The notes beneath the pieces were generated by a model. That model searched no databases. It was not told where the DNA came from and saw only the letters and a program-made list of their open reading frames with translations. From assembly GCA_965207735.1 (NCBI GenBank), contig OZ242296.1, forward strand, positions 2,208,001-2,272,000: DNA of 64,000 nucleotides, written 5' to 3'. This document shows positions 1 through 64,000 of this stretch, one piece after another (positions within the stretch are counted from its first letter, which is position 1; every line of letters starts with the position of its first letter). Origin of the DNA: Candidatus Versatilivorator sp. (GTDB taxonomy: Bacteria > Acidobacteriota > Terriglobia > Versatilivoradales > Versatilivoraceae). A program made the translations under genes and the position numbers.

Positions 1-54
1 ATGGACAGGATTTTTCTTTTGGACAATCCCAGGGCTTCCCGCCCGGCCACCCCC

Positions 55-80
55 AACTAACCACTATCCACTATTCACTG
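55..80. repeat. Short ~7-bp periodic repeat (AACTAACCACTATCCACTATTCACTG)
   Basis: CACTAT-like units with 7-nt period just downstream of the stop of the oxidoreductase gene. Confidence 0.4.
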
Positions 81-85
81 CCGTT

Positions 86-1258
86 CTACGCCCGGTTGCC
101 GCCGTAGGCGCCTTCAATCAGGTCGCCATGCTGGAACCGCGAAAGGGCGAAGCGGCCGATGTCCGCCGTGCGGGCCCGTCCGTTGACGATCTCCTCGGCC
201 ATCAGCTCCCCTACGCCGGGGGCGATCTTGAAGCCGTGGCCGCTGAATCCGGCGCACATGTAGAACCCCCCGACACCCTCCACCTTTCCCAAAATGGGAT
301 TCCAGTCGGGCGTCACGTCGTAGAGCCCGGTATAGGCGTCGATGGCCAGCGCCTTGTCGAAGGTGGGGAAACGCTGCAGGAACCGCTCGCGGGTCTCCCG
401 GATGAAATCGGGAGCGGCCGACCGCTCGAAGCGGTCGGGGTCCACCTGCTGGTAGTCCTTGGGAAACCCGCGGCCCACCAGGGTGCGCGAAGACCAGTGG
501 GGACGGTAGTAGATGGCCTTGGCCATGTCCGAAAACACCAGCCGGGGAGGACCGCCCACCTCGGCGGTCTCCAACAGGATCTCCTCCTCCCGGGTGACCT
601 GGATGGGCGCCTCCACCCCGGCCCAGCCGGCCACCCTGCCGGCCCAGGGGCCGGCCGCGTTGACCACCACCTCGGTCGATATCTCTCCCTGCGCGGTGTG
701 CACGCCGGCAATCCGCCCGCCCTCCACCCTCAGGCCCTCCACCGGGGTGAGGGGCAGCAGTTGCCCGCCCCGATCCTGGAAGCGCCCCGCGTAGGCGGCG
801 GTGGTGGCATGGGGGTCGGCGTAGCCCGCCCCCGGTTCCCAGGCGATCCGGTCGACGCCGCTCAGATCGATCCGGGGCTCCATCTCCAGCAACTGGCGCC
901 GGTCGATCTCGCGGGTATCGATGCCCAGTTGCCGCTGCATCTCCAGGTTGCGATCGAAGCCCTCCGAAACGTAATCGGGAACCAGAAAGGCCCAACCGCA
1001 GTTCACGAACCCCGGGCTTCCGCCGATCTCATCGTCGAAGTGGTGGAAGATCTGCACCGACCGCTTCACCAGCCGCACCAGGTCGGGATGGGAATAGTGC
1101 TGGCGGATGATGGCCGCCGATCGGCCCGTCCCTCCCGAGGCGATCAGCCCCTTCTCCAGCAAAATCACCTTCCGCAATCCGGCCTTGGCCAGGTTGTAGG
1201 CCGTGCTGGCGCCGTTGACTCCGGCCCCGATCACCACCGCGTCGGCTGTCCTGACCAT
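86..1258 (-). CDS. FAD-dependent oxidoreductase, DAO / sarcosine oxidase beta-like family
   Basis: N-terminal GxGxxG (VVIGAGVNG), GxTGRSAA, VVNAAGPWA, TPDxxPILG and GFSGHGFK motifs. Confidence 0.9.
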   Translation of the reverse strand: MVRTADAVVIGAGVNGASTAYNLAKAGLRKVILLEKGLIASGGTGRSAAIIRQHYSHPDLVRLVKRSVQIFHHFDDEIGGSPGFVNCGWAFLVPDYVSEGFDRNLEMQRQLGIDTREIDRRQLLEMEPRIDLSGVDRIAWEPGAGYADPHATTAAYAGRFQDRGGQLLPLTPVEGLRVEGGRIAGVHTAQGEISTEVVVNAAGPWAGRVAGWAGVEAPIQVTREEEILLETAEVGGPPRLVFSDMAKAIYYRPHWSSRTLVGRGFPKDYQQVDPDRFERSAAPDFIRETRERFLQRFPTFDKALAIDAYTGLYDVTPDWNPILGKVEGVGGFYMCAGFSGHGFKIAPGVGELMAEEIVNGRARTADIGRFALSRFQHGDLIEGAYGGNRA

Positions 1259-1329
1259 GTTGCCCCCTGAAAGGATCCCTTGGTGTCCGCTTGCCGGTCA
1301 ACAAACTGGAAAGAGGATTTGGGATGCTT

Positions 1330-2703
1330 CTATGTGCGGAAGTGCCTGGCTACAACCTCCTCGAAGAATCTCCTGCCAATCTCCTCAATCTTACCCACGG
1401 ACGCACGGCCGCTTCTTTTTCGTTCGACAAACCGCTCTTTGGATATTTCGTACCCGATCTCAAGCAAGTCGGGAACATTCTGCGCCACCACATTCTCGAG
1501 TCGTTCGTAGTTGTATGAATTCTGGGGTTCCTCCCGCGCCACGTGAAGCGTTACTGAGCACCTTTCCCGCAACCTAAAGCTTCCATGTCCGAAGAAAAAA
1601 AGATACCGCGCCGATCGATCGGCCCTCCGAAAATCCACGCGAAGAAACCATGTACGCTTTGCAGATTCGCCACGGCTCAAAGCCAAATACTTTTCGAATT
1701 CAAGGCTGCCAAAGTCCTTGAAATAGACATTCCCGTATTCGGCCAATTCATTGAAGACTCCTACTGTCTGCCGAAGATAGCTCTTAAGGAGTTCCATCGC
1801 ATTCTTCCATACCTCGTACTCGTTTTGTGCACGAACTTTCTCCGGTTCAGTAAACTTCTGCGCCAGTGACTGAGCCCATTCTGTTTGTTCCTGCTGCTCT
1901 CGTGCGGCATGTTCGTACTCTTCCAGGCTTTCCTCCAAACATTCAGCAAGAAGAACTGTAAACGGTGTCAAATCCGACGCTTGAGATGCTTCCAGCGTGT
2001 CGTAATAACGAAGACGGTCTTCCTTAGATATAATCGCAATCGGATAGCCGTACCGCATAAGAAGCAAGTTCATAAGCAGACGCGCCACCCGACCGTTTCC
2101 GTCGACAAACGGATGGATGGTCACGAACCAAGTGTGTGCAACCGCTGCCGAAAGCAATCCCGCAACGCTGGCGAACGAATCATCGCTAGGTGTGCTCACG
2201 TTAGCCAACCAAAGACCGAAATCCCGCATGTGAGCGCCAACCGATTCAGGTGGAGATGGATCAAACTGCGAACCGCTGATCCTGACAGGAACCGATCTAT
2301 AAGCTCCTGCCGCGTCGCCCATGCCATCCAAAACCAGAGAATGGATTTGTCGAATATCATTCTCGACAATCGGATCGTGTGCCTGGCCGGCCAAGTCTTC
2401 CAAAAAATCGATAGCGTGAGAAAGATTGCGTGCTTCGGCCTGGTCCTTCAGGGGCTTGCCGGTGATGGTGAGACCCAACTCAACGACTTGACGGGTTTCC
2501 CCAACTCCCAAGACATTTCCTTCGATCGCGTTTGAGTGATAAATATTCTTGATTCGAAAATATTTCCGAATGCGGTAGAGAACCTCCGGAGACAGACTTC
2601 CTTCTCCTCGCATTCGCTTAACTCGATCCGAAAGATCGCGAAAGTACGAATATCTCGATTCGTCGCAGCTATAAGCAGTGTTTTCAATTTCACGATGGGC
2701 CAT
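1330..2703 (-). CDS. Fic-domain protein (AMPylase-like) with N-terminal inhibitory motif and long C-terminal extension
   Basis: HPFVDGNGRVAR matches the canonical Fic motif; SNAIEGN matches (S/T)xxxE(G/N); DNA visibly more AT-rich than flanks. Confidence 0.92.
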   Translation of the reverse strand: MAHREIENTAYSCDESRYSYFRDLSDRVKRMRGEGSLSPEVLYRIRKYFRIKNIYHSNAIEGNVLGVGETRQVVELGLTITGKPLKDQAEARNLSHAIDFLEDLAGQAHDPIVENDIRQIHSLVLDGMGDAAGAYRSVPVRISGSQFDPSPPESVGAHMRDFGLWLANVSTPSDDSFASVAGLLSAAVAHTWFVTIHPFVDGNGRVARLLMNLLLMRYGYPIAIISKEDRLRYYDTLEASQASDLTPFTVLLAECLEESLEEYEHAAREQQEQTEWAQSLAQKFTEPEKVRAQNEYEVWKNAMELLKSYLRQTVGVFNELAEYGNVYFKDFGSLEFEKYLALSRGESAKRTWFLRVDFRRADRSARYLFFFGHGSFRLRERCSVTLHVAREEPQNSYNYERLENVVAQNVPDLLEIGYEISKERFVERKRSGRASVGKIEEIGRRFFEEVVARHFRT

Positions 2704-2704
2704 G

Positions 2705-3391
2705 TCAGTTCTCTCTATTGGTCATGCCGACATCCAGGATGCCTCCCTGCCCCCGACCCAGAACCTCCTCGGCCAACTCCCGGTAGCCGGCGGCCCGCTG
2801 GCGGATGTCGGCGGCCGGCAGCAGGTCCCGGATGACGGCCACCGAGTCCACTCCCGACCGGAACAGCGTCGGGGCATTCTCCAGGGTGATCCCGCCGATG
2901 GCTACCAGTGGCTTGGAGACGCACTCCCGGATGGCTTGCAGCTCCTGCCGCTCCACCACCGGATCGGGATTTTCCTTGGTCCGGGTGGGAAAGACCGGCC
3001 CGATGGCCAGGTAGTCCGCCGGGCTGTCCTGGGCCTGGCGGGCCTGCTCCAGCCCGTGGGTGGAGAAGCCGATGATGGCCTCCTCGCCCAGAATCTTTCG
3101 GGCCTCGGCGACGGGCAGGTCCTCCTGCCCCAGGTGAACCCCGTCGGCCCCGCTGACCAAGGCCAGGTCGGCGCGGTCATTGACGATGACCTTCAGCCCC
3201 AGCGGCCGCGCCAGGGCCACCAGCCGGCGGCACTCCCGGAAAAGGTCCCCGGAAGAGAGCTGCTTGCCTCTCAACTGAACCCATTGCACCCCGGCATCGG
3301 CCAGCCCGGCCAGAACCGGTTCAAGCGGCCGCTGCAGCACCGCCAGGTCGATGATGGGGTAGAGCGGGAAAATGCGGGCTTGGGACGGCAT
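2705..3391 (-). CDS. thiE: Thiamine-phosphate synthase
   Basis: VQLRGK, IVNDRADLA, GVHLGQEDL, IGPVFPTRTK and VAIGGIT motifs. Confidence 0.93.
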   Translation of the reverse strand: MPSQARIFPLYPIIDLAVLQRPLEPVLAGLADAGVQWVQLRGKQLSSGDLFRECRRLVALARPLGLKVIVNDRADLALVSGADGVHLGQEDLPVAEARKILGEEAIIGFSTHGLEQARQAQDSPADYLAIGPVFPTRTKENPDPVVERQELQAIRECVSKPLVAIGGITLENAPTLFRSGVDSVAVIRDLLPAADIRQRAAGYRELAEEVLGRGQGGILDVGMTNREN

Positions 3392-3439
3392 GAGCCTGGA
3401 AGGAGCGCCCTGCTCTGCCCTAGTGGGCGTCCCGGCAGG

Positions 3440-4771
3440 TCAGGCGTAGCGCTCCATGAACCCGGTATCCAGGCGTCCGGCCAGGAAATCGGGTTCCTTC
3501 ATGATCCTCTGGTGCAGCGGAATGGAGGTTTGCACACCTTCAACGATGAACATCTCCAGGGCCCGCTCCATCCTGCGAACGGCTTCCGGGCGGCTGGGCG
3601 CGTGCACCACCAGCTTGGCGATCAAGGAGTCGTAGTAGGGGGAGATCTGACACTCGGAGTAAACGGCCGTGTCCACCCGCACCCCTGCGCCTCCCGGCAC
3701 ATGGAAGGTGGTGATCCTCCCCGGAGAGGGCCTGAAGGTCTCCGGATCCTCGGCATTGACGCGGCATTCGATGCTGTGGCCCCGCAGCCTGAGGGGTTCC
3801 TCCAGCTCCAGGGGCTCCCCGGCGGCCATCCGGATCTGCAGCTTGACCAGGTCCACGCCCGCGACCATCTCGGTGACGGGATGTTCCACCTGAATCCGGG
3901 TGTTCATCTCCATGAAATAGAAGTTGCGGTCCTCGTCCACCAGGAACTCCACCGTTCCGGCGCCGGAGTATCCCACCTCCGCCAGAGCCTCCTCCACCTG
4001 CCTGCCGATACTTTCCCGAATGTCCTCGTCCACGATCACCGAAGGCGATTCCTCGATCAGCTTCTGGTGGCGGCGTTGGATGGAGCACTCCCGCTCCCCG
4101 AAGTGAACTACCTTGCCGTGCCGGTCTCCCATCACCTGGAACTCGATGTGGCGCGGCTTTTCCAGATACTTCTCCAGGTAGAGGTCGGGCACCCCGAAGG
4201 CCAGCATGGCCTCATTCTCGGCGGTGGAGTAGGCAGTGGACAGCTCGCCGGGGCCGCGCACGATTCTCATGCCGCGCCCGCCGCCGCCGGCCGCGGCTTT
4301 GACGATGATGGGATAGCCGATTCCGGAGGCAACCTCCAGGGCCTGATCCAGCGACTCCAGGGCCCCCTGGCTTCCCGGCAGCACCGCCAGCCCGGCCTCG
4401 ACCATGCGGGCGCGGGCTCGGGCCTTGTCTCCCATGAGCCGGATCACCTGGGGCGAGGGTCCGACAAAGCGGACGTTGCAGGCTTCGCAGACGTCGGCGA
4501 AGTAGGCATTCTCGGCCAGGTAGCCGTAGCCCGGGTGGACGGCGTCCACGTCGGCGACCTCTGCCGCGCTGATGACGCTGGGGATGTTGAGGTAGCTCTC
4601 GGTGCTGCGTGCCGGACCCACGCAGACCGCCTCGTCGGCGAAGCGGACGTGCAGCGAGTCCCTGTCAGCCTCTGAAAAGATGGCCACCGATTTGATGCCC
4701 AGCTCTCGACAGGCGCAGATGACGCGTAGCGCGATCTCGCCACGATTGGCCACCAGGATTTTCTTGAACAT
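3440..4771 (-). CDS. accC: Acetyl-CoA carboxylase biotin carboxylase subunit
   Basis: [59 protein letters not shown]. Confidence 0.97.
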
Positions 4772-4918
4772 GACGACTTCCGCGGTTCTGGGGCGGGTCC
4801 GACCCGCGTTTCCGGATTTGGAGGAAAGGCTCAGGCTGGAGGGAGAACCGGAGGACGTCCGACACGGTCCCGCGAGAGGACTCCGGACTGACCGCCGGCA
4901 CCCGATCCGGCCGGTCGA

Positions 4919-5383
4919 TCATCCCGTTCGGCGAATCCCGAAAAGCGCCTGGTTGTACTCCACGGGCTCGCCGTTGTTCACATAGATCTCGGCGACTTCA
5001 CCATCGGCATCCGAGGGGATCTCGTTCATCAGCTTCATGGCCTCGACGATGCACAAAATCTGTCCGGACCGCACCCGGTCGGCCACCTGGACGAAGGGGT
5101 CGGCGTCCGGTTTGGCCGAGCGGTAGAAGGTTCCCACCATCGGGGATCGAATCACGTGCAAGTCGGGCTCGGCGCCCGCGGGGGCTTCCGCGCCTGCCGC
5201 GGCCGGCTGCTCCGGGCCGATTCCGACGACGGAACTCTCCACCGTCACGGAGGGCGATCCGGCTTGGGATGAGGGGGCCTCCTTGCGGATTCTGATCTTG
5301 ACACCGGTCCGCTCCAGCTCCAGCTCGGTGATCCCGCTGTCGCAAACCGCCTGAATCAACTCCCTGATCTGTTCGATATTCAT
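4919..5383 (-). CDS. accB: Acetyl-CoA carboxylase biotin carboxyl carrier protein
   Basis: SPMVGTFY and EAMKLMNEI biotinylation motif; directly upstream of accC. Confidence 0.96.
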
Positions 5384-5476
5384 CCGGTCGCTCCTCTTTC
5401 CTCCCGGCCGCCGGCACGGTACGGCCGCCGGCCCATCCGGCAGCGGCAGAGGCGGCCTTGGGCGGAATAGCGGCTA

Positions 5477-5505
5477 AGTATAGCCAGAGCCATCGGCAAT
5501 TACAA
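5477..5505 (-). promoter_or_regulatory. Putative sigma70 promoter of accB-accC-thiE
   Basis: Minus strand TTGTAA-17 nt-TATACT about 95 bp upstream of accB. Confidence 0.55.
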
Positions 5506-5619
5506 TCGGTTTCAGATTGACAGTGAACGGCTTAGACGGCAACTAACGGCCGGGGGTGCAATTGCGGGTTCCTCTCGCCTGGGGAGCGGTTCATCGGCCG
5601 GCGCCCATTGACGCCTGGG

Positions 5620-6485
5620 ATGCCTTTCCATGGGCTTACGCCCACGGCTACCTGCTGCCGCCGCCTTCGCGGCTCGGGGTTGGGGGCATCGTTTTCCATG
5701 GGCTTACGCCCACGGCTACCTGCTGGCGCCGCCTTCGCGGCTCCGCTGGAACCCCCCGGCTCGCGCCCGGGGGACAATTCATCGAATAGTCGCCGGCCCC
5801 CAGCTTGTGTCGCATTTCGGCCAGTGCGCCGATTGATTGGCTGGGTTCCAAGACTCCATTGCCTCTTCAAATCTATCCCCCTTACCCTCGGGCCTTCCTG
5901 CTGTCGCCGCCTTCGCGGCTCGGCTTTGGGGCATCTCTTTCCATGGGCTTACGCCCACGGCTACCTGCTGCCGCCGCTACGCGGCTCTATAGGAAGGCCT
6001 GCATATGTGGCGTTTTCTCATGTGAGACACACCAATCCTGGCTATGCCACGCCCCCAAATCCCCAACTCGGCGGGGAACAAGATCTGAATAGAACTTGTA
6101 GCCCAAGAGAACCCGACACGTCCGAAGCGTAGCGATCTTAAGACTTGATCCTCCCTCGGGCGCCAGCCCGAGGGCATCGAGTGGAGCGGCGAAGACGCGG
6201 CAGCAGGTAGCCGTGGGCGTAAGCCCATGGAACAGGGAGTCTTAGCGTCGAGCCGCGTAGGCGGCGACAGCAATCAGCCTTGGTGCTCGGTCTCGAACAG
6301 GTAGCTAGGATCAAAGTTGATCCGATGTTCTTTCAATAACTCCAAGGTTTTTTCCGAAACGTCTTGGTCCAATGATGGACGAATTCCCCCGGGGCGCACC
6401 CTCGGAGTTCGATCAGAGCGGCGAAGTCGTGGCAGCAGGTAGCCCCGGGCGGAAATCCCCGCTACCGAAGCCGCGTACGCGGCGA
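5620..6485. repeat. Repeat family A: GTAG-type REP cluster (GTAGCCGTGGGCGTAAGCCCATGG plus AGCCGCGAAGGCGGC hairpin)
   Basis: Copies near 5628, 5695 and 5940 in one orientation, near 6205 and a degenerate one near 6438 inverted; GTAG followed by an imperfect palindrome. Confidence 0.85.
6274..6377 (-). pseudogene. C-terminal remnant of an IS200/IS605-like (Y1/HUH) transposase
   Basis: Manual translation gives HHWTKTFRKK, a frameshift, then LELLKEHRINFDPSYLFETEHQG*, resembling the HHxxxTFxEE..LL..H.I.FD..YLF tail of these proteins; flanked by family A REPs. Confidence 0.65.
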
Positions 6486-6552
6486 ACTAATAGCGCTGTC
6501 CCAAGACCCACCACCCTTTCAAGAAAATGCCGGCCAACCCGGTCCGCCCCTT

Positions 6553-7971
6553 CTACAAGATCCTCGGCGAGAGGAAGAAGACCAGCTCGCGGGTTTCCCG
6601 GACCAGGGATCGATTGCGGAAGAGGGCGCCCACGATGGGAATTTCGCCCAGCCCGGGCACCTGGCCGCGGCTGTCCTGGCGGCTGTCGATCAGGATTCCT
6701 CCGATCGCCACCGTGCCTCCGTTGTTTACCAGGATAGTGGTGGTGGTCTGGTGGGTGTTGACAGTGGGAATCCCCTGGACCTGGCGGGAAAAATCGGGTG
6801 TGGAATTTTCGATGTCCACGCTCAGCAGGATGGCGTCCTGCCGGGTGATCTGGGGGGTCACGGTGAGGCGCAGCACGAAATCGATGAAGCGGGCCGAGAC
6901 GGTGTTGTTCACGGTGGTCTGGATCGGAATCTGGATCCCCTGCTTGACCACCCCTTCCACGTTGTTCTGGGTCAGGATCTTGGGCTTGGAGAGCAGCTTG
7001 GCGTTCCCCTTGCGCTCGGCGGCGGTGATGAGGGCGTCGAGGACGAAGTCGGCCGCCAGGCCTGCGGCAAGAGTGAGGGGGCGGGCGGCTGCGCCGGTTT
7101 GCAGGTCGAGGCTCAGCCGCGACCGCTGCTCCCCCGAGGCCGATTCTCCGCCGGAGGCGGGAGCATCCAGCAGCGGAAAGGGGCTGAAGGCCGGCGCCGA
7201 GCCCGATCCTTCCTGCTGCCCTGTCCGGGCCTGCCGCCCGTAGAGGGCGCTCCACTGGACCCCGATGTCCTGCAGGAAACTCCGGCTGGCAGCCACTACC
7301 CGGGCTTCGATCTCCACCTGGCGGACCTTGCGGTCCAGCTCCCGCAAGAGGGCGTCCACCGCCTCCAGCCTGGGCGGAATGTCCGAAACGACCAGGGCGT
7401 TGGTGCGTTCATCCACGATGATGTCTCCGCGGGGGGAGAGCGCCTTCTTGAGGATGGGGCTCAATTCCGCGGCCTTGGCGAAGCTGGGCCGGCGAATCCG
7501 CGTCTCCAGGTCGGCCGCCGCCACTCTGGCCTGGGCCAGCCGCTGTTGCTGCTGCTGTTCCGCCTCCAGGGTCGAGAGCCTGGAGATCCTGAGCACGTTG
7601 CCGCTCAAGTGCCTGGCCATGCCCTGGTTCTCCAGCACCACCTCCAGAGCCTGGTCCCAGGGCACCTCCTTGAGGAATAGGGTGAGGGACCCTTCCACGT
7701 CGGGGTCCAGGACGATGTTGAGGCCGCTGATGCCGCCGATGAGGCGAAAGAAGTCCTTGAGGTCGGCGTCCTTCAGCTGCAGCGAGATTCGTTCCCCGGA
7801 GTAGGCAACCTTCTCCGTGGAAGCCGGAGGCCGCGCTTCGGCGGCGGGCTCGGGTTTCGGCCCGCCGGACTCCTCCGCGCCACTCCAGCCCCATGGCCCA
7901 GCCGCCCCCTGCCAGCAAAGCCAGAGCCCGCAGCCCCACAGGGCCAGGCGAAGTCGGGATTCAGTTCGCAT
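6553..7971 (-). CDS. pilQ: Type IV pilus secretin
   Basis: YSGERISLQLKDADL, VPWDQAL, QVEIEARVV, VPGLGEIPIVGALFR; start re-called at MRTESRL overlapping the upstream stop. Confidence 0.9.
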   Translation of the reverse strand: MRTESRLRLALWGCGLWLCWQGAAGPWGWSGAEESGGPKPEPAAEARPPASTEKVAYSGERISLQLKDADLKDFFRLIGGISGLNIVLDPDVEGSLTLFLKEVPWDQALEVVLENQGMARHLSGNVLRISRLSTLEAEQQQQQRLAQARVAAADLETRIRRPSFAKAAELSPILKKALSPRGDIIVDERTNALVVSDIPPRLEAVDALLRELDRKVRQVEIEARVVAASRSFLQDIGVQWSALYGRQARTGQQEGSGSAPAFSPFPLLDAPASGGESASGEQRSRLSLDLQTGAAARPLTLAAGLAADFVLDALITAAERKGNAKLLSKPKILTQNNVEGVVKQGIQIPIQTTVNNTVSARFIDFVLRLTVTPQITRQDAILLSVDIENSTPDFSRQVQGIPTVNTHQTTTTILVNNGGTVAIGGILIDSRQDSRGQVPGLGEIPIVGALFRNRSLVRETRELVFFLSPRIL

Positions 7972-8935
7972 GGTTGGCCTCCCCAGGCGCCGGATGCAAC
8001 TTCTTGACCACACGGCGGCTGCGCCTCCCTCCGGCGTCGCCCTCAACCCGCTCGGAAAAGACCACCCCGTCCCCGCCGATCTCCAGGACCTTGCCGTCGA
8101 ACAGGCGGTCTCCCTTCTTCAGCAGAAAGGAGCGGTCCCGACGGCCGGTGGCCAGGGCCGTGTATTCACCTCCGGCCACAACCAGCCCCACCAGCTTCAG
8201 TTCCGATACCCGTTGGCCCTTCAAGCCGCGCGGCCTGACGGCGGCAGGGGCGGCGGGAGGAAGGGGCGTGGAAGACCGCGGGACGCCGAAGGGATCGCGC
8301 CGCCCTCGGGCCCGATAGGGGTAGGCGTTCTGCCCTGCAGGGGGCGCGGGATCGGCGGGGACCTCGACGGCAGAGGCGGCCGGCCGGTAGCGATGGAGAA
8401 CGGCAGTGAGGTCGGCGGTGAGGGTGTGGCGAGAATCCTCCGGGCCGGCAGCCGCGATCCGCAGGTCCTCCAGGCTCACGATGGGGGCCAGCCCGGCCAG
8501 CTTGCCACAGAAGCCTCCCAGGTCGTGGTAAGCGCCGGCCAGCACCAGCCCGTGGGGTTCCCGGAAGAAAGTTTCTCCCTCCTGTGCGGGCTTCTTTCGA
8601 ATCCCCTTGACCTTCAATCCGGACGCCGCTGCCGCTTCCTGCAGATGCCCCAGCAGGCCCATCGCCTCCTCCTCCGGCAGGGCCGCCTCGAGACTTGCCA
8701 GCTTCGAGGCCAGCCTCCGGTTCCGGCCGGACCGCTCCTGGAGCTGCCGCTCCAGCCCTGCTCCCTGCCCCGCCTCCCGGCTCAACGTTTCCAACTGCCG
8801 CCGGCGCAGCTCGATTTCAGCTCCGTACCCGGAGACGAACAGATACCAGCCCAGTCCCAGGACCAGTCCACCCATGCCCAAGGGAATTCCCAGGCGCTGC
8901 AGCCAAGGAGGGATGTGGGTAGTTGTGAGGGTCAT
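7961..8935 (-). CDS. Type IV pilus PilO-PilP fusion-like protein
   Basis: N-terminal TM, coiled coil and LPEEE/GAYHDLGGF PilO-like domain; C-terminal YRARGRRDPF...LKLVGLV...KKGDRLFDGKVLEI PilP-like domain; lies between pilN and pilQ. Confidence 0.75.
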   Translation of the reverse strand: MTLTTTHIPPWLQRLGIPLGMGGLVLGLGWYLFVSGYGAEIELRRRQLETLSREAGQGAGLERQLQERSGRNRRLASKLASLEAALPEEEAMGLLGHLQEAAAASGLKVKGIRKKPAQEGETFFREPHGLVLAGAYHDLGGFCGKLAGLAPIVSLEDLRIAAAGPEDSRHTLTADLTAVLHRYRPAASAVEVPADPAPPAGQNAYPYRARGRRDPFGVPRSSTPLPPAAPAAVRPRGLKGQRVSELKLVGLVVAGGEYTALATGRRDRSFLLKKGDRLFDGKVLEIGGDGVVFSERVEGDAGGRRSRRVVKKLHPAPGEANHAN

Positions 8936-9019
8936 GGAATCAGGTGTCCCCGGGCTGTTCTGGTTGACGCCCGAGGGTTTGCTGTCGCCGCCTTCGAGGC
9001 TCGGCCGGCGTCGCTGATT

Positions 9020-10311
9020 TTGACTTACGGGACAGCGAGTTTCTCCCTACCGGCTCAACTGCGGGCTGGGCCCTCTCGCGACGCCGAGTTTGCCCCCCTC
9101 CGGCTCGACTGCGGGCGGAGCACTTTCGCGACGCCGAGTATGCCCCCCTCCGGCTCGACTGCGGGCGGAGCACTTTCGCGACGCCGAGTATGCCCCCCTC
9201 CGGCTCGACTGCGGGCTCCGCCCTCTCGCCGACTCCCCCTCAAGGGGGGAGTGATACTTGAGGCTTGCAGGGGGCGCCTTGCCCGATTCCTGGGCGGGAT
9301 GTAAACCATGTTCCCGGTCTAAAGTGTAAACGCCGTTCCCGGTTAGTACCCGGTATCACTCCCCCCTTGAGGGGGAGTCGCAGAAGTCGAGCCGAATGGC
9401 GAAGGCTGATGCGGTGGGGGGCCAGACGCCGGCGCAGCTTTGGGGCAACGCGTGCCCTTGAAGCAGGTCCGTCTCGCTTTGTGGCTCTGCGAGCACTGCC
9501 GATCGTCACTTACGGAACGCCGAGTCTGCCTCCCTCCGGATCGACTGCGGGCGGAGCACTTTCGCGACGCCGAGTATGCCCCCCTCCGGCTCGACTGCGG
9601 GCTCCGCCCTCTCGCCGACTCCCCCTCAAGGGGGGAGTGATACTTGAGGCTTGCAGGGGGCGCCTTGCCCGATTCCTGGGCGGGATGTAAACCATGTTCC
9701 CGGTCTAAAGTGTAAACGCCGTTCCCGGTTAGTACCCGGTATCACTCCCCCCTTGAGGGGGAGTCGCAGAAGTCGAGCCGAATGGCGAAGGCTGATGCGG
9801 TGGGGGTCAACCAACGCCTGGTACACTGTCTCCAGAACATCCATGCAGCTCTGAAACACCTCGTTGTTCCAAAAGCGCAATATTCTGTACCCCTTGCCCC
9901 GCAAATAATCATCGCGCTTCTCGTCGTAGGCGTGCCGTTCCCCATGCTGGCCGCCGTCCAGCTCGATCACCAACTTTCGGGACATGCAGGCGAAATCTAC
10001 GATGTAGGGACCTATCGGTTGCTGGCGCCGGAACTTGTAGCCGGCCAGTTGTTTCCTGCTCAGATAGTGCCACAGCAGGCCTTCTGCGTCGGTCTGTTCT
10101 TGGCGCAGAGTCTTTGCTCTTTCAAGTGTTTGCCGGGTGTAGGCGCGCATCATTCCCCCCACCTGTTGGTAGTCACTCTCGCGACGCCGCGTCTGCCCCC
10201 CTCCGGATCGACCGCGGGCTTCGCACTCTAGCGACGCCGAGTTTGCCCCCCTCCGGATCGACTGCGGGCTGCGCCCTTGTCTCTCCGACTCCCCCTCAAG
10301 GGGGGAGTGAT
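9020..10311. repeat. Repeat family B cluster (ACTCCCCCTCAAGGGGGGAGTGAT hairpins in alternating orientation) enclosing the DUF559 gene
   Basis: Hairpins near 9232, 9355, 9618, 9741 and 10288; 386-bp tandem period; 26-bp perfect inverted pair 9741-9766 / 10286-10311. Confidence 0.9.
9626..10153 (-). CDS. DUF559 / Vsr-like endonuclease; C-terminus reads on into the flanking repeat
   Basis: RAKTLRQEQTDAEGLLW..L...QLAGYKFRRQQPIGPYIVDFAC...LVIELDGGQH.......RDDYL...GYRILRFWNNEV; start at MMRAY, domain ends near 9805. Confidence 0.9.
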   Translation of the reverse strand: MMRAYTRQTLERAKTLRQEQTDAEGLLWHYLSRKQLAGYKFRRQQPIGPYIVDFACMSRKLVIELDGGQHGERHAYDEKRDDYLRGKGYRILRFWNNEVFQSCMDVLETVYQALVDPHRISLRHSARLLRLPLKGGVIPGTNRERRLHFRPGTWFTSRPGIGQGAPCKPQVSLPP

Positions 10312-10329
10312 TATTTCGTCCGATCTTCT

Positions 10330-10953
10330 TCATTTCCGGTCTCCGGTTCGACCCGATGCTTCTTCCGAGCCCTTGCCGGGTTGGTCGACAACGGCCTCCT
10401 CGAGGGAAAGGGCAAAGGCATACTGGCCGTCCTGCTCCTGGAAGTGGACCAGCTCCACTCGATGGAATTCGCCGGTGCGCTGCAAGCGGGCGATGAATTC
10501 CGAGACCCGCTCGGATTGGGCCGAGACCAGCCCGCGGAGCGAGAAGGACCCGTCCTTCCGGCTCACTTCCTGCAAGCGCAGCCCCGGAACGGCCTGGACG
10601 CAGTCTCCCAGCAGATCCAGCAGCCTGGCTGGACGCGCCTGGCGGGCCCGGAGCTGCTCTATGGCCCGGATGCGCCCCTCCATCCACAGGCCCTGCTGCT
10701 CCAGTTGCCGGATCTCCCGGGACAGGTCCAGTTGGCGCTGCCTCTGCCCGCGCACCTGCTGGATTTGCGCCTCCAGCCGTTGGCCGCGGGCCGCCTGTTC
10801 CATGCGCCAACTCAGGAGGATCGACGCCGCGCCCAGCATCATCCCCAGGGACAGCAGCCGCTGAAAGGCGCGACCGCGGCCGGCCCGGCCCATCCACCCC
10901 GGCGGTTCCGACCGCCCGGCCCCCCATTCTCCCGCCAGGTTGATCCTAATCAT
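10330..10953 (-). CDS. pilN: Type IV pilus assembly protein PilN
   Basis: MIRINL N-terminal PilM-binding motif, TM, coiled coil; overlaps the pilM stop. Confidence 0.85.
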   Translation of the reverse strand: MIRINLAGEWGAGRSEPPGWMGRAGRGRAFQRLLSLGMMLGAASILLSWRMEQAARGQRLEAQIQQVRGQRQRQLDLSREIRQLEQQGLWMEGRIRAIEQLRARQARPARLLDLLGDCVQAVPGLRLQEVSRKDGSFSLRGLVSAQSERVSEFIARLQRTGEFHRVELVHFQEQDGQYAFALSLEEAVVDQPGKGSEEASGRTGDRK

Positions 10954-11998
10954 GGAAACCCCTCAGAGCCAGGCCCACCGCCACCGCCAGGCTGGGCGCC
11001 TGCTGGTAGAGGCTCTCCTCGTTCACGCCCTTCCCGACGGCAATGCTCTTGAAGGGGTCCAGGGGTTCCAGGGGAAGATCGAGCCCGCTCTGCAGCCGGT
11101 CGAACAGCCCCGCCAGGCCTGAGCATCCGCCGCTCACATAGACCCGCTGTATGGATTCGCCCTCGGCCCCGGCCTCGAACAGGTCCAGGCTCTTGCGAAT
11201 CTCCAGCAGCAGGGTCTCCATGACCGAATGGAGAAGAGCGCCGGCCGGCCCCGCTTCCAGGGCTTCCACCCCGCTTTCCCTCTTCATCCTCTCGGCTTCC
11301 TCGAAACCGATCCGGAGCTGCTTTTGCAGCAGTCCGGTCAACTGGTTTCCACCGGCCGACAGGTCTCGGGTGAACAGAGGGACGCCGCCCCGCGTCACCA
11401 CCACGTTGGTGACGGCGGCGCCGATATGGAGCAGGGCGGCCGTGACCGCGGAGCCGGCGCCATAGTTGGCCTCGTAGGCGTTCTGCAGGGCGAAACCGTC
11501 CACGTCCACGATCAGGGGAGAGAGGCCGGCCCTGGCGATGGCCCCCAGTCGGCTCGCAACCCTCTCCTTGTGGGCCGCCACCAGCAGGACCTGGGTGTCT
11601 CCCCCGGCGGCGGCCTCTCCCAGAACCTGATGGTCCAGGTGCACGTCCGACAGATCGAAGGGGATCACCTGCCGGGCCTCCCACTGGATGGATTCCTCCA
11701 GTTCCTCCGGGCTCATGGCCGGCAGGGTGAGCTTCTTGACGATCACCGAATGACCCGAAACCGAGGTGGCCACCTTCCTGGCCCTGATCCGGCTTCGACT
11801 GAAGACCCTGCGGATGGCTTCAGCCACCGAGTCCGGGTCCCCGATGGCGCCTTCGGCCACTGCCCCCGGCGCCAGGGGCTCGACTCCGGCGCGAACCAGC
11901 TCGAAACCGGCCCGGACACGGCGCAGCTCCACCGCCTTGACGGTGCTGGATCCCAGGTCCAGCCCCGCCAGAATGTCGCCTCCGGAGAACAGACCCAT
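10946..11998 (-). CDS. pilM: Type IV pilus assembly protein PilM
   Basis: GLDLGSSTVKAVEL, VIVKKLTLP, VDVDGFAL, LHIGAAVT, VYVSGG, AVAVGLALR. Confidence 0.93.
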   Translation of the reverse strand: MGLFSGGDILAGLDLGSSTVKAVELRRVRAGFELVRAGVEPLAPGAVAEGAIGDPDSVAEAIRRVFSRSRIRARKVATSVSGHSVIVKKLTLPAMSPEELEESIQWEARQVIPFDLSDVHLDHQVLGEAAAGGDTQVLLVAAHKERVASRLGAIARAGLSPLIVDVDGFALQNAYEANYGAGSAVTAALLHIGAAVTNVVVTRGGVPLFTRDLSAGGNQLTGLLQKQLRIGFEEAERMKRESGVEALEAGPAGALLHSVMETLLLEIRKSLDLFEAGAEGESIQRVYVSGGCSGLAGLFDRLQSGLDLPLEPLDPFKSIAVGKGVNEESLYQQAPSLAVAVGLALRGFHD

Positions 11999-12167
11999 CC
12001 GTAAGCTCCCGCATACCGAAGTGGAGAGGGAACAAGGAGGGAGAACAAGGCAGATTCCGGCGCCCTGGGAAAATCAATCGGGGGACCGCTGGCCGACCCG
12101 TCACGGTCTGAAAAACCGAACGGGCCGACCTCAGAGGGAGATGCAGCGGGAGGGAGTAAACAGGAAA

Positions 12168-12196
12168 ATCTTAAGGCGAAAGGGGGCCGCTGTCAA
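12168..12196 (-). promoter_or_regulatory. Putative sigma70 promoter of the pilMNOPQ operon
   Basis: Minus strand TTGACA (12196-12191)-17 nt-TAAGAT (12173-12168). Confidence 0.65.
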
Positions 12197-12346
12197 GCCG
12201 GATCGACTCGGGATTGACTCCGCGCACACCCCTTTCATGCCCGGCTTTTCGTGATAGAATATCCCAGTGAGTCGTCAACACCCGAACCCCCTAACTTGTC
12301 TGATCTCCCTCTCAGAAGGTTCGTCACCGTGAAAGGAGCATCGACA

Positions 12347-12589
12347 ATGAATATCAGCCCGGAACTGATTGCCATCGGCATTCTTGGCGTGGCCTTGGTC
12401 AGCCTTGGTTGGAAAGTCTCAACGGACATCCGACAGGAGTTGAAACAAGAAATCCACTATGTCCGAGAAGATGTGGCCGTACTTGGCGATCGCATCGGCG
12501 GCCTGGAACAGCGCATGGCCCGATTGGAAGGCTGGATAGAGGGTCGCTTTACCGAGGAATTGGAGTTGAAGGCCAAGCCCGCCAAGTAG
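12347..12589 (+). CDS. Small membrane-anchored coiled-coil protein (N-terminal TM)
   Basis: AAAGGAG RBS, ATG at 12347, hydrophobic N-terminus followed by heptad pattern (IRQELKQEI...LEQRMARLEG); followed by a terminator. Confidence 0.75.
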   Translation: MNISPELIAIGILGVALVSLGWKVSTDIRQELKQEIHYVREDVAVLGDRIGGLEQRMARLEGWIEGRFTEELELKAKPAK

Positions 12590-12624
12590 CGGCAACTTGA
12601 TGTCACTACCTATGCGGCTTCCGC

Positions 12625-12655
12625 AATCCCCGGGCCGGGCTCGGGGATTTTTTTT
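12625..12655 (+). terminator. Rho-independent terminator
   Basis: AATCCCCGGGC-cgg-GCTCGGGGATT hairpin running into a T-tract. Confidence 0.8.
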
Positions 12656-12725
12656 GTCATGCGCAGCCTGCGCGACCTGTAGAGGTTTGGGGAAGAACCC
12701 GGAAGCGGCGGCAAAAGCCAAGCCG

Positions 12726-14078
12726 CTACCGCGCCCCGATGCGGCGGAGGGCCCGGGTGGCTTCCGACACCACCTCGGGGTCGTTGTCCTTCAGCAGGGG
12801 TCGCAGGCTTCTGGCGGAGGCACTGTCCCCGATCATGCCCAGCACCAGGCAGAGTCTCCTGCGGATCACCGGATTGCTGTCATTCAAGTATTTCACCAGA
12901 TCCGGAGACACCCGGGTTTTCAACTCGAGCAGGTAGGCCAAAGCCTGTTGATGGATGAGCCGCTCCTTGAGAGCCGCCACCATCTGGTCGAGGTACTCCT
13001 TGCGCCCCAGGTTGTAGAGGGCAAAGCTCATGGCCAGCCGGGGGGCGGGCTTCTTCTCGGCCAGAAAGGCCCTCGACACATCCCCGGCCACCGAAGCATC
13101 TCCCGCCCGGCCAATGCCCTCGGCGGCGAACTGGCGGTACTTGGGACCCCCGTCGCTCAGGTGGCGCCGAAACACGGGCAGGGAGCCGGGGTCGCCGATG
13201 AGCGCCATGGCCTCCAGGCAATTCAGCCGGACGTCGCGGCCGGGATTCTGATCGTAGAGCGTCTGCAACTGGGGCAGGGCCTCCAGGCTCTTGAAGAGTC
13301 CCAGGGTCAGGATGGCCTCGTTGCGAACCTTCTTGTTGGTATTCAGAAGATAGGGCTGAATCTCCCCGGCCACCGAGCGGTCCCTGATCTTGTAGAACGA
13401 CCGCAGGATGGCGATTTGCAGGTTGGGCTCGGCGCCGTTCATCCCCTCCACCATCTTGGGAATCGCCGCCTTTCCCCGCAACACCCCCAAGGCGTTGACC
13501 GCGTAGAAGCGCACCTCTCTATTGGAGTCCCGCAGGCGCTCGGCGATGCCGTCGATGACGGCAGGAGCCACCTTCACGTCGGGCTCGATGACGGTGTCAT
13601 CGCTGGGCACCGGGCCGCTGAAGGGGTTCAGACGCGCGTAGAGGCGCTTGGCCTGACGGGTCAGGAAGAAGCTGGCGTCCTGCTCGGTATAGAGGTTGAC
13701 CAGAGCGATGATGGCCTCCCGGCGAACCTCGGGCACTCCATCCTCGAGAACGGTCAACAGCATGGTGACGGCGCCGGGGTCCCGGATCATACCCAGGGAC
13801 TTGGCGACCGCGCGGCGAACCTCGGGGTCCTTGTCGCCCACCGCTCCCAGCAGCAGGGGGGTGGCCTCCCGGCTGAGCGTCTCGCCCAGCTCCCCGGCCG
13901 CCTTCCTGCGGTCGCCGGCCTTCTTGCTTTTCAGCTTGTCCCGCAGCTCCTCGATGGAATCCCCCCTGGCCTCGGGAACCAGCGGAGTTGCGGCGGGGCT
14001 CAGGAGGAGCAACCCACTGGCCAGGCCGACCAGCAGGATTCGGGAGGCCTCTTTTCTCGCCCTGAATGAAACGCTCAT
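12726..14078 (-). CDS. Exported HEAT/PBS-repeat protein
   Basis: Signal-peptide-like N-terminus; repeated D.D.EVR..A..ALG units. Confidence 0.85.
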   Translation of the reverse strand: MSVSFRARKEASRILLVGLASGLLLLSPAATPLVPEARGDSIEELRDKLKSKKAGDRRKAAGELGETLSREATPLLLGAVGDKDPEVRRAVAKSLGMIRDPGAVTMLLTVLEDGVPEVRREAIIALVNLYTEQDASFFLTRQAKRLYARLNPFSGPVPSDDTVIEPDVKVAPAVIDGIAERLRDSNREVRFYAVNALGVLRGKAAIPKMVEGMNGAEPNLQIAILRSFYKIRDRSVAGEIQPYLLNTNKKVRNEAILTLGLFKSLEALPQLQTLYDQNPGRDVRLNCLEAMALIGDPGSLPVFRRHLSDGGPKYRQFAAEGIGRAGDASVAGDVSRAFLAEKKPAPRLAMSFALYNLGRKEYLDQMVAALKERLIHQQALAYLLELKTRVSPDLVKYLNDSNPVIRRRLCLVLGMIGDSASARSLRPLLKDNDPEVVSEATRALRRIGAR

Positions 14079-14153
14079 GCTTGCCTCTTTTCTGACTCTG
14101 ACCGATCCAATCCGGGATGGGGCCGCGCCCTTGCAGCCACGGCGGCCTCGAGC

Positions 14154-14669
14154 TCATTGTCCCACATTCCCGCGGTCGGGTACAGGCCCGGCGCGGGGTC
14201 GGCTCTCCAGGAACAGGGTCAGGTAGAGCCCCAACCCCAGGCCGGCCGGCCCGCCGGTAGCGACCCGCGACCAGAGGGTGCTGTTCCAGGCTCCCACCAG
14301 GTCCAGGCCGGCGTCCAGGCCCGTGAGCAGCAGCGGCCCCAGCAACAGGGCCCGGCGGCCCAGCAACCAGGCGGCATGGCCGCGCGCCAGGGGCGCCAGC
14401 AGCACTCCCAGCAACCCGCCCAGGTAGAGGGACAGGCAGCGGTTGCACACCGGCAGGAAGACGCCCGCCAGGCTCAGGGAACGCTGAGGGTCCTGGTGGC
14501 AGAGGTGGGAAAAGACGTACCGGACCGATAGGGCCGCCGCGGCCTCACCCTGGAGGACCAGCCAGGGAGACAGCAGGATGGCGGCGCAGCAGATCCCCGA
14601 ACCCGCCAGCAGCACCAGCCAGGGCCAGCGGCGGCGGGAGGGATGGCGGAGGATGGCGGTCTGGTTCAT
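14154..14669 (-). CDS. DUF2085-like membrane protein
   Basis: CHQDPQRS and PVCNRC motifs with several TM segments. Confidence 0.8.
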   Translation of the reverse strand: MNQTAILRHPSRRRWPWLVLLAGSGICCAAILLSPWLVLQGEAAAALSVRYVFSHLCHQDPQRSLSLAGVFLPVCNRCLSLYLGGLLGVLLAPLARGHAAWLLGRRALLLGPLLLTGLDAGLDLVGAWNSTLWSRVATGGPAGLGLGLYLTLFLESRPRAGPVPDRGNVGQ

Positions 14670-14739
14670 GAGGAAGTGACACCCGGGAACGCGGGCGGGA
14701 CGCCCGCCCTAGCGCACTGCGCCACCGACGCAACGCTCA

Positions 14740-15570
14740 ATCTCACTTACGGGACGCCGCGTCTGCCCCCCTCCGGCTCGACTGCGGGCTCCGCCCTCTC
14801 GCCGACTCCCCCTCAAGGGGGGAGTGATACTCGAGGCCTGCATGGGGCGCCTTGCCGGATTCCCGGGTAGGGTGTAAACCATGTTCCCGGTTTAATGCAT
14901 CAACTCCGTTCCCTCTTCATAACACGGGATCACTCCCCCCTTGAGGGGGAGTCGCAGAAGTCGAGCCGAATGGCGAAGGCTGATGCGGTGGGGGGCGGTC
15001 GCCGGCGCGGCTTTGGGGCAACGCGTGCCGTTGAAGCAGGTCCGTCTCGCTTTGTGGCTCTGCGAGTACTGCCGATTGCCGCTTACGGGACGCCGAGTCT
15101 GCCCCCCTCCGGCTCGACTGCGGGCTCCGCCCTCTCGCCGACTCCCCCTCAAGGGGGGAGTGATACTCGAGGCCTGCATGGGGCGCCTTGCCGGATTCCC
15201 GGGTAGGGTGTAAACCATGTTCCCGGTTTAATGCATCAACTCCGTTCCCTCTTCATAACACGGGATCACTCCCCCCTTGAGGGGGAGTCGCAGAAGTCGA
15301 GCCGAATGGCGAAGGCTGATGCGGTGGGGGGCGGTCGCCGGCGCGGCTTTGGGGCAACGCGTGCCGTTGAAGCAGGTCCGTCTCGCTTTGTGGCTCTGCG
15401 AGTACTGCCGATCGTCACTTTCGGGACGCCGAGTCTGCCCCCTCCGGCTCGACTGCGGGCTCCGCCCTCTCGCCGACTCCCCCTCAAGGGGGGAGTGATA
15501 CTCGAGGCTTGCATGGGGCGCCTTGCCCGATTCGCGGGCGGGGTGTAAACCATGTTTCCGGGTTAATGTG
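14740..15570. repeat. Repeat family B tandem array (about 336-bp period)
   Basis: Near-identical units offset by 336 bp with hairpins near 14804, 14928, 15141, 15265 and 15476. Confidence 0.9.
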
Positions 15571-15586
15571 TGGACGATGCCCCCCC

Positions 15587-16792
15587 TCACGACTCCGGGA
15601 GCGGCGGCAGGTCGCAGCGGCGGGGCTTGTCGGTGCGGAAGCCCAGGGCGTAGTCGGCCTGCATGAGCGTGTGGATCTCCCGGGTGCCCTCGTAGATCAC
15701 GGCTCCCTTGCAGTTGCGGTAGTAGCGGCCCACCGGATACTCGTCCGAGAAGCCGTTGGCGCCGTGGATCTGCACCGCGTCCGAGGCGGCCCGCTCCGAG
15801 GCCACGGTGGCGTGCCACTTGGCCAGCGAGGTCTCTCGGTTGTTGCGCCGCCCCTGGTTCTTGAGCCAGCCGCAGCGAAGCCACAGCAACCGGGAGCTCT
15901 CGTAGTCCCGCACCATCCCGGCGATCATCTCCTTGACCAGTTGGTGGCGGGCGATGGGCTCATCGAAGGTACGCCTCCCCAGGGCGTACTTCCTGCTGGC
16001 GTCCAGGCAGGCTCGAATCAGTCCGGTGGCCCCGGCCGCCACCGTGTAGCGTCCCTGCTCCAGGGCGAACATGGCGATCTTGAACCCTTCGCCCTCCTTT
16101 CCCAGCCGGTTGGCGGCCGGGACCCGCACGTCCTGCAGGCTGAAGTAGCCGGTATTCCCCGCCCGGATGCCCCACTTTTGATGGTGGGTCCCGCTGGAAA
16201 ACCCCTTCATGGAGCGCTCCACCAGGAAGGCGCTGAGGCCGCGGTGGTCCCGGCTTTCCCTCTTGTCGGGATTGGTCCAGGCAAACACCAGGAAGTGGTC
16301 GGCCACGTCGGCCAGCGAGATCCAGGTCTTTTCGCCGTTGAGGATGTAGTGGGTGCCGTCGCGCCGGGCGGTGCTGCGGATTCCCAACACGTCGCTGCCG
16401 GCGTCGGGCTCGGTCAGGCCGAAGGTGGCGATCTTCTCCCCCCGGGCCTGGGGCTTCAGCCAGCGCTCCTTCTGGGCTTCGCTGCCCCAGCTCAGCAGGG
16501 TGAGGCCGTGCAGCGCCAGGTGCACCGAGAGGATGACCCGCAGGGAGGTGTCTCCGTATTCGAGCTCCTCGCAGGCCAGCCCCAGGCTGATGTAGTCGAA
16601 GTCGAAGCCGCCGTGGCGGGAGGGGATGCAGAGTCCCAGCAGGCCCAGCCTGGCCATCCTGGGCAGCAGGGATCGGTCGAAGCGGCCTTCGGAGTCGTTG
16701 CGGCCGATGTCGGGAAGCACCTCCCGGGACACGAACTGCCGCACCAGCTCCTGCACGCTCAGGTGGACCTCAGACAGATCGAAGCCGATCAT
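15587..16792 (-). CDS. Acyl-CoA dehydrogenase family protein
   Basis: TFGLTEPDAGSD, LNGEKTWIS, GKEGEGFKIAM, AVQIHGANG, IYEGTREI; start re-called at MIGFDL. Confidence 0.93.
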   Translation of the reverse strand: MIGFDLSEVHLSVQELVRQFVSREVLPDIGRNDSEGRFDRSLLPRMARLGLLGLCIPSRHGGFDFDYISLGLACEELEYGDTSLRVILSVHLALHGLTLLSWGSEAQKERWLKPQARGEKIATFGLTEPDAGSDVLGIRSTARRDGTHYILNGEKTWISLADVADHFLVFAWTNPDKRESRDHRGLSAFLVERSMKGFSSGTHHQKWGIRAGNTGYFSLQDVRVPAANRLGKEGEGFKIAMFALEQGRYTVAAGATGLIRACLDASRKYALGRRTFDEPIARHQLVKEMIAGMVRDYESSRLLWLRCGWLKNQGRRNNRETSLAKWHATVASERAASDAVQIHGANGFSDEYPVGRYYRNCKGAVIYEGTREIHTLMQADYALGFRTDKPRRCDLPPLPES

Positions 16793-16868
16793 GCCACTCC
16801 CCCAAACCGTCCCTGCCGCCCGAACCCGCAAGGCTCCGGCCGCAAGGGGACCATGCCTGCCGGACCGA

Positions 16869-17303
16869 TCAGGAATGCAGGGACCGGAGGTAGGCCGACA
16901 GGACCACCACAACCAATCCCAGGACCAGGCCCCAGGTCAGCAGGCGGCTTCGCGGGGAGAGCGGGTCGGAACCGGGCGAGCGCCCGGCAAGAGCCGCGAT
17001 GACCAGCGCCAGGACCGCCAGCGCCAGCACCACCTTGGCCAGGAAGACCTCCAGGTTGGGCGCCAGGGCGGTCCTCCAGTCCAGGTGGGTGTTGTAGAGA
17101 CCCGAAATCAGGGTCCCGGCGATCCCGCCGTGGACCAGCATCTTGAGGCGAATCTTGAGGCTCAGAAAGAAGTTCCGCCGGCTCTCGGTGCTCTGCGCGG
17201 CCAGGGCAGGCCGCAGCACCAGCACCATGAAGGCGGCCGATCCGATCAGGACGGCTACCGAAGACAGGTGCAGCCAGCGCATCAGCAGGTTCAACCACTC
17301 CAT
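16869..17303 (-). CDS. Membrane protein (CopD/DUF4149-like, four TM)
   Basis: RWLHL motif followed by hydrophobic helices; start at MEWLNLL with GGAG upstream. Confidence 0.65.
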   Translation of the reverse strand: MEWLNLLMRWLHLSSVAVLIGSAAFMVLVLRPALAAQSTESRRNFFLSLKIRLKMLVHGGIAGTLISGLYNTHLDWRTALAPNLEVFLAKVVLALAVLALVIAALAGRSPGSDPLSPRSRLLTWGLVLGLVVVVLSAYLRSLHS

Positions 17304-17565
17304 GGACCCCTCTCCTTTGGCCGGGTTGGAAGGCGCCGGAAGGCCAACAGGCAGGCCCGCCGCGTCCTGCCAGCCATGGTACCACAACTCGGAGCCCCCT
17401 CATGGACGACGATTCTCCTAGCCCGACCGGCGAAGCGGCGGCCCGGTCGGCGACGCCGCCCCGGGGGAAAGTACTTGTTTGGAGGGAATGACTCTGGTAC
17501 TAGTAAGGGTTTCGCCCTGGAAGGGATCCCGCCTGTCAGACCGGACGGCGGCGGATGGAAGCGAC

Positions 17566-18540
17566 TTGAACTGCCACATCCTCTATCACGACAACTGCTT
17601 CGACGGCGCCTGCTCGGCCGCCGTCTTCATGCGCTTCTACCTCTCGAGGATCGAACCAAGAGCCCGTTTCATCCTGTTCGGCCTGTACCATCAGCCCCGC
17701 CAGACCTTTCCCGACCACCTCTTCGGGGGGGACGAGAACGCCATCGTGGACTTCAAGTACGCCAGCCACGAGCGGCTGACCTGGTGGTTCGACCACCACT
17801 ACAGCGCCTTCCTGACTCCCGAGGACGAGGCCCACTTCCGGAGCCGGAACAGCGACCGGATGTTCCACGATCCCAACTACAAGTCCTGCACCAAGATGAT
17901 CGCCGCCATCGGCCACAGCCGCTTCGGGTTCGACTCCGGGGTGCTGGAGGACCTCATCCACTGGGCCGACATCGTGGACGGCGCCCTCTACGCCAGCGCC
18001 CGGGAGGCGGTCGAGGTGGGCGAACCGGCCCAAAAGCTGGCCGCCGTCATCGAGGCCAACCGGGACGCCGCCTTCTCCCACCGCATCATCCGCCAGCTCT
18101 CCCAGCAGCCCCTCGACCAGGTGGCCACCCAAGCCGAGGTGCTGGACCGCTACCGCCCCCTGCACCGGCACCACTCCGACAACATCCGCACCATCCGGGA
18201 GGTCTCCGAATGCAGCCGAGGGGTGACCTTCTTCGACCTGATCCCCTTCGGCATGGAGGGCTACAACAAGTTCATCCCCTACCATCTCCACCCCGAATGC
18301 AACTACCACGTCAGCCTGATGCAGTCTCCCCAGCGCACCAAGGTCTCGGTGGGCTCCAACCCCTGGAGCCCCAACCCCCGCCGCCACAACCTGGCCCGCA
18401 TCTGCGAACGCTACGGGGGCGGCGGCCATCCGGTGGTGGCCGCCATCTCCCTGCCTCCCGGCCAGGCAGACCGCGCCCGCCAGGTGGCGCGGGAGATCGT
18501 GGAGGAGCTTCAGGGATCCACCAAGGACGCGAAGAAATAA
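17566..18540 (+). CDS. DHH-family phosphoesterase
   Basis: YHDNCFDG, IVDF, WWFDHH and C-terminal GGGGH motifs; probable TTG start at 17566. Confidence 0.85.
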   Translation: MNCHILYHDNCFDGACSAAVFMRFYLSRIEPRARFILFGLYHQPRQTFPDHLFGGDENAIVDFKYASHERLTWWFDHHYSAFLTPEDEAHFRSRNSDRMFHDPNYKSCTKMIAAIGHSRFGFDSGVLEDLIHWADIVDGALYASAREAVEVGEPAQKLAAVIEANRDAAFSHRIIRQLSQQPLDQVATQAEVLDRYRPLHRHHSDNIRTIREVSECSRGVTFFDLIPFGMEGYNKFIPYHLHPECNYHVSLMQSPQRTKVSVGSNPWSPNPRRHNLARICERYGGGGHPVVAAISLPPGQADRARQVAREIVEELQGSTKDAKK

Positions 18541-18548
18541 AAAGAGTA

Positions 18549-18615
18549 ATCCACGAAGGGTCACGAAGGGGTTGGAGGAAAACCCAGAGGGATCCGCCAA
18601 GGGTCGGTAAGGGGG
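18549..18615 (+). repeat. Repeat family D unit (ATCCACGAAGGGTCACGAAGGGG...)
   Basis: Begins about 10 bp after the DHH stop, purine-rich strand on the sense strand. Confidence 0.7.
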
Positions 18616-18626
18616 AAGGAGTAGTG

Positions 18627-20130
18627 CCCCCCCGGGAGCGCGGGCGTCTCGCCCGCATTCGACTTGGCATGATGGAAACGATCCCCCTAAGGGTGAGTTG
18701 GGTGCGCTTTGCGAGGGAGTGGCCGGGGGCGGCAGACTGTTTGCAGGAATTCGGTTGCGGGCGGGACGCCCGCGTTCCCGGGGGGGCCATTCCTTTGCCG
18801 GTTTCCCGTGCGTCCATACTTCGTTGGCGACTTGGCGCACCGCACCTATTTCTTGGACCATTCTCGCTTTGGAGGCAATACGGCTCGTGAAGAAAGACCA
18901 CCCGGGAGCGCGGGCGTCTCGCCCGCACAAGGCCTGGCACGAACGTGGCTACCTCCCGCACTTCGATGAAGCGGGAACGGTGCAATTTCTCACTTTCCGC
19001 CTTGTTGACGCGGTTCCCGCCGCGACAGTCACCGCCTGGAAAACCGAACTGAAGCTCAGTGGCGGTGAAACGGCCGACGATCCCCGCTGTGCGCGCCTTC
19101 GCGGCCGAATCGAGCGTTTCGCCGACCAGGGACACGGCGCCTGCTGGCTGAAAGACGCCCGCGCCGCGCAGGTGGTCCAGGATGCGCTGCTGCATTTTGA
19201 CGGTGAGCGGTATCGGCTTCTGGCGTGGGTCATCATGCCCAATCACGTGCATGCGGTAATCGAGACACTGCCCGGCTTTCCCTTGGACGGGGTCATTCAC
19301 TCCTGGAAGTCGTTCACTGCCAAGCGGGCCAATCGACTCTTGGGCCGGACTGGCGCCTTCTGGATGGGAGACTACTTCGACCGCTATGTCCGCGATGAGG
19401 CACATCTCTGGGACGTAATGCGTTACATGGAAGAGAACCCCGCAAAGGCGGGTTTGGTGCGCTTCGCAAGGGAGTGGCCGTGGATGGGAGGCTGTCTACA
19501 GGAATAAGACCCACCCGGGAGCGCGGGCGTCTCGCCCGCACAAGGCCTGGCACCATGGAAACGATCCCCCTAAAGGTGAGTTGGGTGCGCTTTGCGAGGG
19601 AATGGCCGCGGACGGCAGGCGGCTTGCAGGAATAAGGTTGCGGGCGGGACGCCCACCCGGGAGCGCGGGCGTCTCGCCCGCACAAGGCTCGGCACCATGG
19701 AAACGATCCCCCTAAAGGTGAGTTGGGTGCGCTTTGCGAGGGAATGGCCGCGGACGGCAGGCGGCTTGCAGGAATAAGGTTGCGGGCGGGACGCCCACCC
19801 GGGAGCGCGGGCGTCTCGCCCGCACAAGGCTCGGCACGAAGGAAACGATCCCCCTGAAGGTGAGTTGGGTGCGCTTTGCGAGGGAATGGCCGTGGATGGG
19901 AGGCTGTTTGCAGGAATAGGGTTGCGGGCGGGACGCCCGCGTTCCCGGGGGTTTGGTGCACTATGCGAGGGAATGGCCGTGGATGGGAGGCTGTTTGCAG
20001 GAATAAGGTTGCGGGCGAGACGCCCGCGTTCCCGGGGGTTGGTGCACTGTGCGTGGGAATGGCCCTGGACCGCAGGCTGTTTGCAGGAATAAGGTTGCGG
20101 GCGGGACGCCCGCGCTCCCGGGGGGGCCTT
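18627..20130. repeat. Repeat family C: REP/REPIN-like cluster around the RAYT gene (CCCGGGAGCGCGGGCGTCTCGCCCGCA and inverse), 142-bp tandem units downstream
   Basis: Paired inverted REPs at about 18630/18757 and tandem units from about 19514 with 142-bp period. Confidence 0.9.
18887..19507 (+). CDS. REP-associated tyrosine transposase (RAYT, Y1/HUH family)
   Basis: WHERGYLPH, FLTFRL, WVIMPNHVH (HUH), WKSFTA, FW..DYFDRYVRD, Y.EENP.KAGL; GGAGG then GTG at 18887; flanked by REPs. Confidence 0.92.
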   Translation: MKKDHPGARASRPHKAWHERGYLPHFDEAGTVQFLTFRLVDAVPAATVTAWKTELKLSGGETADDPRCARLRGRIERFADQGHGACWLKDARAAQVVQDALLHFDGERYRLLAWVIMPNHVHAVIETLPGFPLDGVIHSWKSFTAKRANRLLGRTGAFWMGDYFDRYVRDEAHLWDVMRYMEENPAKAGLVRFAREWPWMGGCLQE

Positions 20131-20194
20131 TCCAATGGTGCGGTGGGCTCCGACAGTGGCAGCCTTTACCCGTCCGACCGCACGGCAACTCCAC

Positions 20195-22456
20195 TTACTC
20201 TTCTTCCGGCGAATCCGCCGGGCAGCCGGCGGACTCCGGATCCGAATCCGGAATCAACACGCGGATGCGGTGATTGACCCGGTCCGAGAGGTAAATCCTG
20301 CCGGTGCCGGCAATCGCCACGTCGGTGATGGCCCCCAGCCGGGCCTCGGTAGCGGGCACCCCGTCCCCGCTGTTCCCAATCATTCCCGTGCCCGCAATGG
20401 TGCTAATCGTCCCCGTGCAGGCATCCACCTTGCGGATTCTGAAGTTCACCGTGTCCGCGATGAACACGTTGCCCGAAGCGTCTACCGCCACGCCTTCGGG
20501 ATGCCCCAGCATGGCCTCGGCCGCCGGGCCTCCGTCCCCGCCATAACCGAACCGCCCCGTGCCCGCGATCGTGCTGATCGTCCCGGTCCCCGCCTCCACC
20601 TTGCGGATCCGGCTGTTCAACGTGTCCGCGATATAGACGTTGCCGGCGCCATCGACCGCCACACCGACCGGAAGCCTGAGCATGGCCTCGATCGCCGGGC
20701 CCCCGTCTCCGCCGTATCCATGACCGAGCCGTCCTCCGATGCCGGCAATTGTGCTGATCGTCCCCTTTGAAGCATCCACCTTGCGGATGCGGGAGCTGGC
20801 CCTGTCGGAGATGTAGAGGTTGCCGGCGATGTCGACCGCCACGTCATGAGGGTACGCCAGCATGGCCTCGGTCGCCGGGCCCCCGTCCCCGCCATAACCG
20901 AACCGCCCCGTGCCCGCGACCGTGCTGATCGTCCCGGTCCCCGCCTCCACCTTGCGGATCCGGTGATTGTAGGTGTCGGCGAGGTAGATGCTCCCGGAAT
21001 CATCCGCCGCAACGCCCACGGGGAACCCCAATCGGGCCCCGGTGGCCCGTTCGCCGTCGCCGCTGTCACCTCCTTCTCCCGTCCCCGCCCGGGTGGTGAT
21101 CCCGCCCGCCGAGAGGCTCGACTGGCGGATCCGGTTATAGCCGTAGTCCGCGGTGAAGATGTTGCCGAAGCCATCCACCGCCAGGCCGCGTGGTCTCGAG
21201 AGCTTGCCGGGCCCGGCCAGGGAATTATCCACCTGTCCCCCGCCGGCAATCGTGTCGATCGTGCCCGTCTCCGCGTCCAGCTTGCGGACCCGGTTATGGG
21301 CAGCGATATAGACGTTTCCGGCGCCGTCCACCGACACCCCCCTAACCAATCCGACTCGGGCCTCGGTCGCCGGGCCCCCGTCCCCGCTGTAACCGCGCTC
21401 CCCCACGCCCGCGATCGTTTGGATCGTCCCGGTGGCTCCATCCACCTTGCGGATGCGGTACCAGTCCGCGATGTAGAGATTGCCGGCGCCGTCCAACGCC
21501 ACTCCCTCGATTCGGCTCAGTCCAGCCTCGATGGCGGGTCCGCCGTCCCCGCTGAAACGAGCTTCTCCGTTCCCCGCGACGGTGCTGATCACGCCGCTGG
21601 CCCCATCCACCATGCGGATGCGGTCGTTCCCGTAATCCGCCACGTAGAGCTTTCCGGAATCATCCACCGCCAGGCCCCGCATCTCTCCCAACTGCGCCTC
21701 GGTGGCCGGGGCCCCGTCTCCGTCGAAGCCCCGCTCTCCGGTCCCTGCGACCGTACTGATCGATCCCGTGGCCCCATCCACTTTGCGGATGCGGAATCTG
21801 CCCCCGATGTAGAGGTTCCCGGCGGCATCCACCGCCAAGTCGCCGGCAAAGAGCCGGGCTTCGGTCGCCGGGCCCCCGTCCCCGCTGTAACCGCGTTTTC
21901 CCGTGCCGGCCACCACGCTGATGGTTCCCGTCATCGGGTCCACCTTGCGAACCACGGTGCCGGCCGGGATGTAGAGGTTGCCCTGACCGTCCACCGCCAC
22001 CGCGCCGGGGAATCCCACCTGAGCCTCCCTTGCCGGCCCACCGTCGCCGACCCGGCCCGGTTCGCCGGTGCCGGCGATCGTGTCAATCATTCCCGTCACC
22101 CCGTCCACCCTGCGGATGCGGTGGTGTCCCCAATCGGCGATGTAGAGATTGCCGCCGGAATCGACCGCCACCGCACGGGGGGACTCGAGCCAGGCCCGGG
22201 TGGCCGGGCTGCGGTCCCAGACGTCGTCGTTCCCCGCAACGGAGTCGAGCGTGTAGCCCGAGTGGGAAATGTCGATCGGTTCAACGACGTCTTGCCCGAG
22301 GAGCATGCAGGGAGCCAGGAGGAGGGCCAGTCCGGCGGCGACGGCAACCGTCATCTCCAGCAGGGCCCGGCCAAGCGTCCCACGGTCGCCTTCGGAGAGC
22401 CCATCTCCCGGATTGGTCAAGTGGATGGAGTGGCTACTGGAATCGGGGTAAATCAT
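20195..22456 (-). CDS. Exported NHL-repeat (teneurin-like beta-propeller) protein
   Basis: About 11 repeats of AVD..GNLYIAD..N.RIRKVD..TGTISTIAGTG..G..GDGGPATEA; hydrophobic signal-like segment near the N-terminus; start uncertain. Confidence 0.9.
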   Translation of the reverse strand: MIYPDSSSHSIHLTNPGDGLSEGDRGTLGRALLEMTVAVAAGLALLLAPCMLLGQDVVEPIDISHSGYTLDSVAGNDDVWDRSPATRAWLESPRAVAVDSGGNLYIADWGHHRIRRVDGVTGMIDTIAGTGEPGRVGDGGPAREAQVGFPGAVAVDGQGNLYIPAGTVVRKVDPMTGTISVVAGTGKRGYSGDGGPATEARLFAGDLAVDAAGNLYIGGRFRIRKVDGATGSISTVAGTGERGFDGDGAPATEAQLGEMRGLAVDDSGKLYVADYGNDRIRMVDGASGVISTVAGNGEARFSGDGGPAIEAGLSRIEGVALDGAGNLYIADWYRIRKVDGATGTIQTIAGVGERGYSGDGGPATEARVGLVRGVSVDGAGNVYIAAHNRVRKLDAETGTIDTIAGGGQVDNSLAGPGKLSRPRGLAVDGFGNIFTADYGYNRIRQSSLSAGGITTRAGTGEGGDSGDGERATGARLGFPVGVAADDSGSIYLADTYNHRIRKVEAGTGTISTVAGTGRFGYGGDGGPATEAMLAYPHDVAVDIAGNLYISDRASSRIRKVDASKGTISTIAGIGGRLGHGYGGDGGPAIEAMLRLPVGVAVDGAGNVYIADTLNSRIRKVEAGTGTISTIAGTGRFGYGGDGGPAAEAMLGHPEGVAVDASGNVFIADTVNFRIRKVDACTGTISTIAGTGMIGNSGDGVPATEARLGAITDVAIAGTGRIYLSDRVNHRIRVLIPDSDPESAGCPADSPEEE

Positions 22457-22702
22457 GGTCTTGCTCCTCCTATGCGGCCGGGCAGGCGGGCGGCACAGTT
22501 TATTGGCCTGAAGGGAGAATCTGTTTCAGGAAGGAACCCTATCCCGTGGCCGCCAGGTCGAATCACCGGCGACAACGAGTGAACCGTCCATTTTCCCTTT
22601 TCCGTGGAATCGGGCAGTCCGATGCCGTATCGACCACAAGGGTTGCCTCCTATCTGTTTCAGACCCAGTCGGAGTTCGATCCCGATAAGGCAACCACAGG
22701 GG

Positions 22703-23045
22703 TTGATCCACCAGGGAACACGAAGGTCGGCGAAGGGTCACCAAGGAGTTGGAGGACGATCCAGAGGGGTCCGCCAAGGGTCGGGAGCGGCGAAGGAGCA
22801 AAGCCACCCGGGAGCGCGGGCGTCTCGCCCGCACAAGGCCCGGCACCATGGAAACGATCCCCTAAAGGTGAGTTGGGTGCGACTTGCGAGGGAATGGCCG
22901 TGGATTGCAGGCTGTTTGCAGGAATAAGGTTGCGGGCGGGACGCCCGCGCTCCCGGGGGGTTTGGCGCGACTTGCGAGGGAGTGGCCACGGACGGCAGGC
23001 TGTTTGCAGGAATAAGGTTGCGGGCGGGACGCCCGCGCTCCCGGG
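22703..23045. repeat. Family D unit followed by family C mini-element
   Basis: ATCCACCAGGGAACACGAAGG... then CCCGGGAGCGCGGGCGTCTCGCCCGCACAAGGCCCGGCACCATGGAAACG...TGCGGGCGGGACGCCCGCGCTCCCGG. Confidence 0.8.
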
Positions 23046-23155
23046 CCAACCTTCATACTCTAGCGGTTTGGTGGTACACTGTGCAGGCATCGGTTTCCTT
23101 CCAGAATAGATTTAACTAACTGGATAAGAGTAACTTAACGAATTCCGATACCGGA

Positions 23156-24316
23156 ATGGACACCACGCCGAACGAGCCGCACGACCTCGATAGTCCCGGC
23201 AAGAGCCAGACGGTATCCATCGTGGTGCCGACCTTTCGCGAGGCGGCCAACATTCCCCGCCTGGCCGAGCGCATTCAGGCCGCCCTCTCCGACAGCGGAC
23301 TTGCCTGGGAGCTGCTGCTGGTCGACGACAACTCGGAGGACGGTAGCGAGGCCGTGGCGGCGGAGCTGGCGGGCCGCCTGCCCGTGCGCCTGGTGACGCG
23401 CCGCCGACCGCCTCGGGACCTGTCGCTCTCCGTGATCGAGGGAATCCGGCTCAGCCGCTTCGACCGGCTGGTGGTGATGGATGCCGATCTGTCCCATCCG
23501 CCCGAGCGCATCGCCGATCTGCTGGCCGCCCTCGAGGCCGATTGCGACATGGTGATCGGCAGCCGCTACGCGCCGGGCGGCCTCATCGATCGGACCTGGA
23601 GCCCCTGGCGCTTGCTGAATTCCCGCCTGGCAACCTCATTGGCGCTTCCCCTGGTCGGCTGCTCCGATCCCATGGCCGGGTTCTTCGCGACCGACCGCCG
23701 CCGGCTACCGGACCTTCAGAGCTTGCAACCCATCGGCTACAAGATCGCCCTGGAGCTGATGGTGCGCGGGAAATTGCGGGTCAAGGAACTGCCCATCGAC
23801 TTCCGCGACCGCAGCCTGGGCTCCAGCAAGATGAACTGGAGGCAGCAGCTCAACTACCTACGTCACCTGTACCGTCTCTACCGGTGCAAGTTCGGCGGGC
23901 CGACCCGGCTTCTCTGCTTCGGGCTGGTAGGCGCCAGCGGCCTGGTGATCGATGTCGCTTGCTACCTCGGTCTGCAGTGGATCGGCCTCGAGCACCGCCT
24001 GGCGCGTTTGCTGTCCTTCTGGCCGGCCGTCACCTGGAACTGGCGCCTCAACCGGAGCTTCACCTTCGGCGAGCGCCCTCGGGAGCCCCGCGTGCACCAA
24101 TGGGGAAAGTTCGTGGCCGGCAGCCTGGTGGGGCTCAGCGTGAACGTGGGCGGCTACACGGTCTTGACCAGCCTGGTCGACTTCTTCGCCTCTCATCGAC
24201 TGCTGGCGCTCCTGTTGGGCGTCCTCCTGGGCACCGTCGTCAACTTTCTGCTTGCAAACCTCTATGTCTATCGCCTGCACTCGGAAAGGCCTGGAATCGA
24301 GGCTTCAGGGAAATGA
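23156..24316 (+). CDS. Polyprenol-phosphate mannose synthase-like GT2 fused to a GtrA-like membrane domain
   Basis: SIVVPTFRE, VDDNSEDG, VMDADLSHPP, GSRY..GG, DPMAGFF, GYKI.LE (DPM1/Ppm1-like); C-terminal FGLVGASG...WN..LNR.FTF GtrA pattern. Confidence 0.88.
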   Translation: MDTTPNEPHDLDSPGKSQTVSIVVPTFREAANIPRLAERIQAALSDSGLAWELLLVDDNSEDGSEAVAAELAGRLPVRLVTRRRPPRDLSLSVIEGIRLSRFDRLVVMDADLSHPPERIADLLAALEADCDMVIGSRYAPGGLIDRTWSPWRLLNSRLATSLALPLVGCSDPMAGFFATDRRRLPDLQSLQPIGYKIALELMVRGKLRVKELPIDFRDRSLGSSKMNWRQQLNYLRHLYRLYRCKFGGPTRLLCFGLVGASGLVIDVACYLGLQWIGLEHRLARLLSFWPAVTWNWRLNRSFTFGERPREPRVHQWGKFVAGSLVGLSVNVGGYTVLTSLVDFFASHRLLALLLGVLLGTVVNFLLANLYVYRLHSERPGIEASGK

Positions 24317-25980
24317 CCAAGCGGAAGAAAGCAAGAAGAAACCGGCCCCGAGCGCGACGGGCCGCCGCGCAGCCCGCCTTGCCACGGATTCGGGCGGCGC
24401 TCGACATCCTGCTGCATCCAAGGCAGACCGACCGGCCCTGGAAATATCTGCCGCTGGTGCTGGCGCTGGCATTTGCGGTGCGCTCCGCGGTGGCTTTGTC
24501 GGGTGACTTCGTTCTGCACCCCGACGAGATCATGCAGTACCTGGAGCCGGCACACCGCCTGGTTTTCGGCAGCGGCGTCACCTACTGGGAATACTTCTAC
24601 GGCGCGCGCTCCTGGCTGGTGCCCGGAACGGTGGCCGGCGTCCTCATGCTGTTCGACGCCGTCGGCCTGGGTCAGCCGTCCTGGTACGTGGGCGGCGTCA
24701 AGCTGCTGTTCTGCGCCATCTCGCTGACGATTCCGGCCGGCATGTACTTCTTTGCCCGACGCCACTTCAGCGAAACCGCAGGGAGAGTAGCCTTGCTGGC
24801 GGGCGCCTTCTGGTACGAACTGGCCGGCTTCGCCCACAAACCCATGACCGAGTTCGTAGCCACGGCTCCGCTGGTGGCGCTGCTGGCGCTCTCCGTGCGG
24901 CCCTCCCCGGCAAACGCCCGCACGGTCTGGATGGCGGCCTTTCTCGGCGTCCTGACGGCAGCCATACGGTTGCAGTACGCACCGGTTGCGCTGGTGCTGC
25001 TGGGAATCGTGTTTCTGCGAACCGGGAAGAGGATTCAGCTCACACTGGCCGGGGCCGGGTTTGCCGTCGCCTTCGGCCTGTTCGACGCTATCTCGTGGAA
25101 CGGCGGCCTGTTCCACTCCTACGTCACCAACATCCGCTTCAACCTCGTTCTCGGTGCGGCGCGCACCGGAGAGAGTCCGGCCTACCAGTTCCTGTTGTGG
25201 CTCGCCATCGCGGGCCTGGGGCTGAGCCTGCTTTGCCTGGCGATGGCCTTGCGCCGGGTGCGGCGCTACGGATTCCTGCTGGGGCTGATCGCCCTGGTCC
25301 TGCTGCTGCATTCCCTGCAAGCCCACAAGGAGTACCGTTTCATCTTTGCCGTCATTCCGCTCTGGATCCTGATCGGCGCCGACCTGGCGGCGCGGTTGGC
25401 GGCGCGCGGGGACGGGTCGCGCCGGTTTGCCGGACTTGCAGCCGCCGGGTTCGCCGCCGTTTCCCTGGCAGGGATCCTGAATGGACTGCCCTACCAGGAC
25501 CGGGTGTACCGAGCCTGGTCGAGGGAGACCGGAGTGGTGGGCTTCGTCCGCAATCAGGACCCCATCTTCCCCGCTTATCGCTATCTTGCCCGCGCGCCCG
25601 GGGTGACCGGGGTATGGCAGGTCGACCGCGCCTATTACAATCTCCCGGGATACTACTACCTGCACCGCAAGATACCCTTCTACGACAGGGGCACGGGGAC
25701 CAGCCTCAAAGGGAATGTGGAAGCGGTTTCGTCCCGGGTCAGTCACATCGTATCCGCGGACCCCGGCTTTTCCGTTCCCGGATACTCCCTGGACCAGACA
25801 TTCGGCGAAGTTCGCATCTTGCGCCGCGACGAGAACGAACCGCCCGTCCGACCCTGGATCGACTACGCTCCCATCATGGTGTCCAATCGCTTTAGACGGA
25901 TTATCAGGCGGATAGATCCGGACAGCCCTTCTCCGCCGGCCAATTTCGGGATCCGATTTGCAGACCGGGAAAGGCCGTAG
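24313..25980 (+). CDS. GT22 (PIG-B/ALG9-like) membrane mannosyltransferase
   Basis: HPDEIMQYLEPAH...G...WEY...ARSW and HKEYRFIF motifs; about ten TM helices; ATGA overlap with the upstream gene. Confidence 0.82.
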   Translation: MTKRKKARRNRPRARRAAAQPALPRIRAALDILLHPRQTDRPWKYLPLVLALAFAVRSAVALSGDFVLHPDEIMQYLEPAHRLVFGSGVTYWEYFYGARSWLVPGTVAGVLMLFDAVGLGQPSWYVGGVKLLFCAISLTIPAGMYFFARRHFSETAGRVALLAGAFWYELAGFAHKPMTEFVATAPLVALLALSVRPSPANARTVWMAAFLGVLTAAIRLQYAPVALVLLGIVFLRTGKRIQLTLAGAGFAVAFGLFDAISWNGGLFHSYVTNIRFNLVLGAARTGESPAYQFLLWLAIAGLGLSLLCLAMALRRVRRYGFLLGLIALVLLLHSLQAHKEYRFIFAVIPLWILIGADLAARLAARGDGSRRFAGLAAAGFAAVSLAGILNGLPYQDRVYRAWSRETGVVGFVRNQDPIFPAYRYLARAPGVTGVWQVDRAYYNLPGYYYLHRKIPFYDRGTGTSLKGNVEAVSSRVSHIVSADPGFSVPGYSLDQTFGEVRILRRDENEPPVRPWIDYAPIMVSNRFRRIIRRIDPDSPSPPANFGIRFADRERP

Positions 25981-25983
25981 CCG

Positions 25984-28149
25984 ATGGCGCAGAGAAACAA
26001 GACGAGACCGAGCAAGCGCAAGCGATCGGCCTTGAGGGCAGCCTCCTCGCCCAAGGCAAGTGCCCCCGGCACAACCGAAACCGGAAGGGCTCAATCGTCC
26101 CCGGTTCCTCGCGAGTCCAGGCGGTTGTTTGACCGGTTCTCGGGCCGGGGTGCGCTGGCCGCCCTGGCGCTGGGCCTGCTGGCGGGGGTGTGCTACCTGC
26201 CGGCAATGCTTTGGGGCGGCTTTGTCTGGGATGACTTCATCTGGTTTCAGTCCCGGGCGGTGCTGGAGTGGTCCGGCCTCGGCGACATCTGGTCCTGGCC
26301 GTCGCGCATTCACCGAGAGGTGCACTACTGGCCTCTGACCTATACCACCTTTTGGCTGGAACACAAGATGTGGGGCCTGGCTCCGGCCGGCTATCACATC
26401 GTCAACGTGCTGCTGCACCTGCTGAACTCCCTGCTGGTGTGGCGCCTGCTGCTGCGCCTGGCCGTGCCCGGGGCCTGGGTTGCGGCCGCCGTGTTCGCCG
26501 TGCATCCGACGCACGTGGAGTCGGTGGCCTGGATCATCGAGCGCAAGGACGTGCTTTCGGGTCTTTTCTACCTGGCTGCCGTGCTGGTCTGGCTGCGCTT
26601 CCTGGAAAAACCGCGACCCTGGCGCTACGGCCTGGCGCTGCTGCTGTTCGCGGCGGGCCTGTTGAGCAAGTCCATGGTGGTGACGCTGCCGGCGGCCTTG
26701 CTGATTGTCCAGTGGTGGAGGAACGGCCGCATCGCGGTTCGGGATCTGCGGCGCATGGCCCCGTTCTTCCTGGTGGCTCTGCTCATCACGGCACTGGATC
26801 TCTACTCGGTCGGTTCGAAGTCCAGTCTGCTGGACTACTCGCTTCCCGAGAAGATGCTCATCGCGTCGCGGGCCTTGTGGTTCTACGCGGGCAAACTGGT
26901 CTGGCCGGCCGATCTGGCCATCATCTACCCGCGGTGGGACATCAGCCTCGGGGAACCCTGGGCTTGGCTCTACCTGGCCGGGGCGGGTGCACTGGCAGCC
27001 ACGCTGTGGTCGATGCGCCACAGGATTGGGCGCGGTCCGCTGGCCGGAGCCTTGTTCTTCGCAGTGACGCTGTCGCCGGTGCTGGGCTTCGTGAATCACG
27101 GTTACATGGACTACTCCCTGGTGGCCGACCGCTTTCAATACCTGGCCGGCATCGGGGTCATGGCAGTCCTCATCGGCGCCGCCGTACAGGGCGCCGGCCG
27201 GCTGCAGGGCCGATTGAAGTGGGGGGCGGCGGGTCTTCTGGTGGTGGTGCTGGCGCTTCTTGGAACCATGACCTGGAGCCAGGCGGGAATCTACCGGGAC
27301 AAGATCACCTTCTTCAGCCACATCGTCTCTCTCAATCCGGAGGCGCGGAACGCTCACTTCAATCTCAGCCAGGCCTTGGGCAGGGCAGGCCGTACCGAGG
27401 AAGCCCTGGCCCCCGCCCGGATGGCCGTGGAACAGCGCCCGGATGATGCCAGAGCCCTTTGCATGCTCGGTTCCGTACTGATTCACATGGAACGGTTCGC
27501 CGAGGCCGAGGAGACCTTGCGCCGCGCCCTGGAGATCGATCCCGACCACAAGTGCAGTCGCCGGGAAATGGCCCATATGCTACGGATGCAAGGACGCCGT
27601 GAGGAAGCGCTCGACGCCTATCGCGCGCTGCTTGAAATCTACCCCAACTACGCCCTGGCCTATGCCTACGTCGGCCGTGTGCTGGTTCAGCTCCAGCAAT
27701 ACGAAGAGGCCGTCAACCCCCTGAGCAAGGCCCTGGCAATGACCAGGGCGGCATCGTCCGTGACGGCGGAATTGCCCAAACCCGTGTCTGTTCATGTGCT
27801 CCTGGGCACGGCCTTGCGGGAGCTGGGGCGGACCCGGGCGGCGGAGGATCACTTCCGGCAAGCCCTGCAGCTCGACCCGCGCAACAGGGAGGCGCTCGAC
27901 CAGGTCGCCGCGGCGCATTTCAGGCGGAAGCGTTTCCAGGAGGCGCTCGATCTCTATCGAACCCTGTTGGAGATCGCTCCCGACGCGGCATCCGCTCACG
28001 CCGACATCGGCGTGACCCTCTACTACCTGGACCGAACCGAAGAAGCCATCCGGAGCCTGGAGCGGGCTCTTGCCCTGGACCCGTCCCTGGAAACGGCCAG
28101 AAACAATCTCGAAGAGATCCGCAAGAGAATCCGGCAACCGGAGGAATAG
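25984..28149 (+). CDS. TMTC-like GT-C membrane protein with C-terminal TPRs, copy 1
   Basis: FVWDD acidic motif after TM1, YWPLT, YH.VNV.LH, FAVHP.HVESVAWI.ERKD, ADRFQYL, TPR array. Confidence 0.85.
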   Translation: MAQRNKTRPSKRKRSALRAASSPKASAPGTTETGRAQSSPVPRESRRLFDRFSGRGALAALALGLLAGVCYLPAMLWGGFVWDDFIWFQSRAVLEWSGLGDIWSWPSRIHREVHYWPLTYTTFWLEHKMWGLAPAGYHIVNVLLHLLNSLLVWRLLLRLAVPGAWVAAAVFAVHPTHVESVAWIIERKDVLSGLFYLAAVLVWLRFLEKPRPWRYGLALLLFAAGLLSKSMVVTLPAALLIVQWWRNGRIAVRDLRRMAPFFLVALLITALDLYSVGSKSSLLDYSLPEKMLIASRALWFYAGKLVWPADLAIIYPRWDISLGEPWAWLYLAGAGALAATLWSMRHRIGRGPLAGALFFAVTLSPVLGFVNHGYMDYSLVADRFQYLAGIGVMAVLIGAAVQGAGRLQGRLKWGAAGLLVVVLALLGTMTWSQAGIYRDKITFFSHIVSLNPEARNAHFNLSQALGRAGRTEEALAPARMAVEQRPDDARALCMLGSVLIHMERFAEAEETLRRALEIDPDHKCSRREMAHMLRMQGRREEALDAYRALLEIYPNYALAYAYVGRVLVQLQQYEEAVNPLSKALAMTRAASSVTAELPKPVSVHVLLGTALRELGRTRAAEDHFRQALQLDPRNREALDQVAAAHFRRKRFQEALDLYRTLLEIAPDAASAHADIGVTLYYLDRTEEAIRSLERALALDPSLETARNNLEEIRKRIRQPEE

Positions 28150-28180
28150 TGGCTCGAAGAAGCGCGAACAGAGAGCAAAG

Positions 28181-28337
28181 ACCCCCCGGGAGCGCGGGCG
28201 TCCCGCCTGCACAAGGCCCGGCACCAAGGAAGAGAACTCCGTAGTGGCGGTTTCGGTGCGCTTTGCAAGGGAGTGGCGTGGGTGGGAGGCAGTTTGCAGG
28301 AAAAAGGATGCGGGCGGGAGGCCCGCCCCCCCGGGGG
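28181..28337. repeat. Family C mini-element between the TMTC paralogs
   Basis: REP, CACAAGGCCCGGCAC, RAYT-3'-like spacer, inverted REP. Confidence 0.8.
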
Positions 28338-28352
28338 AAGAAGGGAAACAGA

Positions 28353-30548
28353 ATGGTGAAGAGAAAGAAAAAGAGACGCACTCAGCGCAGGCGCTTGGAC
28401 TCGGGGCCGGCTTCCTCGCCTCAAGCCATGGTCTCCGTCAAAGCCGGGTCCGCAAAAACGCAGTCGTCCTCCGCTCCCCGGCAGGCGACCGGGTTTTTCG
28501 ACGGAATCTCGCGCCGGGATGCGCCGGCCGCCCTGGCTCTGGGCCTGCTGGCGGGGGTCTGCTACCTGCCCGCGATGCTTTGGGGCGGCTTTGTCTGGGA
28601 TGACTTCATCTGGTCTCAGTCCCGGGCGGTCCGAGAGTGGTCCGGTCTCGGCGCCATCTGGACCTGGCCAAATCTGATTGAGAAAGAGGCGCACTACTGG
28701 CCGCTGACCTATACCACCTTCTGGCTGGAACACAAGATGTGGGGACTCGAGCCGGCCGGCTATCACGTCGTCAACGTGCTGCTGCACCTGCTCAACACCC
28801 TGCTGGTGTGGCGCCTGCTGCTGCGTTTGGCCGTGCCCGGGGCCTGGATTGCAGCCGCCGTGTTTGCCGTGCACCCGCTGCACGTGGAGTCGGTGGCCTG
28901 GATTTTCGAGCGCAAGGACGTGCTATCCGGTCTTTTCTACCTGGCTGCCGTGCTGGTGTGGCTGCGCTTCCTGGAAAAACCGCGACCCTGGCGCTACGGC
29001 CTGGCGCTGCTGCTGTTCGCGGCGGGCCTGTTGAGCAAGTCCATGGTGGTGACGCTGCCGGCGGCCTTGCTGATTGTCCAGTGGTGGAGGAACGGCCGCA
29101 TCGCGGTTCGGGATCTGCAGCGGGTGGCGCCGTTCTTCCTGGTGGCGCTGCTCATCACGGCACTGGATCTCTACTCGGTCGGTTCGAAGTCCAGTCTGCT
29201 GGACTACTCGCTTCCCGAGAAGATGCTCATCGCGTCGCGGGCCTTGTGGTTCTACGCGGGCAAGCTGGCCTGGCCAACCGATCTGGCCGTCATCTACCCG
29301 CGGTGGGACATCAGCCTCGGGGACCCCTGGGCATGGCTCTACCTGGCCGGGGCGGCGGCGCTGGCGGCAACGCTGTGGTTCCTGCGCCACAGGATTGGGC
29401 GCGGTCCGCTGGCCGGGGCGCTGTTCTTTGCGGTGACGCTGTCGCCGGTGCTGGGCTTCGTGAATCACGGCTACATGCAGTACTCCTTTGTGGCCGATCG
29501 CTTTCAATACCTGGCCGGCATCGGGGTGATGGCGGTCGTCATCGGCGCCGCCGTACAGGGCGCCGGCCGGCTGCCGGGCCGATTGAAGTCGGGGGCGGCG
29601 GGTCTACTGGTGGTGGTGCTGGCGCTTCTTGGAACCATGACCTGGCGCCAGGCGGAAATCTACCGGGACGCCGTCACCTTCTTCAGCCACATCGCCTCTC
29701 TCAACCCCGAGGCGCGGAGCGCTCACTACAATCTCAGCATCCATTTGACCAGGGCAGGCCGTCCGGAGGAAGCCCTGGCCGCCGCCCGGATGGCCGTGGA
29801 AAACCGCCCTCAGGCCAAAGACCTTTCCACCCTCGGCGCCGCGCTGATTGACATGGAACAGTACGTCGAGGCCGAGGAGGTCTTGCGCCGCGCCCTGGAG
29901 ATTGATTCGAGCCACAAGAATACTCTCCGGCAAATGGCCAGAATGCTCAGGGAACAAGTACGCTTCGAGGAAGCGCTGGAGGCATACCGCCGCTTGCTCG
30001 AAATCGACCCCGAGGACGCACTTGCCCACGGCTACACGGGCAATATACTGTTCAACCTACATCGACCCGACGAAGCCATCGAGCCCCTGAACAGGGCCCT
30101 GACACTCACCCGGGCCGCACGGTCGCTGACACCGGACTTGCCGACGCCGGAGGCTCTGCATGTCCTGCTGGGCAAGGCGTCGTGGGAAGCGGGCCGACTC
30201 CAAGTGGGAGAGGAGCACTTCCGGCAAGCTCTGCAACTCAATTCGCGCAATACAGAGGCACTCGAGCATATCGCCGTTTCGCATTTCAGGCAGAATCGTT
30301 TCCAGGAGGCGCTCGATCTGTATCGAACCCTGTTGGAGATCGATCCCGACAAGGCGTCCACCTACTCCAACCTGGGCGCGGCCTTGTATCAACTGGGCCG
30401 GTTCGAAGAAGCACGCCAAAGCCTGGAGCGCGCGCTCGCCCTGGACCCTACCCTGGAAATGGCCAGATCCAACCTCGAAAAGGTACGCAAGACCGTGCCA
30501 AAGCCGGGGGAAAGCGCGTTCACCCCGATGGCGCCCGCAAGGAAATGA
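28353..30548 (+). CDS. TMTC-like GT-C membrane protein with C-terminal TPRs, copy 2
   Basis: Same motifs as copy 1 and near-identical membrane domain; start re-called at MVKRKK. Confidence 0.85.
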   Translation: MVKRKKKRRTQRRRLDSGPASSPQAMVSVKAGSAKTQSSSAPRQATGFFDGISRRDAPAALALGLLAGVCYLPAMLWGGFVWDDFIWSQSRAVREWSGLGAIWTWPNLIEKEAHYWPLTYTTFWLEHKMWGLEPAGYHVVNVLLHLLNTLLVWRLLLRLAVPGAWIAAAVFAVHPLHVESVAWIFERKDVLSGLFYLAAVLVWLRFLEKPRPWRYGLALLLFAAGLLSKSMVVTLPAALLIVQWWRNGRIAVRDLQRVAPFFLVALLITALDLYSVGSKSSLLDYSLPEKMLIASRALWFYAGKLAWPTDLAVIYPRWDISLGDPWAWLYLAGAAALAATLWFLRHRIGRGPLAGALFFAVTLSPVLGFVNHGYMQYSFVADRFQYLAGIGVMAVVIGAAVQGAGRLPGRLKSGAAGLLVVVLALLGTMTWRQAEIYRDAVTFFSHIASLNPEARSAHYNLSIHLTRAGRPEEALAAARMAVENRPQAKDLSTLGAALIDMEQYVEAEEVLRRALEIDSSHKNTLRQMARMLREQVRFEEALEAYRRLLEIDPEDALAHGYTGNILFNLHRPDEAIEPLNRALTLTRAARSLTPDLPTPEALHVLLGKASWEAGRLQVGEEHFRQALQLNSRNTEALEHIAVSHFRQNRFQEALDLYRTLLEIDPDKASTYSNLGAALYQLGRFEEARQSLERALALDPTLEMARSNLEKVRKTVPKPGESAFTPMAPARK

Positions 30549-30551
30549 GTT

Positions 30552-31503
30552 GTCCACGAAGGGGGTCCGTGCAGAACCGTGACGGGGTCAAAAGACTTAT
30601 CCACGAAGGGGGTCCGAGAAGAATCGTGACGGGGTCAAAAGGCTTATCCACGAAGGGGGTCCGAGAAGAATCGTGACGGGGGTTAAAAGATTTCCACGAA
30701 GGGGCACGAAGGTCCACGAAGGGGCACTAAGGCGGCGGAGGTGGATCGGGAGGGGTGCCAGGGGTCGGGTAGGGAAAAGAAAAAGATGTCCACGAAGGGA
30801 GTCCGAGAAGAATCGTGACGGGGTTAACAGATTTCCACGAAGGGGCACGAAGGGGCACTAAGGGGTTGGAGGTGGATCGGGAGGGGGGTGCCAGAGTTCG
30901 GGTAGGAAAAGGAAAAAGATTTCCACGAAGGGAGTCTATGCAGAACCGTGACAGGGGAAAAGGCTTATCCACGAAGGGAGTCCGTGCAGAACCGTGACGG
31001 GGGAAAAGACTTTTCCACGAAGGGGCACGAAGGACCACGAAGGGGCACTAAGGCGTTGGGGGTGGATCGGGAGGGGGTTGCCAGGGTTCGGGTAGGAAAT
31101 GGAAAAAGACATCCACGAAGGGAGTCATTGCAGAACCGTGACGGGGTCAAAAGACTTATCCACGAAGGGAGTCTATGCAGAACCGTGACGGGGGGGAAAG
31201 GCTTATCCACGAAGGGGCACGAAGGTCCACGAAGGGGCACTAAGGCGGCGGAGGTGGATCGGGAGGGGGGTGCCAAGGGTCGGGAAGGGAAAGGAAAAAG
31301 ATTTCCACGAAGGGAGTCTTTGCAAAACCGTGACGGGGAGAAAAGGCTTATCCACGAAGGGGCACGAAGGACCACGAAGGGGCACTAAGGCGTTGGGGGT
31401 GGATCGAGAGGGAGTTGCCAAGGGTCAGGAAGGAAAAGGGAAAAGAAATCCACGAAGGGAGTCCATGCAGAACCCTGACGGGGTCAAAAGACTTATCCAC
31501 GAA
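30552..31503 (+). repeat. Repeat family D array, purine-rich orientation (TCCACGAAGGGGCACGAAGG...CCGTGACGGGG)
   Basis: Many CCACGAAGGG and CGTGACGGGG units starting about 5 bp after the TMTC copy 2 stop. Confidence 0.9.
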
Positions 31504-31552
31504 ACAGTATATTGCCGACCTGGTTTGCTTTGAACAGGTTGAGGATTTCCTT

Positions 31553-32231
31553 TAACCCCCATCACGATTCTTCTCCGAGCCCTCCGTGGAAATCTTTTTC
31601 CCGTTTCCCCCCTTCCCAATCCCTGGCAACCCCCTCTCGAATTACCTCCGACGCCTTCGTGCCCCTTCGTGGTCCTTCGTGCCCCTTCGTGGAAATCTGT
31701 TAACGCCGCCACGATTCTTCTCGGACCCCCTTCGTGGAAATCCCTTCACCCCCGTCACGATTCTTCTCCGAACCCTCCGTGGACATCTTTTCCCCTTTTC
31801 ACCCCTTCCCGAACCCTGGCAACCCCCTCTCGAATTACCTCCGATGCCTTAGTGCCCCTTCGTGGTCCTTCGTGCCCGTTCGTGGAAATCTGTTAACCCC
31901 CGTCACGATTCCCCTCCGAACCCTCCGTGGAAATCATTTTCCCTTTTCTCCCCTTCTCGATCCGTGGCAACCCCCTCTCGAATTACCTCCGATGCCTTAG
32001 TGCCCCTTCGTGGTCCTTCGTGCCCCTTCGTGGAAATCTGTTAACCCCCGTCACGATTCCCCTCCGAACCCTCCGTGGAAATCTTTTTCCCTTTTCTCCC
32101 CTTCCCGATCCGTGGCAACCCCCTCTCGAATTACCTCCGACGCCTTAGTGCCCCTTCGTGGTCCTTCGTGCCCCTTCGTGGAAATCTGTTAACCCCCGTC
32201 ACGATTCCCCTCCGGACCCCCTTCGTGGATT
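31553..32231 (-). repeat. Repeat family D array, inverted orientation, 148-bp period
   Basis: CCCCTTCGTGGTCCTTCGTGCCCCTTCGTGGA units with 148-bp spacing; ends a few bp from the cyclase stop. Confidence 0.9.
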
Positions 32232-32235
32232 ACTC

Positions 32236-33291
32236 CTATCGCAACGCGATCGGGCGCATGGTGAAGCCGGCGGTGCTGCCCTTGATCTTGTTGGTGGCGG
32301 CGATGTAGCAGAACTCGTAGACCCGGTCGGCGGCCAGCTCCTCCAGGTAGTGGAACTCGGCCACGTGCACCCCCTGCTCCACCAGCAGGTACTCGTGCAC
32401 CGGGATGAAGCTGGTGCTTCCGGCCGGCGCCGGGGCCACCTCCAGCCCTGAGGTGTCGGACCCTACCATGATGGCCCCCTTCTCTTCCACCAGCCACCTG
32501 GCGGCCTCCAGGTTGATCCCGGCCGAGTCGTGGGCCCCGATCTTGTGGTGGTCTCCCCCGGCTTCCCCCCAGTAGCGCAGGGTCCCGGTGCGCACGAAGA
32601 CGGCGTCGCCGGGCTCGATCCCGGTGCCCTGCTTCTCCAGGGCGGCCTCGAGGTCCTTGGGACCGATGGCGGTCCCTCCCGGCAAGGCTTCGACTCCCTT
32701 GTTGCCGGCCACGTCAATCAGAACGCCCCGCACCACGATGGGAGGGATGGTGGAGGCGTCGGCCTTGCGGATGCCGAAGTTGCCGCCCCACTCGGCCTCG
32801 GTGAAGCCGTTGTACCAGTGGTCGTCCTCTCCGGTGGTGATGTGGCCCAGGCTGTCGATCTGGGTGGCCACGTTGTCGTTGATGAAGAGGGCGCAGCTAT
32901 GCCAGGCCAGCCGGGCCGGGTTCACCGATGCCGCGGTGAAGTCCAGGTCCTGCTGGCGTTTGACCCCCTCGGGGGTGCGGAAGGAGATGATCTCGCCCGG
33001 GGAGTGGCCCGGCCACTTGTAGGAGGTGCGGTCGTAGTCGATACCCAGGTCGTAGACTTTTCCCTTCTTGACCAGGCCGACGGCTTCGAGCACCGATCGG
33101 GGAGTCATGGCGTTGAGGGAGCCCACTTCGTCGTCCTTTCCCCAGACCCATCCCCAACCCCGGCCCTTCTTCCAGCCCTTCAGCTCATGGCCCGACGGGT
33201 CGGCCAGGGTCCAGGCTGTCCATCCCAGCAGCAGGGCGCCTACGACGAGAAGGGCCGGCAGCCGATGTGTCGATGTGGTGGTGTGTCTCAT
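32236..33291 (-). CDS. Exported cyclase-family (kynurenine formamidase-like) metal hydrolase
   Basis: WG.DDEVGSLN, ATQIDSLGH, RGVLIDVA, GDAVFVRTG, GSDT and VH.YLL motifs; signal peptide. Confidence 0.85.
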   Translation of the reverse strand: MRHTTTSTHRLPALLVVGALLLGWTAWTLADPSGHELKGWKKGRGWGWVWGKDDEVGSLNAMTPRSVLEAVGLVKKGKVYDLGIDYDRTSYKWPGHSPGEIISFRTPEGVKRQQDLDFTAASVNPARLAWHSCALFINDNVATQIDSLGHITTGEDDHWYNGFTEAEWGGNFGIRKADASTIPPIVVRGVLIDVAGNKGVEALPGGTAIGPKDLEAALEKQGTGIEPGDAVFVRTGTLRYWGEAGGDHHKIGAHDSAGINLEAARWLVEEKGAIMVGSDTSGLEVAPAPAGSTSFIPVHEYLLVEQGVHVAEFHYLEELAADRVYEFCYIAATNKIKGSTAGFTMRPIALR

Positions 33292-33409
33292 CCTCTCCTC
33301 CCGGAAGTTTGTGCTTCGATTGAAACGGATATTCTTGGCTCTGAGAATCTATCGGAGAGGCGGGCGTATTTCAAGGGGGAGGGGGTGGGGTTGGCGCTTC
33401 GGGGTGAGG

Positions 33410-33692
33410 TGCTGACGCCGCCTTCGCGGCTCGGGGTTTTGCATCTTTTCCCATGGGCTTACGCCCACGGCTACCTGCTGACGCCGCCTTCGCGGCTCGG
33501 GGTTGCATCCCTTCCCATGGGCTTACGCCCACGGCTACCTGCTGGCGCCGCCTTCGCGGCTCGGGGGTTTTCATCTCTTCCCATGGGCTTACGCCCACGG
33601 CTACCTGCTGACGCCGCCTTCGCGGCTCAGGGTTTTGCATCCCTTCCCATGGGCTTACGCCCACGGCTACCTGCTGGCGCGGCTTCGCCGCT
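33410..33692. repeat. Family A REP tandem array (four copies)
   Basis: CCCATGGGCTTACGCCCACGGCTACCTGCTG repeated at about 65-bp spacing. Confidence 0.9.
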
Positions 33693-33704
33693 CGACTGGT
33701 GTCC

Positions 33705-34300
33705 CTCCAACCCCTTCGTGTTCCTTGGTGGATCTTCGTGCCCCTTCGTCGACAAATCTTTTTGCCCCGTCGCGGTTCTTTGTGGATTCCCGCCTTGAAA
33801 GACGGGGGGCGGTGTTCACCCCCCACCGCATCAGCCTTCGCCGTTCGGCTCGGCTTCTGCGACTCCCCCTCAAGGGGGGAGTGATTATCTTTGCAGTGAA
33901 GTGGGCGGGATAGGCAAAGCCGTGCCAGGCCTTGTGCGGGCGGGACGCCCGCGCAAGACCTGGCACAATGAAAGAGAATCCGGTAAAGGCGGGTCTGGTG
34001 CGCTTCCAACGGGCGTGCCGTGGATGGGAGGCTGTTTGCAGGAATAAGGATGCGGGCGGGACGCCCGCGCTCCCGGGGGCTCATTTCATGGCGTCGCTGG
34101 GGAAAAAGACTCGCTTGTGCGGCGCTTCCCGGGCGGGTAAACAGCCAGAGCGAAGGGACGAGATTGCCGGACTATACCGTAGCGCAACTTTTGGCGTGCA
34201 AACGGATATTGGCGCCGTTTGTGGTTTGCGGAAGTGGGAGGGGTGGCGGGCCTTGTGCGGGCGGGACGCCCGCGTTCCCGGGGGGATCCCTTCGTGGATG
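33705..34300. repeat. Stacked family D, family B and family C elements
   Basis: CCCCTTCGTG units near 33710-33790, hairpin ACTCCCCCTCAAGGGGGGAGT near 33861, RAYT-derived mini-element near 33920-34080. Confidence 0.75.
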
Positions 34301-34390
34301 TCTTTTTCGTGGAAAACGCGGAAGCCCTGCGATGTTGGCTACTGGGGGAACTTTCCGGCGGAGGCCTGACCCGAAGCCCGAACCCGATAA

Positions 34391-34744
34391 CTAACTGAAG
34401 AAGGCCAGCTTGATCAGCAGCGCCAATCCTGTTGCGCCACCGCCAAAAACCGCGACTTCAAGCCTTGTCAACCGGTTCTCCAGCTTGGCGATGTCCTGCC
34501 TGGTCGCGGCCCTCAAGTTGGCGATGTCTTCCTTGGTCGCGGCCCTCAAGTCGGCGATGTCTTCCCTGGTCGCGGCCCTCAAGTCGGCGATGTCTTCCCT
34601 GGTCGCGGCCCTCAAGTTGGCGATGTCTTCCCTGGTCGCCAGCACATCGGAGACCGGGATGGCTTCGGCGGCGGCTTTGGCCTTGTCTTCCGGAGCGCCG
34701 GCGGCAATCAGGGCTTCGTAGACTTCGCTCACCATGATCCCCAT
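34391..34744 (-). CDS. CCDC90/DUF1640-like membrane-anchored coiled-coil protein with 11-aa repeats
   Basis: Head (EALIAAGAPEDKAKAAAEA), neck LATREDI, repeated ATREDIADLRA and a C-terminal TM; GGAGG RBS. Confidence 0.8.
   Translation of the reverse strand: MGIMVSEVYEALIAAGAPEDKAKAAAEAIPVSDVLATREDIANLRAATREDIADLRAATREDIADLRAATKEDIANLRAATRQDIAKLENRLTRLEVAVFGGGATGLALLIKLAFFS
34485..34639. repeat. Intragenic 33-bp tandem repeat (about 4.7 copies)
   Basis: TYGGCGATGTCTTCCCTGGTCGCGGCCCTCAAG units at 34485, 34518, 34551, 34584 and 34617. Confidence 0.9.
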
Positions 34745-34889
34745 GGTCACTTCCTCCCCGGTAAACTCCCCTGCAGCCGGACAAGGCTTGCCGTCAATCT
34801 TTCTTTTATTTTCTCACACACCACACCCCAATGCCAGGAATAGCAGATGAGGGTTCCTGAACGGGGCAACCCATTGCAAGCAGCGCCTG

Positions 34890-35550
34890 AGCCCTTGGTG
34901 GCCCTTCGCCGTTCCTTCGTGGCCCTTCGTGGAAATGTTGTTGCCTTTTCGCCCCTCGCGGATATCTTCTTCCCCCTTCCCGACCCTTGGCGAACCCCTC
35001 TCGATCTACCCCCGACGCCTTAGTGCCCCTTCGTCGTTCTTCGTGCCCCTTCGTGGATATCTTTTTGCCTTTTCCTTTTCGCCCTTCGCGGAAATCTTCT
35101 GCCCCCTTCCCGACCCTTGGCGAACCCCTCTCGATCTACCCCCAATGCCTTCGTGCCCCTTCGCCGTTCTTCGTGCCCCTTCGTGGATATCTTTTTGCCT
35201 TTTCGCCCTTCGTGGAAATCTCCTTCCCCCTACCCGACCCTTGGCGGATCCCTATCGATCTACCCCCGACGCCTTAGTGCCCCTTCGTCGTTCTTCGTGC
35301 CCCTTCGTGGATATGTTTTTGCCTTTTCCTTTTCGCCCCTCGCGGATTTCTCCTTCCCCCTTCCCGACCCTTGGCGAACCCCTCTCGATCTACCCCCGAC
35401 GCCTTAGTGCCCCTTCGCCGTTCTTCGTGGCCCTTCGTGGATATGTTTTTGCCTTTTCCTTTTCGCCCCTCGTGGATAAATCTTTTTACCCCGTCGCGGT
35501 TCTACGCGGCCGGGCCTTGTGCGGGCGGGACGCCCGCGCTCCCGGGGGGC
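34890..35550 (-). repeat. Family D array ending in a family C REP
   Basis: GCCCCTTCGTGGATAT...CCCGACCCTTGGCGAACCCCTCTCGATC units; TGCGGGCGGGACGCCCGCGCTCCCGGG near 35520. Confidence 0.85.
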
Positions 35551-35641
35551 ATCGTCTCATGACAGCACTATTCGTCTGAAGGGAGGAGCGGTGCGGGATT
35601 GGCACGCCGGAGCCCTTGGTGGACCCGCTTCGTGGATCGGC

Positions 35642-37411
35642 TCAGTTTCCGAGGTTTTCTCCCCTGGCCGGGGAACGTGCTCCTCCGAACTCCGGATCGG
35701 GAATCACCAGGGCCAGGTAACCGGTGGCCATGTCCAAGGATGCTCCCTGCATGGAATCGATCAGGATCATGGCCATTCCATGGGCATGACGGAAGCCTGC
35801 CCGGGCGATGGCGTATCCCTCGAATCCGGGCAGGAAATCGCTGCAGGTAAACGAAACGGTATCGCCCGCGGCCAGGCTGGAGGCGATCTCCATCACCATG
35901 GTCGGCGGCACCCTTCCGCTGGAGCCGTCGAAAGTGGGGATGCTCCTGGCAAAGGCATGAAACACGACGCTTCCGGACTGCTCCACCGCACCGCCGCTGA
36001 GTCCGAAGACCCCGTCGTCGCTGGTGGTGTTGGCAATGGAAATGACCATGTCCCAATTGGGGTAGGCGCCGCAATTGAGTTGGGGGAACAGCAGGTAGGT
36101 GACACACGGGGTGAAGTTCAGGATGCGGCCGTCGGGAAAGACGATCTCCGGATCGGATTCCGGCATCATCAGGTAGGAAAGCACCGAAGCGCGATCGTCG
36201 TCCTCACCGCTCTTGCCGGCCGGTCCAAGCCAAGCCCAGATATCGGCGATGCCGCCGGACCCCGCCATGTCGGGGTCGACTTCAACCGTGAACTCGATCT
36301 TGAAGAAATCCGAAACGGTGGCGACGTTCCTGTCGCCAGCGCCGGTCCTGCCCTCCGCGGTGGCGGCGTAGATGTAGGTGACCGTCTCGCCGGTGCCGGC
36401 AGCCACCGTCTCGCCCTCGACCTCTTCCTGACCGGCACCCCTATTATTGGCCGCATCCACCTGTCCGGCCTCTCGACGGGATGCATCCGTCAGGGTGAGA
36501 TTGCTCCAAGCGTTACGGGGGGAGGCATCCTGGTCGGGATCCATGAAATTGACCCCATGGGGCCAGCGCAAGTCGGTCCCCTCGGGCAAGTTGTTCACCT
36601 GGATGGTGACCCTGGTGGAGCCGATCCCGGATCCTTCATCGTCTTCCCAGGCCCGGGCGAAGCCCTCGGTCACCGTGATGGACGGGACGCCGCCGATGGG
36701 AACTTCAACGTCGTCGGCCGTATCGGCGGTGCCCTGGTCATCGGTCATGGTTCCGAGGTTGCACAGGAGCCGGTTGGCGCGCCCGACTTCAACCCTCAAG
36801 CCGTCCCTGACGATGGACACCCTGCCCCCCACGTTTTCGGACCTCTCCCGATCGATGGGAACGAACCCGGTGGGAGCCGTGGCGGAATTGATGGAGGCCA
36901 GGATCCTGTCTCCATCGGACAGGCGCGAAACGTCGGCTCGCACTCCCCGCAGAACCACAAAGCCGAACTGGCCGGCATCGGGCCGGGCGGTCCCCAGGGC
37001 GAGGGTGACCGTGCCGACCCCGGTGTCCTTGTCATTGGCGATGGTTGCGGCAATGCCGCCGTCGCAACTGGTGTCGGCTTCTCCTTCGGCGTCAGTCTGG
37101 TTGAAGGTACCGGCGCACAGCAACTCGGCGCCTCCGGTGAGATAGAGGCCACCGTAGTTCACGGTGACGGTCCTGCCGTCATCGATATCGCCGCCGCCGT
37201 GGGAGTAGTCCAGCCGGATGGCGCCCATCTCCTGGTTGCGTCCGTGCTGGACCACGGTCGTCTCGGATTTGGAGACTATGAATCCTTGGGCGTTGGCCCG
37301 CGTAAGGGACAGTCCCGGCAGGAGCAAGGCGCACAATAGAAGGGTTGATGGTGTTCGCAGGTTCTCGGTCGCCATTGTGAAGATCCAGCGGAGAAACGGC
37401 CGTCGTATCAA
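35642..37411 (-). CDS. Secreted acidic Gly/Thr/Asp-rich protein, S-layer-like, paralog 1
   Basis: GAGGAG RBS with TTG start; signal peptide ending ANA/QGF; colinear with 38617-40326, sharing VTYLLFP, FEGYAIA, FRHAHGMA and GYLALVIPDPEF. Confidence 0.7.
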   Translation of the reverse strand: MIRRPFLRWIFTMATENLRTPSTLLLCALLLPGLSLTRANAQGFIVSKSETTVVQHGRNQEMGAIRLDYSHGGGDIDDGRTVTVNYGGLYLTGGAELLCAGTFNQTDAEGEADTSCDGGIAATIANDKDTGVGTVTLALGTARPDAGQFGFVVLRGVRADVSRLSDGDRILASINSATAPTGFVPIDRERSENVGGRVSIVRDGLRVEVGRANRLLCNLGTMTDDQGTADTADDVEVPIGGVPSITVTEGFARAWEDDEGSGIGSTRVTIQVNNLPEGTDLRWPHGVNFMDPDQDASPRNAWSNLTLTDASRREAGQVDAANNRGAGQEEVEGETVAAGTGETVTYIYAATAEGRTGAGDRNVATVSDFFKIEFTVEVDPDMAGSGGIADIWAWLGPAGKSGEDDDRASVLSYLMMPESDPEIVFPDGRILNFTPCVTYLLFPQLNCGAYPNWDMVISIANTTSDDGVFGLSGGAVEQSGSVVFHAFARSIPTFDGSSGRVPPTMVMEIASSLAAGDTVSFTCSDFLPGFEGYAIARAGFRHAHGMAMILIDSMQGASLDMATGYLALVIPDPEFGGARSPARGENLGN

Positions 37412-37532
37412 TTCTTTCTCCTCAATGAAGTATGCCGCGGATTCGCCCAGTGCTTATCGACACCCCGACGGAATTCGCGCCGGCTTCCGAGCCGCCGGGT
37501 GAATGCCAGCCAGGACCAGGGTCCATTGAAGT

Positions 37533-38384
37533 CTAGGGATTCGCCGGTTCGGAGGGCCTACTGCCGGCGGCTTCCCGCGAGGGGCTGGGGGGCTGGGCGG
37601 CCTCTTCGGGAGTGTACACCTTGCCCGTGATGCGAAGCTTGACCATTTCCTTGACGGGCTCGAACTGGACGAAGAAATCCTGCACAAAAACTCCGTGAAG
37701 CTTGGCCGTGTCGAGTTCCACCAGGATCTCTCCCGATTCCCCGGCCGGAATCACCCGCTTTTCCGTCCTGTCGGCGATGAGACGCTCGGGACCATGGATC
37801 CTCTCGACCACAATGTCTCCGGAGGAAGCGTTGCGAAAGGAATAACGGGATTGGACGGGATCGCCCTGCACGGCCGTTGCGAAATCGAAGACCGATTGCT
37901 CGAACTCCGCCTTGGTGGCGGCTCCCAGCTTATCGTAGTAGTACTCCCTGAAAAGCTCGGCATCGGATTGGGGAGGATCGGCCGGGTCCAGGAACCACTC
38001 CCCCTCCTGCTTCTTCCAGCGAAACCTATCCCTGACCGTCAAGCGGCTGATTCCCCCGGCCGCGACCACTCGGCTAATAGTGACGATCGCCGAACTGTTG
38101 CCGACGTCGGGTTCCACGCCCACGATGCGGAAGTTGCTGATTCGGGCCTTCCCTGACCGGGAGACGTCGACGGCATCCCTGGAACCGGGAAGGATGAACT
38201 CCCTGGCCTGGCTGAAACGCCGGGCGTGAACCGCCCTGAAGTAGGCGGTCACCCGCTGCTTGAGCTGCTCCACGTCGGCCTGGCCTCCCTCCTCCGAACC
38301 GGTCACGGCACTTGCCGACATCCAGGACGCCAGCAGGACGGCCAACAAACCCGTGGAAAGCAGAATACACGTCGATCGCAGCAT
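37533..38384 (-). CDS. Exported protein with C-terminal DUF1573-like Ig domain
   Basis: Signal peptide; FDF...QGD.V...YSFRN...IPAGESGEI.V..DT....G.F pattern. Confidence 0.65.
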   Translation of the reverse strand: MLRSTCILLSTGLLAVLLASWMSASAVTGSEEGGQADVEQLKQRVTAYFRAVHARRFSQAREFILPGSRDAVDVSRSGKARISNFRIVGVEPDVGNSSAIVTISRVVAAGGISRLTVRDRFRWKKQEGEWFLDPADPPQSDAELFREYYYDKLGAATKAEFEQSVFDFATAVQGDPVQSRYSFRNASSGDIVVERIHGPERLIADRTEKRVIPAGESGEILVELDTAKLHGVFVQDFFVQFEPVKEMVKLRITGKVYTPEEAAQPPSPSREAAGSRPSEPANP

Positions 38385-38559
38385 TTCCGAATCCCCTTTT
38401 TAAGAATTATCCCCGATTCTACCCAACCAAGAACCGCCCTGCGAACCCTGCCCGGATGAGGCTTCGACAGAGTATGCCGCCGAACCGGCCCGACATTGTC
38501 AACCTCGGGCCGGCAGCTCTGCCCTGATCACCCGCCACAAGGGTTCCCGTCCGGCAGAG

Positions 38560-38594
38560 AAAAAAAAAGGGTAGCCACCGGAGTGGCTACCCTT
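38560..38594 (-). terminator. Strong Rho-independent terminator of S-layer-like paralog 2
   Basis: AAGGGTAGCCAC-tccg-GTGGCTACCCTT perfect stem followed by a T-tract on the minus strand. Confidence 0.9.
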
Positions 38595-38616
38595 GCAATC
38601 GGCATGGAGGCCTGGA

Positions 38617-40326
38617 CTACTGCCCCAGGCTTTCTCCATCGTTGGCTCCTCTTCCGGCGTTGTTGAATTCCGGATCGGGAATCACCAGGGCCAGGTAGCC
38701 ATGGGCCACGTCCTGGGAAGCTCCGTCGGCAAAGTTACCCAGGACGATAGCCATTCCGTGGGCATGACGGAAGCGCGCCTTGGCTATGGCATACCCTTCG
38801 AACCCGGGCATGATGGTGCTGCAGGTGGTCGAATAGGTATCGCCCGCGGCCAGGCTGTCGGTCAGCATCATGCTCATGGGTTTTGCCATGTGCTTCATGC
38901 TGTCCTCACCGTAGGTGCTCCGCGGGAAGGCGTGCAGAATGATGTCTCCGTTCTGGGCCGCCGCACCGTCACTGATTCCAAAGACTCCGTCATCCAGGGT
39001 GGTGTTGGAGATGGCGATGGCGGTGGTCCAGGCGGGGTCAGAGCCGCAGGTGAGGTAGGGGAAGAGCAGATAGGTGACGCACTCGGTGAAGTTGATGATG
39101 TCACCATCGTCGGATTCCGGATCGGTAACCGGGCTCATGTTGTAGGACAGTATCGTACCCCGGTCGTCGTCGTCACCGCTCTTGCCGGCCGGTGAAAGAA
39201 ACGCCCAGAGATCGGAGATGCCGCCGGCGCCCACGTCGGCCAGTGTGGCGATGTCGACATCGAACTCGATCTTGAAGGCTTCGGACTCGGTGGTCACGCT
39301 CTTGTCGTTGGCGCCGGTCCTGCCTGCCGCTTCATTCGAGTACACATAGGTGACCTCATCGCCGGCGGTGGCAGCGACAGTCGTGCCATCGACGTCTTCC
39401 TGACCCGCACCCGTAGTGCCGACAACCCTGCCGGCAGTCCGCCGGGAGGCGTCCGTCAGGGTGAGAGTGCTCCATACAGTGTCCACGTCTTCGGCGGGAT
39501 CCGCGAACGTGACCGTATGCGGCCAGCGCAAGTTCACTCCCTTAGGCAGATTGAGCATCTTGACGGTGATGTTGGTGGCGGAGATCCCGGATTGTTCCAC
39601 GCTTTCAAAGGCCGTGGCGAAACCCTCCGTCACCGTGATCGACGGGGTGCCGCCGATGGGAGTCGAAGTATCGTCTGCAGTGTCGTCCGTGCCTTGGTCA
39701 TCTACAAGGTCACCGATGTTGCACAGGAGCCGGCTGGCGCCCCCGAGCGTCACGGCCAAGCCGCCCTTGACGGTGGACACCACGCCACCCACGCTCTCGG
39801 TCCTGTCCTGGCCGATGGGAACGAAACCGCTCGGGGCCGAGGAGGAATTGACCGAGGCCACGATGGTGTCGCCGGCGGACAGGCCCGAAACGTCGGCCCT
39901 GACGTTTTTCAGAATGACGAAAGACCCGGCCGCCCGGCCCGCGGTCCCCATGCTGATGGTGACCGTTCCGACGCCGGTGTCGTCATCGTTGGCAACGGCA
40001 GCCGTGATAGCGGAGCAGGTGTCGGTTCCGAAACCGCCGCCGCACTGCAATGTAGCGGTGCCAGCGGTGGTGGAAGCGTTGTCGTTGGCAATGGCGGCGG
40101 AGGTGATCCTCAAACTACCGTAGGTCACCGTGATGGTCCTGCCGTCATCGATGTTGCCGCCGCTGGCAGCGTAGTCCAGCCGGATGGCGCCCATCGGCTG
40201 GTTTCTACCATGCATGACCACATCGGTCTCGCTCTTGGAGACGGTGAACCCTTGGGCATTCACCTGGGTCGCAGCCATCCCCAGCATGAGCAAAGCACAT
40301 ACTGCAATGGTAAATGTAACTCTCAT
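38617..40326 (-). CDS. Secreted acidic Ser/Thr/Gly/Ala-rich protein, S-layer-like, paralog 2
   Basis: GAGGAG RBS; MRVTFTIAVCALLMLGMAATQVNA signal peptide; own strong promoter and terminator. Confidence 0.75.
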   Translation of the reverse strand: MRVTFTIAVCALLMLGMAATQVNAQGFTVSKSETDVVMHGRNQPMGAIRLDYAASGGNIDDGRTITVTYGSLRITSAAIANDNASTTAGTATLQCGGGFGTDTCSAITAAVANDDDTGVGTVTISMGTAGRAAGSFVILKNVRADVSGLSAGDTIVASVNSSSAPSGFVPIGQDRTESVGGVVSTVKGGLAVTLGGASRLLCNIGDLVDDQGTDDTADDTSTPIGGTPSITVTEGFATAFESVEQSGISATNITVKMLNLPKGVNLRWPHTVTFADPAEDVDTVWSTLTLTDASRRTAGRVVGTTGAGQEDVDGTTVAATAGDEVTYVYSNEAAGRTGANDKSVTTESEAFKIEFDVDIATLADVGAGGISDLWAFLSPAGKSGDDDDRGTILSYNMSPVTDPESDDGDIINFTECVTYLLFPYLTCGSDPAWTTAIAISNTTLDDGVFGISDGAAAQNGDIILHAFPRSTYGEDSMKHMAKPMSMMLTDSLAAGDTYSTTCSTIMPGFEGYAIAKARFRHAHGMAIVLGNFADGASQDVAHGYLALVIPDPEFNNAGRGANDGESLGQ

Positions 40327-40557
40327 TTTCTCTCCTCTTTGTTTGGATCTAAAAACTAAAGACACTTCACATTTTTAACGAACAACGATGGAAACTCCAG
40401 TGGCAGCAGCTTGATATTTAGCGGGCGCTCACCTCCTCTTCCCTGGTGAGAATTTGCTGGAGGAAGCCCTCATGGCCCTCTCGAACAGCCTTCCCGTATC
40501 TATCAAACTGTGCATCACTGCGTACCGAAAAATGAATTTCGCTGCAAAACCAGCGGT

Positions 40558-40607
40558 AAGCTAACACCCTCAAAATGGCCTGTCAAGGATTTTTTTGGGG
40601 TTTTTTG
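40558..40607 (-). promoter_or_regulatory. Strong sigma70 promoter with A-tract UP-like element
   Basis: Minus strand A-tracts, TTGACA (40586-40581), 17 nt including extended TG, TAGCTT (40563-40558); implies a 5' UTR of about 225 nt. Confidence 0.7.
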
Positions 40608-40734
40608 AGCTAAGAACATCGTAAAACGGGAGTTAGTAGCCGAAGGGACAGTCGCCGGAGGGCCGTGCCGATCCCTCCTTTTCCCCTTCAATTAGAGTAT
40701 GCATCCGGAGGCGGGGGTTTTTGTCAGGGGTAAA

Positions 40735-41212
40735 AAGATTTCCACCAGGCGGATCCACGAAGGACGCGGAGGGATCGGAGGAGAATCGTGACGGGGGTTA
40801 AAGGATTTCCACGAAGGGGCACGAAGGCGTTGGGGGTGGATCGGGAGGGGGTTGCCAGGGTTCGGAAGGGGGAAAAGGGAAAAAGATTTCCACGAAGGGG
40901 GTCCGAGGGGAATTGTGACGGGGGTTAACAGATTTCCACGAAGGGGCACGAAGGCGTTGGGGGTGGATCGAAAGGGGGTTGCCAGGGTTCGGGAAGGGCA
41001 AAAAGGGGAAAAGATGTCCACGGAGGGTTCGGAGGTGAATCGTGACGGGGGTGAAGGGATTTCCACGAAGGGGGTTCGGAGAGGAATTGTGACGGGGGTT
41101 AACAGATTTCCACGAAGGGGCACGAAGGTCCACGAAGGGGCACTAAGGCGGCGGAGGTGGATCGAGAGGGGGTTGCCAGGGTTCGGGGAGGGGGAAAAGA
41201 TTTCCACGGAGG
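40735..41212 (+). repeat. Family D array
   Basis: TTTCCACGAAGGGGCACGAAGG and GTGACGGGGG units. Confidence 0.85.
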
Positions 41213-41214
41213 GT

Positions 41215-41880
41215 TGCCGATCGCCACTTACGGGACGCCGAGTTTGCCCCCCTCCGGCTCGACTGCGGGCTCCGCCCTCTCGCCGACTCCCCCTCAAGGG
41301 GGGAGTGATACTTGAGGCCTGCACAAGACCTCTTGCCCGATTCCTGGGCGGGGTGTAAACCATGTTCCCGGTCCAATGGGTAAACGCCGTTCCCGGTTAG
41401 TGCCGCGGGTATCACTCCCCCCTTGAGGGGGAGTCGCAGAAGTCGAGCCGAATGGCGAAGGCTGATGCGGTGGGGGGCGGACGCCGGCGCGGCTTTGGGG
41501 GCAACGCGTGCCGTTGAAGTAGGTCCGTCTCGCTTCGCGGCTCTGCGAGCACTGCCGGTCGCCGCTTACGGGACGCCGAGTCTGCCCCCCTCCGGCTCGA
41601 CTGCGGGCTCCGCCCTCTCGCCGACTCCCCCTCAAGGGGGGAGTGATACTCGAGGCTTGCATGGGGCGCCTTGCCTGATTCCTGGGCGGGGTGTAAACCA
41701 TGTTCCCGGTCCAATGGGTAAACGCCGTTCCCGGTTAGTGCCGCGGGTATCACTCCCCCCTTGAGGGGGAGTCGGAGAAGCCGAGCCGAATGGCGAAGGC
41801 TGATCCGGAGGGGGGCCAACGCGGCGTCCCGAGAGTGCTCCTCCCGCCGTCGATCCAGAGGGGGGCAGACGCCACCTACC
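41215..41880. repeat. Family B tandem array (about 338-bp period)
   Basis: Hairpins near 41286, 41411, 41624 and 41749. Confidence 0.88.
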
Positions 41881-41914
41881 GGGGATCACAACCCTTCCCG
41901 GTAATCAATTCCGC

Positions 41915-42139
41915 TTACCGAAGAATTTTGCAAATGGCTCTCTTCAGTGTCACGTCTTTGTACCGAACTGAGATCGGCGTTTGAGCAACAAAAGGGATCT
42001 TCCTGGCTCTCAACTCGATTTCCAGGGCTTCCTGGTAAATCGATTCCAGAAAGCCCGGGCCAAGCTCGCGATGCACCTCAATCGCAGCTCCCACAACGGC
42101 GTACACTTCGTCTTTCAATATCAAATCCGACACTGCCAA
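41915..42139 (-). pseudogene. Truncated GxxExxY protein (PD-(D/E)XK-like nuclease family)
   Basis: YAVVGAAIEVHRELGPGFLESIYQEALEIEL....IPF..Q..I.V.YK with the GxxExxY motif; only 74 aa, lacking the expected D...IVELK half. Confidence 0.85.
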
Positions 42140-42169
42140 CTCTCATGGCCCACCTGCCAAGGCTAGAAA

Positions 42170-42387
42170 CAGGCGCCAACCCCTCCCGGTTCTGCATAGA
42201 CTCCCTTCGTGGATATCTTTTTCCTTTTCCTTCGCGACCCCTGGCAACCCCCTCCCGATCCTCCTCCAACCCCTTAGTGCCCCTTCGTGGACCTTCGTGC
42301 CCCTTCGTGGAAAAGTCTTTTTACCCCGTCAGGTTCTGCACGGACCCGCTTCGTGGCACTTCGTGGCGCTTCGCGGCCCTTCGTGGA
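42170..42387 (-). repeat. Family D array between gspD and the GxxExxY gene
   Basis: On the minus strand the gspD stop TGA is followed directly by TCCACGAAGGGCCGCGAAGCGCCACGAAG. Confidence 0.85.
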
Positions 42388-44613
42388 TCAGTTCGCGTCC
42401 CGGCTCAGCTCCTTCTTGAGGCCCTTGAGGGTGGATTTCAGTTCCTCGGTGAGATCGGCGGCCTGTTCGATGTCCTCGATGACCTGGGGGGTGATGAGGG
42501 CGATGAGCTCGGTGCGGGTCTTCTTTCGGGAGGTGGTGCCGAACAGCAGACCCAAACCCGGGATCCGGCCCAGCAGGGGAACCCGGTTCCTGGAAACGCC
42601 GTTGCTCTCGGAAATGATGCCTCCGATGGCGATGGTCTGTCCGTTCTTGACGGTCACCTGGGTATCGACGGAACGGATGTTGATGCTGGGAGACTGGATG
42701 CCCGAGGTGGGCGGAGGCCCCGGGCTGCTCACTTCCTGCTGTACCTCCAGGGTGACCCAGCCCCCGGCGTTGATTCGGGGGGTGACGCTGAGAATGACGC
42801 CGGTGTTGCGGTTCTGGATGGTGTTGGAGAAGAGGCTGGTGCCGCCGGTCCCGCCCGGAATCACACCCTGGGAGGTCAGGATGGGTATCTGGGATCCCAC
42901 CTGGATGTTGGCGGCCACGTTGTCGGAGGCGATGACGGTGGGGGCCGAAAGCACCCGGGAGCGGTTGCGGGTCTCCTGGGCATTCAGAAAAGACACCAGT
43001 TCGCGGGTGTCGCCCATCAGGACCCTGGTGGCCAGGTTCAGGCCCGCCGACACGGCGCCGCCGGGCCCGAAGCTGGCGGTGGTGTTGGAGGGGCCTGCAA
43101 CCGCCCGGTTGCCGCGCTCCTGCAGAAAGGCCGAGATGCCCATGGAGAGCTCGTCGTCCAGCACCACCTCGTAGATCTTGACGTTGATCAGGACCTGGCG
43201 GGGCACCCGGTCCAGCTCCCGGATGGTTTCCTCGATGACCTCGAAGTCCTGGGGGCTGCACTGGACGATGACGGCGTTGTTCTGATCGTCGGCGACGATC
43301 TTGATCTCTCCCTGCACGATCTCTTCCGACCTTGCCAGCGGATCGGCGGCGCCCGCCGCGGTCCCGGCCTGAGCGCTTTCGGGGGGGAGAAGGATCTCCT
43401 CCTCCTCTCGCTTGCCGGCTCCATAGATTTTCAGCAGCAGCTCGGCAATGGCCACGGCGTCGCCGTTCTGGATCTTGACGAAGAAGTTGCGAACCTCGCG
43501 GTTGAGACCGGCCTGGTCCAGCCGGGCGACCCAGCGGTCGACTTCCTTGAAGGTGCCCGGACCGGGGCCGATGGCCAGCACCGAGTTCAATCGGGGAATG
43601 GGCACGAACCGGACGGGAGAATCTCCCGCCAGGGCGTAGCCGGCGAAGATGTCCTCCAGCTCCAGGGCCAGGTTGGTGGCCCGGCTGTTCCTGAGCTCAT
43701 AGAGGCGGACGCGCTTGCCGCCGAACACGTCCGAGTCGAAGATCCGGACCAGCTCCAGCAGCTTGGCGACGTTGGCGGGAGTGTCGGTAACGATCAGAAA
43801 GTTGGCTGCCCGGTGGTAGGTGATGTCGCCGCCGTCCGAGAGAAAGGGGTTGAGCAGCTCGGCCATCTCGGCGGCCGGCACGAAGTCCATGGGAACGATC
43901 TGAAGCACCCGGCTGCCCCCCGCGGGCGCGGCGGAGGCTTCCCGGCCCCGTCGAATGTCCAGCGGCAGTTGCCTGGCGTTGCGGCTGGGAATGATGCGGT
44001 AGAGGGGCCCGGTCCTGACGATGGCGGCGCCGTTGATCTGCAGGACGAGCTCCAGCAGCGGCATCAGGTCGCTACGCCTCATCTCGCCGTAGGTAAGGAT
44101 GTTGACCACTCCCTGTACCCCGGGGTCGACGATGTAGTTCAGCTTCAGCTCGTCGGCGATGTTGCGAACGAACTCGAGCAGTCCGCAATCCACGCAATTG
44201 AAGCGGAAGCGGGCGTTGGGCCCGGTGGGTCCCGAAGTCTGCAGGATCGGGCGGGCCTCCGGATCGGAAACCTCCTCCGGCCCGGGCGCGGCGGCCTCGC
44301 CGGAAGCCGGCGGCTCCGCCTCGGCCTCGGCCGGGGCGGGAGCAGCCTGCGGGGCCGCGGAGCCAGTGCCTGGCGCCGGGCGGCGGCCTCCCCCGAAAGG
44401 CGTGGGGATCGGCTCGGGCTGCGACTCGGGCTCCCCGGCCTCGGGCTCCGAGTCCTCCTCCGCCGGCGGCGAGGCCTGGGCGGAATTGTCGGCCTGGTCT
44501 TCTTCGGCCAGGGCCTGCAGGGGCAGGATTATCCCCAGACCGATCAGCAGCGCCAGGGCAAAGCCCCGGCCCATTGAAGACGATGCGATTCGAACCATGA
44601 TGCGACTCCTCAC
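42388..44613 (-). CDS. gspD: Type II secretion secretin
   Basis: N0 domain (FNCVDCGLLEFV...LNYIVDPGVQGVV), N-domain repeats, RQVLINVKIYEV, VPLLGRIPGLGLLFG, TELIALITPQVI; start uncertain. Confidence 0.93.
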   Translation of the reverse strand: MRSRIMVRIASSSMGRGFALALLIGLGIILPLQALAEEDQADNSAQASPPAEEDSEPEAGEPESQPEPIPTPFGGGRRPAPGTGSAAPQAAPAPAEAEAEPPASGEAAAPGPEEVSDPEARPILQTSGPTGPNARFRFNCVDCGLLEFVRNIADELKLNYIVDPGVQGVVNILTYGEMRRSDLMPLLELVLQINGAAIVRTGPLYRIIPSRNARQLPLDIRRGREASAAPAGGSRVLQIVPMDFVPAAEMAELLNPFLSDGGDITYHRAANFLIVTDTPANVAKLLELVRIFDSDVFGGKRVRLYELRNSRATNLALELEDIFAGYALAGDSPVRFVPIPRLNSVLAIGPGPGTFKEVDRWVARLDQAGLNREVRNFFVKIQNGDAVAIAELLLKIYGAGKREEEEILLPPESAQAGTAAGAADPLARSEEIVQGEIKIVADDQNNAVIVQCSPQDFEVIEETIRELDRVPRQVLINVKIYEVVLDDELSMGISAFLQERGNRAVAGPSNTTASFGPGGAVSAGLNLATRVLMGDTRELVSFLNAQETRNRSRVLSAPTVIASDNVAANIQVGSQIPILTSQGVIPGGTGGTSLFSNTIQNRNTGVILSVTPRINAGGWVTLEVQQEVSSPGPPPTSGIQSPSINIRSVDTQVTVKNGQTIAIGGIISESNGVSRNRVPLLGRIPGLGLLFGTTSRKKTRTELIALITPQVIEDIEQAADLTEELKSTLKGLKKELSRDAN

Positions 44614-44654
44614 GCGCTGCCCGCCCGGGTGTTCAAGAGACCCCGGGGGAGGGG

Positions 44655-45419
44655 CTATTTCGATTTGTCCTCGACCCAGGACCTGACGGGCCCGAAAGGG
44701 GTACTCTCCTCGACCAGACGCTTGCCGCCCACGACCGTTCCCACCGGCACCTCCCAGGTCTTGGGCAGCTGCTTCGCTTGCGATCTCGACCGGGTCTGCC
44801 GCCTTCTGGCGGCCGCTTCCCGCCTCTCCCTGGAACTGCTCCCGGAACCGACGCCGGTCGTTCGGGACCGTGTAGTCCGGGCGGGGCCGGCGGTGCGGGC
44901 GGCGCTGGGAGTGCGGGCCGTCCTCCTCGGTTTCCTGGATCGATCGTGCAGGCCGACCTTGACCTCCCTGTTGCCTGTCTTCATGACCACCCGATCGGCC
45001 TCGATGCGCACCAGGGTGTAGCCGTCCAGCTCTTCACCCACCTTGAGACGGCGATAGAGGCCGCCGGAGCTTCGGGAGCTCCCCGAAACCATGAGGGCAA
45101 CCTCTTCCCCCCCAATCCCCATGGTCCCCATCAGGACCGGCGCGGGCCGAAGCAGCACCTGCTGCTCTTCCACAGCCTCCTCGGGGAGATCGTTGTGGCG
45201 GTCGGAGTGGAAGAGGTGGTGGCCGGCAATGGCGCCGGCATCGGAGGCCGAGACCGGGGAGTCCGGCAGGCTGGAAGCGGCGGCTGCTTCGGGACCGGGT
45301 CCGGGGGAATCGAGGCGGCCCTCGCCCTCGGCCATGCCCCAGTTGTCGGCCAGCAGATAAACCCAGAGGGCGGCCAGCCCCAGCAGCAGCAGATTGACCT
45401 GAACCGTTCGTCTTTTCAC
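44655..45419 (-). CDS. Type II secretion GspC/GspN-like protein
   Basis: N-terminal TM, LF...R motif, LMGTMG...LKVGEELDGYTLVRIEADRVV HR-like domain; directly upstream of gspD. Confidence 0.65.
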   Translation of the reverse strand: MKRRTVQVNLLLLGLAALWVYLLADNWGMAEGEGRLDSPGPGPEAAAASSLPDSPVSASDAGAIAGHHLFHSDRHNDLPEEAVEEQQVLLRPAPVLMGTMGIGGEEVALMVSGSSRSSGGLYRRLKVGEELDGYTLVRIEADRVVMKTGNREVKVGLHDRSRKPRRTARTPSAARTAGPARTTRSRTTGVGSGSSSRERREAAARRRQTRSRSQAKQLPKTWEVPVGTVVGGKRLVEESTPFGPVRSWVEDKSK

Positions 45420-46042
45420 GATGCGCCTCCTTTGCGTCCGGAGGAGCCGGCCGCCGCCGGATCCTTGCCGGCCTGCGCCGGCTGGGCCCGCTTCAGGGCC
45501 GAGACCGCCAGCGTCACCCGGATGTCCTTGTTCTTGGGATCGTTAGGACGGACAGGGGAAATCCGGAGGTCCTCCACGAAGAGGATCTTGGGTCCCGTCC
45601 CCATGGCGTCCACGAAGTCCACCCATTGATGAATCCCCCCGCTCAGGCTGATGCGGGTCGAGACCTTGCTGTAGCGGGGACTGATCTCCTCCACCGGGAG
45701 CAGATCGCTGTTGCGGATGGTCAGCCCCTGGGCGGCGGCGATATCGCGGACCAGGCCCTGGATCTCGGCCCCGGCCAGGGCGTCGCCGGGGCTGTCGAGC
45801 AACCCTTGCTCCAACGCCTGGGTGCGGCGCCGGAGTCGGTCCAGCTCGGACCGGGTGCGGTCCTGCCCTTGCAGCATCCGCCGGTAGTTGCTCACCCGCC
45901 GGGCCTGGAACTCGGCATTGGCCCGGGTGTCGGCCAGCGAATCCCAGAAGGGCAGCAGCAGCAGGTCCACCAGCAAATAGAGGACCACCGCCAGGCCGCC
46001 CCAGACCAGCAGGGACTTCTCACGCCGGGAGAGACGGGTCAT
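45416..46042 (-). CDS. gspM: Type II secretion GspM-like protein
   Basis: LSRREK followed by TM and coiled coil; position after GspL. Confidence 0.75.
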   Translation of the reverse strand: MTRLSRREKSLLVWGGLAVVLYLLVDLLLLPFWDSLADTRANAEFQARRVSNYRRMLQGQDRTRSELDRLRRRTQALEQGLLDSPGDALAGAEIQGLVRDIAAAQGLTIRNSDLLPVEEISPRYSKVSTRISLSGGIHQWVDFVDAMGTGPKILFVEDLRISPVRPNDPKNKDIRVTLAVSALKRAQPAQAGKDPAAAGSSGRKGGAS

Positions 46043-47508
46043 GGCGTCACCTCCCCGGGGGAATCGGCCGCGCCGGAATCGGGGGCGGAAGGTTCAACCG
46101 ATCCGGCCGGCTCCTGCAGTCGGGCCTGGAGGTGGAAGGTCTCCCGTCCCTTGGAGTTGCGGCTGATGGAGGCAACCAGCTCCACCTGCCCGAAATGGCG
46201 CGAGTCTTCCAGGACCCTGGGCAGGGCCGCCGCCTGGCCGGCGGTTCCCTGGATGCGGAGCTGCCCTTCCTGCAGGTTCAACAGCGTCACCACCGCATCG
46301 GCAGGCAGGATGCGGGAGAGCTCGGCCAGGCCGGCCAGAAGGTGGGCGTTGCGGCTCCGGTGGGAATCCAGCAGGCCGGCCCGCTCCCGCCACAGGTCCC
46401 TCTCGGCCTCCAGCTTCCGGAAGGCGCTCACCGCCGGCTGCAGGCGCTCACGCTCCCGGCTCAGGCGCTCCGACCAGGCCCGCTGCTGCACGGGCCCCTG
46501 CAGCAGCAGCGCCAGCAGCAGCAGGGCGTTCAAGGCCGCCAGGGCGTAGGTGGGAACCCATTCCCAGCGCGACTTGTGGGGTCGCAGCTCGACAGGCAGC
46601 AGGTTGACCGCCAGGGACCCCTTGCGCTTGAAGCCGCAGAAGGCCGCCGCCAGGGCCGGCCAGTCGGCTGAAGAGGGACGAGCCGGGGCACGGGAGGGGC
46701 CGGAGGGCTCGGGCGGGTGCAGCGACCGAAGGGACAGCCGCACCCCGGATTCGGCCAGGGGTTCGCTATCGCCCGCCAGGAAGAGCTTGATTGGCGCTTC
46801 CTCGCCCAGCCCGGCCTCTCCCCGGAAGAGCTCGGTTTCGCTTTCCAGGACCTCCTCGAGGTTGGAGGAGTCATATCGGAATTCCTTGCAGAACCTCAGT
46901 TGGCCCTCGACCACCCCGGCCAGCTCCCCCCGGGTCGGGTCCAGCCGGACCGCCAGGACGGGAGCGGCCGCGGCTCCGGGCGCCCTGACCCGCAGGTAGT
47001 CGGCCAGGGCCACCGCCCCGGGCAGGATGCGGTCGGGGGAGAGGCCCAGCTCGCGGCAGGAGGCCAGGGTGCGCTCCAGGACGGACCGCAGCACCACGAA
47101 GAGGGTGACCCGCAGCCGGGGCGGGTCGGAGTGCTCCTGCACCGCCAGCGTGTCGGTAGCCACCGCCTGCTCCTCGGAGGGCAGCAGGTGGACCAATTGG
47201 TAGTCCACCACCTTGGCCAGGTTCTCGCGGGCCTCCAGGGGCAGCTCCAGTTGACGCAGCAACACCTCCCGGCGCGGCAGGGCCACCACCAGGTTGTAGT
47301 GGGCGGCCCGATTCTTCTCCAGGAAGGCCTGTACCCGGCGGCGGCGCTGGTCGGGCGGCATGGCCCGGAAGCCTTCGATGGTCTCGGCGTCCACCCGGCG
47401 CACCCGCTGCCAGTGGGAGGAGAGCAGGCTGAGGTGGAGGGCGTCGGGGCCGAAGGCCACTCCCAGGGAGAGCTGCTTGAGAAAGGCGGCGGAGCTCAGG
47501 AGGTCCAT
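46039..47508 (-). CDS. gspL: Type II secretion GspL / PilN-domain protein
   Basis: Actin-like N-terminal domain, VNLLP motif, TM and PilN-like periplasmic domain; AAAGGAGG RBS before MDLLSS. Confidence 0.78.
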   Translation of the reverse strand: MDLLSSAAFLKQLSLGVAFGPDALHLSLLSSHWQRVRRVDAETIEGFRAMPPDQRRRRVQAFLEKNRAAHYNLVVALPRREVLLRQLELPLEARENLAKVVDYQLVHLLPSEEQAVATDTLAVQEHSDPPRLRVTLFVVLRSVLERTLASCRELGLSPDRILPGAVALADYLRVRAPGAAAAPVLAVRLDPTRGELAGVVEGQLRFCKEFRYDSSNLEEVLESETELFRGEAGLGEEAPIKLFLAGDSEPLAESGVRLSLRSLHPPEPSGPSRAPARPSSADWPALAAAFCGFKRKGSLAVNLLPVELRPHKSRWEWVPTYALAALNALLLLALLLQGPVQQRAWSERLSRERERLQPAVSAFRKLEAERDLWRERAGLLDSHRSRNAHLLAGLAELSRILPADAVVTLLNLQEGQLRIQGTAGQAAALPRVLEDSRHFGQVELVASISRNSKGRETFHLQARLQEPAGSVEPSAPDSGAADSPGEVTP

Positions 47509-48563
47509 GGGCCTCCTTTCGCGAGTCCGAGTTTCGAGAGCCCACGGGAAGTCCGGCGGGCGGCAGCGCCATTGGAGGGGGTTGCGAACCTCCGGACCTC
47601 GGGCGAAGGCCAGTACTGGTCGTACCAGACCAGCCGCTGGTGTCCCAGCCTGGATCGGGCGTTCTTGCGGGCGACCACCCGGAGGCTCCTGCGGGTGGCG
47701 CTGCCCTCCAGCCAGGCGGTGGCCACCAGGCTGAAGGTGTCCGAGGCTTCGGTGGTCAGAAAGGGGAGGGCCTCGGGCGGCGCGCGGCCGGTGAGGTCGG
47801 AGGCTTCCAGCAGGCGGCGGGCGCGGGCGTCCACCAGGGACCGGGCCTGCTCGAAGCCCATGCCGGGCAGGGCCGCCAGCACCTCGGGGGCCGCGTAGTT
47901 GACGTTGACCCTGCCGGTGGCGGTGTAGACCGTCAGGAAGTCCATCAGCCCCCGCTGAAAGACGGTTCGCCCGTCCCGTTGGCGGCGGGGCCGGCCGTAG
48001 AGCAGCTCCCGTTCCATGCCGGGAACCTGCAGCAGTTCTTCCACGAAACGGAAGCGGCGGCTCCCGGAGCCGGATACCCCGGAGCCCACGCCGGGATTCC
48101 GCCAGGCCGCCACCGCCGCGGCCAGGGTCTCGGCCTGGAACGGGTTGGCGCCCACGATCCTCAGCAGCCTCTCCAGGGTCCGCGGGGCGGCGGCGTTGAG
48201 GTCCAGCCTGCCGGCTTCGTCCATGAGGGCCAGGTGGCAACGCAGTTTCCGGCTGCTGAGCCGGTAGTGGTTCATCCCGCCGGCATAGGGGAAGAGGGCC
48301 TGGTGCTTCCGGGGGTCGGGGTCGGGGTAGGCCAGGCGGTAGAGCACCGCTTCCAGCGCCCCCCGGGCAAAGAAGTAGGCCTGCTCGGCCTCGCCCGAGG
48401 CTCGGGCCAGGGTGGCCTCGGTGCGCACGGTGGCCGCCAGGGTGAGCGCCAGCAGGGAGAGCCCCACCATGATCCAGAGGACGGTGATGAGAACGACGCC
48501 GCGGGGGTCGGAAAGCCGCCCTGTGGCTCTGGTGTCCAACTTGTTCGAGTGCGGTCTTCTCAC
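47496..48563 (-). CDS. gspK: Type II secretion minor pseudopilin K
   Basis: RG/VVLITVLW prepilin-like N-terminus, DEAGRLDLNAA, FVEELLQVPGM, VNVNYAAPEVLAALPG. Confidence 0.88.
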   Translation of the reverse strand: MRRPHSNKLDTRATGRLSDPRGVVLITVLWIMVGLSLLALTLAATVRTEATLARASGEAEQAYFFARGALEAVLYRLAYPDPDPRKHQALFPYAGGMNHYRLSSRKLRCHLALMDEAGRLDLNAAAPRTLERLLRIVGANPFQAETLAAAVAAWRNPGVGSGVSGSGSRRFRFVEELLQVPGMERELLYGRPRRQRDGRTVFQRGLMDFLTVYTATGRVNVNYAAPEVLAALPGMGFEQARSLVDARARRLLEASDLTGRAPPEALPFLTTEASDTFSLVATAWLEGSATRRSLRVVARKNARSRLGHQRLVWYDQYWPSPEVRRFATPSNGAAARRTSRGLSKLGLAKGGPWTS

Positions 48564-48595
48564 GGCCGTTCTACCTTATCTTTATATACAGGCTC

Positions 48596-49690
48596 TCAGT
48601 GGCCGCCGACGGGCACCGCCACCTCGAAGGTTTTCGAGCCCCAGGGACCCTGGCCGTTCCAGCGCAGGCTGAGCTGGATGCCGGAGGGGAGTTGGGGCCG
48701 GAAGGCACGCCCGGGGCGGCGCCTGAAACGCCGCGGATCGATCCGGGACCCAAGCGGGAACCTCTCTTCCCGCGGCCGGGCCAGCGTGCGGAACGCCACC
48801 GATGACAGTCCCTCGGCCAGGGTCAGAGAACGGGGGCCGGGCCGAGGCAGAGACAGATTGGCCAGGAAGCGGTTGTCCTCGGTTTGAGTGACACCCCGGA
48901 TGACGGGGCCCCTCAGCCGGGCCTCCGGGGGCAGCGGGCGTTCGTTGAGCAGCAGGCGGCGGCCGGTGGCGCCGGAGCCGGGATCGGAGTTGGCCGCGAA
49001 GACCTGCACGAACCGCAGCCCTCCGGCGAAGCCCGAGGCGGCCGACCAGGTGGTGACGAAGCCCAGGCTTCGGGAGGTGGCCCGGAAAAGCAGCACCGGC
49101 ACCGGCCGGCCTTCGTGGTCCTGGCTGGAGACGTAGGGCGCCATGGAGGCGATCTGGCGGCTGAGGACGTCCAGGGAAGCGTTGGAGGCCTGCCAGGCCT
49201 CCAGGGAAGCCTCGGCCTTCTCCCGGGCGCTAAGCCCTACGCTGTAGCCCAGGTGGATGAAGACCGCCACCAGCCCGATGAGGGAGAAGCTCACCAGCAG
49301 TTCCATGAGGGTGAAGCCGGGGGCAAGCGATGATTGCTGCCGCCGCCTACGCGGCTCGGAGCGTGGGGCTGACGTTATCCATGGGCTTACGCCCACGGCT
49401 ACCTGCTGCCGCCGCTGCGCGGCTCGGTTGGAACCCTCAGCGTGGCGCCCCTTCGCAACTCCAATGGCCCCCGCGGGCCGGGGCCCCTTCGCGGCTCGGC
49501 TTGTAGCCCACGGCTGGGAGCACTTCGCGGCTATATTCGATCTCCAAGGCCGGCGCTGCATCGCGGCTCGGCTTGTAGCCCTGGGCGTGTGCCCGGGGGT
49601 GATTTGTTTATGATTTCCGGTTTGTCTCATTGGGTGTTGCGGCACGTTGGCGGGCCAGGGCCGGCATCTCTTTCCTTCTTCCTCCTTCAT
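48596..49690 (-). CDS. gspJ: Type II secretion minor pseudopilin J-like; leader region contains a family A REP, true start uncertain
   Basis: G/FTLMELLV prepilin motif near 49320; between gspI and gspK. Confidence 0.72.
   Translation of the reverse strand: MKEEEGKRCRPWPANVPQHPMRQTGNHKQITPGHTPRATSRAAMQRRPWRSNIAAKCSQPWATSRAAKGPRPAGAIGVAKGRHAEGSNRAAQRRQQVAVGVSPWITSAPRSEPRRRRQQSSLAPGFTLMELLVSFSLIGLVAVFIHLGYSVGLSAREKAEASLEAWQASNASLDVLSRQIASMAPYVSSQDHEGRPVPVLLFRATSRSLGFVTTWSAASGFAGGLRFVQVFAANSDPGSGATGRRLLLNERPLPPEARLRGPVIRGVTQTEDNRFLANLSLPRPGPRSLTLAEGLSSVAFRTLARPREERFPLGSRIDPRRFRRRPGRAFRPQLPSGIQLSLRWNGQGPWGSKTFEVAVPVGGH
49335..49430. repeat. Family A REP inside the gspJ leader
   Basis: CCATGGGCTTACGCCCACGGCTACCTGCTGCCGCCG near 49379. 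Confidence 0.85.
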
Positions 49691-49769
49691 CTAGATCGCT
49701 CGAACGGGGAAAAAGTCGAAAGAGGGGGCAAGAAAGGACGACGAACCGCAAATGGACACGAAAAAAAGA

Positions 49770-50545
49770 GATATCCACGAAGGGCCACCAAGAACGGCGA
49801 AGGGCCACCAAGCGGTACGGAGCTGCTTCAACGGCACGCGGCGCCTGCCCCCCACCGGATCGACGGCGGGCTGCGCCCTTGTCTCTCCGACTCCCCCTCA
49901 AGGGGGGAGTGATACTCGAGGCTTGCATGGGGCGCCTTGCCCGATTTCTGGGCAGGATGTAAACCATGTTCCCGGTTTAATGTGTAAACGCCGTTCCCGG
50001 TTAGTGCCCGCTATCACTCCCCCCTTGAGGGGGAGTCGCAGAAGCCGAGCCGAATGGCGAAGGCTGATGCGGAGGGGGGCCAACTCGGCGTCTCCGAACG
50101 GTAGCGCCGAATGGTGAAGGCTGATGCGGTGGGGGGCGGACGCCGGCGCAGCTTTGCGGCAACGCGTGCCGTTGAAGCAGGTCCGTCTGGCTTTGCGGCT
50201 CTGCGAGTACTGCCGATTGCCACTTACGCGACGCCGAGTCTGCCCCCCTCCGGATCGACGGCGGGCGGAGCCCTTGTCTCTCCGACTCCCCCTCAAGGGG
50301 GGAGTGATACTTGAGGCTTGCATGGGGCGCCTTGCCCGATTCCTGGGCAGGATGTAAACCATGTTCCCGGTTTAATGTGTAAACGCCGTTCTCGGTTAGT
50401 GCCCGCTATCACTCCCCCCTTGAGGGGGAGTCGCAGAAGCCGAGCCGAATGGCGAAGGCTGATGCGGTGGGGGGCCAACTCGGCGTCTCCGAACGGTAGA
50501 GCCGTATGGCGAAGGCTGATGCGGTGGGGGGCATACGCCGGCGCT
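49770..50545. repeat. Family D unit plus family B array between gspI and gspJ
   Basis: ATCCACGAAGGGCCAC near 49773; hairpins near 49890, 50013, 50285 and 50408. Confidence 0.85.
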
Positions 50546-50584
50546 CCCGGGGGGATCTCTTTCCGGGGAGCATGCCGGAGCCGG

Positions 50585-51016
50585 TCATTGTTCGCGCGGG
50601 ACGGGGACCCAGGTCATGGTCTCCAATGAATAGCGGTTCTCGGACCCGCTGCCCGGCCAGGCGACCTGCAGCCGGACCCGGGCCAGCCGGTAGGCTCTGC
50701 GGGGCCCTTCCTCCTCGTCGCCGCCGGCGGCTTCGATCTGGGCCCGCCAGCGGTACTTGCCGCCGAACTCCCCCGAGCGGGCCGCCGGCTCCCTGCCCTG
50801 CCGCAGAGCCAGGCAGATCTCATTGAGCTTCATCTGGGCGTTGCGGACCAGCGTCTCGCGGTCCTCAATGCGGGAGACCGACTGCAGCGAGCCCGACAGC
50901 ACTCCGAACAGCGCCACAAAACCCACTCCCAGGATGGTCACGGCCACCAGCACTTCTATCAGGGTGAAACCCTGGGCGGCGGGCTTGGAAGCAGGTTTTC
51001 GGGCCATCGGCAGCAT
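50585..51016 (-). CDS. gspI: Type II secretion minor pseudopilin I, copy 1
   Basis: QG/FTLIEVLVAVTIL prepilin motif; purine-rich RBS. Confidence 0.8.
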   Translation of the reverse strand: MLPMARKPASKPAAQGFTLIEVLVAVTILGVGFVALFGVLSGSLQSVSRIEDRETLVRNAQMKLNEICLALRQGREPAARSGEFGGKYRWRAQIEAAGGDEEEGPRRAYRLARVRLQVAWPGSGSENRYSLETMTWVPVPREQ

Positions 51017-51149
51017 CTCTCTTCCCTTCCCCTTAGAGCGTTTGAATCGCAAGAAAGTCGAAAGAGGCGTCGGGGATTGTGGATTTTGGATTGTAGGTTA
51101 TCGATTTGGGGCGCATTCAGACGTCGTAGGTCCCAATCGACTGATGGTC

Positions 51150-51930
51150 GCTCACGGGACGCCGGGTTGGCCCCCCTCTGGCTCGACGGCGGGCTGCGCT
51201 TTCTCGCGACGCCGAGTCTGCCCCCCACCGGATCGACGGCGGGCTGCGCCCTGTGGTAGTCACTCTCGGGGCGCCGAGTCTGCCCCCCTCCGGATCGACG
51301 GCGGGCTGCGCCCTTGTCTCTCCGACTCCCCCTCAAGGGGGGAGTGATACTCGAGGCTTGCATGGGGCGCCTTGCCCGATTCCTGGGCAGGGTGTAAACC
51401 ATGTTCCCGGTCTAACGCATAAACTCCGTTCCCCCTTCATAACACGGATATCACTCCCCCCTTGAGGGGGAGTCGCAGAAGTCGAGCCGAATGGCGAAGG
51501 CTGATGCGGTGGGGGGCGGACGCCGGCGCGGCTTTGCGGCAACGCGTGCCGTTGAAGCAGGTCCGTCTGGCTTTGCGGCTCTGCGAGTACTGCCGATTGA
51601 CACTTTCGGGACGCCGAGTCTGCCCCCCTCCGGATCGACGGCGGGCTGCGCCCTTGTCTCTCCGACTCCCCCTCAAGGGGGGAGTGATACTTGAGGCTTG
51701 CATGGGGCGCCTTGCCCGATTCCTGGGCAGGATGTAAACCATGTTCCCGGTTTAATGTGTAAACGCCGTTCTCGGTTAGTGCCCGCTATCACTCCCCCCT
51801 TGAGGGGGAGTCGCAGAAGCCGAGCCGAATGGCGAAGGCTGATGCGGTGGGGGGCCAACTCGGCGTCTCCGAACGGTAGAGCCGTATGGCGAAGGCTGAT
51901 GCGGTGGGGGGCATACGCCGGCGCTCCCGG
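51150..51930. repeat. Family B array inside the 1380-bp duplication
   Basis: Hairpins near 51324, 51450, 51665 and 51788; 51605-52417 matches 50225-51037. Confidence 0.85.
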
Positions 51931-51964
51931 GGGGATCTCTTTCCGGGGAGCATGCCGGAGCCCG

Positions 51965-52396
51965 TCATTGTTCGCGCGGGACGGGGACCCAGGTCATGGT
52001 TTCGAGTTGGTAGCGGTTCTCGGACCCGCTGCCCGGCCAGGCGACCTGCAGCCGGACCCGGGCCAGCCGGTAGGCTCTGCGGGGCCCTTCCTCCTCGTCG
52101 CCGCCGGCGGCTTCGATCTGGGCCCGCCAGCGGTACTTGCCGCCGAACTCCCCCGAGCGGGCCGCCGGCTGCCTGCCCTGCCGCAGAGCCAGGCAGATCT
52201 CATTGAGCTTCATCTGGGCGTTGCGGACCAGCGTCTCGCGGTCCTCAATGCGGGAGACCGACTGCAGCGAGCCCGACAGCACTCCGAACAGCGCCACAAA
52301 ACCCACTCCCAGGATGGTCACGGCCACCAGCACTTCCATCAGGGTGAAACCCTGGGCGGCGGGCTTGGAAGCAGGTTTTTGGGCCATCGGCAGCAT
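51965..52396 (-). CDS. gspI: Type II secretion minor pseudopilin I, copy 2
   Basis: Copy of 50585-51016 offset by 1380 bp with four visible amino-acid differences (R/Q, I/M, E/Q, S/Q). Confidence 0.8.
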   Translation of the reverse strand: MLPMAQKPASKPAAQGFTLMEVLVAVTILGVGFVALFGVLSGSLQSVSRIEDRETLVRNAQMKLNEICLALRQGRQPAARSGEFGGKYRWRAQIEAAGGDEEEGPRRAYRLARVRLQVAWPGSGSENRYQLETMTWVPVPREQ

Positions 52397-52417
52397 CTCT
52401 CTTCCCTTCCCCTTAGA

Positions 52418-54346
52418 CCGAAGTTCCTCCCATTTTACACCCAAAAAATCGCCTTAAGCCATTTGTTTTCTTGGGGAAGAGGATTGAGGCGTGTGGAGTG
52501 TTGTTCCCATGTATATGATTAGCATTTATCTTGACATGATAGTTGTATGTGATATCGTAGTCCCATGTACGTCGAAACCGTCCCCAACCGCAACTCTCCC
52601 CCTGCCATCCTCCTGCGCGAAGGCCGCCGTGAGGGTAAAAAGGTCCATAAACGCACCCTGGCCAATCTCTCCCATTGGCCCAAGGACAAGATCGAGCGCC
52701 TCCGGCGCGTGCTCAAGAACGAACCCCTGGTCCATCCCGACCAACTCTTCGCCATCGAACGCTCCCTGCCTCATGGCCACGTCGAGTTGCTGCTGGAAGT
52801 GGTGCGGCAGCTGAAGCTGCCGGCGCTGATCGATTCCCGACCCTCTCCCCAACGGGACCGGGTCTTGGCCATGATCCTGCAGCGTCTGCTCTATCCGGCC
52901 TCCAAGCTGGCCACCACCCGTCTTTGGCACACCACCACGTTGGGTGAGGAACTGTCCCTTGAGGACACCGACGAGGACGATCTCTATGAGGCCATGGACT
53001 GGTTGCTGGAGCGTCAGGACCGGATTGAGCGCAAGCTGGCCAAGCGGCACCTGGCGGAAGGGGATGCGGTGCTCTATGACGTCAGCAGCAGTTACTACGA
53101 AGGCCAGACCTGCTCGCTGATGCAGTTCGGCCACAACCGGGACGGCAGGCGGGACCGGCCCATGGTGGTCTACGGGGTGCTGGCCGACCAGATGGGGCGG
53201 CCGCTGTCGGTGCAGGCCTATGCCGGCAACACGGGGGATCCGACCACGGTGGGGGATCAGGTGGAGAAGGTGCGGGGTCGGTTTGGTCTGGAGCGGGTGG
53301 TGCTGGTGGGGGACCGCGGGCTGCTGACCGAGACGCAGATCAGCCATCTGAAGCGTCATCCGGGAGTGGGGTGGGTCTCAGCCCTGCGCCACCACCAGAT
53401 ACGCCGTCTGGTGGAGAGCGAGGCGGTTCAGCTCTCCCTGTTCGACGAGCGTCATCTGGCCGAAGTCCGCAGCCCGGACTATCCGGGCGAGAGGCTCATC
53501 GTCTGCCACAACCCGCTGCTGGCCGAGCATCGGCGGCGGAAGCGGGAGGCTTTGCTGACAGCCACCGAGGAGGCGCTGGCCGGAATCGCCCGCCAGGTGG
53601 CCAGACGGACCCGCACGCCCTTGTCGGCGACCGAGATCGCCGAGAAAGTCGGCCGGGTCAAGAACCGCTTCCAGGTGGCCAAACACTTCCGGACCCAGAT
53701 CGCAGACGGGTCCTTCCACTATGAACGGCGCACCGACGCCATCATCCGGGAGGCGCAACTGGACGGGTTCTACATGCTGAGGACCAGCGAGCCAGCCGAT
53801 CGCCTGCCAACAGCCGCGGTGGTGCGCCGCTACAAGGACCTGACGCGGGTGGAGCGGGCCTTCCGCTCCCTCAAGACCGTCGACCTGCACATCCGCCCCA
53901 TCCGTCATCGGGTGGAGAGCCGGGTGCGGGCTCATCTGTTCCTGTGCCTGCTGGCCTATTACGTTCAGTGGCATCTGCGGCTGGCCCTGGCTCCGTTGCT
54001 GTTCGATGACGAGGAGTTGGAAGCGGAACGGGCACGGCGAGACCCGGTGCTGGCGGCCCAGCCGTCGGACTCCGCCAAACGGAAGAAGAGCAAACGCCTC
54101 ACCGAGGACGGCTTGCCGCTGCAGAGCCTGGAGACGTTGATGGCGCAGATGGCGACGCGGGCCCGCCACCAGTGCCGATTGCCCTCCGAACCCGATGGTC
54201 CGCGAGTCCAGCGATTGACCGAGCCGACCCCGCTACAGCAAAGGGCCTTCGAGCTCATCAGGATGTTCCCAGGCAAGACAACCTGAGATTCCTGATTGAT
54301 GATTGAAGATAAAGGAGTTATCTTGTCGGTGGGTCAGGAACTTCGG
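52418..54346 (+). mobile_element. IS1634-family insertion sequence
   Basis: TIRs CCGAAGTTCCT (52418-52428) / AGGAACTTCGG (54336-54346); 6-bp TSD CTTAGA at 52412-52417 and 54347-54352; empty site at 51032-51037. Confidence 0.92.
52565..54286 (+). CDS. IS1634-family DDE transposase
   Basis: LYDVSSSYYEG, FGHNRDG, VGDRGLL, YKDL..VERAFRSLK, RPIRH....VRAHLFLC. Confidence 0.93.
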   Translation: MYVETVPNRNSPPAILLREGRREGKKVHKRTLANLSHWPKDKIERLRRVLKNEPLVHPDQLFAIERSLPHGHVELLLEVVRQLKLPALIDSRPSPQRDRVLAMILQRLLYPASKLATTRLWHTTTLGEELSLEDTDEDDLYEAMDWLLERQDRIERKLAKRHLAEGDAVLYDVSSSYYEGQTCSLMQFGHNRDGRRDRPMVVYGVLADQMGRPLSVQAYAGNTGDPTTVGDQVEKVRGRFGLERVVLVGDRGLLTETQISHLKRHPGVGWVSALRHHQIRRLVESEAVQLSLFDERHLAEVRSPDYPGERLIVCHNPLLAEHRRRKREALLTATEEALAGIARQVARRTRTPLSATEIAEKVGRVKNRFQVAKHFRTQIADGSFHYERRTDAIIREAQLDGFYMLRTSEPADRLPTAAVVRRYKDLTRVERAFRSLKTVDLHIRPIRHRVESRVRAHLFLCLLAYYVQWHLRLALAPLLFDDEELEAERARRDPVLAAQPSDSAKRKKSKRLTEDGLPLQSLETLMAQMATRARHQCRLPSEPDGPRVQRLTEPTPLQQRAFELIRMFPGKTT

Positions 54347-54464
54347 CTTAGAGCGTTTGAATCGCAAGAAAGTCGAAAGAGGCGTCGGGGATTGTGGATT
54401 TTGGATTGTAGGTTATCGATTTGGGGCGCATTCAGACGTCGTAGGTCCCAATCGACTGATGGTC

Positions 54465-55005
54465 ACTCACGGGACGTTGCGTTGGCCCCCCTCCGGATCG
54501 ACGGCGGGCTTCGCTTTCTCGCGACGCCGAGTCTGCCCCCCACCGGATCGACGGCGGGCTGCGCCCTTGTCTCTCCGACTCCCCCTCAAGGGGGGAGTGA
54601 TACTCGAGGCTTGCAGGGGGCGCCTTGCCCGATTGCTGGGCGGGGTGTAAACCATGTTCCCGGTCTAATGGGTAAACGTCGTTCTCGGTTAGTGCCCGCT
54701 ATCACTCCCCCCTTGAGGGGGAGTCGCAGAAGTCGAGCCGAATGGCGAAGGCTGATGCGGTGGGGGGCGGACGCCGGCGCGGCTTCGGGGCAACGCGTGC
54801 CGTTGAAGCAGGTCCGTCTCGCTTTGTGGCTCTACGAGTACTGCCGATTGCCACTTACGCGACGCCGCGTTGGCCCCCCTCCGGATCGACTGCGGGCTGC
54901 GCCCTTGTCTCTCCGACTCCCCCTCAAGGGGGGAGTGATACTCGAGGCTTGCACAGAGCGCCTTGCCCGATTCGCGGGCAGGATGTAAACCATGTTCCCG
55001 GTTTG
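54465..55005. repeat. Family B array downstream of gspH
   Basis: Hairpins near 54578, 54701 and 54915. Confidence 0.85.
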
Positions 55006-55043
55006 ATGGGTGGATATCTCTTTTTGTCCGAGGCACGACGTTG

Positions 55044-55547
55044 CTAATTCTCTTGTGGAGGGGCCTGCAGGATTCGGGGTGAGCGGCTGAAGGCCTGCTG
55101 CACCACTCGGAGGGAGCGGCCGCGGGCATTGACCAGCCGGATTTCGAGGGCCTGGGAGAGGCCGCTGGGAGCAAAGTAGAAGTCGGTGCGCTCGGGCGGC
55201 GGGCCCGGCCGAGGCGGGGTCCCGTCCAGCAGCAGCGCCTCCTGCAGGCGGACGCCCGGCGGAAGCTGAAAGGACCGCTGGAACTCCAGGTCCCCGCTGG
55301 CCACGGTCACCCGGCGCTGCTCCCGGTCCAGGCTCACCAGGTGAATCTCCTGGCTCCGGATGGCCCGGCCCCGGGCAAGTCGTAGGGCGGCCGCCACATG
55401 GCGGGCGGCGCTCTGCAGGCGCAGGGTCTGGATGCCGGCTCCGGCGACGGGCACGGCCACCGCCGTGATGATCCCCACCAGCACCAGCACCACCAACATC
55501 TCCAGCAGTGTGAAGCCGGCCCGGTTTCTTGTCGATGGGTGTGCCAT
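55044..55547 (-). CDS. gspH: Type II secretion minor pseudopilin H (FimT-like)
   Basis: AG/FTLLEMLVVLVL motif, LRLARGRAI, F.PSG; start at MAHPST. Confidence 0.82.
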   Translation of the reverse strand: MAHPSTRNRAGFTLLEMLVVLVLVGIITAVAVPVAGAGIQTLRLQSAARHVAAALRLARGRAIRSQEIHLVSLDREQRRVTVASGDLEFQRSFQLPPGVRLQEALLLDGTPPRPGPPPERTDFYFAPSGLSQALEIRLVNARGRSLRVVQQAFSRSPRILQAPPQEN

Positions 55548-55602
55548 TGAGGTCCTTGGCTGCGTTTCCGTGGCTTGCGATCGGCGTGTGCCCAACGCTA
55601 TT

Positions 55603-56260
55603 TGCTGTCGCCGCCTTCGCGGCTCGGCTCTCGCCGTAACCCTTTCCATGGGCTTACGCCCACGGCTACCTGCTGCCGCGGCTTCGCCGCTCGGCTCGTA
55701 ATGCCGATCGCCACTTTCGCGACGCCGCGTTGGACTCCCACTGGATCGACTTTGGGGCAACGGGTGCCGTTGAAGCAGGTCCGCCTCGCTTCGCGGCTCT
55801 GCGAGTACTGCCGATCGTCACTTACGGGACGCCGAGTCTGCCCCCCTCCGGATCGACGGCGGGGCAACGCGTACCGTTGAAGCAGGTGCGTCTGGCTTTG
55901 CGGCTCTGCGAGTAATGCCGATCGCCACTTTCGCGACGCCGAGTCTGCCCCCCTCCGGATCGACGGCGGGCTTCGCCCTTGTCTCTCCGACTCCCCCTCA
56001 AGGGGGGAGTGATACTTGAGACTTGCATGGGGCGCCTTGCCCGATTCCTGGGCAGGATGTAAACCATGTTTCCGGTTTAATGTGTAAACGCCGTTCCCGG
56101 TTAGTGCCCGCTATCACTCCCCCCTTGAGGGGGAGTCGCAGAAGCCGAGCCGAATGGCGAAGGCTGATGCGGTGGGGGGCCAACTCGGCGTCTCCGAACG
56201 ATAGCGCCGAATGGCGAAGGCTGATGCGGTGGGGGGCGGACTCCGGCGCGGCTTTGGGGG
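55603..56260. repeat. Family A REP followed by family B array between gspG and gspH
   Basis: REP near 55646; hairpins near 55990 and 56113. Confidence 0.85.
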
Positions 56261-56290
56261 CGGGACGTCCGGGCTCCCGGGGAGTGCCAA

Positions 56291-56767
56291 TCACCGCCAG
56301 CTCACCACGTCGGCGTTCTCGTCTTCCCCGCCCTCGCGGCCGTCGGCCCCGTAGGAGATGATGTCGGGCTGGTCCCCGTACTCTCCCGGGAAGCGGTAGA
56401 AGTACTCGTTGTTCCAGGGATCCAGCGGGATCTCTTTCTGCAGGTAGGGTCCGTCCCAGTTGTCGGCCGAGGTGGGCCTGACCCGCAGGGCCTGCAGCCC
56501 CTCCTCTGTGCTGGGAAAGATGCCCACCTCCAGCTTGTACTGGCCCAGGGCGCTCTGGAACATGGCGATCTGGGCCTTGGCGGCCGTGATCCTGCTCCGG
56601 CCCACGTTGCGGAACAGCCTGGGACCTACCAGGGCTCCCAGCAGGCCGATGATCACCATGACCACCAGCAGCTCGATGAGGGTGAAGCCCCTCTGCCGCC
56701 GGCGCTGGGACCGGGCGGCCGCCCCGGCCTGCGATGCGCGATCGGGTTCTATCCTTGGCGCCTTCAT
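56291..56767 (-). CDS. gspG: Type II secretion major pseudopilin
   Basis: RG/FTLIELLVVMVIIGLL, PSTEEGLQAL, WDGPYL, DPWNNEY, SYGADGREGGE..NADV; GGAGG RBS. Confidence 0.95.
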   Translation of the reverse strand: MKAPRIEPDRASQAGAAARSQRRRQRGFTLIELLVVMVIIGLLGALVGPRLFRNVGRSRITAAKAQIAMFQSALGQYKLEVGIFPSTEEGLQALRVRPTSADNWDGPYLQKEIPLDPWNNEYFYRFPGEYGDQPDIISYGADGREGGEDENADVVSWR

Positions 56768-56825
56768 TGCGTTTCCTCCTCCCCGGATGCCTCCGGAGGA
56801 CATCCGAGCAACTCGAGTCTCTTCC

Positions 56826-58040
56826 TCAGACCGGCAATTCGTTGATGCTGACCATGGCCAGCACGGTTGAGATGACGATGCCACCGATAACCAGGCCCAT
56901 GACCAGGATCATGACCGGCTCGAACAGGGCGATGAAGCTCTTGACCGCCGCCCGTACGTCCTTGTCGTAGACCTCGGCCAACCGCAGCAGCATGGCGTCC
57001 AGCCTCCCTGTCTCTTCGCCCACCTCGATGAGATGGATGGCCAGGGGCGGAAAGACTTCGGCCCGCCTCATGGGACCCGCCACCCCTTCTCCCCGCTTGA
57101 CCCCCTCGGCCACCGTGCGGATTGCCTGGCCGATGACCCGATTGCCGCTGATCTCCCTCACGATGCCCAGGGCCTGCACCAGGGGAACGGCGTTGTGCAC
57201 CAGGGTCCCCAGGGTGCGGGCGATGCGGGCCATCTCCACCTTCTTCAGGATCTCGCCGATGCCCACGGTTCTCAGCTTGAGCCCGTCCCACCACAAGCGT
57301 CCCCACGGGCTGGCCAGCAAGCGGGAGAAGCCCATCCCCAGTCCGGCCAGGACCAGCAGGAAGACCCACCAGTAGCCCCGGGTGAACCCGCTCACCGCCA
57401 GCAGGATCTGGGTGGGCAGGGGCAGGGACTGCCCGGCCTCCTGGAAGATCTCGGCAAAGCGCGGAATGACGTAGTTCAGCAGCACCACGATGGAGGCAGC
57501 CCCCACCACGGTCAGCAGTGCCGGGTAGATTAGGGAGGAGATCAGGTAGCTCCTCAACTCGTCGGCCGACTGCTGGAACTCCACCAGCCGCTCCAGCACC
57601 AACGGGAGGGCGCCGCCGGCTTCTCCGGCCCGAACCATGTTGACGTAGAGCTTGGAGAAGACCCGCGGGTGGGCGGCCAGGCTGTCGGCCAGTGTCCTGC
57701 CCCTCTTGAGGTCCTGCAGGATCTCGTCGGCCAGGGCCTGCAGCTTCTTCTTGCTGGAGAGTTCCTTGCAGATGGCCAGGCTGCGGTCCAGAGGCAGACC
57801 GGAGCTGACCAGGGTGGAAAGCTCCTGGGTGAAGAACATCAGGTCGCGGGAACCGATGCCGCCCGGCCTCCAGGCGATCTCCATGTCCCAGATGCGCCGG
57901 CTGCGCCGCGTCCCCAGGTGGAGGGGGACCAACCCCATGTCCTGCAGCTTGACGGCGGCGGCCCGGTCGGTGGATTCCTCCACCACCCCGTTGACGATCC
58001 CGCCGTCCTTGCCGACTGCTCTATAGAAAAAGGTGGGCAT
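56826..58040 (-). CDS. gspF: Type II secretion inner-membrane platform protein
   Basis: FTQELSTLVSSGLPL, YVNMVRAGEAGG, IEVGEETGRLDAML, EPVMI. Confidence 0.93.
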   Translation of the reverse strand: MPTFFYRAVGKDGGIVNGVVEESTDRAAAVKLQDMGLVPLHLGTRRSRRIWDMEIAWRPGGIGSRDLMFFTQELSTLVSSGLPLDRSLAICKELSSKKKLQALADEILQDLKRGRTLADSLAAHPRVFSKLYVNMVRAGEAGGALPLVLERLVEFQQSADELRSYLISSLIYPALLTVVGAASIVVLLNYVIPRFAEIFQEAGQSLPLPTQILLAVSGFTRGYWWVFLLVLAGLGMGFSRLLASPWGRLWWDGLKLRTVGIGEILKKVEMARIARTLGTLVHNAVPLVQALGIVREISGNRVIGQAIRTVAEGVKRGEGVAGPMRRAEVFPPLAIHLIEVGEETGRLDAMLLRLAEVYDKDVRAAVKSFIALFEPVMILVMGLVIGGIVISTVLAMVSINELPV

Positions 58041-58094
58041 GACGCCACTACTCCACCGCATGTGCGGCTAGGTGAGCAAAGAATTCAAACGACA

Positions 58095-58430
58095 TGAATG
58101 AACATGGATGCACAGGATGCACAGGATTTTTTGTCATCGACCGCCTTGTCCCAGAAGCGGACATCGAGCGTGTCGTATCGCAAGAGTGAGCTTCCCGTGC
58201 AGTAGCGTCCCGTCCTGGTTATCCTGTTCATCCTGTTAATCCATGTTCTTATGTTTTTGATTAACATGGATGCACAGGATGCACAGGATTTTTTCTGGAA
58301 ACGGCTAGCCTGTTTACCTGAGCATCCGCAATCCCGCACCGGTTCATCGCCCGAGTGAGCTTCTCATGCAGCAGCCTCTCATCCTGGACATCCTGTTAAT
58401 CCTGTATATCCTGTGCATCGATGTTAAATA
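58095..58430. repeat. Repeat family E: two inverted-repeat cassettes (AACATGGATGCACAGGATGCACAGGAT ... ATCCTGTTCATCCTGTTAATCCATGTT)
   Basis: 9-bp periodic ACAGGAT units near 58103 and 58265 with reverse complements near 58221 and 58381; a partial unit also at 1-15. Confidence 0.8.
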
Positions 58431-58482
58431 AATAGCCCGTCTCGATTGACCTGCCCCGTCGCGGGCGTGGCCACGCCCGCCG

Positions 58483-60177
58483 TTACACTTCCTGCGTTAC
58501 CCTTACCAGCTCTTCCAAAGTGGTGAGGCCGGTCATGACCTTTTCGAAGCCGTCCTCGCGCAACGTCCTCATGCCCCGCTGCCGGGCGTATTTGGCGATG
58601 ATGTTGGAGGCCTCGTTGGCCACGATCATGCGGCGGATCTCCTCGTCGGGCTGCATCAGTTCGAAGATCCCCTTGCGGTTCTCGTACCCTGTAAAGCCGC
58701 AGGCCTCGCACCCCTCGCCCCGGTAGAGTGTGACTTCGCTGCCGCCGTTGAGCGGGAACCCCAGGGAGTGCAGGCGGGCCGCATCCCCGGAGTAGCCCGA
58801 CTTGCAGCGCCGGCAGATGACCCGCACCAGGCGTTGGGCCAGCACGCCCACCAGGCAGGAGGACAGCAGGTAGTTCTCCACCCCCATGTCCACCAGCCGG
58901 GTGATGGCGCTGGGGGCGTCGTTGGTGTGGAGGGTGCTGAAAACCAGGTGGCCGGTGAGTGCCGCCCGGATGGCGATCTCGGCCGTCTCCAGGTCGCGGA
59001 TCTCCCCCACCATGATCACGTCGGGGTCCTGGCGCACGATGTGGCGCAGGCCGGCGGCGAAGGTCAGTCCGATCTGGGTGTTGACATGGATCTGGTTGAT
59101 TCCGTCCATCTGGTACTCCACCGGATCTTCGATGGTGATGATCTTCTTGTCGGCGTGGTTGATCCGCTTCATGGCGCTGTAGAGAGTGGTCGACTTGCCG
59201 CTGCCGGTGGGTCCGGTCACCAGCAGGATACCGTGAGGCAGGGCCGTCAGCGTCTCCATGGTGCCCAGGATGTCGTCGGGGAAGCCCAGGCGCTTCAGCT
59301 CGAAGCCGCCGGCGTCGCTCTTGTCCAGGATGCGCATCACCAGGCTCTCTCCGTAGAGGGTGGGCAGGGTGGAGACCCGCAGGTCGATCTCCTTGCCCAG
59401 CACCTTGAGCTGGATGCGGCCGTCCTGGGGCAGCCTCCGCTCGGCGATGTTCAGCTTGGCCATGAGCTTGAGGCGGGAGATGACGGCGGCCTTCAGTCGG
59501 GGCGAGGGAGAATCCATGGTGTGCAGGATGCCGTCGATCCGGTAGCGCACCCGGAAGTCCTTCTCGAAGGGTTCCAGGTGAATGTCGCTGGCCCGGCGCT
59601 CCACCGCCCGGGAGATCATCTGGTTGACCAGGCGGATCACCGGGACCTCGGAGGCCATGTCCCGCAGCTGCTCGATGTTCTCGGCAATGCTCTCGGACTC
59701 GTCCAGCCCTTCGCCCGATTCCTGGACCGTCTTGTCCCACTGGTCCGATCCCCCGTAGAGCCGTTCCAGGGCCTCGTCGATATCGGCATCCCGCCCCAGG
59801 AACACCCGGACCTCCAGCCCGGTGAACATGCGCAGGGAGTCCAGGGTGTCCTCATCGGAGGGGTCGGCCATGGCCACCGCCAGCACCCCGTCCTGCCGGT
59901 CCAGGGGCAGGATCCTGAACTGGCGCAGGAACTTGGGTGAGAGCTTGTCGACCATCAGGGGCACAGCCGGAAAGTCCTGGGCCGGGACGAGCTCGGCCTG
60001 GTGCTGGGCCGAGAGGGCGCCCAGCAGGTCCTGCTCGGAGAGGTATCCCAGGTCCAGCAGGATGCGGCCGATCTTGTCGCGACGCTCCCGCTGCAGGGCC
60101 AGCCCGTTCTGCAGCTCCGGGGGAGAGACCAGGTTCCGGTCCAGCAGGATCCGTCCAATGAGTTTGCGAGTCGCCAT
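58483..60177 (-). CDS. gspE: Type II secretion ATPase
   Basis: ASDIHLEP, ERRLPQDGR, Walker A GPTGSGKST, TIEDPVEY, RQDPDVIMVGEIRD, CxxC zinc motifs. Confidence 0.96.
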   Translation of the reverse strand: MATRKLIGRILLDRNLVSPPELQNGLALQRERRDKIGRILLDLGYLSEQDLLGALSAQHQAELVPAQDFPAVPLMVDKLSPKFLRQFRILPLDRQDGVLAVAMADPSDEDTLDSLRMFTGLEVRVFLGRDADIDEALERLYGGSDQWDKTVQESGEGLDESESIAENIEQLRDMASEVPVIRLVNQMISRAVERRASDIHLEPFEKDFRVRYRIDGILHTMDSPSPRLKAAVISRLKLMAKLNIAERRLPQDGRIQLKVLGKEIDLRVSTLPTLYGESLVMRILDKSDAGGFELKRLGFPDDILGTMETLTALPHGILLVTGPTGSGKSTTLYSAMKRINHADKKIITIEDPVEYQMDGINQIHVNTQIGLTFAAGLRHIVRQDPDVIMVGEIRDLETAEIAIRAALTGHLVFSTLHTNDAPSAITRLVDMGVENYLLSSCLVGVLAQRLVRVICRRCKSGYSGDAARLHSLGFPLNGGSEVTLYRGEGCEACGFTGYENRKGIFELMQPDEEIRRMIVANEASNIIAKYARQRGMRTLREDGFEKVMTGLTTLEELVRVTQEV

Positions 60178-60198
60178 TCTATCTTGCCTGGAACCGGC

Positions 60199-60810
60199 TC
60201 AGAACTGGCTGATCCGCACCTGGCGGACCAGCTCTTCCATGGTGATCTTCCCCTCCCGGTAGTCGCCGACCGAAGCCGCCCCGGTCTTGAAGATCAACTG
60301 GGAGGGAAGGGGCCGCCGGGGGTCGCCCACGCCGTTGTAGAGGTGGACGATCACGGCAAGGGAGTGGTTGGTATTCAACTGTCCCAACAGGGAGCCGTGT
60401 TCGGCCACGGTCTGGCGGAGGCCTTGCTTGAGACGCTCCAACCGCTCCAGGGCCTGCTGGTGGGCCTTGTCCAGCTCCTCCCGGCTGTAGGGTTTGCGGC
60501 TGAAGGGTGTAATGGGTCGGATGTGGTAGAGGGTGGCCTCGGTGGAAAAGACGGCCCCGTAGTCCTCCAGGTAGGCACCCCTGGGAGCGCTGAGCATGAT
60601 GCTGCCATAGCTTCGCCGCAGGGTGTTTTCGATGACCGCCTGAAACTGCTCGATCTGGGCTCGAAGTTGAGCAGGGTCGACCGGCACGGGGGCCGGGGAG
60701 CCCTGGGTTTCGGAATCCGGCGGTGTTACAGCCGGATCGACCGGAGCCGCCGGCCCGGAAAGCGCCCAGCCGGCCGCCACAACCAGGATTGAAAGAAGTG
60801 TCTTGCTCAT
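60199..60810 (-). CDS. Exported hypothetical protein
   Basis: Signal peptide; RGAYLEDYGAVF motif; in operon between anti-sigma and gspE. Confidence 0.7.
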   Translation of the reverse strand: MSKTLLSILVVAAGWALSGPAAPVDPAVTPPDSETQGSPAPVPVDPAQLRAQIEQFQAVIENTLRRSYGSIMLSAPRGAYLEDYGAVFSTEATLYHIRPITPFSRKPYSREELDKAHQQALERLERLKQGLRQTVAEHGSLLGQLNTNHSLAVIVHLYNGVGDPRRPLPSQLIFKTGAASVGDYREGKITMEELVRQVRISQF

Positions 60811-60837
60811 AAGCTGCTCCTCGAATTGCCTCCGAAT

Positions 60838-61536
60838 CTATTGGGCGACCGCATCCGCCGGACGGGGCAGGTAGCGATCGGCCACCGAGCCGATCAGCAC
60901 CTCGTTTCGGGCCGTCTCCTGGCGCGTGGCTTCCTGAAGCCTCAGCAGATAGCTCAGATCCGCGTTGACCTGCCGGAGGTCGACCGACCGCTGCTCCGTC
61001 CATTGGGACTCGACCCGGGCCACGGCCTTTCGGAGCCGCGCCTCCCAGGTCTCCTCCAGTTGACCGACCTGCCGGTCCAGCAGGCGGCGGAGCCGGGCCT
61101 CGACCAGGGCGCCGGAATCGCCGGCGGGCGCCGCATGCTGGAGGGCAGGCGGCGGGAGCTCGGGTCCGAAGGAGAGACGGAAGCTTCCCTGGCCGATCTC
61201 GACGCGGGCGTTCAGAAAGGAGAGGGTCCCCAGGCAGACCACCAGGCAGGCGGCCGCCGCCAGGCCCAGCCAGGCCAGGCGGGGCGGCTGGCGCCAGCCG
61301 AACCCGAAGCCGCCTGCAACGGCAGCCCTTCCCGGATGTCCGAAGGTCAAGGGCGCGGGGATGGGTTCCTCGGGCCAGGCGGACTTGAGCACCGAGGCCG
61401 TTTGTTCCAGCATCTCCAACTCCTTGCGGCAATCGGCGCAGTCGGCCAGATGCTTCCGGAGCTCCCCGGCCAACCGGGGATCGAGTTCTTCCCCGATCGC
61501 CTCGGGGAACAGTTCCCGGCAACGCTCACAAGTCAT
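60838..61536 (-). CDS. Zinc-finger (zf-HC2) transmembrane anti-sigma factor
   Basis: MTC...HLADCADC HxxxCxxC motif, single TM; ATGA overlap with the sigma stop. Confidence 0.88.
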   Translation of the reverse strand: MTCERCRELFPEAIGEELDPRLAGELRKHLADCADCRKELEMLEQTASVLKSAWPEEPIPAPLTFGHPGRAAVAGGFGFGWRQPPRLAWLGLAAAACLVVCLGTLSFLNARVEIGQGSFRLSFGPELPPPALQHAAPAGDSGALVEARLRRLLDRQVGQLEETWEARLRKAVARVESQWTEQRSVDLRQVNADLSYLLRLQEATRQETARNEVLIGSVADRYLPRPADAVAQ

Positions 61537-62120
61537 GATTTCCTCCCTGGATCTTCGTTCAGGATAGTCTTGAGCCGGCTCAGCCCCAGGTACATCCGGG
61601 ACTTGGCGGTGCTCAGCGGACACCCTGCAATACCTGCAATCTCATCGAAGCGGAGTCCTTCGAATACTTTGAGGACCACCGCCTCCCGCTGCTCGAAGGA
61701 GAGCCGGTCCAGCGCCCCCTCCATCAACAGGCGAAGCTCGGCCGGCTCCAGTTCCTGCAGATCTCCCAGGCGCGCCGGCGACCGCTTCGGCTGAAGCGCG
61801 TCCAGGCCCTGCGGTCCCGGTCCTTCGCCGTCCTCGGCCCGGCGCTGCCTGGTGCGGAAGTGGGCCAGGCAGTAGTTGCGGGCGATGGTGAACAGCCACC
61901 CGGCGAACCGGGCAGGATCCTGGAGCCGGTCCAGTTGCTGAAAGGCCTTGAGAAAGGTGTCCTGGCAAACGTCCAGCGCATCCTCGCGGTTCCCTGTCAA
62001 GCGGAAGGCGTAGTTGAAGAGCCGCTTCTCCCATCGGCTCACCAGGAGATTGAAGGCGCCGGTGTCACCGCGAGCCGCTCTGGCTACCAGATCCTTATCG
62101 GTCAGTCGTACCAGCTCCAA
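61533..62120 (-). CDS. ECF-family RNA polymerase sigma factor
   Basis: DALDVCQDTFLKA, FAGWLFTIARN, L..EQREAVVL....GL.FDEIA...GCPLSTAKSR. Confidence 0.95.
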   Translation of the reverse strand: MELVRLTDKDLVARAARGDTGAFNLLVSRWEKRLFNYAFRLTGNREDALDVCQDTFLKAFQQLDRLQDPARFAGWLFTIARNYCLAHFRTRQRRAEDGEGPGPQGLDALQPKRSPARLGDLQELEPAELRLLMEGALDRLSFEQREAVVLKVFEGLRFDEIAGIAGCPLSTAKSRMYLGLSRLKTILNEDPGRKS

Positions 62121-62218
62121 GTGAGCTCCTCACAGTGACGAGATGAACGGCACCGGCAAAAAGTCTAACTTGCCCGCATAAATGCTGGTCCAGGAAGAAA
62201 TAGAGTGATCCACCGAGG

Positions 62219-63152
62219 AGTGAGAAAGGCCATTGGGTTGCCCTGCGCTTCACGTGGGCCTGCCGGTGTTTGCTGCCGCCGCATTCGCGGCTCCACTCCC
62301 GTACGTTACGTTTCCGATGCACGTTTCCCATGGGCTGACGCCCACGGCTACCTGCTGGCGCCGCATTCGCGGCTCTCAGGGAAGCCGTCTCAAGATGCGT
62401 ATTGCAGGTGAGGAAGGCCATTGCGTTGCCCTGCGCTTCACGTGGGCTCGCCGGTGTTTGCTGCCGCCGCATTCGCGGCTCTCAGGGAAGCCGTCTCAAG
62501 ATGCGTATTGCAGGTGAGAAACGCTATTGCGTTGCCCTGGGCTTCACGTGGGCTCACCGGTGTTTGCTGCCGCCGCATTCGCGGCTCCACTCCCGTACGT
62601 TACGTTTCCGATGCACGTTTCCCATGGGCTGACGCCCACGGCTACCTGCTGGCGCCGCATTCGCGGCTCTCAGGGAGGCCGTCTCAAGATGCGTATTGCA
62701 GGTGAGAAACGCCATTGCGTTGCCCTGCGCTTCACGTGGGCTCACCGGTGTTTGCTGCCGCCGCATTCGCGGCTCCACTCCCGTTCGGTACGTTTCCGAT
62801 GCACGTTTCCCATGGGCTGACGCCCACGGCTACCTGCTGGCGCCGCATTCGCGGCTCTCAGGGAAGCCGTCTCAAGATGCGTATTGCAGGTGAGAAACGC
62901 CATTGCGTTGCCCTGCGCTTCACGTGGGCTCACCGGTGTTTGCTGCCGCCGCATTCGCGGCTCCACTCCCGTTCGTTACGTTTCCGATGCACGTTTCCCA
63001 TGGGCTGACGCCCACGGCTACCTGCTGGCGCCGCATTCGCGGCTCTCAGGGAGGCCGTCTCAAGATACGTATTGCAGGTGAGAAACGCCATTGCGTTGCC
63101 CTGCGCTTCACGTGGGCTCACCGGCATTTGCTGCCGCCGCATTCGCGGCTCG
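62219..63152. repeat. Tandem array of 188-bp units carrying a family A REP variant
   Basis: Near-identical units with 188-bp period plus one 106-bp partial; CCCATGGGCTGACGCCCACGGCTAC four times. Confidence 0.92.
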
Positions 63153-63349
63153 ACTGGTGCTTCGGGGGCGGGAGCCCGGGGCGTCTGAATTCTGCTCCAA
63201 CGTAGCCGCGAATCAAGAGCCGCGTCCCAAGACCCCTTGTTTCTCCGGAGAATGCCGCCCACGCCCCAGCGATTGTCACTATTTATTCTGGAGACACCTG
63301 CCGTTGAAGCAGACCCGTCTCGCTTCGGGCCCCTTCGTGAATAACTCTT

Positions 63350-63937
63350 TTAGTCCCCTTCGCTTCCCTTCGTGGACCCCTCCGGGGGGCGCCGGCGGCC
63401 GGCGTAGAGAGCCAACACCGCCGCCGTCAGAACCAGGAAGCGCACCGGAATCAGCAGCCCTCGAACCACCAGCCTCGCCACCCAAGCCAGGGGCGCCGCC
63501 AGCAGCCGTCCCACCGGTCCGGGGTTCCAGCGGCGCCGGCGGACACGGTCCGCCAGCAGCCTGACCAGCAGGGAAGCATCGAGTAGGCGGCACTCCATAC
63601 GCTCGTCGAAAATCAGGATGCGCCTGCCCCCGCAGACCAGGGCGAAGAGCTTGGGACGCAGGCGGGCCTCCTCACCGCACCAGAGGACCGCCACCGCCCG
63701 GTAGCGCTGTCCGCGGATCCGGCGCCACAGCCTGTAGCCCTTGCCGAGTTCGCGCCGGTGGGGAAAGACCCAGATCCGGCCGGCGGGCGGTTCCTGCTGC
63801 AGGTAGGAGAGATCGGAAGGGCTGCACAGCAGGTGAAACTCGGGCTGGTGGAAGAGAGTTCGGAGACGAAGGATCTCCCGGGCCTTCTGGATATTGGCGG
63901 CGGTGGAGGAGCAGACCAGCAGGACCTTGTCAGGCAT
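63350..63937 (-). CDS. Hypothetical membrane-associated protein in a glycosylation locus
   Basis: 195-aa ORF with a C-terminal hydrophobic segment, overlapping the stop of an upstream glycosyltransferase. Confidence 0.6.
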   Translation of the reverse strand: MPDKVLLVCSSTAANIQKAREILRLRTLFHQPEFHLLCSPSDLSYLQQEPPAGRIWVFPHRRELGKGYRLWRRIRGQRYRAVAVLWCGEEARLRPKLFALVCGGRRILIFDERMECRLLDASLLVRLLADRVRRRRWNPGPVGRLLAAPLAWVARLVVRGLLIPVRFLVLTAAVLALYAGRRRPPEGSTKGSEGD

Positions 63938-64000
63938 GACCGGCCTCGACCACGTCCAGGAACTCCCTGCCGATGACGCTCCAGTCGTAGCGCTTGCGGA
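63930..64000 (-). CDS. C-terminus of a probable GT4 glycosyltransferase (partial, runs off window)
   Basis: Manual translation RKRYDWSVIGREFLDVVEAGHA*; the terminal YDW helix is typical of GT-B/GT4. Confidence 0.55.
   Translation of the reverse strand, partial: RKRYDWSVIGREFLDVVEAGHA

Follow-up and report, generated by a model that had tools for sequence, protein, structure and literature searches.

Inverted repeat arms paired with small nuclease-type genes in a repeat-rich pilus and secretion gene block

A set of small genes, nuclease-type genes among them, lies between inverted repeat arms, and the type of arm follows the protein family and clade of the gene, distant lineages included. The starting point was a 64,000-nucleotide stretch of DNA (the window) in genome G000. 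All four small genes that an earlier note had listed for it were found: DUF559 and RAYT are intact, Y1 is a 26-residue C-terminal remnant, and GxxExxY is broken at an IS end.

Repeat families and partner genes in the window

The features are listed by window position (strand in brackets where assigned).

5620..6270: family A arms, each a small hairpin plus a GTAG-footed hairpin; three lie on one side, with a fourth facing the Y1 remnant
6274..6354 (-): Y1/HUH C-terminal remnant, 26 codons, subclass-1.2-type
9040..9740: B doublets without a gene, and arm copies in tandem, next to the DUF559 cassette
9741..9810 (+): 3' arm of the DUF559 cassette, made of two hairpins plus a G tract and overlapping the stop codon
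9803..10153 (-): intact gene for a Vsr-like DUF559 protein of 116 aa, flanked by pilN and pilO (PF04480, E 1.5e-41)
10174..10311 (-): 5' arm of the DUF559 cassette, outer hairpin as in the 3' arm, second hairpin of other sequence and the same fold, G tract
14744..15576: gene-less tandem B units, 336-bp period
18626..18783: C doublet carrying the RAYT 3' end
18887..19507 (+): intact class-2 RAYT/TnpA-REP gene (PF01797; NF047646, 79 bits against a cut-off of 80)
19510..20124: tandem C derivatives, each an arm joined to the RAYT gene end
30553..32219: family D arrays facing inward, no gene
33410..35476: mixed gaps in which families A-D all occur
40740..41200 (+): family D array 3' of the broken GxxExxY gene and facing it
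41225..41940: B doublets, then an IS-end-derived segment (end 41925-41940) replacing the GxxExxY 3' half
41915..42139 (-): truncated GxxExxY, N-terminal half (TIGR04256 positions 2-59 of 116), cut at the IS end at 41925
42190..42386 (-): family D array repeating every 10 nt, 5' of GxxExxY
49322..56260: copies of families A-D at gspJ-gspG pseudopilin gene junctions
58098..58428: pairs of family F 9-mer arms that include the initial codons of a GxxExxY gene
62165..63157: family A copies in tandem, repeating every 188 bp

Families A-D are the four most frequent repeats of the genome; motif counts in G000 were 391 for D, 165 for B, 108 for C and 100 for A, with 37, 28, 16 and 14, respectively, in the window, and none of the four motifs occurred in 1 Mb of order-5 Markov null sequence. 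With 95 A-D motifs, the window ranked top among 83 genome bins (next bin 33, median 8). Repeats had been said to occupy most long intergenic gaps, and this was borne out, as sequence with at least five outside copies covered at least 40% of 16 of the 18 non-coding gaps of at least 300 bp; a Fic gene missed by the gene caller accounts for one of the two repeat-empty gaps. The proposed bloom applies to the repeats but not to the enzymes, as the intact genes of G000 are a single RAYT and a single solo DUF559, with no GxxExxY, and families A and D are abundant in it without an intact partner. Likewise, the idea of one main family per enzyme held for the arms around the genes but not for the gaps, which are often mixed: two or more families were present in 148 of 450 repeat-bearing intergenic regions, family pairs shared gaps above expectation (A-D, 29 versus 9.7; C-D, 28 versus 8.7), and one junction can hold different families in different species. 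Single-arm folding z-scores were modest (-0.85 to -2.05), D arms folding no better than shuffles, and A and D doublets were rare. Remnants of cognate-gene ends were present in dispersed gene-less copies; the B copies of G000, when checked for DUF559 gene ends, carried none. The alignment-based scan of genomes gave no usable pattern. Contigs of run X1, which may be the source sample, showed 0 differences over the DUF559, RAYT and Y1-remnant stretches.

The Y1 remnant, which had no Pfam match, shares 54-69% identity with the C-terminus of intact Y1 proteins at eight same-genus loci. Intact relatives carry a Y-x-x-Q-x-x-HH motif, DHxH, WQ and a C-terminal tail, of which the window keeps the tail alone. 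The A motif adjoins four of the eight same-genus Y1 genes, with related variant hairpins by others, and two sister species (loci L005 and L008) have an intact Y1 gene with A arms at the pilQ-accB junction. A Y1 gene also sits at the junction of the 14744..15576 B units in three sister species.

The DUF559 gene had been placed at 9626, which proved to be the end of a longer overlapping open reading frame call; the gene itself is real and spans 9803-10153. Of 12 DUF559 relatives with at least 63% identity, 11 have exact B arms on both sides, against 0 of 29 with 58% or less; the close relatives include Nitrospirales, Binatia and a gammaproteobacterium. The number of B copies does not follow whether a DUF559 gene is present: just two of the six genomes with at least 100 B copies have an intact solo DUF559, and the B-richest (312 copies, a complete genome) has DUF559 fragments only. 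At 16 of 37 DUF559 loci, a C tract, a paired G tract and a third G tract face the gene on both sides, an architecture found at 0 of the Y1, GxxExxY, four-helix and Uma2 loci. DUF559 cassettes also lie in frame within a long open reading frame, read as HsdM, in two families; they occupy many unrelated junctions, yet this one in-frame insertion site is common to both.

The RAYT translation carries NHVH and YMEENP (Y-x-x-x-NP), the HUH motif and catalytic tyrosine, and its PF01797 match is above the cut-off. The gene was single-copy in eight of the nine genomes with a match, and its junction after DHH is kept in seven genomes (six sister genomes and G000). The C arm falls within the first codons of RAYT, inverted cognate palindromes surround the gene, and 25 inward doublets occur among the 108 C copies; a GTAG/GTGG tetranucleotide is absent from the foot of the C hairpin. 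The family C arm is an atypical REP/TIR-type arm, and family C with RAYT is a case of the REPtron kind.

Family B intervenes between the GxxExxY gene and its left D array. G002 and G005 have an intact GxxExxY gene at the junction matching the gene-less D arrays at 30553..32219. The D heptamer was present on both sides in 36 of 78 close metagenome relatives versus 6 of 94 distant GxxExxY genes, and a descriptive GxxExxY tree (FastTree; 64 of 102 leaves labelled) contained 11 changes. The GxxExxY structure model (pLDDT 95.5) best matched SSO0001 and next lambda exonuclease; the fold matches of the family B and D partners are PD-(D/E)XK nucleases, with domains PF04480 and PF13366/TIGR04256. An intact GxxExxY gene with F arms is present at the gspE-gspF junction in G005, G008 and G013. 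The family E of the earlier note was given without sequence, and our guess is that it is this 9-mer pair at 58.1-58.4 kb.

Pairing across genomes and possible explanations

Inverted arms flank 30 of 37 DUF559, 44 of 56 GxxExxY, 19 of 27 Y1 and 26 of 29 four-helix-bundle genes, and 1 of 30 control Uma2 nucleases. In 101 of 119 cases, the nearest arm from another genome came from the same protein family, and intact partners of apparently orphan families are kept in sister species, often at the same gene junction. Among 3653 genes of G000, same-family inverted arms surround five distinct genes, four being cassette genes and one a host gene. Cassette genes had dN/dS values of 0.13-0.22 (host genes, 0.11-0.33), and their D/E/K and E/D/E/H columns are nearly invariant. 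The four-helix-bundle gene with heptamer arms also belongs to the cassette class. The broader nuclease-repeat class proposed earlier was partly supported: its pairings recur, and it is wider than stated in that it includes the four-helix bundle. Families described as partnerless have partners elsewhere (F with GxxExxY, and heptamer arms with the four-helix bundle), but for the GGATTGT heptamers of the window no partner was found among the 19 four-helix loci of the genus. GIY-YIG was rejected as a further partner, G000 having just two such domains, in long open reading frames.

Repeats were carried by 17 of 42 clean indels between G000 and G002; these 17 have varying ends, overlaps of 0-10 nt, extra flanking DNA and composite modules, and fixed ends with a constant target duplication were not found among them. 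Arm-arm joints seen in run contigs are explained equally well by gene-less copies elsewhere as by excision or circles.

From the sequences, we favour on balance the view that a cassette is a small gene between two inward-facing family-specific arms whose protein probably recognises and nicks its own arms, and would so seed gene-less copies. Cassettes would pass as a unit between lineages, lodge at gene junctions and decay via internal deletion or IS truncation, and the arms would then multiply through tandem duplication and recombination. Cognate nicking (HUH for A and C, PD-(D/E)XK for B and D) may start copying to new sites with no fixed target duplication, and the accC-pil-gsp block may serve as a nursery in which cassette genes persist and arms accumulate locally. 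The layout, the clade-tracking arms, purifying selection, the catalytic-type residues kept and the gene-less copies with cognate gene ends argue for this view, as do cassettes or remnants at junctions whose genes abut in another species; B-rich genomes without DUF559, the varying indel ends, family G as IS cargo and a layout shared with the four-helix bundle argue against it.

That repeats and small genes gather separately in insertion-tolerant gaps is consistent with the gap sharing above expectation and with different families at one junction across species. The single host gene with same-family inverted arms, the control nucleases and the clade-specific arms in distant lineages make this random accumulation highly improbable: it is refuted for the pairing and still describes why gaps are mixed. 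The earlier note had regarded it as the outcome that would undo its proposal; because the pairings recur at other loci and in other genomes and arm type tracks family and clade, that objection fails. Also unlikely, though less so, is that gene and arms merely co-travel, the arms being spread by IS transposases on MITEs, by a resident RAYT or by host recombination and DNA uptake, and the protein merely binding arms or serving the host. Family G would fit such a passenger role, as 57 of 61 copies lie close to the ends of an active IS of 1487 bp, 4-bp duplications occur at 47 of 75 end pairs of the IS MITE carrying G, and whole G-type cassettes have moved inside that MITE in G009; in G009 and G011, I-type cassettes similarly lie within a larger element bounded by CTAG. 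The B-rich genomes without DUF559, the varying indel ends and composite modules, and the four-helix bundle, which has no known nuclease activity (PMC4990558), point the same way. Families A-D, however, seldom lie near that IS end (A 2/100, B 6/165, C 14/108 and D 5/391, for the one IS family tested), some G-type cassettes (L283 and L288) are bare, lacking IS ends, and purifying selection keeps the catalytic-type residues.

A doubtful alternative acts at the RNA level: the arms would pair in the transcript and loop out the small gene, as in 23S rRNA intervening sequences (IVS), so that a cassette is tolerated between coupled genes, and the role of the arms would lie more in tolerance or regulation than in movement. 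In Coxiella, the IVS, which combines an S23p ORF with heptamer repeats and terminal inverted repeats, is excised by RNase III (PMC4990558), and both the cassettes between genes that abut in other species and those in frame within the presumed HsdM accord with looping out. This alternative leaves unexplained why arm sequence tracks protein clade and why nuclease-type residues are retained, and it is compatible with nicking by the cassette protein.

Relation to known systems

REPtrons and REPINs with RAYT/TnpA-REP, and TIRtrons (PMC3733652, PMC6006769, PMC8266576), share with the cassettes a gene of low copy number enclosed by inverted cognate repeats, numerous scattered gene-less copies, tandem clusters and gene-repeat covariation. 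Families B and D are REPtron-like in their inverted cognate arms tracking protein clade, but DUF559 and GxxExxY have PD-(D/E)XK folds with no HUH motif and no catalytic tyrosine, the D and F arms are 9-10-nt tandem arrays rather than hairpins, and the C arm has no GTAG foot. The nuclease cassettes are a new relative of the REPtron kind, with a mechanism that we infer. The family A partners resemble TnpA-Y1 subclass 1.2 (PMC6006769) in the Y-x-x-Q-x-x-HH motif, C-terminal tail and low copy number; no associated REP is listed for this subclass (Quentin et al. 2018, PMC6006769, Table 1), whereas the family A partners have NTAG-footed flanking hairpins, with 100 copies in G000.

The DUF559 arms are like the BoxC/PIT/TM-ECO intrastrand-triplex repeats (Holder et al. 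2015, PMC4666352) in their C tract, paired G tract and third G tract, but family B has a second hairpin before the third tract; by the BoxC consensus (PMC4666352), strict members numbered 0 in G000 and were present at 2 of 39 DUF559 loci. No link of BoxC to mobile elements was found in that study (PMC4666352). MITEs and IS-derived non-autonomous elements (PMC10969869, PMC3184786) are alike in terminal inverted repeats, internal-deletion derivatives and intergenic sites, whereas the cassettes have no DDE transposase, constant target duplication or fixed ends, and only family G acts as IS cargo. The Vsr-like homing endonuclease I-Bth0305I has been grouped with DUF559 (PMC3424549); such enzymes share its fold group and recall the in-frame site common to two families, but DUF559 has no visible intron or intein, occupies many unrelated junctions and is bracketed by arms. 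ORF-bearing 23S rRNA IVS (S23p/PF05635; PMC4990558) are alike in their four-helix-bundle gene, inverted ends and heptamer repeats, whereas the four-helix copy of G000 lies between protein genes, outside rRNA.

Our literature search returned no paper on DUF559 or GxxExxY nuclease-repeat pairings, and in the literature searched only REPs among bacterial intergenic repeats have a recorded cognate enzyme. The window supplies matched enzyme-arm pairs and same-genus non-cognate controls for two very common families without known function, and the matched pairs open the question of repeat spread to the assay already used for RAYT. If arm-specific, the nucleases would represent a new kind of very small DNA enzyme, specific for sequence or structure, and if the proteins seed gene-less copies, the REP/RAYT idea would extend to unrelated nucleases. 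More tentatively, there may be a broad class of minimal mobile cassettes, each a gene of ~120 codons with cognate inverted arms, that arose separately on four folds (HUH, Vsr-like, Cas4-like and four-helix bundle). Its PD-(D/E)XK proteins might be arm-specific nickases that move doublets without transposase or target duplication, and the missing mobilisers of BoxC-type hairpins and 7-10-nt tandem arrays, with pilus and secretion clusters as nurseries in which the cassettes persist and rearrange surface genes.

The accC-pil-gsp block

The accC-gspE block makes up 1.4% of the sequence and holds 22 of 54 cassette genes in nine genomes, many of them orthologous. In G004, pilN and pilO overlap and gspE and gspF lie 8 bp apart; others hold 175-1397 bp of elements at these junctions. 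Proximity to the terminus is unsupported, because the cumulative GC skew extremes (0.73 and 4.51 Mb) are far from the window at 2.2 Mb, and mosaicism of the block is a weak candidate cause of the nursery, the nearest relative switching for some gsp genes. The repeats reshape the pilus and secretion operons, as seen in a 932-bp duplication (50106-51037 and 51486-52417, 98% identical) that comprises a pseudopilin gene together with the adjacent B unit.

Small genes and repeat families in the window

The genome carrying the window (G000; the window is G000:C1:2208001-2272000) is a single contig of 5.26 Mb, for which a hexamer model, with the DUF559 and four-helix-bundle genes added by hand, gave 3653 genes. 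The window contains accC/accB, pilMNOQ-type genes, glycosyltransferases and a type II secretion/pseudopilin cluster; pilO, gspH, HsdM and similar names are our presumed labels, some of them set by position, where Pfam gave no direct name. The earlier note had described four small genes here, each with its own repeat family, and all four were found, two intact and two as remnants:

9803-10153, - strand: DUF559 gene (family B), intact
18887-19507, + strand: RAYT gene (family C), intact
GxxExxY gene (family D), truncated to profile positions 2-59 of 116
Y1 gene (family A), about 26 C-terminal codons left

The Y1 remnant had no match in the Pfam search; it is 54-69% identical to intact Y1 proteins at eight same-genus loci, two of which share its pilQ-accB junction. 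D arrays face the GxxExxY gene from both sides. In place of its 3' half stand B doublets and a segment whose end is the terminal repeat of an active IS of 1487 bp, which is associated with 4-bp duplications and has 43 full copies in this genome (G000:C1:105789-107275 and 42 others). Genome-wide, there was one Y1_Tnp match, one solo DUF559 gene, one four-helix-bundle gene and no full-length GxxExxY gene.

Families B, D, C and A were the four commonest 20-mer families of the genome, with 391 D, 165 B, 108 C and 100 A motifs, nearly all intergenic, and none per Mb in null sequence. The window, with 95 such motifs, ranked first of 83 bins; the runner-up had 33 and the median bin 8. When same-family, inverted arms (repeat copies flanking a gene) within 260 bp on both sides were sought, five distinct genes of the 3653 were bracketed: the four-helix-bundle gene, DUF559, RAYT, a RAYT copy with an internal deletion, and a transporter. 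Repeat families co-occupy gaps beyond expectation (A-D, 29 versus 9.7 expected; B-D, 11 versus 11.1 expected), so gaps that tolerate insertions do exist, but inverted-arm bracketing of genes is not explained by them.

Other features of the window are a Fic-domain gene (PF02661; 1330-2703) adjoining accC and absent from that place in the sister blocks mapped, a short ORF built from 33-bp tandem repeats (34391-34750), a 932-bp tandem duplication with 17 mismatches in which a pseudopilin gene and the adjacent B unit were copied together (50106-51037 and 51486-52417), and an IS1634-family transposase inserted amid pseudopilin genes (52565-54286). Elsewhere, a four-helix-bundle gene is flanked by heptamer arrays in inverted orientation, and behind it the gene 3' end plus arm is repeated three times in tandem (L258, G000:C1:242475-243230). 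In a RAYT deletion derivative (G000:C1:824208-824443), the two gene ends are joined in frame, giving an ORF of 59 codons with C arms on both sides.

Pairing and arm design across genomes

We aligned the 200 nt upstream of each gene to the reverse complement of the 200 nt downstream; the threshold was set at the 99th percentile of shuffles. Excluded before counting were 14 weak or in-protein DUF559 matches (L041-L050, L057-L060), three RAYT loci (L024-L026), three GxxExxY fragments (L085-L087) and three short-flank loci. Among the top-scoring matches per genome, which include the window's own DUF559 and related loci that are not independent, inverted arms flanked 19/27 Y1, 30/37 DUF559, 44/56 GxxExxY and 26/29 four-helix-bundle genes, versus 1/30 for the control Uma2, another small solo PD-(D/E)XK protein; the pairing thus recurs at other loci and in other genomes, so the refutation that the earlier note had proposed for its reading fails. 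Additional loci gave 36/46 for GxxExxY and 15/18 for the four-helix bundle.

Arm design tracks protein family: GxxExxY arms were tandem arrays of 8-10 nt in 30/44 cases and four-helix-bundle arms were tandem in 23/26, mostly 7-nt arrays, with hairpin arms at 16/30 DUF559 and 10/19 Y1 loci. The closest arm from a different genome belonged to the same protein family in 101/119 cases. A BoxC-like layout faced the gene on both sides at 16/37 DUF559 loci and at none in the other families; the strict BoxC consensus was absent from the window's genome. Each B arm folds into two hairpins and a G tract, and the two arms have second hairpins of different sequence. A long ORF that we read as type I HsdM carries, in two different families, a hairpin-armed DUF559 cassette (a small gene between inward-facing arms) in frame at one shared site (L033 in G001, L123 in G164).

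Named genomes yielded 45 DUF559 relatives, 41 with both flanks available, the closest (79%) being from Ca. Versatilivorator, Acidobacteriota; on this evidence the host of the window is probably an acidobacterium. The exact B arm lay on both sides of 11/12 relatives at >=63% identity, from Nitrospirales, Ca. Binatia, Pseudohongiellaceae, an unclassified bacterium and one acidobacterial record (probably the same genus), and flanked both sides of 0/29 at <=58%, most of which bear other hairpins. Together with the small number of bracketed genes and the Uma2 control, this refutes random accumulation in tolerant gaps as the explanation of the pairing. Among metagenome proteins closely related to the D-type protein, 36/78 had the D heptamer on both sides, as did 6/94 GxxExxY proteins below 55% identity, and a genus-level GxxExxY tree, which is descriptive only, has five clades, each keeping one arm type. 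Arms follow protein clade.

GxxExxY columns E24, D64, E74, K76, Q88 and Y92 (n=102) and DUF559 columns E17, D47, E59 and H65 (n=39) are 95-100% conserved. The model of an intact D-type GxxExxY protein (pLDDT 95.5) had as its top structural match SSO0001 (E 5.5e-4, TM 0.62), which we take to be a Cas4 protein, followed by lambda exonuclease. DUF559 matches 3hrl; in PMC3424549 it is placed together with Vsr and a homing endonuclease, and PDDEXK_3 is given no known function. With dN/dS (NG86) of 0.13-0.22 (one pair only for DUF559) versus 0.11-0.33 for neighbouring host genes, the cassette proteins look functional.

Gene-less copies and the accC-gspE block

Judged from sequence, the dispersed copies derive from cassettes. 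The RAYT 5' end had up to 88 matches in the window's genome, the arm itself included, and its 3' end 22; the corresponding counts were five for the 3' end of the four-helix gene and as many as 32 for the 5' region of F-type GxxExxY, nearly all adjoining the cognate arm. DUF559 coding ends were found in no B copies of this genome and are present in those of G009. Two sets of repeats had been thought partnerless, family E (tentatively read here as F, the 9-mer pair at 58.1-58.4 kb) and the heptamers, and partners emerged in sister species for F and for one heptamer type: the gspE-gspF junction that F occupies here carries an intact GxxExxY gene in G005, G008 and G013, and in G005 and G009 four-helix genes have AGTGGAG-type heptamers on their flanks. 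The gene-less D site at 30.5-32.2 kb likewise holds an intact GxxExxY in G002 and G005. These genome comparisons show the cassette of gene plus arms, as well as its decay to arms that lack a gene.

The accC-gspE block, which we regard as a nursery of cassettes, is syntenic across the genus. Counted with 10-kb margins, it accounts for 1.4% of the sequence in nine near-complete genomes. In it lie 22/54 of their near-full Y1-1.2, RAYT, DUF559 and GxxExxY genes, many orthologous and amounting to 12 distinct junction-by-family placements, and 0/20 of their four-helix genes. A single junction may host different cassettes in different genomes: pilN-pilO carries DUF559/B in G000 and G010 and GxxExxY/G in G002 and G006, and is empty in G004, where the genes overlap. 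Of possible reasons for the favoured location, a GC-skew extreme is not supported, the block sitting at none, and mosaicism is at most weakly supported, the block being just mildly mosaic.

Known systems and repeat movement

Family C with RAYT is a REPtron-type system (a RAYT/TnpA-REP gene between inverted REP repeats), and with family A, REP-like arms are seen at Y1 subclass 1.2 as well. B and D resemble REPtrons in layout but lack HUH, so they fall outside the group. A literature search, covering few subscription papers, found no description of cognate arms at DUF559 or GxxExxY genes. The broader class of nuclease-plus-repeat systems proposed earlier is partly supported: it holds for layout and clade-linked arms, and is weakened by high B copy number without an intact DUF559.

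In such a class, the cognate protein would recognise and nick its own arms, which is established for RAYT in general (PMC8266576); that DUF559 and GxxExxY do so is our inference, with roughly equal chances of being right or wrong. Compared with the cassette, the prevalent B unit is turned inside out: in 57 doublets the two outer ends are joined, with a spacer of roughly 100 nt between them. A circle joining outer arm ends would explain such doublets and the unit-gene-unit layout in G010, and tandem duplication plus deletion would also explain both.

Several observations speak against the cassette nuclease as mover of the repeats. No intact solo DUF559 was found in four B-rich genomes, two of them fragmented (G009, 312 copies; G012, 147; G006, 115; G008, 100), versus 162 and 151 copies in the two genomes with one; recent DUF559 loss could explain this, just as recent loss of their partners could explain the state of A and D in the window's genome. 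Over 0.8 Mb compared between G002 and G000, 17/42 clean indels carry repeats; their ends are variable, overlap by 0-10 nt and include additional DNA from the flanks. Family G travels as cargo of the 1487-bp IS, with 57/61 copies close to its ends, and the four-helix bundle, for which no nuclease activity is known, has the same cassette layout as the nuclease families. Families A to D lie mostly away from the ends of this one IS (near in A 2/100, B 6/165, C 14/108, D 5/391).

MITEs of the 1487-bp IS, 230-380 bp long, carry GxxExxY G arms and gene ends. I-type GxxExxY cassettes (L272-L274, L282) lie within a larger CTAG-bounded element whose ends are not inverted. Two D-arm modules (G000:C1:2555342-2555495 and 4456519-4457094) have 9-10-bp direct repeats of similar sequence at either junction and are possibly a site-specific element.

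Follow-up and report, generated by a model that had tools for sequence, protein, structure and literature searches.

The insert between pilN and pilO

In the window, by which we mean the complete 64 000 nt stretch of DNA that was analysed, an insert of ~1.4 kb (8936–10329) fills the gap between pilO and pilN. It contains a DUF559 gene framed by two repeat ends, designated L and R, and gene-less copies of the same repeats. In the reading direction of the gene, the features are:

10330–10953, minus strand: pilN (Pfam), upstream neighbour of the DUF559 gene, with its stop codon 18 nt ahead of the L hairpin
10246–10311, minus strand: L end with the outer 26 nt hairpin (10286–10311), a 35 nt stem-loop linker and a G-tract towards the DUF559 gene
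10154–10245, minus strand: 5′ leader with one 50 nt partial L inner-arm repeat (10195–10219) and a G-tract abutting the ATG
9626–10153, minus strand: DUF559 gene, 175 codons, with the Vsr-like domain at 9812–10129 and a tail which reads through the R end and the spacer
9741–9806, plus strand: R end with the outer 26 nt hairpin (9741–9766), a 36 nt stem-loop linker and a G-tract towards the DUF559 gene
9579–9806: first back-to-back doublet, composed of L (9579–9641), a conserved 99 nt spacer (9642–9740) and R (9741–9806)
9421–9578: non-coding filler which separates facing R and L and includes one partial L repeat
9193–9420: second back-to-back doublet
9092–9192: partial repeats, two 50 nt tandem copies of part of the L inner arm
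7961–8935, minus strand: pilO, downstream neighbour, with a PilO domain and a C-terminal extension (Pfam)

The segments 9155–9420 and 9541–9806 form an exact duplication of 266 bp. PilN and PilO could be identified by Pfam as products of the flanking genes, and the cassette splits the pilN–pilO junction, as the first-pass annotation of the window had proposed. That annotation had also described a DUF559 gene between a 26-mer and its perfect reverse complement, and about 28 hairpins counted by eye. The 26-mer (9741–9766, plus strand) and its exact reverse complement (10286–10311) are both present with the gene between them, and the count is correct: the window contains 28 exact copies versus 0 expected from 100 shuffles. 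The flanking repeats are exact, but their perfection is not special, because all 28 copies in the window are identical.

Twelve relatives with a pilN match were compared at this junction. An empty site, which was to be sought according to the first-pass annotation, exists in one of the 12 (G004), where pilN and pilO are directly coupled without an insert. G010 contains the same cassette at the same junction; its DUF559 protein is 79% identical to that of the window, and its gene is flanked by two doublets of equal orientation. Six relatives have these repeats or fragments of them without the DUF559 gene; three contain an insert with another nuclease and other repeats, and G011 is too remote for the junction to be read. 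This other insert, found in G002, G006 and G007 (L036:2246–2623, L038, L037), contains a GxxExxY (PDDEXK_3) gene (PF13366, E = 2.2e-29) with short inverted tandem repeats of its own on both sides; in G007, the cassette has lost an internal part. It is a second pairing of a nuclease with repeats that does without an HUH enzyme. Y1 genes of several relatives are located at most 15 kb from pilN, and two repeat-rich regions of the window genome G000 (2.19–2.43 Mb and 4.43–4.53 Mb) adjoin each other in G002. These two observations indicate that the pil region attracts several small nuclease cassettes.

The frame of the DUF559 gene is open from the ATG at 10153, takes in the downstream repeat and ends with a stop codon at 9626, which results in a protein of 175 aa. 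Its only Pfam matches are DUF559 (PF04480) and MTES_1575, the former with E = 1.8e-41 and 140.9 bits (cut-off 20.6) over positions 3–108 of 109. It is the sole free-standing DUF559 gene found in the genome; a second match covers part of the domain and is located where a 943-codon frame ends. Foldseek analysis of the predicted structure (pLDDT 86.6) revealed similarity to 3hrl (E = 1.1e-8), 3r3p (E = 3.4e-5) and 1vsr (E = 8e-3), the fold matching 3hrl and I-Bth0305I. The residues E24, D53, H70 and D77 are kept in 80–81 of 81 proteins, which fits the EDxHD motif of the Vsr and I-Bth0305I nucleases (Taylor et al., 2011, PMC3239194). Judged from the modelled fold and these active-site residues, the protein is a member of the Vsr-like EDxHD nucleases, and cleavage activity is predicted.

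The fold and the conserved E, D, H and D residues are shared with Vsr, I-Bth0305I and 3hrl. In contrast to this group, the window protein has no N-terminal DNA-binding domain, and neither an intron nor an intein indicating a homing-gene context was seen at the window locus. Its gene has no adjacent cytosine methylase gene and is framed by repeats. It is under purifying selection, with dN/dS values of 0.07–0.33 in those 14 of 16 pairs that have a finite dS, the other two pairs being saturated.

Two types of repeat end and the dispersed unit

The 26-mer is present in the 5.26 Mb genome in 143 exact copies, in 166 copies if up to three mismatches are allowed and in 171 with up to four. It represents the outer third of an element of ~65 nt, the inner parts of which differ on either side of the gene, as each hairpin is followed by either of two linkers and a G-tract. 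The 171 copies consist of 83 of type L, 82 of type R and six untyped ones. At the window gene, L is located upstream and R downstream, both with the G-tract towards the gene. All typed pairs combine an L with an R, whether back-to-back (57 of 57) or facing (18 of 18); the four same-strand neighbours are LL or RR.

The element is built from a pyrimidine stem, a purine stem and a mirrored third strand, in the order of a class II intrastrand triplex motif. There are seven triads per element, which obey the G:G and A:A/T pairing rule; opposite a stem A, the third-strand letter is A or T in 159 of the 161 scored genome copies (10 were unscorable). The second loop, 32–37 nt in nearly all copies, folds into a hairpin of its own according to secondary-structure folding. 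In the lower stem of the second hairpin of R, five of eight pairs change on both sides among 16 R ends. Covariation in this linker stem was as high in none of 500 shuffles and was above all slid controls; the structure was that obtained by folding the window sequence, and of 19 ends, three that are shorter or gapped were omitted, as was L069. By architecture, the repeat belongs to the BoxC/PIT/TM triplex class, the triplex form itself being predicted from the sequence. The initial classification of the hairpin as a REP/REPIN-type family is to be replaced by this known class.

BoxC, PIT and TM(ECO) elements share the C-rich stem, the short loop, the G-rich stem, the second loop and the mirrored G-rich third strand (class II), and they are also intergenic, multicopy and variable between relatives. 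In E. coli, all five inverted TM pairs join a type A with a type B element (Holder et al., 2015, PMC4666352), which is the same asymmetry as that of L and R. An assignment to TM(ECO) in the strict sense was rejected: 9 nt stems and a 3 nt loop are required for it, with nine triads and a second loop of 3 nt, whereas the repeat described here has seven triads and a self-folding loop of 32–37 nt. The published triplex finder would miss this repeat, because loops are limited there to 1–6 nt (Holder et al., 2015, PMC4666352). An Rfam search with the doublet hairpin gave only sub-threshold miRNA matches.

The copies are arranged in 90 clusters, among them 34 lone back-to-back doublets, 42 singles and not one lone facing L-filler-R; each facing pair has a member that is also part of a back-to-back doublet. 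The unit dispersed alone in the window genome is the back-to-back doublet of R and L (L, a spacer of ~100 nt, R). The other copies in the window are:

14803–15499: gene-less array L-R-L-R-L with a period of ~336 nt
41284–41774, 49888–50433, 51323–51813, 54576–54939 and 55988–56138: further arrays and doublets
33860: single copy

Array periods range from 336 to 386 nt. Facing pairs at about 14929–15164, 41411–41648, 51450–51690 and 54701–54940 had been read as the same two ends enclosing a filler instead of the nuclease. They exist to within 2 nt, but are inner parts of arrays, and L-filler-R was rejected as a stand-alone non-autonomous element of the window genome (0 of 90 clusters). Both inner sequences are conserved: the spacer is found in 74 copies, 72 of which adjoin a hairpin, and the filler in 24, almost always next to a hairpin. 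Their origin by deletion from the gene was likewise rejected, since the local score against the gene was reached by 36 of 200 shuffles for the filler and by 82 of 200 for the spacer. The proposal of an autonomous/non-autonomous pair holds in so far as G009 contains a deletion element of the form L-gene remnant-R, but the filler is unrelated to the gene and L-filler-R never occurs alone.

In a search for excision footprints, no hairpin joining two outer arms was detected in the genome; a single one joins two inner arms and is most simply explained by deletion of the spacer. The strand of the doublets showed no link to the sign of the local GC skew (23/11 versus 7/4). Within 50 kb of the gene we found 44 of the 171 copies, compared with 3.2 expected, an enrichment which is confounded because the RAYT repeat peaks in the same region, too.

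The RAYT-like Y1 gene of the window is located at:

18698–19507, plus strand: RAYT-like Y1 gene, flanked by its own repeat arrays (113 genome copies)

Many relatives have orthologous layouts of this gene. A dedicated RAYT/Y1 partner of the DUF559-associated hairpin, which had been named as an observation that would speak against the DUF559 system, was not found: none of the 30 Y1/RAYT loci of the genus has this hairpin within 1.5 kb, and with the window Y1 gene having a repeat of its own, RAYT was rejected as the partner.

Association of gene and repeat across genomes

The hairpin is present in all 13 relatives from the genus (2–308 copies) and in none of 27 genomes outside it. An intact cognate DUF559 gene was detected in two of the 14 genus genomes (G000 and G010), and remnants in G009 and G011. 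Six genus genomes with 52–147 hairpin copies, four of them assembled into 1–3 contigs, have no trace of the gene. Within the genus, copy number does not track the presence of DUF559 as had been anticipated. Homogeneity of the repeat was discarded as an indicator as well: the share of exact copies is 0.94 and 0.61 in the genomes with the gene and 0.93 and 0.88 in two without it. Persistence of repeats after the loss of their enzyme, which has been described for REPINs (Bertels and Rainey, bioRxiv 10.1101/2021.07.10.451892), is possible, but the copy-number test is weakened.

Beyond the genus, the suggested link between the gene family and hairpin repeats was borne out. We surveyed the best 80 of 240 homologous loci with our own strict triplex finder (perfect stem, at least seven triads, second loop of at most 45 nt). 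A gene-facing triplex-type motif is located within 200 nt upstream of 54 of 75 genes and downstream of 52 of 77; 64 of 72 have it on either side and 37 of 72 on both. Windows of the same size placed 700 nt further out yielded 1 of 73 and 0 of 71, and shuffles yielded none. In the controls, the motif was detected next to none of 19 DUF559 domains with which large proteins end and in one of 300 windows drawn at random from genomes. Outward-facing motifs are also common near the homologs (14 of 75 upstream, 30 of 77 downstream), as expected from doublets. For a more distant set of 21 DUF559 loci, the strict finder detected a motif on either side in nine of 20; motifs with mismatched stems, which it skips, are visible there by eye. 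When the third strand was picked on G matches only, the letter opposite a stem A was T in 81 cases, A in 62, G in one and C in none (106 motifs), in keeping with the pairing rule of purine triplexes, A(T)AT/GGC (Holder et al., 2015, PMC4666352).

The window-type repeat flanks 25 of the 28 genes of the window clade, which come from six phyla, and none of the 52 others; the clade has an SH-aLRT support of 84 in a quick tree. The polarity seen in the window recurs in this clade, with the L linker upstream of 19 genes and downstream of none, and the R linker downstream of 17 genes and upstream of one. The closest homolog among the best 80 of 240 loci belongs to Ca. Versatilivorator (Acidobacteriota). 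Different DUF559 clades have different, side-matched triplex repeats. Three genes of the window clade (L058, L061 and L064), which occupy the same hsdS site, have switched to short-loop triplex repeats, showing that a gene can be retained while its repeats are exchanged for another type.

Hairpin counts in 10 foreign genomes were 3, 35, 18, 2, 11, 0, 2, 2, 36 and 21. The genome without a hairpin has a different triplex type, and in three Binatia genomes the cassette ends account for the sole two copies. Another family was sampled with 61 genomes, which include kin and are thus not independent. The link is better there than in the genus, though not exclusive: all four with a gene of at least 60% identity carry 7–35 copies, and seven of the 57 without a close gene carry 2–16. 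A plasmid collection yielded 26 records at E ≤ 1e-20, all below 60% identity and mostly on very large replicons.

The E. coli gene ycjD is a DUF559 gene as well. An inward-facing BoxC copy abuts its 3′ end and none is located upstream; K-12 has a worn version of this copy, two other strains a complete one. Of 5426 complete E. coli genomes, 3378 have the gene. An empty site was not found in four strains lacking ycjD, which have a multidrug efflux operon by sapF instead (fabI–sapF, L231–L235), and no target duplication was seen in this species.

Mobility, related systems and explanations

Twenty of the 80 homologs are located in frame inside host genes. In 17 cases the site is the linker of hsdS, and in the three others the hosts are MetRS, a type ISP enzyme and a DNA methylase; an additional in-frame cassette resides in the N6 methylase of G001. 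Host genes were called by Pfam for one hsdS case and from common linker motifs for the remaining ones. The repeats inside host genes are translated without stops. The 17 hsdS cases may all descend from a single insertion that travelled with the restriction system, but the remaining hosts, the pil junction and three sites with remnants in G009 are distinct locations. From its occurrence at several unrelated sites, across phyla and in frame inside genes, we infer that the cassette is mobilised.

At these three sites of G009, gene remnants are tied to R. One deletion derivative in this genome consists of L, 37 nt of the gene start, 45 nt of the gene end and R; a second lone facing L-R unit has an unrelated filling. 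The two intergenic mini-elements are:

L241:1350–1630 (G009): lone L-R mini-element
L256 (G009): lone L-R mini-element

Their short outer flanks resemble hsdS linkers, the left flank of the first unit being identical over 14 nt, and no hsdS is located within 1.5 kb. Because of such flanks without a nearby hsdS, the moved unit likely extends beyond the hairpins, hinting that either donor flanks are carried along or the true ends lie beyond the repeats. Solo worn hairpins in hsdS at the cassette linker are found in G000, G005, G006 and G009, that of the window genome in the following gene:

G000:C1:3489253–3490920: hsdS with one worn hairpin, in frame, at the cassette linker

Neither a target duplication nor a sharp outer end was detected at 16 orthologous G000–G002 sites with alignable flanks, which come from two intervals, the remaining clusters having no alignable or collinear flanks. 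At 10 of the 16 sites the hairpin is absent from G002, with other repeat families in its place; repeats are gained and lost between these close relatives. Target duplications were not found in hsdS either, where the canonical linkers are too divergent to be aligned with cassette-bearing ones. The insertion boundaries in assembled runs (six of 24 runs) consisted only of repeat-to-repeat joints with short sides.

The arrangement invites comparison with REPIN-RAYT systems, with which it shares a single small nuclease gene per genome with cognate repeats on either side, extragenic repeats in the hundreds, and the extragenic dispersal of inverted doublets with a spacer (34 isolated ones here). The DUF559 gene of G010, located between two doublets, is much like a RAYT gene between REPINs. 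In contrast, the enzyme has a Vsr-like PD-(D/E)XK-type fold rather than being of the HUH/Y1 type, the two repeats of a doublet are unlike (L and R), and the spacer is conserved rather than variable. Whereas a RAYT gene is single, immobile and vertically inherited, the DUF559 gene is found at many sites, across six phyla and inside genes; it is single in the window genome, at the same site in G010 and at other sites in G009. Insertion sequences and MITEs show the same position of a gene between distinct left and right ends, deletion derivatives and many unrelated sites. With respect to such derivatives, one with both ends was found in G009 and none among the filler units of the window. Differences from IS/MITE are that no known transposase family is matched (Pfam), that a target duplication or sharp end was not found in the comparisons described above, and that the commonest dispersed form is a back-to-back doublet. 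The system works like RAYT-REPIN or IS-MITE, but has the defining enzyme of neither.

Repeat class and protein family are each known. A literature search among papers available without subscription revealed none linking DUF559 to BoxC/PIT/TM repeats. The accessible part of Holder et al. (2015, PMC4666352) names no partner enzyme (0 occurrences each of ‘ycjD’ and ‘endonuclease’), and states that transposase or integrase remnants are not present near TMs and that a stable triplex has not been seen in vivo.

We see an even chance that the DUF559 nuclease causes the spread of its repeats by nicking. The L and R ends would fold in transient single-stranded DNA into a hairpin, a second hairpin and a purine-motif triplex. 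The DUF559 protein would recognise the folded ends and nick at or just outside them, and host repair or template switching would make a new copy of the ends, of doublets and sometimes of the whole cassette. The local arrays with their regular period and the 50 nt partial repeats probably grow by slippage or unequal recombination, for which the enzyme would not be needed. Vsr-type hydrolases are not known to form a covalent protein–DNA link. Such an enzyme could therefore not rejoin DNA as an HUH RAYT does, and a hydrolase without a covalent join fits the ragged outer ends and the absence of a target duplication. More tentatively, and as a possibility rather than a probability, we propose that a Vsr-fold nuclease of 120 residues which recognises triplex-forming ends, moves its own cassette from phylum to phylum and, in frame, into the linkers of proteins, and spawns the BoxC/TM repeats, for which no partner has been known since the 1990s, constitutes an undescribed class of bacterial mobile element.

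In vitro, DNA polymerase is blocked by PIT elements, and TM sites are prone to instability (Holder et al., 2015, PMC4666352); both would suit a protein that binds or cuts the folded repeats in order to resolve them, e.g. at triplex blocks of the fork, and has no role in spreading. The repeats would then spread via slippage, recombination and gene conversion, and the gene would be linked to them as it is useful near, or regulated by, repeats. Purifying selection even on genes fused in hsdS and the many genomes with ~50–150 copies and no gene are in line with such a function, as are the exact tandem duplications and 50 nt partial repeats, which resemble slippage products. We nevertheless consider it unlikely: housekeeping does not require a gene between one L and one R in fixed polarity, the cassettes inside at least five kinds of genes are not explained, and the gene is freely lost by genomes.

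It is distinctly improbable that the protein is a free-standing homing endonuclease which cuts gene-less L-R or solo-hairpin alleles, with the gene being copied in through the repeats as landing pads that spread by other means. The nearest characterised structural relative, I-Bth0305I, is indeed a homing enzyme, but the DUF559 protein with its core of 122 aa lacks the separate DNA-binding domain of the latter. The gene sits where other units have the filler between R and L, yet 16 gene-less facing units of the window genome are still unconverted, and three genomes offer no other repeats as targets. The solo-hairpin hsdS alleles at the cassette site in four genomes would be expected from homing, but collapse of the cassette explains them equally well. 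Hardly probable, too, is a passenger role, in which DUF559 was captured once between two repeats and is carried along, while the repeats owe their movement to the trans action of the resident RAYT, of a GxxExxY nuclease or of host recombination. Y1 genes are present in 12 of 14 genus genomes, more than have a cognate DUF559 gene, and the same intergenic gaps hold several repeat families in different relatives. This reading is contradicted by the Y1 loci, which lack the repeat and, in the window, have their own, and by G010, which combines 152 copies and the DUF559 gene with no Y1 match (93% complete); moreover, one capture does not explain why different DUF559 clades have different side-matched repeats.

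Repeats of the BoxC/PIT/TM class occur widely, adopt triplex structures in vitro and are a mark of unstable loci (Holder et al., 2015, PMC4666352). To DUF559, a common domain whose structure has been solved, no function is assigned in the papers found, PMC3424549 among them. Their pairing provides a candidate enzyme and substrate for a decades-old orphan repeat, which is testable even in E. coli K-12 with ycjD and BoxC. Should the protein recognise a DNA triplex, or bring about copying in which no transposase-type join is made, this would be a new route to repeat spread and also to in-frame domain insertion into proteins such as HsdS and MetRS. The window locus adds the L/R polarity across six phyla, a long-loop variant escaping the finders, and evidence on the dispersed unit.

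The window also contains further repeat families. Their ORF-free arrays occupy intergenic gaps at 5532–6273 and 19500–20135, beside pilQ and the RAYT gene, and a gene fragment of the nuclease type seen at the junction of relatives is found at:

41915–42142, minus strand: 5′ half of a PDDEXK_3 (GxxExxY) gene amid short repeats with ~378 matches in the genome

Follow-up and report, generated by a model that had tools for sequence, protein, structure and literature searches.

REPIN-like mini-elements as probable internal-deletion derivatives of a RAYT element in an acidobacterial genus

The present study revealed that the REPIN-like mini-elements (minis) clustered around a RAYT gene in a 64,000-nt stretch of DNA (the window; G000:C1:2208001-2272000) are composed of the two ends of this gene, joined between inverted REPs. 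Judging from the compared sequences, their spacers almost certainly derive from the RAYT gene by deletion, and the gene itself has very probably been relocated within the genus. The interpretation that we prefer, and regard as likely, is that the minis arose from a REP>RAYT<REP element by internal deletion and were likely spread by RAYT in trans, and that the full gene changed and multiplied its site, probably through cutting and joining by RAYT combined with host recombination.

The genome containing the window (G000) is a single contig of 5.26 Mb with 61.9% G+C, in which the window RAYT (Table 1) is the sole match to the Pfam profile PF01797 (Y1_Tnp; 28.9 bits, cut-off 23). The protein scores one bit below the cut-off of the NCBIfam model NF047646, REP_Tyr_transpos (79 versus 80 bits), and its sole clear match in the PDB is TnpA-REP of E. 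coli (4ER8, E 8.8e-5). Both the HuH motif (NHVH, H120/H122, codons 19244-19252) and the catalytic motif Y-x3-NP (YMEENP; Tyr180, TAC codon at 19424-19426) are present, i.e. the signature of RAYT/TnpA-REP proteins (class 2 TnpA-Y1) as defined in the available part of PMC6006769. In contrast, the Y-x3-Q motif of TnpA-IS200 (IS200/IS605) is absent, and the score against NF033573 is 20.4 bits (cut-off 55). The HuH-Y distance is 58, compared with medians of 110, 88 and 82 for Quentin 2.3, 2.4 and 2.6 in the accessible data, and an insertion of ~50 aa after the first strand has no counterpart in Table 1 of PMC6006769. Within the compared parts of Table S1 of that paper, the REP nearest to that of the window stands in a subclass 2.6 row. 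The dN/dS value of 0.16 among seven orthologous RAYTs at the window site indicates purifying selection.

The GTG start is supported by an ATG at the equivalent position in the relatives G004 and G006, which places the left REP within the 5' end of the reading frame, as the earlier note had proposed on condition that this start is right. The leader resembles (70–78% over 61–106 nt) those of the locus C RAYTs (see below) in G005, G009 and G011; blastn gave no match to the leaders of G005 locus B or G002 locus C, where the likeness was recognized by eye. A promoter scan of the leader detected no sigma-70 site. Downstream, the gene is followed by a direct REP and not by an inverted one, its own right REP having been lost. 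The REP-RAYT-REP unit described earlier is therefore incomplete in the window, but intact in G005 and G011.

Table 1. Positions of the RAYT gene and of its mini-elements in the window.
Feature	Position	Strand	Remarks
Class A mini upstream of RAYT	18634..18779	+	REP 18634-18657, 98-nt RAYT-derived spacer, inverted REP 18756-18779
RAYT leader outside the REP	18780..18886	+	GGAGG at 18871-18875; homologous leaders precede locus C RAYTs and minis
RAYT/TnpA-REP gene	18887..19507	+	206 aa, GTG start
Left REP inside the 5' end of the ORF	18904..18927	+	codons 6-14; GGGAGC foot, 7-bp stem, 3-nt loop
5' RAYT piece kept in class A minis	18928..18943	+	13-16 nt
3' RAYT piece kept in classes A, B, D and D'	19427..19507	+	starts at the ATG directly after the catalytic Tyr codon
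Two tandem 142-bp class A units	19517..19800	+	right REP truncated (~15/24 nt), fused to the next left REP
Complete class A mini	19801..19946	+	
Two 3'-only units	19951..20119	+	~60 nt of the RAYT 3' end + inverted REP; 86-87-bp period
Class A mini and one 3'-only unit (22960-23042)	22810..23042	+	before the glycosyltransferase gene
Class A mini	28188..28332	+	
Class A mini	33936..34074	+	left REP is a fused back-to-back palindrome

In the window units, the first 13–16 nt of the RAYT after the REP are joined to its last ~84 nt (75–85% identical). The units starting at 18634, 19517, 19659, 19801, 22810, 28188 and 33936 match the RAYT at 7–13 of 13 nt in the 5' piece and at 61–69 of 81 nt in the 3' piece, and within the window the minis sit between ORFs. 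The sequences described in the earlier note were found where it had placed them, with some corrections: of the 142-bp units said to lie between inverted REPs only that at 19801 is complete, and the copy reported at about 33950 starts at 33936, from a fused palindrome. The segment 19795-19952 folds at -45 kcal/mol (calculated without a shuffled control), its arms being fully paired and its spacer weakly structured. Short-read contigs of run X1, possibly from the source sample, match 18629-18782 and 18911-19539 without a difference, and confirm the RAYT, the upstream unit and the 160-nt junction; none spans the array. Every joint indicated by the mapped reads could be attributed either to further copies of the repeats or to the class D element.

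A gene for an NHL-repeat protein (20195-22456) lies between the RAYT array and the glycosyltransferase gene, with mini arrays on both sides; among the seven genomes with RAYT at this locus (locus A), it is found there only in G000 and G002. Minis are also located at the gene boundaries of the region 23156-30548, which contains the glycosyltransferase gene, a membrane glycosyltransferase-like gene and tandem TMTC-like TPR genes, and the copy number of this gene set differs between relatives. Modular repeats of the CCACGAAGGG type occupy positions 30506-32230, 34915-35552 and 40771-42356, and occur in L035 as well. In G011 these repeats bracket a GxxExxY-like gene directly after the DHH gene, and they may themselves derive by deletion from another gene cassette.

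The 24-nt REP is present in 111 copies in G000 (up to 3 mismatches). A pattern search of this genome gave 106 matches and the reversed control 0. In the 111-copy profile the foot of the REP is CCCGGGAGC and not the GT[AG]G of group 2/3 RAYTs, and the outer flank shows no sharp boundary, its conservation fading over ~15 nt. At 75 of 123 REP-like sites in G000 the inner flank corresponded to a RAYT end above the threshold (the 99th percentile of 1500 random positions). The 123 sites comprised (i) 45 of the 5' type, the gene itself included, (ii) 30 of the 3' type, (iii) 11 fused palindromes, and (iv) 37 of neither kind. The number of REPs ranges from 85 to 656 across 13 genomes of the genus, and is 12 in G001. 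Genome G009 has 544 REPs, yet the only RAYT found in it by the query carries two stop codons. The left REP is degenerate at locus A in G002, G004, G006 and G013. Two other repeat families were observed in the window: GTAG-footed REPs (5587-5749, 33410-33700, 62165-63134), to which no Y1 transposase could be assigned in G000, and a second abundant family of palindromic repeats with a long self-complementary arm (9173-9820, 14713-15576, 41194-41864, 49706-56261).

Adjacent REPs in inverted orientation form 30 pairs in G000 (29 distinct), and 13 of them enclose 96–98 nt, which is the anatomy of REPINs. In a two-piece alignment to the RAYT all 29 distinct spacers exceeded the best of 12 shuffles, two spacers of 87 nt doing so marginally. 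The claim that the spacers consist of two RAYT ends between inverted REPs thus fits every distinct spacer, two of them marginally, and, as in MITEs and PATEs, an internal deletion has left both ends in place.

The junctions were numbered on the intact G005 element, which has 583 nt between its REPs and the ATG following the Tyr codon at index 499. We distinguished (i) class A (96–98 nt; left break 13–16, right break 498–501; AT microhomology), (ii) class B (121 nt; 38–41 and 499–502; ATG), (iii) class D (156–160 nt; 75–76 and 498–499), (iv) class D' (151–152 nt; 68 and 499), (v) class E (141–142 nt; 76–78 and 514–516; GT), (vi) an older, more diverged lineage starting with TGGCACAGC (299–301, 243–247, 221–232 and 151–153 nt; other breaks), and (vii) a 5'-only class (289–302 nt; other breaks). 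The microhomologies between the joined RAYT ends are 0–3 nt long. The single common junction GGCAC/CATGGAA, predicted for the alignment of all units to the RAYT, was therefore rejected in favour of several classes. GGCAC/CATGG has likely arisen later, from GGCACG[AT]GG, so that the junction is better read as GGCACG[AT]GGAAG; the class A junction has GAT or AAT in relatives where G000 has GAA. Some of these classes are likely nested deletions of others. The fused palindromes with zero spacer are embedded in the long flanks that also surround class A minis, and they resemble the final stage of the deletion series. A class E mini inverted behind a RAYT leader was detected in L029:9430-9620, i.e. 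its spacer is flipped between the inverted REPs.

The class A junction pattern gave 70 matches in G002, 9 in G000, and 0–6 in the other 22 of the 24 genomes searched; these counts are lower bounds, because the pattern is strict and finds only 9 of the 16 known G000 copies. At the protein level, the older TGGCACAGC lineage was matched 89 times in G005, 91 times in G009 and 34 times in G011, mostly to RAYT residues 4–77 among the matches listed. In the relatives, the minis near loci B and C, and partly near locus A, evolve in concert with the local RAYT, but this is not the case in G000. The minis of G000 are not closest to its own RAYT, and thus are not fresh products.

A full-length RAYT (84–100% aa) was detected in 9 of the 14 genomes of the genus, and 4 of the 5 lacking it are assemblies of 310–770 contigs. 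The gene occupies three loci: (i) locus A, the window site, between DHH phosphoesterase and glycosyltransferase genes, where the right REP is truncated or lost, in the window as elsewhere, (ii) locus B, between rfbC and an aldolase-like gene, with two tandem intact REP>RAYT<REP copies in G005, and (iii) locus C, between genes for an SHC-like cyclase and a prenyltransferase-like protein, with RAYT in G005, G009 and G011 (one late TAG stop in G005, TGA and TAG in G009). At loci B and C the gene is bracketed by two inverted REPs. With four copies in G005 and one in G000, it is neither single-copy nor restricted to one locus, as a domesticated gene would be, in this genus. Nor is it dispersed in many near-identical copies like IS200/IS605 elements: only the tandem B pair reaches 95.5% identity, A versus B copies showing 92%. 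In the RAYT tree the A and B copies group apart from the C copies (support 99/99). Locus A of G011 is uninformative, since G011 and G001 group together in the DHH tree but not in that of locus C.

Analysis of the same loci in other genomes revealed deleted counterparts of the gene. Locus C consists of a leader and a mini (class D, D' or E) in G000, G002, G013, G008 (by eye), G004 and G006, and is without an insert in the outgroup G001. Locus A of G009 contains the leader, the GTG and class A minis instead of the gene, and at locus B of this genome minis fill both slots that hold RAYTs in the sister G005 (flanks 87–94% identical). The two B genes of G005 differ by 4.5% (dS 0.12), compared with 0.03–0.04 for the flanking genes of G005 versus G009. 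As the divergence of the pair is about equal to or above that of the flanks, the RAYT genes were, on this evidence, probably there first and G009 lost the cores. The earlier proposal that these REPINs are deletion derivatives of a RAYT element is thus supported by (i) ends kept in gene order, (ii) microhomologies at the junctions, (iii) intact REP>RAYT<REP elements in G005 and G011 (in G009 with stops), and (iv) full and deleted alleles in orthologous slots.

Locus C (L028, L029, L031, L108-L116; G000:C1:824207-826650) was additionally recognized as a hotspot for cargo between REP units: a vapBC-like pair in G005, G006, G009 and G011 (named by reading the translation), the 3' part of a DUF1156-type methylase plus ~23 kb of other DNA in G013 (similar in G008), another toxin-antitoxin-like pair in G004, and an unrelated DDE-type IS in G000. 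A locus-B-like cassette (mini-trailer-leader-mini) without RAYT was found at a fourth site in G009 (L044; G000:C1:2319005-2320260).

Outside the genus, distant homologues keep the same type of REP, often directly before WHxRG and, inverted, after the C-terminal motif. Motifs of HmaB/DUF1156 methylases were found near RAYT at 9 of 72 distant loci. At 7 of these 9 loci, and in L203 and L014, RAYT, accompanied by REPs, is read in frame within the methylase ORF, at three positions (L126, L129, L132, L136, L150, L157, L179, L203, L014). Site 1 measures 221–346 aa when filled and 26–36 aa when unfilled, and site 2 259–297 versus 31–60 aa. The best match outside the genus (68% aa) is such a methylase insert, starting with the same REP-HKAWH. 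These inserts support mobility of the RAYT family over long times. Lone REPs were also seen in frame at other loops of HmaB/DUF1156 methylase genes. Within the genus, DUF1156 genes are present in G000, G005, G009 and G011. The RAYT motifs were located at 53 of the 72 distant loci, and among the matches listed no RAYT-derived minis occur in the flanks of these 53; two flank matches are second RAYT inserts within the same methylase gene. Short diverged pieces can escape this search as well as the protein and DNA search of G015-G018 and G031-G035, which gave no amplified joined minis and, as the sole piece of this kind, one RAYT 3' fragment with a REP in G033. Amplified minis made of RAYT ends were found in this genus only.

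Two segments outside the REPs recur at all three loci, namely a leader of ~100 nt, which carries the start codon and the ribosome-binding site, and a trailer of ~50 nt. Remnants of the locus C vapB-like gene (a name again taken from the translation) recur at loci A and B. The dispersed class A copies have >300 bp of flanking repeat DNA in common, so that another element or recombination could carry them. In 40 stretches of G002, G005 and G009 compared with G000 we found no clean empty/filled pair, precise ends or target motif for dispersed minis; the orthologous intergenic regions were replaced wholesale or flanked by other repeats. Since leader and trailer recur outside the REPs, the minis share flanking repeats, and no precise ends were found, the moving unit is larger and looser than REP-to-REP; leader and trailer travel along, and a fixed REP-to-REP unit was rejected. 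The earlier view that the RAYT unit is or was mobile is upheld as relocation (three loci, the empty G001 site, the HmaB inserts), but not for the unit that had been assumed. Exchange between minis and the ends of the gene by recombination clearly plays a part, and some of the slots are accounted for by gene conversion. It is worth mentioning that mosaic composite repeats of several hundred bases, in which a class A mini or a palindrome with zero spacer is included, were also observed (G000:C1 3043697, 3184928, 3308021, 4107756, 4282061; L068-L082), and that they are amplified in G002.

According to the mechanism that we propose, the inverted REPs would pair on single-stranded DNA, and replication would slip at microhomologies of 0–5 nt, removing the core. 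Such deletions would often be nested (from 160 to 121 or 98 nt, and from 301 to 244 or 152 nt). The HUH enzyme would bind the REP hairpin, cut some distance away and rejoin the strands, and because of this distance minis would move with neighbouring repeat DNA and without fixed ends. As minis have 40–115 nt in common with each end of the gene, recombination or gene conversion could put them in the place of a neighbouring RAYT, G009 being an example, and they may act as landing pads for the leader-RAYT-trailer unit. With the start codon and ribosome-binding site outside the left REP, a working gene would result only from moves that take the leader along, and this need would hold the RAYT copy number low. 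The numbers of minis differ strongly between species.

The strongest competing explanation, which we consider unlikely although it deserves attention, accepts the deletion origin but holds that RAYT never catalyses its own move: circles arising from tandem mini-leader-RAYT-mini arrays, or conversion by host recombination, would have relocated the gene, and minis would be passengers of the mosaic repeats. Each RAYT at locus B comes after a mini, or after another RAYT with its trailer and leader, as expected from circle integration, and these copies combine an A-type ORF with a C-type start region. Slot 2 of G009 locus B has the junction variant of the neighbouring slot, and both the long flanks common to dispersed minis and the many REPs of G009, which lacks an intact RAYT, are consistent with this explanation. 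However, the first arrival at locus C had no visible homology pad, as there is no mini upstream of the leader and the locus is empty in G001; the inserts at three HmaB positions likewise need a non-homologous step, and the gene is under purifying selection.

A somewhat less probable alternative concerns the deletions themselves, which RAYT could make by cutting its own gene at a preferred site (TAC/ATG) just 3' of the catalytic Tyr codon and linking this end to breaks made close to the left REP. The right break (498–502) is indeed common to classes A, B, D and D', although their left breaks differ, nested slippage accounts for this only partly, and a C/A cut is known for one TnpA-REP (PMC8266576, in the part available). 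On the other hand, the left breaks have no dinucleotide in common, nested slippage that starts from D, at AT, ATG and CCT, can explain classes A, B and D', and at one and the same position in locus C class D is replaced by class B; the other classes break elsewhere. A small hairpin at 19439-19452 (window 19427-19455) lies just 3' of the common right break and might stall replication and focus deletions.

We regard it as very improbable, and largely refuted, that the ends of the gene were captured one by one into BIME-like arrays without deletion of one element. The 3'-only units of the window (Table 1) and of locus C in relatives would fit such captures, four of which, at the 3' end, are reported in the accessible text of PMC2817692; but the 5' and 3' pieces lie in gene order between correctly facing REPs, the spacer lengths grade up to 301 nt, and minis occur behind the gene's own leader, in slots filled by the full gene in sister genomes. 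The reverse direction, in which the gene took its ends from a pre-existing repeat, is suggested by the REP inside the reading frame and was refuted, the retained pieces encoding the motifs WHxRGYLPH and xENPVKAGL..W-W, which are conserved in homologues from many phyla and align to E. coli TnpA-REP, so that the direction is from gene to mini.

The preferred reading, i.e. internal deletion of a RAYT element whose full gene has itself changed its site, can be compared with the REPIN-RAYT systems described so far (PMC2817692, PMC3116915, PMC3337134, PMC5581495, PMC6006769, 10.1101/2021.07.10.451892; here and below as far as the accessible parts of these sources go). Both share (i) an HUH/Y1 enzyme with Y-x3-NP, (ii) a gene bracketed by inverted REPs and under purifying selection, (iii) 100–650 REPs per genome, with doublets of fixed spacer lengths and tandem arrays beside the gene, and (iv) fused single palindromes, which resemble 'double-foot' REPs. 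In contrast, the spacers analysed here are the two ends of the gene itself, the foot is GGGAGC instead of GT[AG]G, and the gene occurs at three loci with up to four copies per genome, whereas the available texts state no sign of multi-copy mobility or relocation of RAYTs. Thus, PMC2817692 describes RAYTs flanked by inverted REPs with neither multiple copies nor relocation, PMC5581495 few recent duplications, PMC6006769 no evidence of class 2 mobility, and 10.1101/2021.07.10.451892 no evidence of RAYT self-transposition, each in the part accessible. The overlap of the REP with the ORF start also differs, but an overlap at the 5' end has a precedent (PMC3733652, Fig. 8 legend, a paper reporting REPs that overlap gene ends), and REPs are described inside subclass 2.4 genes in the available sections of PMC6006769, along with double-foot REPs formed by central deletion. 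In the accessible part of PMC8266576, TnpA-REPs of other groups cut 5' or 3' of the REP and also at distant sites.

In the available portions of PMC3337134 and PMC3116915 the origin of REPINs is called unknown, with duplicated flanking REPs proposed as their source, and fusion or duplication of flanking palindromes is suggested in PMC3337134, PMC2817692, PMC8266576 and 10.1101/2021.07.10.451892, the last of which includes a MITE stage in its scheme. The 3' captures of Nunvar 2010 (PMC2817692) are alike in that a coding 3' end and its downstream REP are reused as an inter-REP segment beside the gene, but in the present genus both ends are joined, there are many junction classes, and the derivatives have been amplified and lie scattered over the whole genome. 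PATEs of Haloquadratum (PMC3119063, in the part available) arise by core deletion of IS605-type transposons; they too are non-autonomous, palindrome-ended elements, some of which keep coding remnants, with variable sequence beyond the palindrome. Their parent differs from that found here, a class 2 TnpA-REP without tnpB and with inverted REPs, for which neither a terminal oligonucleotide nor a target motif was detected. The minis resemble MITEs in being short, inverted-ended deletion derivatives with size classes and lineage-specific bursts; unlike MITEs, they show no target duplication or precise ends, the enzyme is of the HUH and not the DDE type, and the parent gene is conserved and mostly single-copy. 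The system is a REPIN by anatomy and a PATE/MITE family of a RAYT in operation, departing from the single copy, the fixed locus and the GTAG foot. We found no paper that describes either the relocation of a RAYT or REPINs built of its two ends, although Additional file 4 of Nunvar 2010, the supplements of Di Nocera 2013 and subscription papers may hold related cases.

A broader and more tentative generalization, which we consider possible rather than probable, is that this RAYT subfamily constitutes an autonomous single-strand transposon (leader-REP-RAYT-REP-trailer), still moving itself, inserted in frame in defence methylases of other phyla, carrying toxin-antitoxin and restriction-modification cargo between REPs, and spawning REPINs by core deletion; classical REPINs might then be old MITE-like derivatives with spacers decayed beyond recognition. 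The data of this genus do not show that REPINs of the GTAG type, in Pseudomonas or E. coli, had the same origin. The genus does show the stages next to one another (the element in its intact form, deletions of graded length, spacers that have decayed, palindromes with zero spacer, families that have been amplified, and full and deleted alleles at the same sites), and it gives defined substrates for testing the self-movement of RAYT and the birth of REPINs. It thus offers a case of repeat birth from an enzyme family described as immobile, in which the element is likely still semi-mobile.

Follow-up and report, generated by a model that had tools for sequence, protein, structure and literature searches.

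A TMTC-like and GT22 glycosyltransferase cassette near S-layer-like genes of Candidatus Versatilivorator: a candidate route for periplasmic protein O-mannosylation

Animal TMTC1-4 (CAZy GT105) are protein O-mannosyltransferases of the ER that act on the B and G strands of cadherin domains, and the glycosylation of Ig-like domains by TMTC and TMEM260 enzymes is important in animal development. A bacterial precedent is the Ppm1/Pmt protein O-mannosylation of Actinobacteria, in which mannose passes from a polyprenol-phosphate-mannose donor onto Ser/Thr of proteins outside the membrane, as we propose here; that route relies on a GT39 Pmt rather than a TPR-bearing TMTC-like enzyme, and its hosts are monoderm. 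Full-length prokaryotic homologues of TMTC are already in print, without a function (PMC7801869, sections 6 and 10). Within the literature searched, most of it outside subscription journals, we found no description of the cassette reported here and no bacterial TMTC or GT22 enzyme with a tested function.

The cassette occupies positions 23156..30548 of a 64,000-nt window, the whole stretch of DNA analysed, from contig OZ242296.1 of Candidatus Versatilivorator sp. (Table 1). The four co-oriented genes, the first three tightly coupled, that a preliminary description had noted from the sequence were confirmed as real and intact: all four ORFs lie on the + strand and are free of internal stops, an ATGA overlap joins g1 to g2, and 3 bp separate g2 from g3. 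The longest frame of g4 begins at a TTG at 28263, and the 203 bp between g3 and g4 carry a repeat with 100 blastn matches in the genome. Contigs from run X1, which may be the source of the window itself, showed 0 differences from the window over 23016-26235 (three overlapping pieces), 27247-28604 and 29616-30599; since the second of these stretches bridges the g3-g4 junction, the duplication is no assembly artefact. A promoter and terminator scan gave signal at chance level.

Table 1. Coordinates of the cassette and of neighbouring genes, in window positions.
Feature	Position	Strand	Length	Description
g1	23156..24316	+	386 aa	polyprenol-phosphate mannose synthase-like; GT2 fused to GtrA-type membrane domain
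g2	24313..25980	+	555 aa	GT22 (ALG9/ALG12/PIG-B family) GT-C mannosyltransferase-like
g3	25984..28149	+	721 aa	TMTC-like GT-C + TPR protein; DD at 83/84
g3/g4 intergenic gap	28150..28352	no strand		carries genome-wide repeat
g4	28353..30548	+	731 aa from ATG	tandem paralogue of g3
candidate acceptor 1	35642..37411	-	589 aa	secreted S-layer-like protein (label inferred); Ser+Thr 14.8%
DUF1573/Ig-like protein	37533..38384	-		travels beside S-layer-like gene in relatives
candidate acceptor 2	38617..40365	-	582 aa	paralogous S-layer-like protein; Ser+Thr 19.6%
type II secretion operon	42388..60177	-		GspE, F, prepilin-type genes, L, M, D; upstream of S-layer-like genes

The assignment of g1 to the DPM1-GtrA family held. 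Its product matches PF00535 (GT2; E 2e-24) and PF04138 (GtrA_DPMS_TM; E 3e-21), and is a full-length relative of the type-III DPMS of Pyrococcus furiosus (PDB 5mlz; E 7.4e-53 over residues 17-366), with which it shares the GT2 and GtrA-like fusion and the donor and acceptor-phosphate residues. The PfDPMS residues kept in g1 are E12, D39, D89, D91, H94, R117, R131, S135, K178, R202 and K208; of these, R117, R131, S135 and K178 (g1 R137, R152, S156 and K196) are kept in 16/16 homologues. Unlike the archaeal enzyme, g1 has S for Q93 in DADxQHPP, the defining type-III DPMS motif (PMC12992685), as do 16/16 catalytic-domain homologues of g1. It further differs at the polar pocket and gate, where N248, whose part in flipping is itself a proposal from P. 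furiosus DPMS, corresponds to D266 and F338 to T360, with N277 kept as N295; it would also take a bacterial polyprenol.

GT2, GtrA and a variable GT-C gene make up the Gtr layout (PMC12992685), and the cassette might be a three-part system of the Gtr type whose acceptor is not protein but a glycolipid or polysaccharide of the envelope (LPS core, O-antigen or a lipoglycan), which it would mannosylate. With GtrA/GtrB/Gtr* and ArnC/ArnE-F/ArnT it has in common a cytoplasmic lipid-sugar synthase, a GtrA-type membrane domain and GT-C enzymes that can be exchanged, but g1 lies much nearer to DPMS than to ArnC (E 5e-16) or GtrB (E 5e-7) in the PDB comparison, and it scores 55 bits against an NCBIfam ArnC model whose cut-off is 529. 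The GT-C enzymes of the cassette also belong to other families than those of Gtr* and ArnT, namely GT22 and TMTC-like proteins, the latter with TPRs.

Both g3 and g4 encode an N-terminal GT-C domain followed by C-terminal TPRs, the arrangement that characterises TMTC proteins, with Pfam matches to PMT_2 (E 4e-7 and 5e-7) and to TPRs; the two share 91.5% identity across the membrane domain and 62.8% across the TPR region. Using the TMTC motifs of PMC7801869 (Table 4), positioned by eye on 56 sequence rows, we found M1 (DD) in 55, M3 (RxD) in 55-56 and M7 (ERxxY, with D for E) in 55. M2 (SHKSYRP) keeps H, Y and P with W for R, and M6 (PxxP) keeps the second P only, both placed by eye. M4 and M5 are proposed metal ligands (PMC7801869); in M4 (KE(T/Q)xxT) K and T are kept and E is replaced by S/T in 56/56 rows, while the DW of M5 is absent. 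The DUF1736 profile (PF08409), by which the TMTC assignment was to be checked, matched nothing in this genome, even at E<=1, and nothing in 14 genus genomes at E<=0.01. A sequence link to the animal family runs through more distant bacterial homologues with DUF1736: across 41 relatives, 13/15 DUF1736 matches, including 7/7 above cut-off, fall in ORFs matched by g3, and the Atlas linked g3 itself to a eukaryotic DUF1736 cluster (0.93). Judged by these motifs and profiles, g3 and g4 are best described as TMTC-like, duplicated GT-C + TPR proteins rather than as strict TMTC members, because they lack DUF1736 and the two proposed metal ligands; the preliminary TMTC assignment thus stands for the domain layout and for M1, M3 and M7, but not for DUF1736, M4 and M5. 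As for the animal enzymes, a lipid-phosphate-mannose donor is predicted, but g3 and g4 are bacterial, are encoded beside their own donor synthase and a GT22 gene, and have an acceptor that is a candidate only. The term 'eukaryote-like' should not be taken to mean a eukaryotic origin, as the best solved relative of g1 is archaeal and the TMTC-like family comprises 77,052 cluster representatives at E<=0.001.

An AF2 model of g3 (residues 51-572; pLDDT 97.2) has a GT-C fold, and a fold search with it returned AglB (Z 20.4), STT3B (19.3), Pmt2 (18.6) and ArnT (18.5), scores so near one another that the search is blind to whether the acceptor is protein or lipid. No TMTC chain was among the structure matches, Foldseek with the same model gave TPR proteins only among the matches listed, and single-sequence PDB searches with g2 or g3 yielded nothing useful. 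That ArnT ranks level with Pmt2 would suit mannosylation of an envelope glycan, but by sequence g3 and g4 tie to the TMTC family and not to ArnT; no ArnT model appeared for g3 and g4 among the best 25 of 30 and 34 NCBIfam matches, or for g2. A separate, stronger PMT_2 gene, presumably ArnT-like from its motif, lies elsewhere in the genome and also speaks against that reading.

With AglB and STT3B as top fold matches, albeit within about 2 Z of Pmt2, g2 might instead first assemble a few mannoses on a carrier lipid, in the manner of ALG9, and g3 and g4, as oligosaccharyltransferases, might move the finished chain to protein in one step. Native TMTC-like genes of two relatives, G014 and G015, do occur with a PF00953 initiating transferase, GT4 and GT2 genes, and in G014 with Wzx-type genes. 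However, neither an initiating transferase nor a Wzx flippase is among the recurrent neighbours of the cassette, and GT22 was not found in 3/13 genus genomes carrying the cassette TMTC-like gene; in those three, g1 directly adjoins it. We regard en bloc transfer of this kind as very unlikely.

The GT22 assignment of g2 was borne out at the level of profile and residues. The protein scores 100 bits against PF03901 (Glyco_transf_22; E 2e-28; gathering cut-off 23.8), and weaker profile matches were found to ALG9 (9s6s; E 0.0012) and ALG12 (9s6t; E 0.0067). All five catalytic and mannose-selecting residues of these enzymes (roles from PMC13503287) are kept in g2: in an alignment to ALG9 that is local and weak, the base D82 corresponds to D71 (91/92 homologues), the donor-phosphate arginines R112 and R370 to R99 and R342 (91/92 and 92/92), and the mannose-orienting N288 and H366 (N247 and H308 of ALG12) to N277 and H338 (89/92 and 85/92), N288 being placed through ALG12 N247. 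The acceptor-binding R428/R577 of ALG9 fall outside the aligned stretches, and a fold model of g2 from a shallow alignment was poor (pLDDT 55.9) and gave no Foldseek match. In contrast to ALG9, ALG12 and PIG-B, GT22 genes of the g2 kind are often solitary or in tandem arrays, and this bacterium is not expected to have an N-glycan or GPI pathway.

The GT22 clade of g2 comprised 74 loci in 10 phyla among the best 80 of 205 matches; the search patterns came from close homologues, so that the tightness of the clade is partly by construction. In this set of the best 80 of 205 matches, TMTC-like genes occur in 42/74 loci and are absent within 9 kb in 32/74, TMEM260-like genes lie beside the cassette in 9/74, and ManC (TIGR01479, 657 bits) is present in 6/74, lying in two of these between the homologues of g1 and g2. 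Judged from this distribution, the cassette is horizontally shared, mobile and modular among unrelated bacteria; we claim no donor or direction of transfer, since both trees are quick and midpoint-rooted. Mannose as the sugar is supported by ManC in these loci as well as by the residue-level matches of g1 and g2, and this genome holds a mannose-1-phosphate guanylyltransferase homologue elsewhere, below the NCBIfam cut-off. Returning to envelope glycans as acceptor, GT22 is the sole GT-C among the cassette families in 18/74 loci (best 80 of 205 matches), array order and number vary, and known GT22 enzymes work on lipid-linked glycans (PMC6801728; PMC13503287), but the co-occurring TMEM260-like genes point the other way; we consider this reading possible but rather improbable.

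The preliminary description was partly supported as a whole. That periplasmic GT-C enzymes are fed by a lipid-linked donor is supported by the homologies above, whereas a compact pathway of initiation followed by extension fared poorly, since GT22 and TMTC-like genes so often occur apart; in addition, the mannoses of animal TMTCs stay unelongated (PMC11292533).

Two S-layer-like genes, whose products are 59% identical, lie 5-10 kb from the cassette; their family has no Pfam, NCBIfam or PDB match. Across the class, a Ser/Thr-rich S-layer-like gene sits after the type II secretion operon, and a distantly related TMTC-like gene often adjoins it. Outside the genus, where six loci were read, 10/17 genomes listing both genes have a TMTC-like gene no more than 10 kb from the S-layer-like gene, and 7/17 have none in that range; in more distant genomes the pair was found in 5/20 loci, the other 15/20 having no TMTC-like gene for about 9 kb around, and kin in both samples are not independent. 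This conserved linkage strengthens the earlier suggestion of the S-layer-like protein as acceptor. Within the genus, a single genome of 14 (G001) lacks the cassette TMTC-like gene, and it alone has native TMTC-like and GT4 genes at the S-layer-like gene. Native and cassette TMTC-like proteins form separate groups in a quick, midpoint-rooted tree. Because the native locus survives only in the cassette-free genome, the cassette appears to have replaced it. The class-wide linkage of S-layer-like gene, type II operon and TMTC-like gene and the native-locus pattern in the genus are new here. The S-layer-like family is absent among the recurrent neighbours of the cassette, and in one relative (G011) the cassette is 1.5 Mb away from the S-layer-like genes. 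On this evidence we assign a probability of roughly 0.5 to periplasmic O-mannosylation of the S-layer-like protein by the cassette.

Alternatively, the cassette could O-mannosylate giant cadherin/Ig adhesins as animal TMTCs do, with the S-layer-like linkage a leftover of the insertion site. In this genome cadherin domains were matched 23 times, in 14 ORFs of 983-4845 aa, and IPT/TIG domains 12 times, and cadherin matches occur in 10/14 genus genomes, not including G001, compared with 1/27 others. Moreover, in G004 an 8099-aa Big_9/cadherin ORF is followed directly by a 68%-identical paralogue, and large Calx-beta, fn3, cohesin and He_PIG proteins are encoded near GT22 in several other phyla. 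However, three genomes (G006, G008 and G010) have the cassette without a cadherin match at E<=1e-5, and the cadherin profile matched 0/74 GT22 loci (best 80 of 205 matches). Around the last cadherin strand, 4-5 Ser/Thr are present in only 8/23 domains and one in 7/23, and the B-strand region is mostly Ser/Thr-free by eye. The co-occurrence may also reflect habitat, because cadherins are enriched across sponge symbionts generally (PMC8163846). Taken together, we find cadherin-type adhesins unlikely as the clients. A recurrent giant Ig/cadherin neighbour (cluster 44) was rejected because most of its members proved to be shadow ORFs on the strand opposite another GT-C gene; one genuine neighbour of this kind was seen, at locus L078. 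The divergent NHL protein, also put forward earlier as a substrate, was dropped, its gene adjoining the cassette in only 1/7 relatives with the upstream side read.

Under the favoured reading, O-mannosylation of the S-layer-like protein, the cassette would charge a lipid carrier in the membrane with mannose and transfer the sugar to Ser/Thr of secreted surface proteins on the periplasmic side. g1 would convert GDP-mannose to polyprenyl-phosphate-mannose, a step well supported by homology, and its GtrA domain may help to flip the lipid-linked mannose. The DD motif of g3 and g4 would then place the first mannose on protein, their diverging TPR domains perhaps picking clients ahead of type II export. 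g2 could optionally add further mannose to a sugar already in place, be it the O-mannose on protein or some other glycan of the envelope, and would be an accessory module rather than a required step. The cassette would stand in for the native TMTC-like/GT4 locus of relatives.

The bacterial TMTC-like family has no assigned substrate in the literature examined, and this locus offers donor synthase, enzyme and concrete candidate acceptor together, so that three or four genes would suffice to put the question in E. coli. If true, the proposal would add a route of bacterial protein O-glycosylation, provide a tractable model for TMTC chemistry and suggest that symbionts exchange surface glycans through gene exchange. 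More tentatively, and with more doubt than confidence, we suggest that sponge bacteria of many phyla trade an ER-type mannosyltransferase kit (TMTC-like, GT22, TMEM260-like) by which their surface proteins receive a host-like coat of mannose, and that in this genus the kit displaced an ancestral S-layer glycosylation locus. On this view, O-glycosylation of the TMTC type, guided by TPRs and directed at beta-rich surface proteins, would be old and widespread among bacteria, and the cadherin enzymes of animals may derive from it.

A single Rhodothermaceae locus nests among Latescibacterota in the tree and may be a binning error. Finally, this genome has a third TMTC-like gene in which the animal-type motifs are better kept than in g3 and g4, and which could be an alternative protein mannosyltransferase.

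The sugar carried by the cassette is, with a probability of about 0.8, mannose, a reading supported by the residues of g1, the mannose-orienting residues of g2 and the presence of ManC inside related cassettes. Among solved structures the top relative of g1 was the Pyrococcus DPMS (5mlz; E = 7.4e-53, residues 17-366), with ArnC (E = 5e-16) and GtrB (E = 5e-7) both far behind. Measured against the key residues given in excerpts of PMC5526996 and PMC12992685, g1 retains DPMS E12, D39, D89, D91, H94, R117, R131, S135, K178, R202 and K208, and the key residues are retained in 15-16 of 16 catalytic-domain homologues. It departs from the strict type-III DPMS definition at three positions, having S for Q93, D for N248 and T for F338. 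Its sequence suggests that g1 works like a DPMS, with flipping only a candidate role for its GtrA domain, and its product is very probably polyprenyl-P-mannose. Since PfDPMS prefers GDP-Man over GDP-Glc merely four-fold, according to the same excerpts, g1 by itself cannot fix the sugar. A g1 homologue in G011 stops after the catalytic domain and adjoins a TMTC-like gene, without the GtrA and GT22 parts.

The assignment of g2 to GT22 in the preliminary description held on comparison: g2 matches PF03901 (100 bits), and a PDB search with a 50-sequence profile found ALG9 at E = 0.0012 as well as ALG12 at E = 0.0067. In the part of PMC13503287 consulted, D82 of ALG9 is the base, R112 and R370 contact the donor phosphate, and N288 and H366 orient the mannose, with N247 and H308 as the ALG12 equivalents of the last pair. 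In profile alignments to ALG9 and ALG12, corrected for a 6-residue tag offset, g2 D71, R99, R342, N277 and H338 align with ALG9 D82, R112, R370, N288 and H366, and are conserved in 91, 91, 92, 89 and 85 of 92 homologues, respectively. ManC lies between the g1 and g2 homologues in L070 and L071; ManC of this cassette type was not found in G000, which encodes a homologue of the Mycobacterium/eukaryote-type mannose-1-phosphate guanylyltransferase (309 bits, cut-off 440; GMPPB in the PDB at E = 5e-51).

Features of the window, of the rest of G000 (the genome under study; contig C1) and of related genomes (other G-numbers; L-numbers, individual loci)
Feature	Position	Remark
g1, DPMS-like (GT2 + GtrA)	window 23156-24316	intact, same strand as g2-g4
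g2, GT22	window 24313-25980	intact, same strand as g1, g3, g4
g3, TMTC-like GT-C + TPR	window 25984-28149	intact, same strand as g1, g2, g4
g4, TMTC-like GT-C + TPR	window 28353-30548	intact, same strand as g1-g3
IS200-like (Y1_Tnp) gene close to cassette and repeat-laden intergenic DNA	window 18698-19507, 22457-23155, 28150-28352, 30549-32235	
S-layer-like gene 1	window 35642-37411	Ser+Thr 14.8%
S-layer-like gene 2	window 38617-40365	Ser+Thr 19.6%
S-layer-like and type II secretion region	window 35642-60177	relatives L121-L127, L131-L150
Example cadherin-domain ORF	C1:2144380-2158917	
Third TMTC-like gene (L108)	G000:C1:3494935-3496944	adjoins restriction-modification-like ORFs
Guanylyltransferase homologue	C1:3667882-3668997	
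g1 homologue, catalytic domain only (G011)	L023:8355-11429	
TMTC-like paralogue by cadherin ORF (G004)	L027:6436-15000	
Additional GT-C family, 8 loci	L040:12294-13892	no Pfam or NCBIfam match
Additional GT-C family, 21 loci	L067:12259-14745	weak PMT_2 match
TMEM260-like (PF11028) in cassettes	L068, L084, L090-L093, L095, L097, L100	

The G000 assembly is a single contig of 100% completeness, of which the window covers C1:2208001-2272000; the source records of close homologues assign them to Acidobacteriota. The gene coupling described earlier was confirmed (ATGA overlap of g1/g2, 3-bp gap of g2/g3). Contigs of sequencing run X1 span the g3-g4 junction with 0 differences to the window; identity between g3 and g4 is 91.5% over the membrane domain and 62.8% over the TPRs. 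The intergenic and flanking repeats have 100 to 1647 blastn matches across the genome and may drive gene duplications. Because 8-10 K/R fall within the first 20 residues of g2-g4, the positive-inside rule predicts a cytoplasmic N-terminus and a periplasmic first acidic loop.

The predicted structure of g3 (residues 51-572, pLDDT 97.2) has a GT-C fold, aligning with AglB (Z 20.4, rmsd 4.2, 315 residues), STT3B (Z 19.3), Pmt2 (18.6), ArnT (18.5) and ALG12 (17.2); the modelled fold gives no information on the acceptor. Neither g3 nor g4 gave a direct profile match to DUF1736, the domain by which comparison with TMTC had been proposed. By hand cross-listing in 41 relatives, 13 of 15 DUF1736 matches sit in ORFs also matched by g3, which itself has matches in 36 of the 41, and an Atlas search with g3 ranked bacterial clusters ahead of a eukaryotic DUF1736 cluster, which scored 0.93 and came 18th of 30. 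Against the motif table in the portion of PMC7801869 consulted, g3 and g4 retain M1, M3 and M7 and partially M2 and M6, and lack the M4 glutamate and the M5 DW. The TMTC-like character claimed for them stands, but membership of TMTC does not, and g3 and g4 are TMTC-like proteins outside it. The TMTC-like family numbers 77,052 representatives. A third such gene in G000 keeps the animal-type M2, M4 and M7 motifs better than g3/g4; glycosylation neighbours were absent among the ORFs listed around it, and similar ORFs of 670 aa were matched in most genus genomes.

From the genes, families, residues and gene orders observed directly, and the predicted g3 fold, we infer a route in which g1 would make polyprenyl-P-mannose as donor and g3/g4 would, rather probably, pass mannose to Ser/Thr of proteins on the periplasmic side. 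S-layer-like proteins are tentatively placed as the clients of g3/g4. That g2 would then extend the protein-bound mannose is unlikely, since each of the two enzymes is often found without the other and, in the part of PMC11292533 consulted, animal TMTCs leave a single mannose; the earlier proposal of initiation followed by extension is weakened accordingly.

The S-layer-like proteins had been named as plausible substrates, and they are kept as candidates on gene linkage outside the genus. Both window genes lack a family match in Pfam or the PDB; within the class, 125 of 301 genomes carry a homologue, 16 of the 20 distant loci inspected have type II secretion genes next to it, and relatives are predicted to be secreted (S+T 16-29%). 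This unannotated Ser/Thr-rich family is a candidate class-wide S-layer. Among the 17 genomes outside the genus with both gene positions listed, a distant (~30%) TMTC-like gene lay within 10 kb of an S-layer-like gene in 10 (G014, G017, G018, G020, G022, G023, G026, G030, G031, G033; five families), 17 kb away in G015 and unlinked in G024, G028, G036 and G038, placement in G021 and G025 being limited by contig ends. Linkage was found in 5 of 20 further loci; a rough estimate from five genes at 20 kb each in 6 Mb puts chance linkage at about 2%, the relatives being non-independent. The loci read hold gspD, the S-layer-like gene, DUF1573, 1-4 TMTC-like genes and, frequently, GT4 genes. Native TMTC-like genes in G014 and G015 (L128-L130) are accompanied by PF00953, GT4, GT2 and methyltransferase genes. 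Two pilin-like genes adjoin those of G015, possibly marking a lipid-linked oligosaccharide route to pilins.

Evidence is mixed for a competing reading, in which the clients are the 14 giant cadherin-domain proteins of G000 (983-4845 aa), 12 of which have their C-terminal domain in common, perhaps as a signal for secretion or anchoring. In G004 an 8099-aa Big_9/cadherin ORF is immediately followed downstream by a TMTC-like paralogue (68% identical); cadherin enrichment in sponge symbionts is already known (PMC8163846, in part).

Gene order within the genus also bears on the S-layer-like proteins as clients. G001 is the only genus genome without a cassette-type TMTC and the only one with a native TMTC-like gene, to which other genus TMTC-like proteins are at most 34% identical; its GT4 neighbour was found in 1 of 14 genus genomes (E<=1e-40). 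In the tree the G001 protein clusters with those of G017, G018, G020 and G022 (support 100), apart from the cassette group. Of the 10 genus genomes that allowed both to be positioned, 9 have the cassette 0.6-17 kb (approximate edges) from an S-layer-like gene. Given this gene order, the simplest reading would be that a mobile cassette replaced the native glycosylation locus and kept the same client.

Across the 14 genus genomes, G000 included, a close TMTC-like gene is present in 13, g1 in 12 and GT22 in 10. With D for g1 type, G for GT22 and T for TMTC-like, the window reads D-G-T-T; D-G-T, D-G-G-T, D-G-T-G-T, D-G-T-T-T and T-T-D-G-T also occur, and D-T, lacking GT22, in G009, G010 and G011. 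In a 301-genome set from the phylum, strong GT22 matches (E<1e-15) came from 7 genomes (the one unpublished genome of the set being outside the 7), and g2 matched none of 27 genomes outside the genus. A species-genome scan yielded 205 g2 relatives, the best 80 of which form 74 loci (identity 50-84%, labels from 10 phyla). Within 9 kb, 42 of the 74 have a cassette-clade TMTC-like gene (7 phyla), 16 a g1 orthologue and 15 all three types (Acidobacteriota 6, Spirochaetota 4, Gammaproteobacteria 5). Five loci have another GT2-GtrA and 13 a GtrA on its own; ManC occurs in 6, a TMEM260-like gene in 9 (Nitrospirota, Alphaproteobacteria, Vicinamibacterales and one gammaproteobacterium) and two additional GT-C families in 21 and 8; 18 have GT22 without any other of these GT-C families. 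In a quick tree, the GT22 proteins of these loci form a single group (93 rows, SH-aLRT 90) separate from other acidobacterial GT22, with Acidobacteriota at several positions, a pattern that fits horizontal spread, its direction left unassigned.

Two sequencing runs, one from each of two studies and both labelled 'sponge metagenome', contain contigs ~90% identical across g1-g4, and two GT22 loci belong to Ca. Porisulfidus, a name that a sponge genome note mentions in its abstract (PMC12988363); the whole cassette-bearing set likely lives in sponges. Gene transfer among sponge symbionts is known (PMC9531527, whose main text, as far as consulted, does not mention mannosyltransferases), prokaryotic TMTC homologues, some full-length, and TMEM260 homologues are in print (PMC7801869; PMC10214176; both in part), and every cassette part has a known relative. 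Our literature search found no paper describing the cassette; what is new is the residue-level argument that the sugar is mannose, together with the pattern of replacement linked to the S-layer-like genes. The window also contains four matches to the Acido-Lenti-1 RNA (Rfam RF01687), at 5941, 33647, 49379 and 55646.
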